Shown in pieces: positions 1 through 18,701 of a stretch of 18,701 nucleotides of DNA. The translations under genes and the position numbers were made by a program. The notes under the pieces were generated by a model that worked only from the letters and a program-made list of their open reading frames with translations, was not told where the DNA came from and ran no database searches. Location of the stretch: IMG/VR virus record IMGVR_UViG_3300044846_005772, one strand, 5' to 3'. The stretch is from a virus (lineage: Duplodnaviria > Heunggongvirae > Uroviricota > Caudoviricetes). Within the stretch, counting starts at the first letter, position 1, and each line of letters starts with the position of its first letter.

Positions 1-50
1 TGGAAGACTATGGAATCTTCGTTGATGAGGAGGATTATGAAGAGTTGTAA
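1..50 (+). CDS. 3' end of an upstream gene (partial, acidic C-terminus ...EDYGIFVDEEDYEEL*)
   Basis: Open frame from nt 3 to TAA at 48-50, followed by a terminator-like hairpin at 85-103. Confidence 0.55.
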   Translation, partial: EDYGIFVDEEDYEEL

Positions 51-84
51 TAGTTGGTTATAGTTGTTTATAGTTAAATGGATT

Positions 85-103
85 AAGGGCGCAAGCCCTT
101 TTT
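85..103 (+). terminator. Rho-independent terminator
   Basis: AAGGGC-GCAA-GCCCTT stem with GNRA tetraloop, running into a T tract (TTTTT) downstream of the stop at 50. Confidence 0.75.
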
Positions 104-116
104 CTATGTGAGCTCA

Positions 117-190
117 CCTGTACCCAGTTTGCTAGCATGCTTGCCGGGTAGAGCCAGTACAGGAAACTTATTTTCCCAAACGTTGTACTT
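117..190 (+). repeat. Direct repeat copy A1 (~74 bp) with long hairpin
   Basis: CCTGTAC...GCTTGCCGGGTAGAGCCAGTACAGGAAACTTATTTTCCCAAACGTTGTACTT closely matches 475-548; CCTGTAC (117-123) pairs with GTACAGG (157-163). Confidence 0.8.
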
Positions 191-239
191 TTCCTTTTTA
201 TCGTTTTATATTTACTCTATAATTCTAAACAACATAACT

Positions 240-365
240 ATGAAAAAGACAATCTCTTTCGCCAAGGACAACGCAGAGTTCGTAACCGCTTGCCTAATCA
301 GTGTCACTCTATTTGGAATGGTGGTGGTCAACTCACTAGTACACGGCATCTACTCAGGATTCTAG
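240..365 (+). CDS. Small hypothetical membrane peptide (41 aa, MKKTISFAKDNAEFVTACLISVTLFGMVVVNSLVHGIYSGF)
   Basis: ATG at 240 in an A-rich context after a TATAAT; one hydrophobic segment; followed by a terminator at 431-456. The ORF-track start at 108 runs through the repeat and is unlikely. Confidence 0.55.
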   Translation: MKKTISFAKDNAEFVTACLISVTLFGMVVVNSLVHGIYSGF

Positions 366-430
366 GAGAGCGCCTGGGTCCCGTGCCTGATCCCACATCG
401 GGCGCATAATAGTTAAGATTACTCCAAGGA

Positions 431-456
431 AGGAGGGACCTAGTGTCCCTCTTTTT
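431..456 (+). terminator. Rho-independent terminator
   Basis: GAGGGAC-CTAGT-GTCCCTC stem-loop (433-451) followed by TTTTT. Confidence 0.75.
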
Positions 457-474
457 GGGTTAGGCCAATCCGAT

Positions 475-548
475 CCTGTAACACGCGTGCTTGCCAGCTT
501 GCCGAGTAGAGTCCTTACAGGAAACTTATTTTCGGAAACCGTGTACTT
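475..548 (+). repeat. Direct repeat copy A2 (~74 bp) with long hairpin
   Basis: CCTGTAA...GCTTGCCGAGTAGAGTCCTTACAGGAAACTTATTTTCGGAAACCGTGTACTT; CCTGTAA (475-481) pairs with TTACAGG (515-521), a compensatory change relative to A1. Confidence 0.8.
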
Positions 549-625
549 CACCCATTAGATTGGTTACATTAGCTAGTTGGCCCGATCACCCAGCGTAAGG
601 TAACAAGACTAGGCTAATTAGAAAA

Positions 626-1185
626 GCCCGTACAGGACTAAGGCAACAGTCGTCTCTCCTGCACGGGCTAAAACAGACTTATCCAAAACTATACAGACTA
701 CCCGGCGTCTACAGGACCAGACCCGTCCTGCACGGGCCAGTTTACTAGCCTAGTTTCCTATATTTACACACAGTATTCTACCCCTACATGGCCCCTGGCT
801 GAGAGTTACAGGCCAGAAACTGCCCCTGGACAGGCTGTCTGGCCGGCTACTCTGGCAGGCTAGCCCAGGGGCTGCCCCGGGGTGGAAAAAGTGCCCCTGG
901 GGGCCTTCCTGGGGCGCCTGTCCAGGTAGGCTGGCAGGGCTATACTGGAAGGCTAGGTGAGAAATCAAGTTAAATTTTGTAACTATAGGCCACCTGGCCC
1001 CTGGATTCACTTCTCTCCCCAGGCGAAAAAATTTCCCATGGACACGGGGCCCGCCCTCCTGCTATTCTGTACACGGGTTATCTTTGGTCCTGTCTTGGGT
1101 TGTCTACTTGGGTGTATATCTTGGGTGTTCTCCTTGGTTTGTCTATCTGGGTTATATCTAGATACGTGTACCCGTGTACGCGGGC
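626..1185. other. GC-rich non-coding region with hairpins and short iterated motifs (candidate replication origin or packaging/regulatory locus)
   Basis: Hairpin GCCCGTACAGGA/TCCTGCACGGGC (626-668); TCCTGCACGGGC repeated at 657 and 726; GCCCCTGG at 791, 822, 893, 997 and inverted at 865; CACGGG at 662, 731, 1043, 1072. Only low-complexity Pro/Gly-rich spurious ORFs are present. Confidence 0.5.
1091..1155 (+). repeat. Degenerate 13-bp-period tandem repeat (core CTTGGGT), 5 units
   Basis: CTTGGGT at 1094, 1107, 1120; CTTGGTT at 1133; CTGGGTT at 1147. Confidence 0.7.
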
Positions 1186-1294
1186 TCTTTCACCTACTTA
1201 CCTAATTTTTTTATCTAGGCCTGGCCGGAAAGTGTGCTCCTCTTGAGATCGAAAAAAAATCCCCCAGACTGGGAGGGTAGGTAAATCGGAAGTG

Positions 1295-1302
1295 GATAAA
1301 TA
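1295..1302 (+). promoter_or_regulatory. T4-like late promoter box (GATAAATA)
   Basis: Variant of T4 late consensus TATAAATA, 15 nt upstream of ATG 1318; recurs before many genes. Confidence 0.6.
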
Positions 1303-1317
1303 ACTAAAAAGATTATT

Positions 1318-1608
1318 ATGAAAAATAGAGTAAAGAGATTTGGAGAGTTCTTGAACGAGAATCACGAGGAGCGCATGGGTATTGATAACGAGATGATCGG
1401 CCTTGCAGAATTGGTAGATTGCTATATAGAGCAAAATTATCCGGAGGATTTGGTATTGGTTGCCGTCAAGAGTTCGGATACAGTTGAGGAATTAAGAGCA
1501 GGCGGCATCAGCATAGTTGTTGATCCTAGCGAAGAGATTATTGATGAGATTATGAATGATTCTGGCATCACCTCACAGATCTACGATAGCGGCAAACCGC
1601 AATTCTAA
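1318..1608 (+). CDS. Hypothetical acidic protein with capsid-targeting-like leader (MKNRVKRFGEFLNE)
   Basis: 96-aa ORF; late box upstream; terminator downstream; leader motif shared with 8 other ORFs. Confidence 0.8.
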   Translation: MKNRVKRFGEFLNENHEERMGIDNEMIGLAELVDCYIEQNYPEDLVLVAVKSSDTVEELRAGGISIVVDPSEEIIDEIMNDSGITSQIYDSGKPQF

Positions 1609-1628
1609 TTTTCCAAAGCATTGATATT

Positions 1629-1654
1629 AGGGGACCAAGTAGGTCCCTTTTTTT
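1629..1654 (+). terminator. Rho-independent terminator
   Basis: GGGACC-AAGTA-GGTCCC stem-loop followed by T7. Confidence 0.8.
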
Positions 1655-1655
1655 G

Positions 1656-1663
1656 GATAAATA
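1656..1663 (+). promoter_or_regulatory. T4-like late promoter box (GATAAATA)
   Basis: Immediately after the terminator, 7 nt before ATG 1671. Confidence 0.6.
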
Positions 1664-1670
1664 AAAGAGT

Positions 1671-2330
1671 ATGATACGCAATTACGATAATTGGAGATCC
1701 CTTAATGAAAGTAAGATTAATCCGGACCAACGTGTACTGCTTGACCTTGGATTACTTAACATTTCTGACGAACAGGCCGATTTTCTAGACAGGTTTACGC
1801 AAGGCACCTGGTCGATCGATGAGGAGACCCAGATCGTGGATATTGAAGGCAACTTCATCTGCGAGGACATCGATGAAATATTTGACTTTTTCGGTACCAG
1901 ATTCGGTCGAGTTACTGGCAATTTCAACTGTAGTTTGCACAGATTAACCAGCTTAGAAGGTGCACCTAAAGAGGTCGGTGGAAACTTTGACTGTAGCCAC
2001 AACGAGCTCACTAGCCTGGCAGGAGCTCCTGAGAAGGTCGGTGGATCCTTTGGCTGTTACTCTAACCAGCTAACCAGCCTGGTAGGAGCTCCGGAGAAGG
2101 TCGATGGGTCTTTTGACTGTTACTGGAACCAGCTAACCAGCTTAGAAGGTGCACCTAAAGAAGTCGGTGGAAGCTTCGATTGTAGTTACAACAAGTTAAC
2201 GAGTCTCGAAGGAATGCCTGCCCTGATAGGCGGAGACTTCGACTATAGCAATAATCATATAACAACCGGGAAAGGTCGACCTGGAAGAGTCGTTGGCAGC
2301 ATTAAGTGTAATAATAACCGACCAGAATAA
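1671..2330 (+). CDS. Leucine-rich-repeat-like protein (21-aa repeats LTSLEGAPxxVGGxFxCxxNx) with capsid-targeting-like leader
   Basis: Five clear repeats plus degenerate flanks; 63-bp DNA periodicity (near-identical units at 1944 and 2133, 189 bp apart). Confidence 0.85.
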   Translation: MIRNYDNWRSLNESKINPDQRVLLDLGLLNISDEQADFLDRFTQGTWSIDEETQIVDIEGNFICEDIDEIFDFFGTRFGRVTGNFNCSLHRLTSLEGAPKEVGGNFDCSHNELTSLAGAPEKVGGSFGCYSNQLTSLVGAPEKVDGSFDCYWNQLTSLEGAPKEVGGSFDCSYNKLTSLEGMPALIGGDFDYSNNHITTGKGRPGRVVGSIKCNNNRPE

Positions 2331-2356
2331 AATAAATAAAATAAATTTAGAATCGC

Positions 2357-2983
2357 ATGAAAAATAGAATAAAGGCATTCTCCCAGTTCATCAATGAGAA
2401 TTCACAGGGCATTTCCAAAAAAGAGATACTTGAAGAATTGGCTGGAAAGGCTTACTTTCATTTCGAAAATGATGATATATGGTATGATGAGGACGACCGG
2501 TACATCACAAAAGGCCGTAACGAAATGAAATATAAAGTTCTAGATTCTTTGAAACCGACTGCAGTATTTGATAACTTTGAGGACTGGTCCAACTCCAAAT
2601 GGTTTCATTCAAATATTACAAGCTTTTTGGATCAACGACTTTTTAATCGATATGCCGATGAGTATGGAGCGTTTATCGTAGTTGACCTTAGACGTAAAAA
2701 GAGATCCAGACAAATTGAAGAATCTTCTGAAGAGAATCATAATCTAGACATTACTATCGGCGAATTCATGATGAAGCTCAGATCTGACTATAACAGATGG
2801 GCAGAGACTATTCATCATGAGGACGACCGCCTGAGCCTTTGGGATTTCTATTATGAACTTGAAAGGGAGTACGAACGCGACTATGGAATCAAGATGGACC
2901 GTGATACTGAAAATCTGGAATACACCTCAAGAAATTCCAACTGGACCGATCCATACGACGATGATGAGGAAGATTACTATTAA
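2357..2983 (+). CDS. Hypothetical protein with capsid-targeting-like leader (MKNRIKAFSQFINE)
   Basis: 208-aa ORF; AATAAATA at 2331-2338; acidic C-terminus. Confidence 0.8.
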   Translation: MKNRIKAFSQFINENSQGISKKEILEELAGKAYFHFENDDIWYDEDDRYITKGRNEMKYKVLDSLKPTAVFDNFEDWSNSKWFHSNITSFLDQRLFNRYADEYGAFIVVDLRRKKRSRQIEESSEENHNLDITIGEFMMKLRSDYNRWAETIHHEDDRLSLWDFYYELEREYERDYGIKMDRDTENLEYTSRNSNWTDPYDDDEEDYY

Positions 2984-3022
2984 ATCTACCTCGTTTAATA
3001 AATAACAAAAATAAATTTAATT

Positions 3023-3454
3023 ATGATACTCAACTACGATCAATGGAGAGAAATCAACGAAAACGATAATCTTGAAGCGGCTGGTGTTGCCAAGAAGATT
3101 TATCGGGCATTGAAGGCAGCCGGTAACGAGGTTGATCTTACGTATCAGACCGACGCTCTTTCCAAGAAAGGCGACGCAAAGCACATACGCAATGCGGCAG
3201 CTGATACGATCACAGTCGCATACTATGTTAACTGGGTGCATGTTGTTCCAGTAGATGAAGAAACAGCAGATTCCCTAATCTCCGAATATGAAACAGATAC
3301 TATCACTGGCAAGAAGAGTAAGTATAACGATGAGCTTTACTCAGTAGCATTTAGCATAAAGGATCGCAAGCAACGTAACGATTTTAACCTTAGTGATTAT
3401 TCATTTTCACGTAAGGAAAACAAGAACGATCGTAAGCGTAAGAAGGAAGATTGA
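3023..3454 (+). CDS. Hypothetical protein with capsid-targeting-like leader (MILNYDQWREINE) and basic C-terminal tail
   Basis: 143-aa ORF; AATAAATA at 2997-3004; ends in RKENKNDRKRKKED. Confidence 0.8.
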   Translation: MILNYDQWREINENDNLEAAGVAKKIYRALKAAGNEVDLTYQTDALSKKGDAKHIRNAAADTITVAYYVNWVHVVPVDEETADSLISEYETDTITGKKSKYNDELYSVAFSIKDRKQRNDFNLSDYSFSRKENKNDRKRKKED

Positions 3455-3465
3455 TCTTAAATCGC

Positions 3466-3843
3466 CTAGTCTCTTAACCTACCCCTTACCATTAATTTTG
3501 CAGTAGCGATATTTGTAGCAATTGGGATCTGCATCACGTTACAAATTCTAAGCAGCATCTGAATATCCGGATCGTGTGGATGCGCGCTCAGCGGGTCCAT
3601 GATAAAGATCACCCCGTGCACCCGTCCTTCAACCACCTCGGCCGCTATCTGAGCATCCCCACCAAGAGGGCCGCTGCGTTTACGCTCAACTTTAAGCCCA
3701 GCCTCTTCCAATAGGAGACCAGTCGTGCCTGTTGCCAGGAGATCAACTTCCTTAAAATTCTCGATTTCCCTAATCACAAATGAGATGAGCTCGGCTTTTT
3801 TACCGTCATGTGCTATCACAGCAATCCTAAGTTTCTTTTCCAT
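3466..3843 (-). CDS. mgsA: Methylglyoxal synthase
   Basis: Signature motifs IAHDGKK, ATGTTG, SGPLGGDAQI, DPLSAHPHDPD, CNV..IPIATN.ATA; 125 aa. Confidence 0.95.
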   Translation of the reverse strand: MEKKLRIAVIAHDGKKAELISFVIREIENFKEVDLLATGTTGLLLEEAGLKVERKRSGPLGGDAQIAAEVVEGRVHGVIFIMDPLSAHPHDPDIQMLLRICNVMQIPIATNIATAKLMVRGRLRD

Positions 3844-3881
3844 GATTTTTTATACTCCTATTTAGATATTGGATCAGGTCA

Positions 3882-3889
3882 GATAAATA
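3882..3889 (+). promoter_or_regulatory. T4-like late promoter box (GATAAATA)
   Basis: 23 nt before ATG 3913. Confidence 0.55.
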
Positions 3890-3912
3890 ATACTACAAAT
3901 AAACAGATACTT

Positions 3913-6684
3913 ATGTCATTTATCAATTGGGGAGACGAAACTCCAGAACAAAAGGCACACCGTCGAAAGATGGAAGAGCAAGCGCTTATTGAACACGCAA
4001 TGATGCGTAAAATATTTGAGGCACGTAGCGGAACAGCGTCAGCTGCAGCAGCATCCGCTGGCTCTGGCTCGCCTTTTCCAAGTAAACTAGGAATAAGTAC
4101 ATCTTACATATACGACGATATTAATGGAGATCTCCGAATTGGTTTCGTAGACTATGCTATCAATGGATTCAGCAAGGTGTTCAACACAGGTCTTAACCTC
4201 GTAGATCAGTGGATTTACGATATTAATAATTATAATGGAACTTACATAGTTGATAGTAAGGGATACGCGATCGTCTTTTCAAACAACGTAAATGAGCACA
4301 AGATCTTCTTCTTTACTGCAGGAGGAGCTCACATAGACACCATTGAAGTTACTACTAGCGATCTTTCAATATGGGGCATCAATGGCGACTGGGTTCTATT
4401 GCAAGACTATGATGCTCGTAAAGTATGGTGGTTCGATGGCGAAACTCTTAGATACGATTTCGATACATTTGCAAATACTAGTATTTTTACATACGACTAT
4501 CAGTATAACTTGGATGGATTCTTCATATACTCCTTGAAAAATGGAATGAGTCGTGTCTATATTAACGACGGCCTAGGATTCAGAGTAATCATGGAGCAGG
4601 ATATTACTCTAACTCCAGATATCTCCCATATCCATAGAGCTTATGCAAACTCCAGAATCCTACGTGTCATTACCTACGATTCTGCAGAAGGGGCATATAC
4701 GAAGCTTGAGTATTTCGATTCTGATGCTAATTCTCTGAACGACTATGATCTTTCAGGTGAAAATTATACTGAAACATATGGCGATGTTTATGGAACAGGT
4801 AAGCATATTGATTCCTTCCTAAACTCAACTACGCTTATCATGTATTACTGCGATTCGGTTAGACAGATATATCTAGATCAAAATCACTCTAGAGTTAATT
4901 ATGGAGACTACTTCGTTATTGGCGATTATGTGAGTAAAGGCACATTCACCGACTCAATCTCAGAGAGAGCTGTGATATGTTTCAACAATAATTCCGGAAT
5001 CTATCAAAATGGACTACTTGAAGTAACTTACTGCGATTTCATTCCAATGTACGACGACAATAATGCGTTTTCAACGTATACGCTTGCCGACGACGAAGCT
5101 AAGCTTTTTGGAAGAGATAGCATTTTTGTAGCAGACGCAATTTTTGTACCGGTTTGCACAGATACTGTAGCTGATCCTAAGCAGCTTCAGGTGCTGACCT
5201 TCCCTATTGGTGCCCCTGCAACATACACATCAGATTTGATCGACTTTAATAGTTTTCAAATTATTCAAAACTCTTTTGGCTCAGGTAAGAGATACTTCTT
5301 AATCGTTAGCGACGACGCGTATCCTTCTCCAGGAGAAGTCTTCGTATTCGATTCAGTTGGACTTTCATGGAAGTCATTTATCTTTACTGATGTTACTAAC
5401 GGTAACTTAGTAATTGATACTGCGGGTGATGTCTTAACTTTTAGATGTTCAAACGATCCGTCTGATACTTACTATTACACAGCAACTACTAATATTTTAA
5501 ACCCAGGCGTAGCTCCTAAGTTTGGAAGCGTTTACCAACCAACTAACTGTAAAACAGAAAATGGAGTGGAACCAAGTACGCTTGTACTACAGGGAGCAAC
5601 TAGTTCTAGACTGTACCTTTTCAACGACGCTGGCAATGATGCGATAATCGATGGAGGGGACAACATGTACAATGGAGGAAATCAGCTGTATTCTGGTATT
5701 GCTGGATCAATTCCATACACTCACACGCAATCGACTGGAAATAATGGAGTTGAAGCGACATCTGCCGACTTTGTGAAGGATGGAGCAGTAGTGAATGGCG
5801 ATTCATACTTCGGAGGAGGATCCAGCTACTTTACAAATTGTTATCCTGGTCTCTTCGTTTGCGTAGCTAAAAACATTAATGTGGATTACTTTGGAATTGA
5901 AGGAACAACTGGATCCGATACTTCTGGATATGTCTCAAGTGATCCTATCAACATCACGGTCGGTGGAACAGATTACACAGTATTCTACAAGACTACTTCG
6001 GGTGGAGGTGTTGACTTCTCGTCAGGTCCAATTCCTACGGTTAACCAGATCATAATTATTGATTCTCAAAGCGGAGATGCTATTCAAACAGTTGGCGATG
6101 GAGCACTCAATGATCTTCATGAAATAAGCGAGCTCGTTGCTTCAGGCGCTAATGATATTCACTACCTTTTGCTATCAACCTACAATCAATCTGTTCAGGT
6201 TGGATTAACTGAGAGCGAAATTACTACTATTGCAACTGCATACTTGAACGTGGTTCATGGATACAATATTGCAGATACCTTATCCGAACTTAACGCTAAC
6301 TACTCGGAGATCACAAGTTTAGTAAACTCTCAGGATACTTACTGGTTAGGTCTAGTAAATAACTCAGGATTCACTCAAGTTGACTCTCCATACTTTGAAA
6401 ACGTTAGAGTTGGACCTAACTTAATAGCTGGAGTTTATTTCAATGAGACAAATAACGTTTGCGTAAACCTTTACGATACTAGCTTACAGTTGCTGGCAAC
6501 ACACGTTACTGATGAGACTGAATATACTCACTTGAGAGTTATTGGAGATCGCGCGTACACAAGAACATTGAAGCAAGACGGTACACGAGTTTGGACTATC
6601 CTAAATCCTGAAAAGTTCGCTAAAAAGTCGGTTTTTGCAGTAAATGACTTTTTTGCAGAAAACAACGATTATCCAAACTGGTAA
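3913..6684 (+). CDS. Large beta-rich putative virion/receptor-binding protein (923 aa from MSFINWGDE)
   Basis: Long ORF; start moved from 3808 (which overlaps mgsA) to ATG 3913 behind a late box. Short helical N-terminus, Ala/Ser/Gly linker, then a Tyr/Asn/Asp/Gly-rich body. Function is inferred only. Confidence 0.65.
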   Translation: MSFINWGDETPEQKAHRRKMEEQALIEHAMMRKIFEARSGTASAAAASAGSGSPFPSKLGISTSYIYDDINGDLRIGFVDYAINGFSKVFNTGLNLVDQWIYDINNYNGTYIVDSKGYAIVFSNNVNEHKIFFFTAGGAHIDTIEVTTSDLSIWGINGDWVLLQDYDARKVWWFDGETLRYDFDTFANTSIFTYDYQYNLDGFFIYSLKNGMSRVYINDGLGFRVIMEQDITLTPDISHIHRAYANSRILRVITYDSAEGAYTKLEYFDSDANSLNDYDLSGENYTETYGDVYGTGKHIDSFLNSTTLIMYYCDSVRQIYLDQNHSRVNYGDYFVIGDYVSKGTFTDSISERAVICFNNNSGIYQNGLLEVTYCDFIPMYDDNNAFSTYTLADDEAKLFGRDSIFVADAIFVPVCTDTVADPKQLQVLTFPIGAPATYTSDLIDFNSFQIIQNSFGSGKRYFLIVSDDAYPSPGEVFVFDSVGLSWKSFIFTDVTNGNLVIDTAGDVLTFRCSNDPSDTYYYTATTNILNPGVAPKFGSVYQPTNCKTENGVEPSTLVLQGATSSRLYLFNDAGNDAIIDGGDNMYNGGNQLYSGIAGSIPYTHTQSTGNNGVEATSADFVKDGAVVNGDSYFGGGSSYFTNCYPGLFVCVAKNINVDYFGIEGTTGSDTSGYVSSDPINITVGGTDYTVFYKTTSGGGVDFSSGPIPTVNQIIIIDSQSGDAIQTVGDGALNDLHEISELVASGANDIHYLLLSTYNQSVQVGLTESEITTIATAYLNVVHGYNIADTLSELNANYSEITSLVNSQDTYWLGLVNNSGFTQVDSPYFENVRVGPNLIAGVYFNETNNVCVNLYDTSLQLLATHVTDETEYTHLRVIGDRAYTRTLKQDGTRVWTILNPEKFAKKSVFAVNDFFAENNDYPNW

Positions 6685-6706
6685 ACCATTCAAAAAATTA
6701 AAAGAG

Positions 6707-6979
6707 ATGAAATATTTTATTAATGCAACTATCATCGATCCCACATTGGGAAAGGTAAAACAGAAATTGGAATACGACGTAAATTTTGATGCAAGTCCTA
6801 CTGTTGAATCAGCAAAGACAGAGCTTCTTAAACGTGTAGTAGTACCTAAAGGCTATGAATTATCTAAGGAGACTATCGAGATCAGAGGTAAGAAAAGAGA
6901 TCTTGCTTTTGTGATAGAAGACAAAATGCATGTAATATACACAGCAAATCTTCAAGAAATTCCTAAAGAAAAGAAGTAA
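6707..6979 (+). CDS. Hypothetical protein (90 aa from MKYFINAT)
   Basis: ATG 6707 in an A-rich context after the stop at 6684; ends inside a terminator hairpin. Confidence 0.65.
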   Translation: MKYFINATIIDPTLGKVKQKLEYDVNFDASPTVESAKTELLKRVVVPKGYELSKETIEIRGKKRDLAFVIEDKMHVIYTANLQEIPKEKK

Positions 6980-6999
6980 TCGAAAGATTACTTCTTTTT
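6969..6999. terminator. Bidirectional Rho-independent terminator
   Basis: Perfect 13-bp stem AAAAGAAGTAATC-GAAA-GATTACTTCTTTT between convergent genes. Confidence 0.85.
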
Positions 7000-7038
7000 A
7001 CTATTTTATTTGAGAAATCTTTCATGCGCAGTTAATCG

Positions 7039-7239
7039 CTATTCATCTTCTCCTTTTTTGAAATCAACATCATAAAGACCTAACTCTTCATCATGCCTCA
7101 TCATATCAATAAGGGCTTGCTTCTGTAGTTTTTTCTCACCTTCCTTACTTACTATCCTATGATTGTCATTATCAAAGAGTCCCCACACCATTTGGAATGG
7201 ATGCAATACTGCTATCTTAAATACTTTCTTCCACTTCAT
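7039..7239 (-). CDS. Hypothetical protein (66 aa)
   Basis: ORF in the minus-strand run, ending near the bidirectional terminator. Confidence 0.6.
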   Translation of the reverse strand: MKWKKVFKIAVLHPFQMVWGLFDNDNHRIVSKEGEKKLQKQALIDMMRHDEELGLYDVDFKKGEDE

Positions 7240-7522
7240 ATCTTGTCTCTGGATAAAATTCTACACCATACACTTTAACTTCCTCTATCTCTAGTCCTCC
7301 ATTGAAATCATCTACTTCATATCGATACATCCCTTCAAACTCATCCGGATACTTACTATCGTATGGAGTCCAGTCAAGGCACTTTGCCTTTGGGTCAGTA
7401 CCTATCCCATAATATTCATCCAATCCTGCTTTAAGATCCTTCTCTGTGTGAGCAGTTACTATCGGTTTTCCGTATGGAGATATTGCTACGTATGTTACTC
7501 TTATGTATGTTCTTATAACCAT
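7217..7522 (-). CDS. Hypothetical protein (101 aa)
   Basis: Protein-like composition; short overlap with the downstream ORF. Confidence 0.7.
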   Translation of the reverse strand: MVIRTYIRVTYVAISPYGKPIVTAHTEKDLKAGLDEYYGIGTDPKAKCLDWTPYDSKYPDEFEGMYRYEVDDFNGGLEIEEVKVYGVEFYPETRYEVEESI

Positions 7523-7549
7523 TGTCTACCCGTAAAAATATGCTTAGTT

Positions 7550-7786
7550 TTATCGTATTGCATGAATTGGGTTCGTACAATTTCCCTTGTGTGTCAAATA
7601 ACTTGAGCGAGGATCTCCCGATAATCTACCCAAGTACTGGCAACCATCAATCTCATATTCCTGAATATCTACTCGATATGTGTCAAAGTCTAACGTGTAT
7701 TCAGTTTGTGATGCACTTTTAACTGATTCTTGGTTCTCACAAGAAGTTAACATAACTATACTTGCTACTAAAATAAGTCCTTTCAT
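7550..7786 (-). CDS. Small lipoprotein
   Basis: Signal peptide II MKGLILVASIVMLTS-C (Cys16); C-terminal GCQYL...LTHKGNC with a Cys pair. Confidence 0.75.
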   Translation of the reverse strand: MKGLILVASIVMLTSCENQESVKSASQTEYTLDFDTYRVDIQEYEIDGCQYLGRLSGDPRSSYLTHKGNCTNPIHAIR

Positions 7787-7803
7787 GTAATTAAGGTACT
7801 AAA
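7784..7803 (-). promoter_or_regulatory. Shared upstream motif TTTAGTAYMTTAATWACATG (putative early/middle promoter plus start region), copy 1
   Basis: TTTAGTACCTTAATTACATG; 17/20 identical to the motif at 9821-9840. Confidence 0.45.
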
Positions 7804-7829
7804 AAGTAGTTAATTATTAAAACTTAGAT

Positions 7830-8429
7830 TTATTTTAAAGAATTGATTAATTGATTAGATATTATGCCAACATTTAGAGTATTTACTGGAGTTAACGTCT
7901 GTCCACTTCTTAGTTTTTTAGCGCTTTCTTTATGCTCCCAGTGCCATGGCTCAATATTTCTAGCAAGTGTGGTAAATCCAAAAACCTCTGCATTTGTTTT
8001 TGCTCCACTCTTAAGAGCCGCTAACTCTGCGCTAGGTGCAGCATTTAACCAATTCCAAGCAGAATCTCCCTTTTTTACAGTTATATCAACTGCACTTCCC
8101 CACCCATGATTAGATGTACCTGGGCGAGCCGCCAAGTTTCCTTTTCCTGATTTATACTTTTTCCAAGCACACCACTGTGTAAAGCCCTTAGAACAACCTT
8201 CACTTTCGCTACCTAATGCTCGGTATGATTGCAATATTTTCCAACGTATTCCAGCTTTTTCAGCTGCAGCTACCATTGCATTATACGCAGCTGCCGCTTC
8301 CGGATTAAGGCGATGATCAGCAGTTTCACCCATTTTTTTCACAATTGGGATTAGCAGATTTGTGCTTAATGCTCCATTTGAATTCTCATTAAGTTTCTTC
8401 CAATCGAAATATTCAACTAAGTATTTCAT
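7830..8429 (-). CDS. M15B/VanY-type D-Ala-D-Ala carboxypeptidase-like Zn peptidase with capsid-targeting-like leader
   Basis: YR motif, PGTSNHGWGSAVD (SxHxxGxAxD) and EPWH (ExxH); leader MKYLVEYFDWKKLNE. Confidence 0.9.
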   Translation of the reverse strand: MKYLVEYFDWKKLNENSNGALSTNLLIPIVKKMGETADHRLNPEAAAAYNAMVAAAEKAGIRWKILQSYRALGSESEGCSKGFTQWCAWKKYKSGKGNLAARPGTSNHGWGSAVDITVKKGDSAWNWLNAAPSAELAALKSGAKTNAEVFGFTTLARNIEPWHWEHKESAKKLRSGQTLTPVNTLNVGIISNQLINSLK

Positions 8430-8968
8430 TATATCATATCGATATTTTTTAGCCCAACTCTGATTATGTGGTGCATGATATTGTTGCCTAAATCATATAA
8501 AGTATCCGCATTTCTACCTAAACGTTTAATCTCATGTGGAGATAATGGAATAAGTGTTTTAGAACTAGAGTGTTCTGTCTCTTCATTCGTATGCAAATTA
8601 ATATATGTAGTAACTACTTGAAGATACATATTCTCAATTAACTCAGATGGAGTGAATAGTTCTAAGTCGATAAGTAAACTCGAATCACCCGAAGAATCAA
8701 GTATGCTTGCTTCTGCTCTATTGAATGCAAATTTTACTTTTGCATCGAACATTATTGCAAGAGGTTCTTCTGTTTTCCCATCAACTACTTGACCATAATC
8801 GAAGGATACTTCAAGCTGATTAACCATGGGTCTTACCCAAGCCATCCAATTAAGATACTTATTATCGTAATCATCATCGACTTCGGCTAAGATTCTTTTA
8901 GCTACATTATACTCTAATGAGCCAGACGCAGTAGCTTCGTTTACAAATTCTGAAAATGAATGCAACAT
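8429..8968 (-). CDS. Hypothetical protein with capsid-targeting-like leader (MLHSFSEFVNE)
   Basis: 179-aa ORF with 1-nt TAATG stop/start overlaps at both ends. Confidence 0.8.
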   Translation of the reverse strand: MLHSFSEFVNEATASGSLEYNVAKRILAEVDDDYDNKYLNWMAWVRPMVNQLEVSFDYGQVVDGKTEEPLAIMFDAKVKFAFNRAEASILDSSGDSSLLIDLELFTPSELIENMYLQVVTTYINLHTNEETEHSSSKTLIPLSPHEIKRLGRNADTLYDLGNNIMHHIIRVGLKNIDMI

Positions 8969-9198
8969 TAGTTTCTAGGATGGTATGGGCTCCTGTCCCC
9001 TCTTTTTGCTCTTTGTAGAACTTCCCATTGGCGATCGCTTGCTCGCCCTCCCTGCTTCATACAACGATCTAGAATCTTTAGAGCAAACTCGTTACCCTTA
9101 AGTATCTGTCGCCAGTATGTCTCACTTTTTATCTCATGCGGAAACTTTTCAGAATTTTCATTTAGCCAATTCAGATAATTTGATACATGGTTGTTCAT
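8968..9198 (-). CDS. Hypothetical basic protein (76 aa) with capsid-targeting-like leader (MNNHVSNYLNWLNE)
   Basis: Start reassigned from 9231 to ATG 9198, 5 nt after a GATAAATA box on the minus strand. Confidence 0.75.
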   Translation of the reverse strand: MNNHVSNYLNWLNENSEKFPHEIKSETYWRQILKGNEFALKILDRCMKQGGRASDRQWEVLQRAKRGDRSPYHPRN

Positions 9199-9203
9199 GA
9201 AAT

Positions 9204-9211
9204 TATTTATC
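9204..9211 (-). promoter_or_regulatory. T4-like late promoter box (GATAAATA) heading the three-gene operon 9198->7830
   Basis: + strand TATTTATC at 9204-9211. Confidence 0.6.
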
Positions 9212-9398
9212 TCTGCTCGTGAACAGTCCATTCATCATTTTCACGAATTGCTTTGATAACGTGTGTATCTCCATTTATCTTGAATTGCAATGTAATCGTT
9301 ACAGAATCTTCATGTAAAATTTTAACTTGAGTCGCCAGATCAGACGTACCTGATCCATATTTTTCCAAGATTTCCTTAACGGTTTTTTGGTACGACAT
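9207..9398 (-). CDS. Hypothetical protein (63 aa)
   Basis: Fills the gap in the minus-strand run; protein-like composition. Confidence 0.6.
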   Translation of the reverse strand: MSYQKTVKEILEKYGSGTSDLATQVKILHEDSVTITLQFKINGDTHVIKAIRENDEWTVHEQR

Positions 9399-9445
9399 GC
9401 GCTGCTGATTTTAAATCTTTTTTACTCAAAGATAATAATCAGGTT

Positions 9446-9823
9446 TTACTTATTAATCTCTTCCAAATCTTCTTGGATGAAGAATTCTCCCAACTGTCCA
9501 GGAAAAGCGAAGGCTGTTGCGTTTACAATCTTAGCTAGCTTCTCCGGTTTTACGTATGCTAATATGTAGTCACGAGAAGATGCATTAACTTTAATCGGTT
9601 CGTTCTCATACATAACTATCACTTGGAAACTTAGTACTCGATCCCCATCTACTTTCGCTAGACATAGCTTTGACCACGTTGCAACAACACTCCAGCCCGA
9701 TTCGAATGTCCACCGCATACCTTTTCCCTTAACTATGAAAGAACAACGATCGTCGTATATAGGAAGAAACAGGCTTTGATTCTCATACTCTAAGTATTCA
9801 GGAAAAACAGATTCAGTGTTCAT
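9446..9823 (-). CDS. Hypothetical protein (125 aa)
   Basis: ORF preceded by the shared TTTAGTATATTAATAACATG motif. Confidence 0.7.
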   Translation of the reverse strand: MNTESVFPEYLEYENQSLFLPIYDDRCSFIVKGKGMRWTFESGWSVVATWSKLCLAKVDGDRVLSFQVIVMYENEPIKVNASSRDYILAYVKPEKLAKIVNATAFAFPGQLGEFFIQEDLEEINK

Positions 9824-9840
9824 GTTATTAATATACTAAA
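9821..9840 (-). promoter_or_regulatory. Shared upstream motif (putative early/middle promoter plus start region), copy 2
   Basis: TTTAGTATATTAATAACATG; 17/20 identical to 7784-7803. Confidence 0.45.
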
Positions 9841-9858
9841 GGAACCTACTTTTTTACT

Positions 9859-9866
9859 GATAAATA
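9859..9866 (+). promoter_or_regulatory. T4-like late promoter box (GATAAATA)
   Basis: 25 nt upstream of ATG 9892 in a divergent intergenic region. Confidence 0.55.
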
Positions 9867-9891
9867 TTATTACAATCAAAAAATTAAAAAT

Positions 9892-10698
9892 ATGGCATTT
9901 AGCATAGTTATTTCAGAAGATCCTGATTATTCAACTGGGATTCTTGAAAATCGTTCCCTTAAGATAAAAGCTTCAATCAAAGTAATCGGAAACACTTTTC
10001 CAAAAGTATTAAAGGAAGTGCAAAAAGTTTTTACGTCAATTGATGAATTAAACAGTAACCTTAAAAGTATTGAGGCATATGGCAATGCAGACATTCGCAT
10101 ATATTTGGAACTTACTGCATCTACCTCTACTCAAACTGTTGAATTTGTGCAAGTCGGTGAAATCACGCCATTGATACAATCCGCATTAGACAACTCATTT
10201 ACTACTTATACGTATCATGGAGATGCAATTTTTCCATATAGCGAAGTTCCGAAACAAGAAGATCAAATTGAAGAACTTTCAGGAACAATTAAGTTACTTC
10301 TAATTTCCAAGGAAAAATTCGAAGATGCAATAGTTAATGAATATTCAGGAGAAACTCCTAGTATTTCAATAGATGAGGCTATCTCAGTAATTGATGAGCT
10401 AACTGCTGAATATAATAGAATTGGTGCAAAAATATCTGCATACAAAAAACAGGCAAATCGATATATTACTTTTGATGAATTTGATAAGAGCACTGAGGCT
10501 TTTTATAAAAAGTATTATGAACTTCTTTCAAATGATTTCATACCTAGATTAACTGAACTTATGGACAAAGCAGTAGACAATTCAGTTGTTTCTATCCAAG
10601 TTGATTCCAAGATATCTGACCGTTATAAAGCGATTGCTGCTGCTCGAACGGCTTTGACCAATTTGTTGTCTGTGCTTAATGCTCAGGGATTCAAGTAA
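9892..10698 (+). CDS. Hypothetical late protein (268 aa), helical C-terminal half
   Basis: Long ORF with a late box and A-rich start region; no recognised motif. Confidence 0.75.
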   Translation: MAFSIVISEDPDYSTGILENRSLKIKASIKVIGNTFPKVLKEVQKVFTSIDELNSNLKSIEAYGNADIRIYLELTASTSTQTVEFVQVGEITPLIQSALDNSFTTYTYHGDAIFPYSEVPKQEDQIEELSGTIKLLLISKEKFEDAIVNEYSGETPSISIDEAISVIDELTAEYNRIGAKISAYKKQANRYITFDEFDKSTEAFYKKYYELLSNDFIPRLTELMDKAVDNSVVSIQVDSKISDRYKAIAAARTALTNLLSVLNAQGFK

Positions 10699-10722
10699 AT
10701 GTGACTAATTATAATCTACCCT

Positions 10723-10730
10723 TATAAATA
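10723..10730 (+). promoter_or_regulatory. Exact T4 late promoter consensus TATAAATA upstream of the signalling operon
   Basis: TATAAATA at 10723-10730; nearest ATG at 10754, annotated GTG at 10768. Confidence 0.6.
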
Positions 10731-10767
10731 GTAATAGATATTACATTAAAAATATGAAACAGATAGA

Positions 10768-12003
10768 GTGTTTTGGCAAGATCTTCCACAGTCAAGTAGA
10801 TTTCCTTTAATTGGAGCTCTGCTTGTGATGGCAACTTTTGCAGCAATCAAAATGCTTTTATTTTTTGGAGTAGTCGAATATTCTTCCAAATCTTCATTAT
10901 TTGAAGTAGCTTGCTTTATAATATTCATTCCGAGTTTTTACATAACTGTTTTTGCATTCATCAATGAGCAAAAGAGAAAAAATCTCGAAATTAGTCAATT
11001 CATAGATGCGTCGGCGATTGTCTCAGTTACCGATAAGCGGGGTAAAATAACGTACGTTAATAAAAAATTTGAAGATGTATCTGGTTGGACTCTCAAGGAA
11101 GTAATAGGTAAAGACCATAGCTTAGTGAATTCGGACACCCAACCTGCTGGATATTGGGGTAAAATGTATGAAACTGTATTGCGTGGTGAAATATGGAATG
11201 ACATAGTCTGTAATAAAGCAAAGGACGGCTCTTACTATTGGGTCGACACATATATTAGAGCAAGGTTCGATGTTAATGGAGAACTTGAAGGTTTTTCATC
11301 GATTCGACAGGACGTTACGAAAATCTTGGAGCAATCCAATGAGCTTGACAGAAAGAATACGTATTTGGAACATGCTGCTAAGATACTTAGACATGATATG
11401 CACTCTGGTATCAACACATACATACCTAGAGGACTTAACTCCTTGGAAAGAAGATTAAATCACGAGGAAATCGATAGGTTAAAGATTGAAGCTCCTTTGA
11501 AGATGATTAAGGAAGGTTTAAAGCATTCGCAAAAAGTATATTCAGGTGTCTATGAATTTACTAATCTTGTCAAAAAAGACGTCGTTCTTAATAAGAAAGA
11601 GTGTTCAATTAAAGACATTCTCAAGGATTACTTGTCATCCACTGCGTACATTAGTCAAGTCATAATTGAAGAATCTCTTCCAACCATTTTAGTAAATGAA
11701 CCTCTTTTTTGTACAGCACTTGATAACTTAATTAGAAATGGTTTGAAATACAACGATTCTGATTCCAAATTCGTTAGGATATATTGTGAATCGAATTGCA
11801 TAGTAATACAAGATAATGGAAGAGGAATTACTCAGCAGGACTTTGATCATTTGTCTAAACCATACGTTAGGAAGGAAGGACAAAAGGAATCTGGAACAGG
11901 TTTAGGCTTGAATATTTGTGTAGCTATCCTAAAGGAACATGGTTTCAAAATCACCTGTGAGAAAAATGATATTGGAACAAAAATGAAAATACATTACTTA
12001 TGA
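10768..12003 (+). CDS. Membrane PAS-domain sensor histidine kinase
   Basis: Two N-terminal TM segments; Aer/NifL-like PAS (ITYVNKKF..SG...EVIG.DH...KDGSYYWV); H-box RHDMHS; N-box DNLIRNGLKYN; G1 DNGRG; G2 GTGLGL. Start codon uncertain. Confidence 0.9.
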   Translation: MFWQDLPQSSRFPLIGALLVMATFAAIKMLLFFGVVEYSSKSSLFEVACFIIFIPSFYITVFAFINEQKRKNLEISQFIDASAIVSVTDKRGKITYVNKKFEDVSGWTLKEVIGKDHSLVNSDTQPAGYWGKMYETVLRGEIWNDIVCNKAKDGSYYWVDTYIRARFDVNGELEGFSSIRQDVTKILEQSNELDRKNTYLEHAAKILRHDMHSGINTYIPRGLNSLERRLNHEEIDRLKIEAPLKMIKEGLKHSQKVYSGVYEFTNLVKKDVVLNKKECSIKDILKDYLSSTAYISQVIIEESLPTILVNEPLFCTALDNLIRNGLKYNDSDSKFVRIYCESNCIVIQDNGRGITQQDFDHLSKPYVRKEGQKESGTGLGLNICVAILKEHGFKITCEKNDIGTKMKIHYL

Positions 12004-12614
12004 AGAAATTATTATTAATAGTTTTATCATCTCTATTTTCTATGACAGTGTTTGCTCAAACCAAATATCCTATCAAGACAATATTCAAGGGAGACTCAGT
12101 TGTGATTTTAACAGTCCAACAATCTGAAAAAATAAATCAGATGCTTGAGAAAAGTGCAGTCGCGACCAAGGAAAATCGAAAGAAAAATAAAGAATATGAA
12201 GATGAGATTGCTAAGTTATCCAAGATAATTTCCGATCAGAATGCTTATATCGATAGTTTATCAAATGTATTATTAGAATGTTGGACTGATGGAGATGAAT
12301 TGTCCGATAGCTTATGGAAATGGGCGATAGGCCCTTCGCTCGTGTACACTCAATATCCAGACGATACTACTCTTTACGTTATGGACTTATCTCACTATTA
12401 CATGACAACTGATGATTTTGGAATAATTATGGTTAGATTGTCTGATCGTGAATATGCAAAATATCAGGAATTTATTGCTAGATATGGATTGAGCGAAGAT
12501 GCTTTTTGGAGATTTAGAAATGAGATGCGAATAAAAAAACTTAGCGATGCTGAAGTTAAGCAAAAAAGAGTTTGGAAGTTTAAATTACAGTGGAACAAGG
12601 AGGAACGTAAATGA
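12000..12614 (+). CDS. Secreted/periplasmic protein with coiled coil (signalling-operon accessory)
   Basis: Signal peptide MKKLLLIVLSSLFSMTVFA-Q; heptad region; ATGA overlaps with both neighbouring kinases. Confidence 0.8.
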   Translation: MKKLLLIVLSSLFSMTVFAQTKYPIKTIFKGDSVVILTVQQSEKINQMLEKSAVATKENRKKNKEYEDEIAKLSKIISDQNAYIDSLSNVLLECWTDGDELSDSLWKWAIGPSLVYTQYPDDTTLYVMDLSHYYMTTDDFGIIMVRLSDREYAKYQEFIARYGLSEDAFWRFRNEMRIKKLSDAEVKQKRVWKFKLQWNKEERK

Positions 12615-13942
12615 AATCAATATTAACCTTTATTTTTGTAGTAGCCAGTACACTCGTACTTTCTCAAGATAGCATTGATTTTACTATTAATCCAAATTGG
12701 GAAAATCCAGAAGAATTTAAAGACACTGTTGTCGCAAAGTCTTTCAACTTAAATGATATTTTTCCAGAAAAGATTATTCCAAGTTGGATCGCTCCAGAAC
12801 CAGATCCTGAGCCTCTTTCTCAAGAATTAAGTGAGGCCGATATTAAGTTATTGGAAGGCGATGTTAAATTTATGTCAGAACTTCCACAGTCATATTCTAA
12901 TTTACCTAAGGAGAATTTGAACTCGATTTTAAAGCAGATCGATAATAAAATAATTCAGTTAAAGCAGGAACTAGATGCTTTGATAAGCGCAAGAAATGCA
13001 AATCAGGAAGTTATTAAAACCAAGCAGAACACATTAACTGTTCTTGAAAAGGAAAAGAATATAATAAACTTGACATTGGCTGAGGGCGAGCTTAAGGACA
13101 AAAATGGAAACTTATTAAATCAAAATGATATATTAAAGATTGAGCAAGACAAACTTAGAAAGTACTTATATACTGCATTTGCTATTCTTCTAGCTCTTTC
13201 ATTAGTGATAGCTGTTGTTCTTCAAAGAAAAAGAATACAGGTTCAGGATGTTGAAATACAAGACCAAATTGACGAGATTAATAAAAAGAACAGCTATTTG
13301 GAGCATGCTGCTCGAATCATCAGACATGATATGCATTCTGGAATTAACACGTATATGCCACGTGGAATAAGTTCACTTGAAAAAAGGCTGAGCGCAGAAG
13401 ACATCCACAAATTAAAAATAGAAGCTGCTCTTAAGATGGTCAAAGAGGGCCTTAGTCACACTCAGAGGGTTTATAAAAGTGTATATGAGTTTACTAACTT
13501 AGTTAAACAGAATGTAGTTCTAAATAAATCTAATGTGAATCTTAAGCAACTTCTAGATACTTATATTTCCGCAAATCCATATAGTTCTCAAGTTGAAATT
13601 TCAGATCTTTGCGAGATAGAAGTAAATGAGATACTTTTTTGCACAGCTATTGAAAATTTAATAAAGAATGGTCTAACATATAACGATAGTTCAGAAAAAG
13701 TAGTTAAGATATATTTAGAAGAAGATTCATTAATCATAGAAGACAATGGCCGAGGATTTTCACAAAAGGATTTTGAAAAACAGCTTAAGAAGTATTCGAG
13801 CAAAGAAGAATTTTCAGAAGATGGAAAGGGTCTTGGCTTGAACATATGTTCAGCAATATTGGAAGAACATGGTTTTTCTCTCTCTTGTGATAAAGTTGAG
13901 AAAGGTACTAAAATGAAAATTAAACTAAAAAATAATAAATAA
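12611..13942 (+). CDS. Sensor histidine kinase with signal peptide, periplasmic coiled coil and one TM (paralogue of 10768..12003)
   Basis: YLEHAARIIRHDMHSGINTY H-box nearly identical to the first kinase; ENLIKNGLTYN, EDNGRG, GKGLGL boxes. Confidence 0.9.
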   Translation: MKSILTFIFVVASTLVLSQDSIDFTINPNWENPEEFKDTVVAKSFNLNDIFPEKIIPSWIAPEPDPEPLSQELSEADIKLLEGDVKFMSELPQSYSNLPKENLNSILKQIDNKIIQLKQELDALISARNANQEVIKTKQNTLTVLEKEKNIINLTLAEGELKDKNGNLLNQNDILKIEQDKLRKYLYTAFAILLALSLVIAVVLQRKRIQVQDVEIQDQIDEINKKNSYLEHAARIIRHDMHSGINTYMPRGISSLEKRLSAEDIHKLKIEAALKMVKEGLSHTQRVYKSVYEFTNLVKQNVVLNKSNVNLKQLLDTYISANPYSSQVEISDLCEIEVNEILFCTAIENLIKNGLTYNDSSEKVVKIYLEEDSLIIEDNGRGFSQKDFEKQLKKYSSKEEFSEDGKGLGLNICSAILEEHGFSLSCDKVEKGTKMKIKLKNNK

Positions 13943-13948
13943 AAAAGT

Positions 13949-14386
13949 ATGATAGATTCTATTTTGTTGGTCGATGATGAAGATTTATTTCATCTAGTTT
14001 TTGAGGATGCTTGCAGTTTGCTAGACATAACGCTATCCTTAAAATCTATTAGAAGTTCAGATGAGGCAGGCCGACTTTTTAAGAAGTGGTTCGATGAAGG
14101 ATCCAGCATAGAGAGACCAGAATGCGTGTTTGTTGACTTGAACATAATTGGTTCTTCATTCGATGGAATTGAATTGATTAGAAAGATAAACTTCGAATAT
14201 GGTAATCACGTTGTGATAGGAATAATCTCATCATCTAATGAATCTACTGAGCAGGCAAAAGCTGTTCAAGCAGGTGCTCAGTTTTGGATAATCAAATCAG
14301 ATGATATTGAGCCAAGATTAGAAGAATTCAAGAAGGATTACGACAGTTATAAAAATAGAACAGCTCCATTTAAAGTATACAGATGA
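13949..14386 (+). CDS. Single-domain (CheY-like) response regulator
   Basis: ILLVDDED acidic pocket, FVDLN phospho-acceptor Asp, ISSS, conserved Lys in IIKS; no output domain. Confidence 0.9.
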   Translation: MIDSILLVDDEDLFHLVFEDACSLLDITLSLKSIRSSDEAGRLFKKWFDEGSSIERPECVFVDLNIIGSSFDGIELIRKINFEYGNHVVIGIISSSNESTEQAKAVQAGAQFWIIKSDDIEPRLEEFKKDYDSYKNRTAPFKVYR

Positions 14387-15060
14387 TAAAACTTACTCCA
14401 GATATTCATAAAGAGTTAATTGAGTTACAGAAGACCAAAAATATATCTCTTGAAGGTAACATAATCCGCATGATAGATCATGATGGAGATGAGGAGTTTG
14501 CAAAGTATTTGGAAGAAAGTCTAGCTAAGGATAAAGAAACTCGACGTCGTAGGCTTGAGATCACCAAGCAGATTCAGGAGAAAAATAATGAGTTAACTAA
14601 TCTGAACGCTGAAAATCAGAGGATCATGGATGAACTTCAAGATTCTGTGAAAAATATGGAAGAGCAGAAGGATCAGATAGAAATTCAAAATCGTGAATTA
14701 ATTGCATGGAAGGAAGATAATGAACGAATTTCAATTGAACTTAGGGATGCAATGTTAGAATCTGAGAGAGCTAAGGAGGCTGCTGAACGCGCAAAGGATG
14801 CTGCTGAGACTGATCTCGATATGATGCAAAAGAAAACTCAATTTGAGTTGATTGGAGTAATCGTAAAAGTTTCTCTTTTTGTAATAATTGGTGTTGGAAT
14901 AACAACAACTGTTTTATACGTGATAGCAATATTCAACGGAACAGATACTCAGATAATCGGTTCAACTTGGAGTAATATGTTTGGTATATTATTGACGAAC
15001 GCTTTCTCGATAATAGGTACTATAATGGGAGTTAAGTACGCTAGCGAGAAGCCAAACTAA
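14383..15060 (+). CDS. Coiled-coil protein with two C-terminal TM helices
   Basis: Long charged heptad region, then hydrophobic VIVKVSLFVIIGVGITTTVLYVIAIF and MFGILLTNAFSIIGTIMGV; ATGA-coupled to the receiver gene. Confidence 0.8.
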   Translation: MIKLTPDIHKELIELQKTKNISLEGNIIRMIDHDGDEEFAKYLEESLAKDKETRRRRLEITKQIQEKNNELTNLNAENQRIMDELQDSVKNMEEQKDQIEIQNRELIAWKEDNERISIELRDAMLESERAKEAAERAKDAAETDLDMMQKKTQFELIGVIVKVSLFVIIGVGITTTVLYVIAIFNGTDTQIIGSTWSNMFGILLTNAFSIIGTIMGVKYASEKPN

Positions 15061-15121
15061 CTTACATGCGATCTATTTTAACAATCCTGTTCCTAACTAT
15101 TCCAATTTCTCTAGGGATTTG

Positions 15122-15129
15122 GATAAATA
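15122..15129 (+). promoter_or_regulatory. T4-like late promoter box (GATAAATA)
   Basis: 8 nt before in-frame ATG 15138. Confidence 0.6.
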
Positions 15130-15137
15130 TTAATACT

Positions 15138-16241
15138 ATGACTTACCTCATTCCATTATACGAACAGTTTAAAGAAGATAATGCATTAGCTGGTTATAAT
15201 TTTCACCAGGTGCCAGATGGCTTAAACAATTATAGAAGCGCACAGCTTCCTCCTGAACTTTTAGATTATGTCATAAAGAAATATGGCATAAAGAACGTAA
15301 TTCGATTGAATGGAGACGGCCATGATGCAAGGCACAGAAGAACAGATGTTGAGGTTCCTAGTGAAACTGAGAAAGCTACTTGCGAGAAAAACGGTTGTGT
15401 ATTCAATAAAGTCAGCTCACACAGAGGATACGTTCCAGGCCAAGGATATACTGAATCAATAAAGCAAGTAAATTCAATAATGAGCAAGGGAAATACTTTG
15501 ATTCATTGTGCGCATGGTGCAGATAGAACAGGTGGAATGGTTGCAGCTTGGTTAAAGAACAGCGGTAAAATGACCGACTTAAATCAACTTTGGGATTATA
15601 CTACTTCTAAAAATAGTTGGCTTTCGCTAATCAAAAATGGAGGTTTTTGGAAAGGTTATCATAAGTATGCAGATGGATTCTTTCCAGTAGATAAATTATG
15701 TTCCATTAAAGGAATATGTGCCCCTGGAACAACTAAACAGACTACTAATCAATCTCAAATACAATCTGCCCCAGGAAATGCTGTACTCGTAGGAGGATTG
15801 GACTATAGAGCTGGTGATTATAAGATAGATAAACAGGTCGAATTATTAAAGTCAGGCTATGGATCTTCAAAAACTGTTCAGGGATTTAGGTACAATACTG
15901 CAACATCCAAAGTTATTAACTTTTTATCGCAAAATCCAAAAGTTCCAATATTCTTATTTAGTGCAGGTTGCGTGAAGGCTAGCGATTTAGCGAAAAGCGA
16001 ATTTGTAGATAAATCAAGAATTTACATAATTGAGCCGTATGGTGTTGACGCGAATACTCGTAAAATTATCCAAGATGCAGTAAGTTTAGGTGTGCCTGCG
16101 TCAAACGTATTCGTTGGCTCATCTCAAGCAAGAGGAGCAAATATCGTTAGTGGAGCATCATCTTCTGGTTCAAATATTCATTGGGGAGCAGTCACTTCAG
16201 TTGGTCGATTAGTCGCTGATCGTGAGACAAAGGGTCAGTGA
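15138..16241 (+). CDS. Cys-dependent (CX5R) PTP/DSP-type phosphatase fused to an alpha/beta-hydrolase-like domain, with capsid-targeting-like leader
   Basis: YRSAQL, GIKNVIRL, IHCAHGADRTG P-loop; T/Q-rich linker; second domain VLVGGLD...LFSAG...YIIEP...H. Start reassigned from 15066 to 15138 (MTYLIPLYEQFKE). Confidence 0.8.
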   Translation: MTYLIPLYEQFKEDNALAGYNFHQVPDGLNNYRSAQLPPELLDYVIKKYGIKNVIRLNGDGHDARHRRTDVEVPSETEKATCEKNGCVFNKVSSHRGYVPGQGYTESIKQVNSIMSKGNTLIHCAHGADRTGGMVAAWLKNSGKMTDLNQLWDYTTSKNSWLSLIKNGGFWKGYHKYADGFFPVDKLCSIKGICAPGTTKQTTNQSQIQSAPGNAVLVGGLDYRAGDYKIDKQVELLKSGYGSSKTVQGFRYNTATSKVINFLSQNPKVPIFLFSAGCVKASDLAKSEFVDKSRIYIIEPYGVDANTRKIIQDAVSLGVPASNVFVGSSQARGANIVSGASSSGSNIHWGAVTSVGRLVADRETKGQ

Positions 16242-16597
16242 GACGCTTCAATTAAAAGTTCTCCAAGTACCTCTATGATTCCCATTATCTTTTGAAATTC
16301 TATAGGATTGTGATCAATTATCTCAGACGGCCTATCTCCTAATAATTTAATATTTTTTTCAAGTTCAGCTTTAGCTGCTGTGCTATCAAATTTTCCAGCA
16401 GCGGCTTTCATATAGTGCTTTAATTTTACTTGAAAGTGGTGATACGTTAACATAGCAGGTCCGCCCTTAGCTCGAGCAGTATCGGCTATCTTCTTAGCGC
16501 CATTATATCTTTTCTGAGCAAATTCTTCAAATGACTCTGATTTTGACTTTTTAGATTCTAATATAAATTCAGTATATTTTTTAACTAGACTGCTCAT
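16235..16597 (-). CDS. Hypothetical basic protein with capsid-targeting-like leader (MSSLVKKYTEFILE)
   Basis: 120-aa ORF; tandem CATAAATA/AATAAATA boxes on the minus strand at 16615-16626. Confidence 0.8.
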   Translation of the reverse strand: MSSLVKKYTEFILESKKSKSESFEEFAQKRYNGAKKIADTARAKGGPAMLTYHHFQVKLKHYMKAAAGKFDSTAAKAELEKNIKLLGDRPSEIIDHNPIEFQKIMGIIEVLGELLIEASH

Positions 16598-16778
16598 TTG
16601 ATAGATATTTCTTTTATTTATTTATGACGAAATACTTAACCTACTTTTAACTTTTTAGAAGAACATATAGTCGTCAGATTGAATAAATAACAAAGTAGAT
16701 AGTTTTACTATCATATCTTAATAAGTGTCCTATACCTAGGATTTTGCCAAATACTGGCAACTCAAAAAATCTAAATCC

Positions 16779-17336
16779 ATGAAGTATTTTATTGCTTTAT
16801 TCGGTGTAATGTATTCTGTATTGAGTTTTTCACAATCTACCTTTAATCCAGATACAGTATGCTATCAAACTCCAGGTTCAGTGTATCAGGTGACAAATGA
16901 TCCTGGAAACATTTACACATGGTCAGTATCTTCTCCAGGAATATTAGTCAGTGGACAGGGAACAAATTCAATAGTTGTAGATTGGAGTAATGCTTCTCCT
17001 GGGTTAATTACAAACGGTGTGTCAGTTTTTCCAACAAATCAATTTGGGTGTGTTGGTCCAACCGTTGATATTAATGTGTACATACTGAATGTTGTTCTCG
17101 CAATTTTTCCTCTAGAACTTTGTGAAAATGAACCGTGTGAAACTCTTTCTGCTTCTCCGACTGGAGGAGAATGGTCAGGGATAGGAATAGTTGGAGATGA
17201 ATTTTGCCCATCTATCTCAGGAGTTGGTGTATTTACATCAAATTACACTTATACTTTAGCTGGTTGTACTTTCACAACTACTGGAATAAACACAGTTCAT
17301 CCAACACCAACTATAACTCCAATTACTCATAACTGA
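16779..17336 (+). CDS. Secreted protein with PKD/Ig-like domains
   Basis: Signal peptide ending SFS-Q; YTWSV..G.LVSGQGTNSIVVDW...N..GC PKD-like motif; second unit LSASPTGGEWSG.GI.G..F.P typical of Bacteroidota surface proteins. Confidence 0.8.
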   Translation: MKYFIALFGVMYSVLSFSQSTFNPDTVCYQTPGSVYQVTNDPGNIYTWSVSSPGILVSGQGTNSIVVDWSNASPGLITNGVSVFPTNQFGCVGPTVDINVYILNVVLAIFPLELCENEPCETLSASPTGGEWSGIGIVGDEFCPSISGVGVFTSNYTYTLAGCTFTTTGINTVHPTPTITPITHN

Positions 17337-17342
17337 TGAATA

Positions 17343-17927
17343 ATGAAAGTAATTATTCAATCAATAATATTTGTCTTGGTGTTCACAAGATCATTTGCGC
17401 AGCACACAATTGAGCTATGTCCTTGGAATAATACTACATTTACATATCAATCTACTTCAAATACATTAGGACAATGGTTTTGGATAATTGATGAAGATAC
17501 TCTTTCATATAATAATTATGTGACTATTTCATGGTCTTCTCCTGGAGATTATGAACTTATCGCAAGTTTTGAAGCAGACTGTGGAAATCCTAGAGATGCT
17601 ATAATCATTCACGTGATTGAGTGTACTGAGTCTGCCATCTATTTTCCTAACGCCTTTACTCCTAATTATGACAATCTAAATGATGCTTGGGGCCCAATTG
17701 GGATAGGGATTGTTGAAATTAAATGGATGATATTTAATAGATGGGGAGAACAAATATACACATCTGATTCCATGACAGATAGGTGGAACGGTTCATATAT
17801 TAAGAGAAAAGAGCCCGGAGAAGATTTTTATTATGTTCAGGAAGATGTTTATGTGTATCGTGCATGGTGGAAGGACGTTAATGGAAAAAGTGGAGAAGCC
17901 GTTGGCCATATTGTTGTAATACGATGA
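17343..17927 (+). CDS. Secreted protein with gliding-motility-associated (T9SS type B, CHU_C-like) C-terminal sorting domain
   Basis: Signal peptide ending SFA-Q; C-terminal FPNAFTPNYDNLND.W...IFNRWGE.IY...WNG...DVYVY...G...GHIVVIR. Confidence 0.88.
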   Translation: MKVIIQSIIFVLVFTRSFAQHTIELCPWNNTTFTYQSTSNTLGQWFWIIDEDTLSYNNYVTISWSSPGDYELIASFEADCGNPRDAIIIHVIECTESAIYFPNAFTPNYDNLNDAWGPIGIGIVEIKWMIFNRWGEQIYTSDSMTDRWNGSYIKRKEPGEDFYYVQEDVYVYRAWWKDVNGKSGEAVGHIVVIR

Positions 17928-18701
17928 AAATACGAGTTCTAATATTTTTTTTGACTATTTCAAAAATAGCATCATCACAGTGTCTAAATGCTGACTTTGA
18001 GCTAGGTACTTTTACTGGATGGGCAGGTCGAACTGGGACATGTTGTCCAATTACTTTACCGAATGCCGGAATTGTCCCAGGTAGACACACGATAATGGCG
18101 GGCACAGGTACTGACCCTAATACCTGCAACCAAGTTCCAGTAGTTTCTCCGTTCGGTGGAAATTTTTCAGCACGACTTGGAAATCCTGCCAGAAATTCTA
18201 GAGCAGAAAGTTTAAGCTATACATATACTGTTACTCCTAACTCCACTCTTTTTACGTACCAGTATGCAGTAGTATTTGAGGACCCTGGACACACAGATGA
18301 TGAACAGCCTAGATTTGAAACTCAAGTAATTGCTGGAGGTCAGCCTATACCTTGCACCCAATATATGGTATCAGCCGCGTCAAATCTTCCAGGTTTTCAA
18401 AGTTGTCCTGGAATTGACTGGCAAGGTAACCCGATAAATATAGTATACCGAAATTGGTCTACGGTAGGAGTAGACCTCAGTGCATATATCGGACAATCAG
18501 TTACGTTGGAATTTCAAACTGGCGACTGCGATTTAGGAGCTCACTTCGGCTATGCATATATTGATGCCATAGGTTGTCAGCCTATGGAAATTGAAGTTCT
18601 ATATTGTGTGAACGATACTGTAGCAACATTAACTGCTCCTCCAGGATTCGCTGAATACTTATGGAGCACCGGCGAAACTACACAATCGATTACAATAGAT
18701 C
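17924..18701 (+). CDS. Secreted Bacteroidota-type surface/adhesin-like protein (partial, runs off the window; missing from the ORF track)
   Basis: My translation: MKIRVLIFFLTISKIASSQCLNADFELGTFTGW...FSARLGN...AESLSYTYTV...YAVVFEDPGH...QPRF...GDCDLGAHFGYAYID...YLWSTGETTQSITID, open for 259 codons; ATGA overlap with the previous stop. Confidence 0.85.
   Translation, partial: MKIRVLIFFLTISKIASSQCLNADFELGTFTGWAGRTGTCCPITLPNAGIVPGRHTIMAGTGTDPNTCNQVPVVSPFGGNFSARLGNPARNSRAESLSYTYTVTPNSTLFTYQYAVVFEDPGHTDDEQPRFETQVIAGGQPIPCTQYMVSAASNLPGFQSCPGIDWQGNPINIVYRNWSTVGVDLSAYIGQSVTLEFQTGDCDLGAHFGYAYIDAIGCQPMEIEVLYCVNDTVATLTAPPGFAEYLWSTGETTQSITID

Follow-up and report, generated by a model that had tools for sequence, protein, structure and literature searches.

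Phage proteins that accompany the DNA into the host are hard to identify without a cultured phage and proteomics. In phage T7, gp16 resides inside the capsid, degrades peptidoglycan and exits the head at infection; this large protein of the core carries no cleaved tag of the T4 type. In phage T4, the internal proteins IPI, IPII and IPIII, as well as Alt, begin with a capsid-targeting sequence (CTS), a peptide of about 10-19 aa, and are processed by gp21. The T4 record reads MKTYQEFIAE/A for IPII and IPIII, and MELITELFDE/D for Alt (the slash marks the junction between leader and mature part). Mutagenesis of the IPIII tag assigned targeting to residues 4 and 7 and processing to residues 8 and 10, and gp21 cuts after L/I-x-E (PMC9026906). 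In T4-like phages, the late promoter is established as TATAAATA, with a variable first base (PMC1524935, PMC2984593). In the giant phages phiKZ, 201phi2-1, and SPN3US, whose head and ejection proteins carry propeptides, many internal head proteins are cut after Glu by a gp21-related protease, and paralogues have conserved N-termini (PMC5694885).

The window, that is, the whole stretch of 18,701 nucleotides that was analysed, encodes eight proteins with T4-like leaders. With the terminal Glu as position 0, these leaders fall into two spacing classes: class A has its aromatics at -6/-3 (starts at 1318, 2357, 8968, 9198, and 16597), and class B at -8/-5 (1671, 3023, and 8429). The same two types of leader recur in the neighbour pairs 1318/1671 and 2357/3023. 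The eight genes are the following:

1318..1608, plus strand: tagged ORFan, 96 aa; leader MKNRVKRFGEFLNE/N, class A; box 1296-1302
1671..2330, plus strand: tagged leucine-rich-repeat (LRR) protein, 219 aa; leader MIRNYDNWRSLNE/S, class B; box 1657-1663
2357..2983, plus strand: tagged ORFan, 208 aa; leader MKNRIKAFSQFINE/N, class A; box 2332-2338
3023..3454, plus strand: tagged ORFan, 143 aa; leader MILNYDQWREINE/N, class B; box 2998-3004
7830..8429, minus strand: tagged M15/VanY peptidoglycan peptidase, 199 aa; leader MKYLVEYFDWKKLNE/N, class B; overlaps the upstream gene's stop
8429..8968, minus strand: tagged ORFan, 179 aa; leader MLHSFSEFVNE/A, class A; overlaps the upstream gene's stop
8968..9198, minus strand: tagged ORFan, 76 aa; leader MNNHVSNYLNWLNE/N, class A with W; box 9204-9210(-)
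16235..16597, minus strand: tagged 120-aa protein; leader MSSLVKKYTEFILE/S, class A; double box 16615-16625(-)

The first-pass annotation had listed nine leader N-termini, at 1318, 1671, 2357, 3023, 8429(-), 8968(-), 9198(-), 15138, and 16597(-), and all nine read as it gave them. The shared pattern that it described, an aromatic-xx-aromatic stretch closing on E, holds in eight proteins; the ninth, at 15138, ends in F-K-E, with no [ILV] at P3. The consensus in the eight is aromatic-xx-aromatic-(0-2 residues)-[LIV]-x-E, with the motif starting at residues 5-8 of precursors that begin with a leader of 11-15 aa. The end is [LIV]-x-E in eight of the nine leaders and [LIV]-N-E in seven, and each tagged window protein contains [LIV]NE a single time, at the leader end. 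The strict motif [FWY]xx[FWY]x(0-2)[ILV]xE has nine matches in the window's proteins (5,533 aa), as against ~3 expected from shuffles; eight of these begin at residues 5-8, where ~0.1 would be expected (Poisson P ~2e-13). The regex also recovers IPII and IPIII in the T4 record. Counting the eight real leaders, the motif density of the window is 4.3 per 10 kb, compared with a background of 0.28 per 10 kb in 799 kb of T4-like phage DNA. The conserved leader residues are written in varied synonymous codons (L as TTG/CTT/CTA/TTA, N as AAC/AAT, E as GAG/GAA), and the conservation thus lies at the protein level.

The mature parts gave no match below E 0.01 when compared all against all by BLASTP: only the tag is common to these proteins, and their cargos are unrelated. 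The LRR protein matches Internalin-J (E 1.4e-11) and also SspH1, and the peptidase matches Pfam VanY (9.9e-13). Over its C-terminal 75 aa, the 208-aa ORFan shares 53% identity with the end of a tagged protein of relative G016 that is 562 aa long. A Pfam search with the 96-aa ORFan returned no match. As for the variety of cargos claimed at first, the LRR protein, the M15 peptidase, and the ORFans stand, and the phosphatase at 15138 probably drops out, its proposed start being likely internal (see below).

Seven of the nine leaders indeed stand behind an ATAAATA box, located 7-15 nt upstream of the ATG (boxes at 1296, 1657, 2332, 2998, 9204-9210(-), 15123, and 16615/16619(-)). For the two described as stop/start-coupled, 8968(-) and 8429(-), the start codon and the stop before it overlap in a TAATG. 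For the 76-aa ORFan, an upstream ATG at 9231 is disfavoured as the start because of the box at 9204-9210(-). ATAAATA occurs 14 times in the window, versus 8.0 +/- 2.7 in shuffles, which is not clearly above chance; 12 of the 14 lie upstream of a same-strand gene, 10 of these within 25 nt of its start. The signal of the box is its placement, not its number.

Further candidates in the window are less clear:

15066..16241, plus strand: CX5R (dual-specificity) phosphatase with a second domain (Pfam DSPc 4.4e-6; PDB DUSP18/21 matches)
3913..6684, plus strand: 923-aa protein with a weak tag-like start, MSFINWGDE/T; box 3883-3889
9892..10698, plus strand: 268-aa protein starting MAFSIVISE/D; box 9860-9866
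9207-9398, minus strand: ORF with a start similar to that of the 268-aa protein, MSYQKTVKEILE/K; spotted by eye

The leader at 15138 (MTYLIPLYEQFKE) is doubtful as an N-terminus. When read from 15066, the ORF gains a hydrophobic helix, as in most homologues; in a homologue of 74% identity, the 24 codons upstream of 15138 likewise keep the reading frame and their hydrophobic character, and the box at 15123-15129 falls inside this longer ORF. Position 15138 is thus probably internal to a membrane-anchored protein predicted to start at 15066. The 923-aa protein has class A aromatic spacing with G replacing [LIV]; its start at 3913 agrees with the call in public assemblies, and a homologue exists in phage contig L001. 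The 268-aa protein, also spotted by eye, has a cleavage-type I-x-E and no aromatic pair, and gave no confident Pfam match; it is only a possible member of the tag family. Four more candidates lie downstream on the same contig, and one downstream protein begins MELLSFELFE/A. The 43 kb contain at least 12 tagged proteins.

Homologues of two cargo families show how the leader is joined to the protein. Among M15 homologues, the mature start xxNG[KR]L follows leaders of several types, all ending in [LIVF]xE, and other homologues begin exactly at the leader/mature junction. In the 120-aa family (16597), the same mature part carries other leaders, MDKLVQDYVQFITE/S (L390) and FMDFNALHE/A (G016), or short ones, MKVILSE/S (G037) and MKIILTE/E (G039). 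In both families, leaders are interchangeable, or absent, at one fixed junction. The tag motif is kept across phages of 22-39% GC, and in T4. G002, G037, and G039, the closest by conserved genes, are without the aromatic tag and have short MKxILxE-type leaders. A cultured relative of this phage was looked for and none was found; one RNA library was examined, yielding four short, uninformative contigs.

The protease, capsid, and gp55 genes of this phage were not seen in the window or in a near-identical contig of 42.9 kb, and a metagenome scan for its protease returned only another clade. In relatives, the protease family PF03420 is present in six of 12 tagged-M15 contigs, including 3/3 of those at least 90% complete, and in none of nine untagged ones (Fisher P 0.019). 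The tag DNA pattern alone detected 21 contigs with a length of 100 kb or more, of which 18 encode the protease family (4/4 of those at least 90% complete); it is also found in all nine long relatives reached via the contig's 690-aa protein. The genome-wide scan of N-termini that the first-pass annotation had proposed was run on the near-complete relatives G013 and G016, and returned 27 and 31 tagged genes, with near-identical leaders such as MKNQVKRFTQFINEN. The proposed association with late boxes was borne out there as well, tagged genes being enriched behind ATAAATA with odds ratios of 3.8 and 3.1, while only ~40% of them stand directly behind a box. A RecA/UvsX homologue in both genomes also fits the regex, and is either a false positive or a counter-example. 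G013 and G016 encode homologues of gp21, gp23, gp20, and gp55 (E 1e-17), with gp18 in G013; the gp21 homologue retains the catalytic LxHP and SSR motifs (aligned in G013). Homologues of gp55 occur in the tag-bearing G013, G015, and G016, and the sheath gene stands behind the box. The capsid propeptide region of G013 and G016 reads SINE/S or SLNE/S. In these two phages, a single open frame covers both the protease and a scaffold-like part of coiled-coil type; in most other tag-bearing relatives, the protease frame is long (about 500-830 codons).

The leaders are likely the CTS of a large uncultured phage of the T4 superfamily, whose host is probably a member of the Bacteroidota. This reading, a T4-type targeting and cleavage tag, had been advanced at the outset and is supported by the residue spacing, the protein-level conservation, the fixed junction, the co-occurrence with the protease, and the scans of relatives. 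By analogy with T4, a gp55-type sigma factor would transcribe the tagged genes late from nATAAATA promoters, leaving very short 5' leaders. The peptide of 8-15 residues, in which a hydrophobic residue (-9) precedes K (-8), the aromatics occupy -6/-3 or -8/-5, and [LIV]-N-E closes the sequence, would then bind the prohead scaffolding core. Finally, a gp21-type (Peptidase S77) prohead protease would cleave after the Glu, and the mature cargo would remain in the head and exit with the DNA at infection. In this way, the phage probably loads at least eight tagged proteins into its head along with the DNA and brings them into the host cell, namely the LRR protein, the M15 cell-wall peptidase, and six proteins of unassigned function; they may act as anti-defence or takeover factors.

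The tag might also target the prohead core and be cut while most of its carriers are expelled or degraded core accessories, or act in the capsid only, rather than being effectors. T4 gp22, gp67, and gp68 share the cleavage motif but do not stay in the head, from which they are removed (PMC9026906); small tagged genes directly adjoin the capsid gene in G013 and G016, and most tagged proteins of relatives have no recognisable domain. We regard this as rather unlikely, since the tagged enzymes across the set (M15, lysozyme, CHAP, NUDIX, nucleotidyltransferase, and HAD) and the LRR binder are sensible only outside the capsid, and the window cargos have their single [LIV]NE instead of the multiple sites typical of degraded core proteins. 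Three kinds of cell-wall hydrolases are tagged across relatives, and such enzymes are found in tails or serve lysis in other phages; should the lysis enzyme be among them, the tag could not stand for packaging alone. The leader could also be a docking or sorting peptide (for tail, baseplate, membrane, chaperone, or phage compartment) or an inhibitory propeptide, with no role in capsid loading, the head location of the tagged proteins being assigned by analogy. Such a role is quite improbable in view of the residue-by-residue match to a T4 CTS of mutagenesis-mapped function, the fixed Glu junction, the association with genomes that encode an S77 protease, and the adjacency to the capsid gene. 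That the shared 5' ends are a nucleic-acid feature (a mobile promoter-start cassette or a translation-start context) with the peptide as a by-product is scarcely credible: two reports describe promoter cassettes that mediate gene shuffling in T4-like phages (PMC4122927, PMC2839356), and the very short 5' leaders and the repeated leader pairs would fit, but the varied codons, the two members without a promoter of their own, and the retention of the motif at 22-39% GC and in T4 speak against it.

With the leaders taken as capsid-targeting sequences, a broader proposal can be made, for which we would claim slightly less than an even chance: a widespread uncultured clade of the T4 superfamily may devote ~8-10% of its genes to capsid-loaded, injected proteins bearing one tag. 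Phages of that clade mostly have genomes of 130-480 kb and long protease frames, which in G013 and G016 were interpreted as a protease-scaffold fusion; their hosts are probably Bacteroidota, and the relatives have 25-30 tagged genes per genome. If the tag acts as in T4, proteins of this type are recognisable by sequence alone, and metagenomes could directly reveal the injected effector sets of uncultured phages. The window provides a shortlist of candidate first-strike factors, an LRR binder, a cell-wall peptidase, and six others of no assigned function; hundreds more candidates in related metagenomic phages form a natural search ground for counter-defence and takeover functions. The tag may also serve as a packaging handle across phages, because its register is identical to that of T4, and this register is shared with phages whose capsid proteins are only ~27% identical to those of T4.

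Tags of this type are already known from T4, and what is notable here is the scale. As in T4, a short N-terminal peptide is carried by otherwise unrelated proteins, with aromatics at -6/-3 followed by an aliphatic residue (-2) and the final Glu (0) (class A here), K at -8 in both, and TATAAATA-type boxes in both, late in T4 and putatively so here. Class A reads F-x-[EQ]-F-[LIV]-N-E/[NSA], T4 MKTYQEFIAE/A, and the downstream protein starting MELLSFELFE/A resembles T4 Alt (MELITELFDE/D). In contrast to the four named CTS proteins of T4 (three IPs and Alt), eight firm cases occur here in 18.7 kb and 27-31 per relative genome, pointing, if the tag acts as in T4, to a packaged repertoire much larger than the one of that phage. 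N is preferred at P2, the second spacing class (-8/-5) is added, and the cargo, known here from sequence, includes enzymes and an LRR protein. The protease of G013 and G016 lies in one frame with a scaffold-like part, and the host is probably a Bacteroidota. Phages phiKZ, 201phi2-1, and SPN3US share with this system Glu processing by a gp21-related protease and conserved N-termini, but differ by their S/A-x-E motifs, propeptides mostly longer than 100 residues, the absence of an aromatic pair, and the support from mass spectrometry. T7 gp16 is a precedent for the tagged M15 peptidase.

Eight of the nine claimed leaders are probably capsid-targeting and cleavage tags of the T4 type. All nine N-termini read as the first-pass annotation had stated, and so does their setting: ATAAATA boxes lie 7-15 nt upstream of seven, and the other two overlap the previous stop as TAATG. 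Further candidates are found in the window and beyond its end, on a near-identical 42.9-kb JGI contig (L006, L008, L011) that spans the window and extends about 24 kb further.

Claimed leaders and extra candidates (↓, putative cut after Glu)
1318: claimed leader
1671: claimed leader
2357: claimed leader
3023: claimed leader
8429 (-): claimed leader, M15/VanY peptidase (7830-8429)
8968 (-): claimed leader
9198 (-): claimed leader
15138: claimed leader, in the phosphatase frame (15066-16241, +)
16597 (-): claimed leader, 120-aa protein (16235-16597)
3913 (+): extra candidate MSFINWGDE, behind a box at 3883; 923-aa protein (3913-6684)
Contig downstream of the window: extra candidate MSFIKKYKDWRFINE↓A
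Contig downstream of the window: extra candidate MPFPFLNE↓A
Contig downstream of the window: extra candidate MKALSFSQWTQLNE↓A
Contig downstream of the window: extra candidate MELLSFELFE↓A, resembling Alt

A chance origin of the leaders is rejected on motif statistics. The strict motif [FWY]xx[FWY]x(0-2)[ILV]xE has nine matches in the 5,533 residues of the window proteins, eight of which begin at residues 5-8 of their protein, where about 0.1 is expected. Read from any ATG, the motif occurs at 4.3 per 10 kb in the window (eight real leaders) versus 0.28 per 10 kb in related T4-like DNA (799 kb), and in a complete 310-kb relative the matches number only about ten, much as chance would give. The leaders, exemplified by MKNRVKRFGEFLNE and MIRNYDNWRSLNE, follow two registers, with aromatics at -6 and -3 (class A) or at -8 and -5 (class B). 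When 58 leaders are tallied (window, contig and two relatives combined), further preferences emerge at positions that the search pattern left free: hydrophobic at -9, K at -8, Q at -4, N at -1, and N, S or A at +1. The leaders are conserved as peptides and not as DNA: their recurring L, N, E, F and I residues are written with differing synonymous codons, and a DNA-level cassette is rejected for that reason. Compared with one another, the mature parts of the tagged proteins have no BLASTP match below E 0.01.

The number of ATAAATA boxes in the window is not clearly enriched; it is their placement that stands out. An operon at 10768-15060 encodes two paralogous histidine kinases (one with a PAS domain), a response regulator and a coiled-coil membrane protein, with boxes preceding the first kinase (10724) and the response regulator (13935). 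Since this box-driven operon holds no tagged gene, the tag is not general to box-driven genes. Interspersed with the tagged genes, on the opposite strand, is a methylglyoxal-synthase-like gene (3466-3843, -) with a 57%-identical counterpart in the tag-bearing relative genome G013.

Homologues of two tagged proteins reveal the modular character of the leaders. Those of the M15 peptidase possess a common mature start, xxNG[KR]L, behind differing leaders that all end in [LIVF]-x-E (MSQYIQNYDSWKSLNE↓SANGRL, MTKILSYAEFVNE↓AANGRL, MNFIFE↓SQNGKL, MLLIE↓SSNGKL), while others start exactly at the junction, as MQNGKL or MAENGKL. The 120-aa protein likewise has one conserved mature part in its homologues, preceded by varying leaders (MDKLVQDYVQFITE↓S, ...FMDFNALHE↓A, MKVILSE↓S, MKIILTE↓E). 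Varied leaders at a fixed junction are what a removable, exchangeable propeptide would predict.

The case of the phosphatase is different, and its peptide at 15138 is doubtful as a real tag. The peptide reads as first described, but it ends in F-K-E instead of [LIV]-x-E, and a longer ORF from 15066 adds a transmembrane helix, such as most phosphatase homologues harbor just ahead of the catalytic domain. A 74%-identical homologue retains this upstream ATG, and its 24 added codons are likewise in frame and hydrophobic. Other members of the family are clearly tagged, e.g. MKKLKNFSEFLNE↓G. A second recurrent N-terminal peptide, of the type MN-L-x-E-N-I-x-R-I-[KR]-x-x-M-G-L-x-E, is observed on many homologues of the phosphatase C-terminal domain (proteins P0124, P0127, P0158 and P0175), and a similar LNEEVNRMKRLF stands at the C-terminus of the M15 protein of contig locus L001 (10600-10693); this may be another kind of sorting or assembly peptide.

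The cargo of the tag is diverse. In the window, the LRR protein matches Internalin-J (1.4e-11), the M15 peptidase has invariant metal-binding residues, and no family was found for six tagged proteins. Over 62 tagged proteins, Pfam returned VanY, lysozyme, CHAP, NUDIX, nucleotidyltransferase, HAD and phosphatase domains, together with two RecA/UvsX matches, and no match for at least two thirds. The RecA/UvsX-type recombinases (L151 7081-8253 in G013; L162 10731-11906 in the relative genome G016) start at MDAFAKFNDLLE↓K, or five codons upstream at MAKTT, and their fit to the pattern is most likely a false positive due to chance; were it real, the tag would extend to a replication-phase protein.

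The genome-wide scan of N-termini proposed in the first-pass annotation was run in two relatives, G013 (270 kb, 100% complete) and G016 (253 kb, 94% complete), both with a GC content of 38-39%, like the window. It yields 27 and 31 tagged genes, respectively, with an excess behind ATAAATA relative to the other genes (odds ratios 3.8 and 3.1). Some of their leaders are near-identical to those of the window, e.g. MKNQVKRFTQFINEN and MKTFSQFINENSQ. Both genomes encode gp21, gp23 and gp20 homologues, and G013 also a gp18 homologue. The late sigma factor gp55 was detected in both by PHROG profile search; tblastn with T4 gp55 gave no match in the relatives. Small tagged genes directly adjoin the capsid gene, SINE↓S or SLNE↓S is found in the capsid propeptide region close to the cut position of T4 gp23, and a double box precedes the sheath gene. 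The search for a gp21-like protease succeeded in these two genomes; none was seen for the window's own phage.

In the alignment of the G013 protease to T4 gp21, the catalytic-region motifs LxHP and SSR are kept. In both genomes, the S77 protease shares one open frame with a coiled-coil part (L152 728-2566, genome position 120728-122566, in G013; about 64429-66450 in G016), which is long, repeat-rich and looks scaffold-like. The stretch ahead of the protease domain displays FIIE and KINE↓A or VNE↓A sites. In G013, the frame has its first ATG only after this stretch, so translation may begin at a non-ATG codon; the first ATG of the G016 frame is found much further along, where the coiled-coil part begins.

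The link between tag and protease extends to other contigs. PF03420, the gp21 family, is present in 6 of 12 IMG/VR contigs with a tagged M15 homologue (all three of those at least 90% complete) versus none of nine with an untagged one (P 0.019). A DNA pattern for MK...F-x-Q-F-x-N-E retrieves at least 120 IMG/VR loci, at least 52 of them with three or more tagged ORFs, and 123 of the 127 matches listed begin an ORF of 50 codons or more. Among the matches listed, 21 contigs reach at least 100 kb, and PF03420 occurs in 18 of these, including 4/4 of those at least 90% complete, in open frames of about 500-830 codons, mostly 600-830 (17/18 within 504-831).

Neither protease, capsid gene nor gp55 was seen within the window and the 42.9-kb contig. 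A metagenome scan with a gp21 alignment returned only proteases of the G002 clade (80-86% identity), none from the window's samples and none tag-rich; this clade, the closest by conserved genes, is devoid of the aromatic tag. The 24-kb extension harbors 21 tRNA genes (L011 13069-18381, about 1 kb past the window end), fibre-like genes, a sigma-70-family gene and a 690-aa phrog_33734 protein, of which IMG/VR contigs as long as 310 kb encode relatives of about 50% identity. Of the long relatives found via this protein, 9/9 tested encode a gp21-type protease (PF03420) and 5/5 tested for capsid a gp23-type protein. Gene sharing with these relatives is low (4/44 with G002). The window accordingly occupies a rapidly changing region of a large phage of the T4 superfamily. 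Type IX secretion C-terminal domains, carried with PKD domains by three signal-peptide proteins (CHU_C; 16779-18701), and the nearest named relatives of the capsid seen for G013, the Prevotella Lak phages, point to a putative Bacteroidota host.

Cultured phages gave no match to the window (megablast) nor to the 923-aa protein (tblastn); the latter has no relative in IMG/VR, and the M15 protein none in genome_contigs. Two loci of the same samples with the tag pattern (L346, L347) were rejected as parts of this phage, being from other phages. Of the four short contigs in one riverine RNA library, three are identical to 6471-7195 and the other matches 5410-5609 at about 92% identity; they are uninformative on the start or timing of any tagged gene. 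Rfam and tRNA scans of the window gave no match. Its GC-rich stretch at 100-1290 (about 48%) lacks a convincing gene; a 74-nt direct repeat occurs there at 117-190 and 475-548, with 78% identity between the copies. A 7-bp inverted repeat flanks each of them and differs between the two by a compensating change (CCTGTAC/GTACAGG versus CCTGTAA/TTACAGG); the folding z-scores (-1.7 and -1.2) are not significant.

In the literature searched, no paper was found that connects capsid-targeting sequences to huge or jumbo phages from metagenomes. In the T4 record, the N-termini are MKTYQEFIAE↓A for IPII and IPIII, both recovered by the strict pattern, MKTFKEF...ITE↓A for IPI and MELITELFDE↓D for Alt. A 76-codon T4 frame (L061 14211; T4 record 114210, +), inside the annotated uvsW region, starts with MLLEFKQFLYE↓A, a good match to the pattern. 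The late promoters of T4-like phages read TATAAATA, the first base being variable (PMC1524935, PMC2984593). The register of IPIII is exactly that of the class A leaders; its residues 4 and 7 serve targeting and residues 8 and 10 processing, and gp21 cleaves after L/I-x-E (PMC9026906). The capsid-targeting sequence is the sole common part of T-even internal proteins (PMC3012670) and may be a general means by which T4-like phages load varied proteins (PMC9026906). The tag described here is probably of this known kind; its scale and spread are what make it notable.

Follow-up and report, generated by a model that had tools for sequence, protein, structure and literature searches.

Analysis of an 18,701-nt stretch of viral DNA (the window) revealed five co-directional genes on the + strand at 10768-15060, encoding, in order, a histidine kinase (kinase 1), a secreted protein, a further histidine kinase (kinase 2), a regulator consisting of a receiver alone and a coiled-coil membrane protein of 225 aa (cc225; Table 1). 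All elements of the originally predicted five-gene operon were confirmed at their coordinates by the ORF list, Pfam and hydropathy. ATGA stop/start overlaps were located at positions 12000, 12611 and 14383, the kinase 2–receiver junction consists of a 6-nt gap with no overlap, and the terminator scan detected no + strand terminator within the operon. Contigs from three independent DNA studies covered most of the stretch piecewise, mostly at ≥99% identity and with no indels reported, so we regard the assembly as sound. Kinase 1 may start at either GTG 10768 or ATG 10828. Upstream of both, ATG 10754 opens an out-of-frame ORF of 18 codons; a frameshift at the kinase 1 start, considered because of this conserved-looking ATG, was rejected, since the independent DNA contigs contain no indel and the closest homologues differ in their N-termini.

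Table 1 Features of the operon and its immediate flanks in the window.
Feature	Position	Strand	Description	Basis
TATAAATA box	10723-10730	+	T4 late-promoter consensus	Location inside the 69-nt gap preceding the operon
Kinase 1	10768-12003	+	Two N-terminal TM segments, cytoplasmic PAS, divergent HisKA-type DHp (RHD histidine), CA	Pfam, hydropathy, HK853 alignment
Secreted protein	12000-12614	+	204 aa; signal peptide, helical middle	Hydropathy; occurrence with kinase 2
Kinase 2	12611-13942	+	Signal/TM, periplasmic domain of ~160 aa, one TM segment, DHp and CA, without HAMP or PAS	Pfam, hydropathy
Receiver	13949-14386	+	Stand-alone, 145 aa; predicted phospho-acceptor Asp63	Pfam, alignment
cc225	14383-15060	+	225 aa; proposed output module	AF2 model, conservation, synteny
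PTP/DSP-like protein	15066-16241	+	Signal-anchored; Cys-X5-Arg domain and further C-terminal domain	Location 5 nt after cc225

The TATAAATA box occurs as a single copy in the window, 37 nt upstream of GTG 10768. Base composition predicts about 1.7 copies per strand, and the box alone is therefore not beyond chance. Of 34 distinct relatives, 16 have an exact copy no more than 120 nt upstream of the first kinase gene; the baseline is 70 among all 569 genes preceded by a gap of at least 40 nt (Fisher p = 2e-7, uncorrected for relatedness). The original prediction had taken the operon to be apparently late-expressed; this is not supported. The box shows enrichment ahead of the cassette in relatives, yet it is missing upstream of the capsid gene. 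Scans for sigma-70 promoters and terminators remained at chance level. One 240-nt contig from a freshwater metatranscriptome matches 14466-14705 exactly; DNA carry-over may explain it, and it is uninformative on timing.

Both kinases contain a clear catalytic domain, with Pfam HATPase_c matches at 4.4e-15 and 8.8e-13 (56.5 and 49.1 bits; cut-off 26.4) for kinases 1 and 2, respectively. The N, G1 and G2 boxes of the CA domain (NGLxYN, DNGRG and GxGLGL) are visible in both, and the two proteins share 60% identity across 228 residues of DHp and CA, differing at three positions of the H-box stretch. Neither kinase matched Pfam HisKA at E ≤ 0.01, and we therefore describe the DHp domains as divergent; in an alignment with Thermotoga HK853 (phmmer 5.3e-11 over DHp and CA), the RHD histidine falls on the H-box histidine. 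Judged by sequence, both are predicted to be class I (HisKA-type) kinases with a DHp histidine and a Bergerat-fold CA domain. Simple hydropathy placed two TM segments at the N-terminus of kinase 1, and at residues 1-19 and 182-200 of kinase 2.

The PAS domain of kinase 1 (Pfam 1.3e-8, with PAS_3 and PAS_9 also matching over their cut-offs) resembles Aer/NifL-type sensors, being 35% identical over 110 residues to the PAS domain of an annotated aerotaxis receptor Aer. It differs at the segment that reads VRHPDMP in Aer, which we take to hold the residues needed for FAD binding (the Arg57/His58/Asp60 region): here the alignment shows VNSDTQP, and because NSDT replaces RHPD, flavin binding is not supported. 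The redox sensing through flavin that had been proposed for this kinase is accordingly not supported either, despite the Aer-like fold. A further difference from Aer/NifL is that relatives carry additional GAF domains.

A kinase tree, one of the checks suggested with the original prediction, grouped kinase 1 with the single kinases of relatives, and placed all copies of kinase 2 in one clade with a support of 100/100. The 204-aa secreted protein is present only alongside this clade, and kinase 2 and the secreted protein form an accessory branch of the cassette. The mature chain of the secreted protein starts with a conserved YPIKT...GDSVVILT, and the protein is otherwise poorly conserved (mean column identity 41%). 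It has no Pfam or PHROG family, its AF2 model (pLDDT 64) was too poor for a structure search, and the Atlas contained nothing usable for it or for the PTP-like protein.

The receiver matched Pfam Response_reg at 32.0 bits (cut-off 30.2). Residues D9, D10, D63, S94 and K116 are invariant in 36 phage sequences, across which the mean column identity is 90%, and the protein has no output domain, in agreement with the predicted CheY-like regulator acting without DNA binding. From the Pfam domains and hydropathy, a cytoplasmic and a periplasm-facing kinase would converge on this one receiver, as had been proposed.

For cc225, the AF2 model (pLDDT 86.8) exhibited a small N-terminal head (residues 1-36) and a single long helix (37-184) that continues into TM1, followed by a short loop on the outside and by TM2, and simple hydropathy likewise gave two C-terminal TM segments. 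The loop and TM2 are nearly invariant, the stalk contains indels of 7 residues, and lysines flank the hairpin on both cytoplasmic sides. The protein has no Pfam family and matched no holin family in Pfam or PHROGs; a Foldseek comparison of its model with viral models returned one family member and otherwise noise. Set against class II-like holins (small, two TM helices with both termini inside, gene beside the endolysin), cc225 has a two-TM hairpin and an endolysin neighbor in 20 of 42 relatives though not in the window, and its 225 aa with a cytoplasmic part of 150 aa are atypical and larger than typical holins. The order receiver–cc225 was held in every uncut locus, even at 39-46% identity of cc225, and 43 of 54 distinct pairs share the ATGA overlap. 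Complex prediction of the receiver with cc225 residues 1-160 lent weak support to binding, with a score of 0.34 compared with 0.09 for the best control; contacts agree between runs to 97% or more, and the pLDDT of the partner is 80 or higher. Of the 80 solved complexes, 58 attained that mark, as did 2 of the 110 mismatched pairs; at 0.60 or below, it was attained by only 7 of the 80 and by both mismatches. On the basis of the invariant order, the overlaps and the complex prediction, we propose cc225 as the partner of the receiver.

The distribution of the cassette, whose invariant core consists of kinase, receiver and cc225, was compared between phage and chromosomal sequences. At least 577 IMG/VR contigs contain the cassette receiver, whereas a search of 185,579 species genomes gave 8 matches, all on MAG contigs assigned to eight different lineages and none in an isolate. 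An exact 46-mer from the window had no match in IMG/VR. Three relatives are genomes of 291-322 kb (99-100% complete) with a T4 Gp23 capsid gene, in line with the assumed phage origin of the contig; Gp23-type capsid genes were found in four of the five long relatives carrying the cassette. Gp23 was not found in the 51-kb and 33-kb relatives, which is attributable to both being fragments (CheckV completeness 17% and 11%). In the three complete relatives, no receiver and no HATPase_c kinase occurs outside the cassette, which fits the self-contained phosphorelay envisaged at the outset. Neighboring genes in relatives include those for an RnlA-like RNA ligase, ThyA, endolysins and holins, and one group has a patatin phospholipase inserted between kinase and receiver. 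When the cassette was compared, as DNA and as protein, with 50,697 deposited phage records, no relative was detected, only generic PAS and HATPase_c pieces. The description of the system as unusual for a phage held in one respect, as our literature searches turned up no paper that links a two-component or PAS protein of a phage to lysis genes, but not in another: the genes are very common in lake metagenomes, with 3870 sequence clusters for the receiver and 7495 for cc225. The source is a large uncultured lake-water phage with its own two-kinase, one-receiver operon.

In the window, the slot after cc225 is occupied by the PTP-like gene, and no recognized endolysin or holin adjoins the operon. 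The PTP-like protein matched DSPc at 4.4e-6 with a score under the Pfam cut-off, and its P-loop aligns to that of DUSP18. The gene occupies the equivalent place in L189, the closest relative (77% identity), and is absent from the other 97 loci compared; in this sub-lineage it probably belongs to the operon as its sixth gene. The only muralytic gene of the window encodes a VanY/M15 peptidase with a capsid-targeting-like leader, on the opposite strand at 7830-8429, 2.3 kb from the operon. A 199-aa gene upstream in L189, considered as a VanY homologue, turned out not to be one. PHROG and Pfam scans including the flanks revealed no capsid, portal, terminase or other hallmark genes in the window. 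Cargo genes of type IX secretion (T9SS) occupy 16779-18700, and the Bacteroidota-type genes of the window include T9SS CTD proteins and an MGS-like gene.

Examination of the cassette in relatives revealed an association with lysis genes. Of 42 distinct complete architectures, 20 have an endolysin with PG_binding_1 and GH19 domains as the direct neighbor of the cassette, and 23 have such an endolysin within four genes; 15 contain no GH19 endolysin within 10 kb, and the loci behind these counts are phylogenetically non-independent. Two placements occur, one on the same strand 11-13 nt downstream and the other divergent, 48-144 nt upstream. In one group a Pam3-type holin comes after the endolysin, and separate holins are present in several cassettes. 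At two loci (L104 and L105), two PAS domains are fused straight onto the end of the cc225 stalk and the hairpin, and the fused genes adjoin an endolysin and a Phage_holin_4_1 holin. This PAS-PAS-hairpin fusion was found in at least 6010 database clusters (E ≤ 1e-10), in thousands of unrelated, smaller phages whose cassettes lack a kinase; of 76 IMG/VR loci with enough flank, 54 have an endolysin within 3 kb and none has a receiver. Two further contexts are consistent with a link between the hairpin and lysis. The claim that the operon governs lysis timing consequently gains from gene context in relatives, but not from the window itself, where no recognized endolysin or holin lies beside the operon.

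We interpret the operon as a lysis-control system because of the endolysin adjacency in relatives and the presence of the PAS-fused hairpin in endolysin/holin cassettes, and we hold it somewhat probable that it is a phage-encoded, self-contained phosphorelay controlling the lysis-regulating membrane module cc225. Kinase 1, through its cytoplasmic PAS domain, would phosphorylate Asp63 of the receiver-only protein, and in this branch kinase 2, with its secreted partner, would do so as well. The receiver would then act by contact with the translationally coupled cc225, at its cytoplasmic head or stalk; the two-helix hairpin of cc225 may be an antiholin-like or holin-modulating lysis-control module. 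By this route the phage could shift the time of host lysis to match the state of the infected cell. Phages with the cassette probably sense the state of the infected cell before lysis, and we infer that this phage uses the module as its relatives do; superinfection as the sensed signal is pure conjecture. A more specific version, which we put forward tentatively and at somewhat less than an even chance, is a phosphorylation-gated lysis switch, in which the phospho-receiver on the cc225 head or stalk alters the association between hairpin and holin, with one-component (PAS-PAS-hairpin) and two-component forms.

The relay might instead steer another envelope process, such as type IX secretion/gliding of a Bacteroidota host, superinfection exclusion or membrane remodeling, with cc225 as a membrane regulator of that process and the endolysin neighborhood reflecting inherited synteny. 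T9SS cargo (CHU_C, PKD and SprB repeats) lies beside the cassette in the window, at the 16779-18700 genes, and upstream of it in the L036 group, where it is a protein of 775 aa; the two families of the window recur in L049, and the operon runs here into the signal-anchored PTP-like protein rather than an endolysin. One paper also suggests a part in T9SS motor activity for the CheY-like domain of PorX in Bacteroidota (PMC10951265), on which this explanation draws. However, the receiver does not particularly resemble PorX (best solved matches 3ilh and Spo0A), T9SS cargo adjoins only a handful of the listed loci, compared with the 23 of 42 architectures that have an endolysin nearby, and the PAS-fused hairpin sits in classical endolysin–holin cassettes of unrelated smaller phages; we consider this explanation unlikely. 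That the receiver targets a host protein, hijacking host signaling or metabolism, with cc225 merely tethering or sequestering it at the membrane, appears quite improbable. An extra, slowly evolving partner would explain why the receiver is far more conserved than its neighbors (about 60% mean identity for kinases and cc225), and among solved chains the one nearest to it, 3ilh, is a response regulator of a two-component system. No result names such a host partner, however, and the fused PAS-hairpin drops the receiver but retains the hairpin and the genomic place, which points to the hairpin rather than the receiver as the effector.

The possibility that the stretch is bacterial, either as a standard two-component operon of a chromosome, on a host contig, or as the inert remains of a prophage, could appeal to the lack of capsid, portal and terminase genes and to the T9SS CTD proteins and MGS-like gene in the window. 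It is close to refuted and can be given very little credence, given the occurrence of the cassette in 290-322 kb genomes with a T4 capsid gene, the near absence from species genomes, where the few MAG contigs are of conflicting lineages, the 96-100% viral composition of the cc225 Atlas clusters, and the phage-type neighbors (RNA ligase, ThyA, endolysins and holins).

The preferred interpretation, a phosphorelay acting on a lysis-regulating module, was compared with known systems. In T4 lysis inhibition, the holin T is controlled by the antiholins RI (periplasmic) and RIII (cytoplasmic) (PMC8385771, PMC11413866, PMC6832632), and an analogous system is present in Vibrio phage ICP1 (PMC7182436). 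Like the T4 system, the cassette as we read it would be a phage-encoded, post-translational and signal-dependent control of lysis timing, and periplasmic and cytoplasmic inputs would similarly converge on a membrane lysis protein. The cassette lineage is T4-like by its capsid gene, yet has no sequence relation to the T4 lysis-inhibition proteins; Phage_holin_T (PF11031) gave no match in the three complete relatives, a weak negative, since the control search was also empty. Unlike in T4, signaling would run via histidine kinases and a phospho-receiver or, in the fused form, via the PAS domains. We know of no antiholin for which either kind of signaling has been described. The cassette also resembles CheA–CheY–FliM in its receiver-only regulator, whose phospho-form would bind a protein target, not DNA. 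It differs in that its kinases are of the HisKA-type class I (best solved match HK853), CheW, MCP and a flagellar target are lacking, and the proposed partner is a dedicated membrane protein from an overlapping gene. In Firmicutes, the LytSR two-component system is coupled to the holin-/antiholin-like membrane proteins LrgAB/CidAB (PMC4830213), a likeness that extends to its supposed input, the energy or membrane state of the cell. LytSR is chromosomal, however, and LytR is a DNA-binding transcription regulator, whereas the cassette is viral, its receiver lacks an output domain, and cc225 is unrelated to LrgAB/CidAB.

To our knowledge, lysis timing is treated as a fixed clock encoded by the holin, the exceptions being T-even lysis inhibition and a small number of analogous systems. 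If the phosphorylation-gated switch is true, it would provide the first demonstrated case of a two-component system acting post-translationally on lysis by a virus, with one- and two-component forms across thousands of freshwater phage variants. The two versions with a common output would offer a modular pair for study and engineering, and the thousands of natural receiver–cc225 and kinase–receiver pairs make the interaction open to covariation analysis. cc225 and the hairpin define a large viral protein family that has been without annotation. If so, host physiology, read in a very abundant group of lake phages through PAS, GAF or periplasmic sensors wired to a dedicated lysis membrane module, would set burst timing in nature, and such host-dependent timing would have a bearing on how viral mortality and carbon release are modeled.

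The five ORFs of the predicted two-component operon were all found on the + strand at exactly the positions claimed for them, with ATGA overlaps at gene junctions 1/2, 2/3 and 4/5, a 6-nt spacing between genes 3 and 4, and no + strand terminator inside the operon in a terminator scan. The next gene begins 5 nt past the fifth gene, cc225, which encodes a coiled-coil protein ending in a membrane hairpin. This next gene, encoding a PTP-like protein, occupies the slot where many relatives carry an endolysin; it was found at the same position in the closest relative (L189, 11119–11958; 77% identity) and in no other locus of the 98 compared. An envelope lipid or sugar phosphate is one possible substrate of its product.

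Features of the window by position (empty cells, nothing reported)
Feature	Position	Strand	Remarks
Proteins with (L/I/V)-N-E leader	1671, 2357, 3023		
Methylglyoxal-synthase-like gene	3466–3843	-	MGS domain; overlaps start of the opposite-strand 958-aa ORF
958-aa ORF	3808–6684	+	No Pfam/PHROG family; no match in deposited phage records
Proteins with (L/I/V)-N-E leader	7830–8429, 8429–8968, 16235–16597	-	
Motifs upstream of kinase 1	10690–10756		
Kinase 1	10768–12003	+	Pfam PAS + HATPase_c
Secreted 204-aa protein	12000–12614	+	Signal peptide by hydropathy; no Pfam family
Kinase 2	12611–13942	+	Pfam HATPase_c
Receiver, 145 aa	13949–14386	+	Pfam Response_reg
cc225, 225 aa	14383–15060	+	Two C-terminal TM segments by hydropathy; no Pfam family
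PTP/DSP-like protein, signal-anchored	15066–16241	+	Intact HC-X5-R loop; unknown 150-aa C-terminal domain
T9SS cargo	16779–18700		PKD_6, CHU_C type IX signal, SprB repeats

Genes were called and clustered in 98 loci, which revealed an invariant core of kinase, receiver and cc225 kept across phage loci. The kinase-secreted protein-kinase form of the window occurred in 9 of 68 architectures, and in other variants a YceI protein was inserted or added. A patatin-like phospholipase (PF01734, 3.6e-21) lies between kinase and receiver in one group of relatives (L073, 3000–3992; L078, L081 and L083), placing a membrane-degrading enzyme within the signalling operon. Many architectures also carry, convergent and right after cc225, a hydrophilic conserved protein of 51–59 aa with no family (L025, 11109–11276, - strand; L043, L044, L036 and others).

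Comparison of the two kinases showed 60% identity across DHp and CA, the domains with the phospho-accepting histidine and the ATP-binding fold, and H-box stretches that differ at only three positions. The Pfam HisKA model matched neither kinase; DHp+CA aligned along its length with Thermotoga HK853, the RHD histidine falling on the H-box histidine, and both kinases are therefore of a divergent HisKA type. Hydropathy placed two TM segments ahead of the PAS domain in kinase 1, and in kinase 2 a signal/TM segment plus one TM segment at 182–200, with ~160 residues outside the membrane. In the tree built on DHp+CA, every second kinase fell into one clade (100/100) and first kinases were nested among single kinases. 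The kinase that faces the periplasm thus forms, with the secreted protein as its partner, an old accessory branch, gained once and now patchily retained. The PAS domain of kinase 1, for which flavin-based redox sensing had been proposed, shares 35% identity with an Aer PAS; VNSDTQP replaces, at the aligned position, the segment VRHPDMP, which in Aer carries the residues required for FAD binding, and the proposal was not supported. A GAF domain is often added in relatives. The original prediction fared better in having two kinases converge on one receiver in a self-contained phosphorelay: in three complete genomes, the sole receiver domain and the sole HATPase_c kinases are those of the cassette, so the relay is self-contained, without a DNA-binding regulator.

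Conservation of the receiver (mean column identity 90%, with D9, D10, D63, S94 and K116 invariant) was far above that of the kinases and cc225 (~60%) and of the secreted protein (~40%). The predicted model of cc225 (pLDDT 86.8) comprises a small head (1–36), a single helix (37–184) that extends into TM1 and, after a short loop, TM2. Hardly any variation is seen in this loop or in TM2, and the stalk is variable, with 7-residue indels of the kind expected if a coiled coil is held in register. In every uncut locus the receiver is followed immediately by cc225, with an ATGA overlap in 43 of 54 distinct pairs, and this order is kept even at cc225 identity of 39–46%. Complex prediction for the receiver and cc225 residues 1–160 gave a score of 0.34 versus 0.09 for the best control, with at least 97% contact agreement among runs and a partner pLDDT of at least 80. 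Of 80 solved complexes, 58 attained the mark of 0.34, as did 2 of 110 mismatched pairs; among those attaining it, only 7 of the solved complexes and both of the mismatches scored 0.60 or less. The prediction weakly favours binding between the two proteins.

Neighbourhoods were compared across 42 distinct, complete architectures: a PG_binding_1+GH19 endolysin directly adjoins the cassette in 20 of them, and lies within 4 genes in 23 and within 10 kb in 27. It lies either 11–13 nt downstream on the same strand, a spacing too short to hold a terminator, or 48–144 nt upstream and divergent, and in one group is followed by a Pam3-gp28-type holin. Direct adjacency is expected by chance at ~0.5% per independent arrangement in a ~400-gene genome, a value that is indicative only, as the arrangements are not independent. 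In two MAG-binned contigs (L104 and L105), a protein of 371–385 aa has two PAS domains fused straight onto the stalk end and hairpin of cc225, and its gene adjoins an endolysin and a Phage_holin_4_1 holin, with spanin-like small proteins also present in L104. This fused form is itself highly abundant, matching no fewer than 6010 clusters at E ≤ 1e-10, and it adjoins a GH19 endolysin in two more contexts. Among the 76 IMG/VR loci with enough flank, an endolysin (any of three reference types) lay within 3 kb in 54, usually directly adjacent, and none of the 76 contained a receiver.

These two independent lines, endolysin neighbourhood and PAS fusion, support a tie between the cc225 hairpin and lysis, as far as gene context can indicate. 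One output module could thus have two feeds, PAS domains directly or a kinase and receiver; since the hairpin stays within the lysis region in both designs, it would be the effector. It could serve as the main holin itself; however, several cassettes contain separate holins, making it more likely that the hairpin modulates a holin in an antiholin-like manner. The earlier claim of lysis control was supported by gene context in relatives, but not in the window, where no recognised lysis gene directly adjoins the operon and the nearest muralytic gene, for a VanY/M15 peptidase, sits 2.3 kb upstream and on the opposite strand. A response to superinfection, also raised earlier, is conjecture.

Evidence for the claimed late expression was divided. 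The box TATAAATA at 10723, a T4 late-promoter consensus, is the sole copy in the window, and with ~1.7 copies expected per strand it is not significant alone. Among distinct relatives, an exact copy in the 120 nt preceding the first kinase was enriched (16/34, versus 70/569 gapped genes overall), and co-transcription with endolysin in many of them would fit a late unit; however, the box was not found within ~400 nt upstream of the capsid gene in two complete relatives. The RNA evidence consists of a single 240-nt metatranscriptome contig that matched the window DNA. Two more short motifs recur before the first kinase in many loci (e.g. L014, 6090–6165), AAGTAAATAG ~25–45 nt ahead of the start and ATATTTAT 4–8 nt ahead of the ATG; in the window, ATATTTAT precedes the ATG at 10754, which opens an 18-codon ORF out of frame with the kinase.

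PHROG and Pfam scans found no hallmark genes in the window flanks, and phage origin was instead supported through relatives. A T4 Gp23-type capsid gene was present in four of five long relatives, three of the four being 291–322 kb and 99–100% complete, and neighbour genes in relatives encode RnlA-like RNA ligase, thymidylate synthase, endolysins, holins and DnaK. The receiver was present on at least 577 IMG/VR contigs. Nine IMG/VR contigs carry kinase 2 relatives at 63–72% identity, with the remaining cassette adjoining wherever the sequence extends far enough and with different flanks. When one genome each of 185,579 prokaryote species was scanned with the cc225 profile, only eight matches appeared; all eight are on MAG contigs assigned to eight different lineages, a pattern typical of phage DNA that has been mis-binned, and none is in an isolate. 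Atlas clusters of cc225 were 96–100% viral, and the cassette is confined to viral settings.

Matches to the window DNA came from lake and freshwater metagenomes of numerous studies, and contigs from three of these studies span most of the stretch, mostly at ≥99% identity. A Bacteroidota host is suggested by T9SS-type cargo genes, which both the window and relatives carry; such cargo recurs beside the cassette (also L036, 5411–7738, and L049) across several otherwise unlike neighbourhoods, possibly hinting at a second envelope function. Many relatives encode a phage DnaK (Hsp70) only a few genes away from the cassette (L007, 4159–6024; L025, L043 and others); it is most similar, at 59–69% identity, to those of published 630–735 kb uncultured phages. 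Several unrelated proteins of the window open with similar leaders of 13–17 residues that end in (L/I/V)-N-E and look like the capsid-targeting and prohead-protease site of T4.

Functionally, the closest analogues are lysis inhibition in T4, with holin T and antiholins RI and RIII (PMC8385771, PMC11413866), the lysis-control system of phage ICP1 (PMC7182436) and the chromosomal LytSR-LrgAB/CidAB circuit (PMC4830213). The cassette would share their logic, in which a signal governs a membrane protein of lysis, but it shares none of their parts, has no DNA-binding regulator and has an output family, cc225, that is new; no holin T was found in complete relatives. A comparative survey of jumbo phages reported a divergent receiver in NAD-linked systems only, never with histidine kinases (PMC7824862), and our literature searches found no paper tying a phage two-component or PAS protein to lysis. 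To this family the window adds a sub-lineage with a membrane-anchored, single-PAS kinase 1 and with a PTP-like envelope protein, not an endolysin, in the post-cc225 slot.
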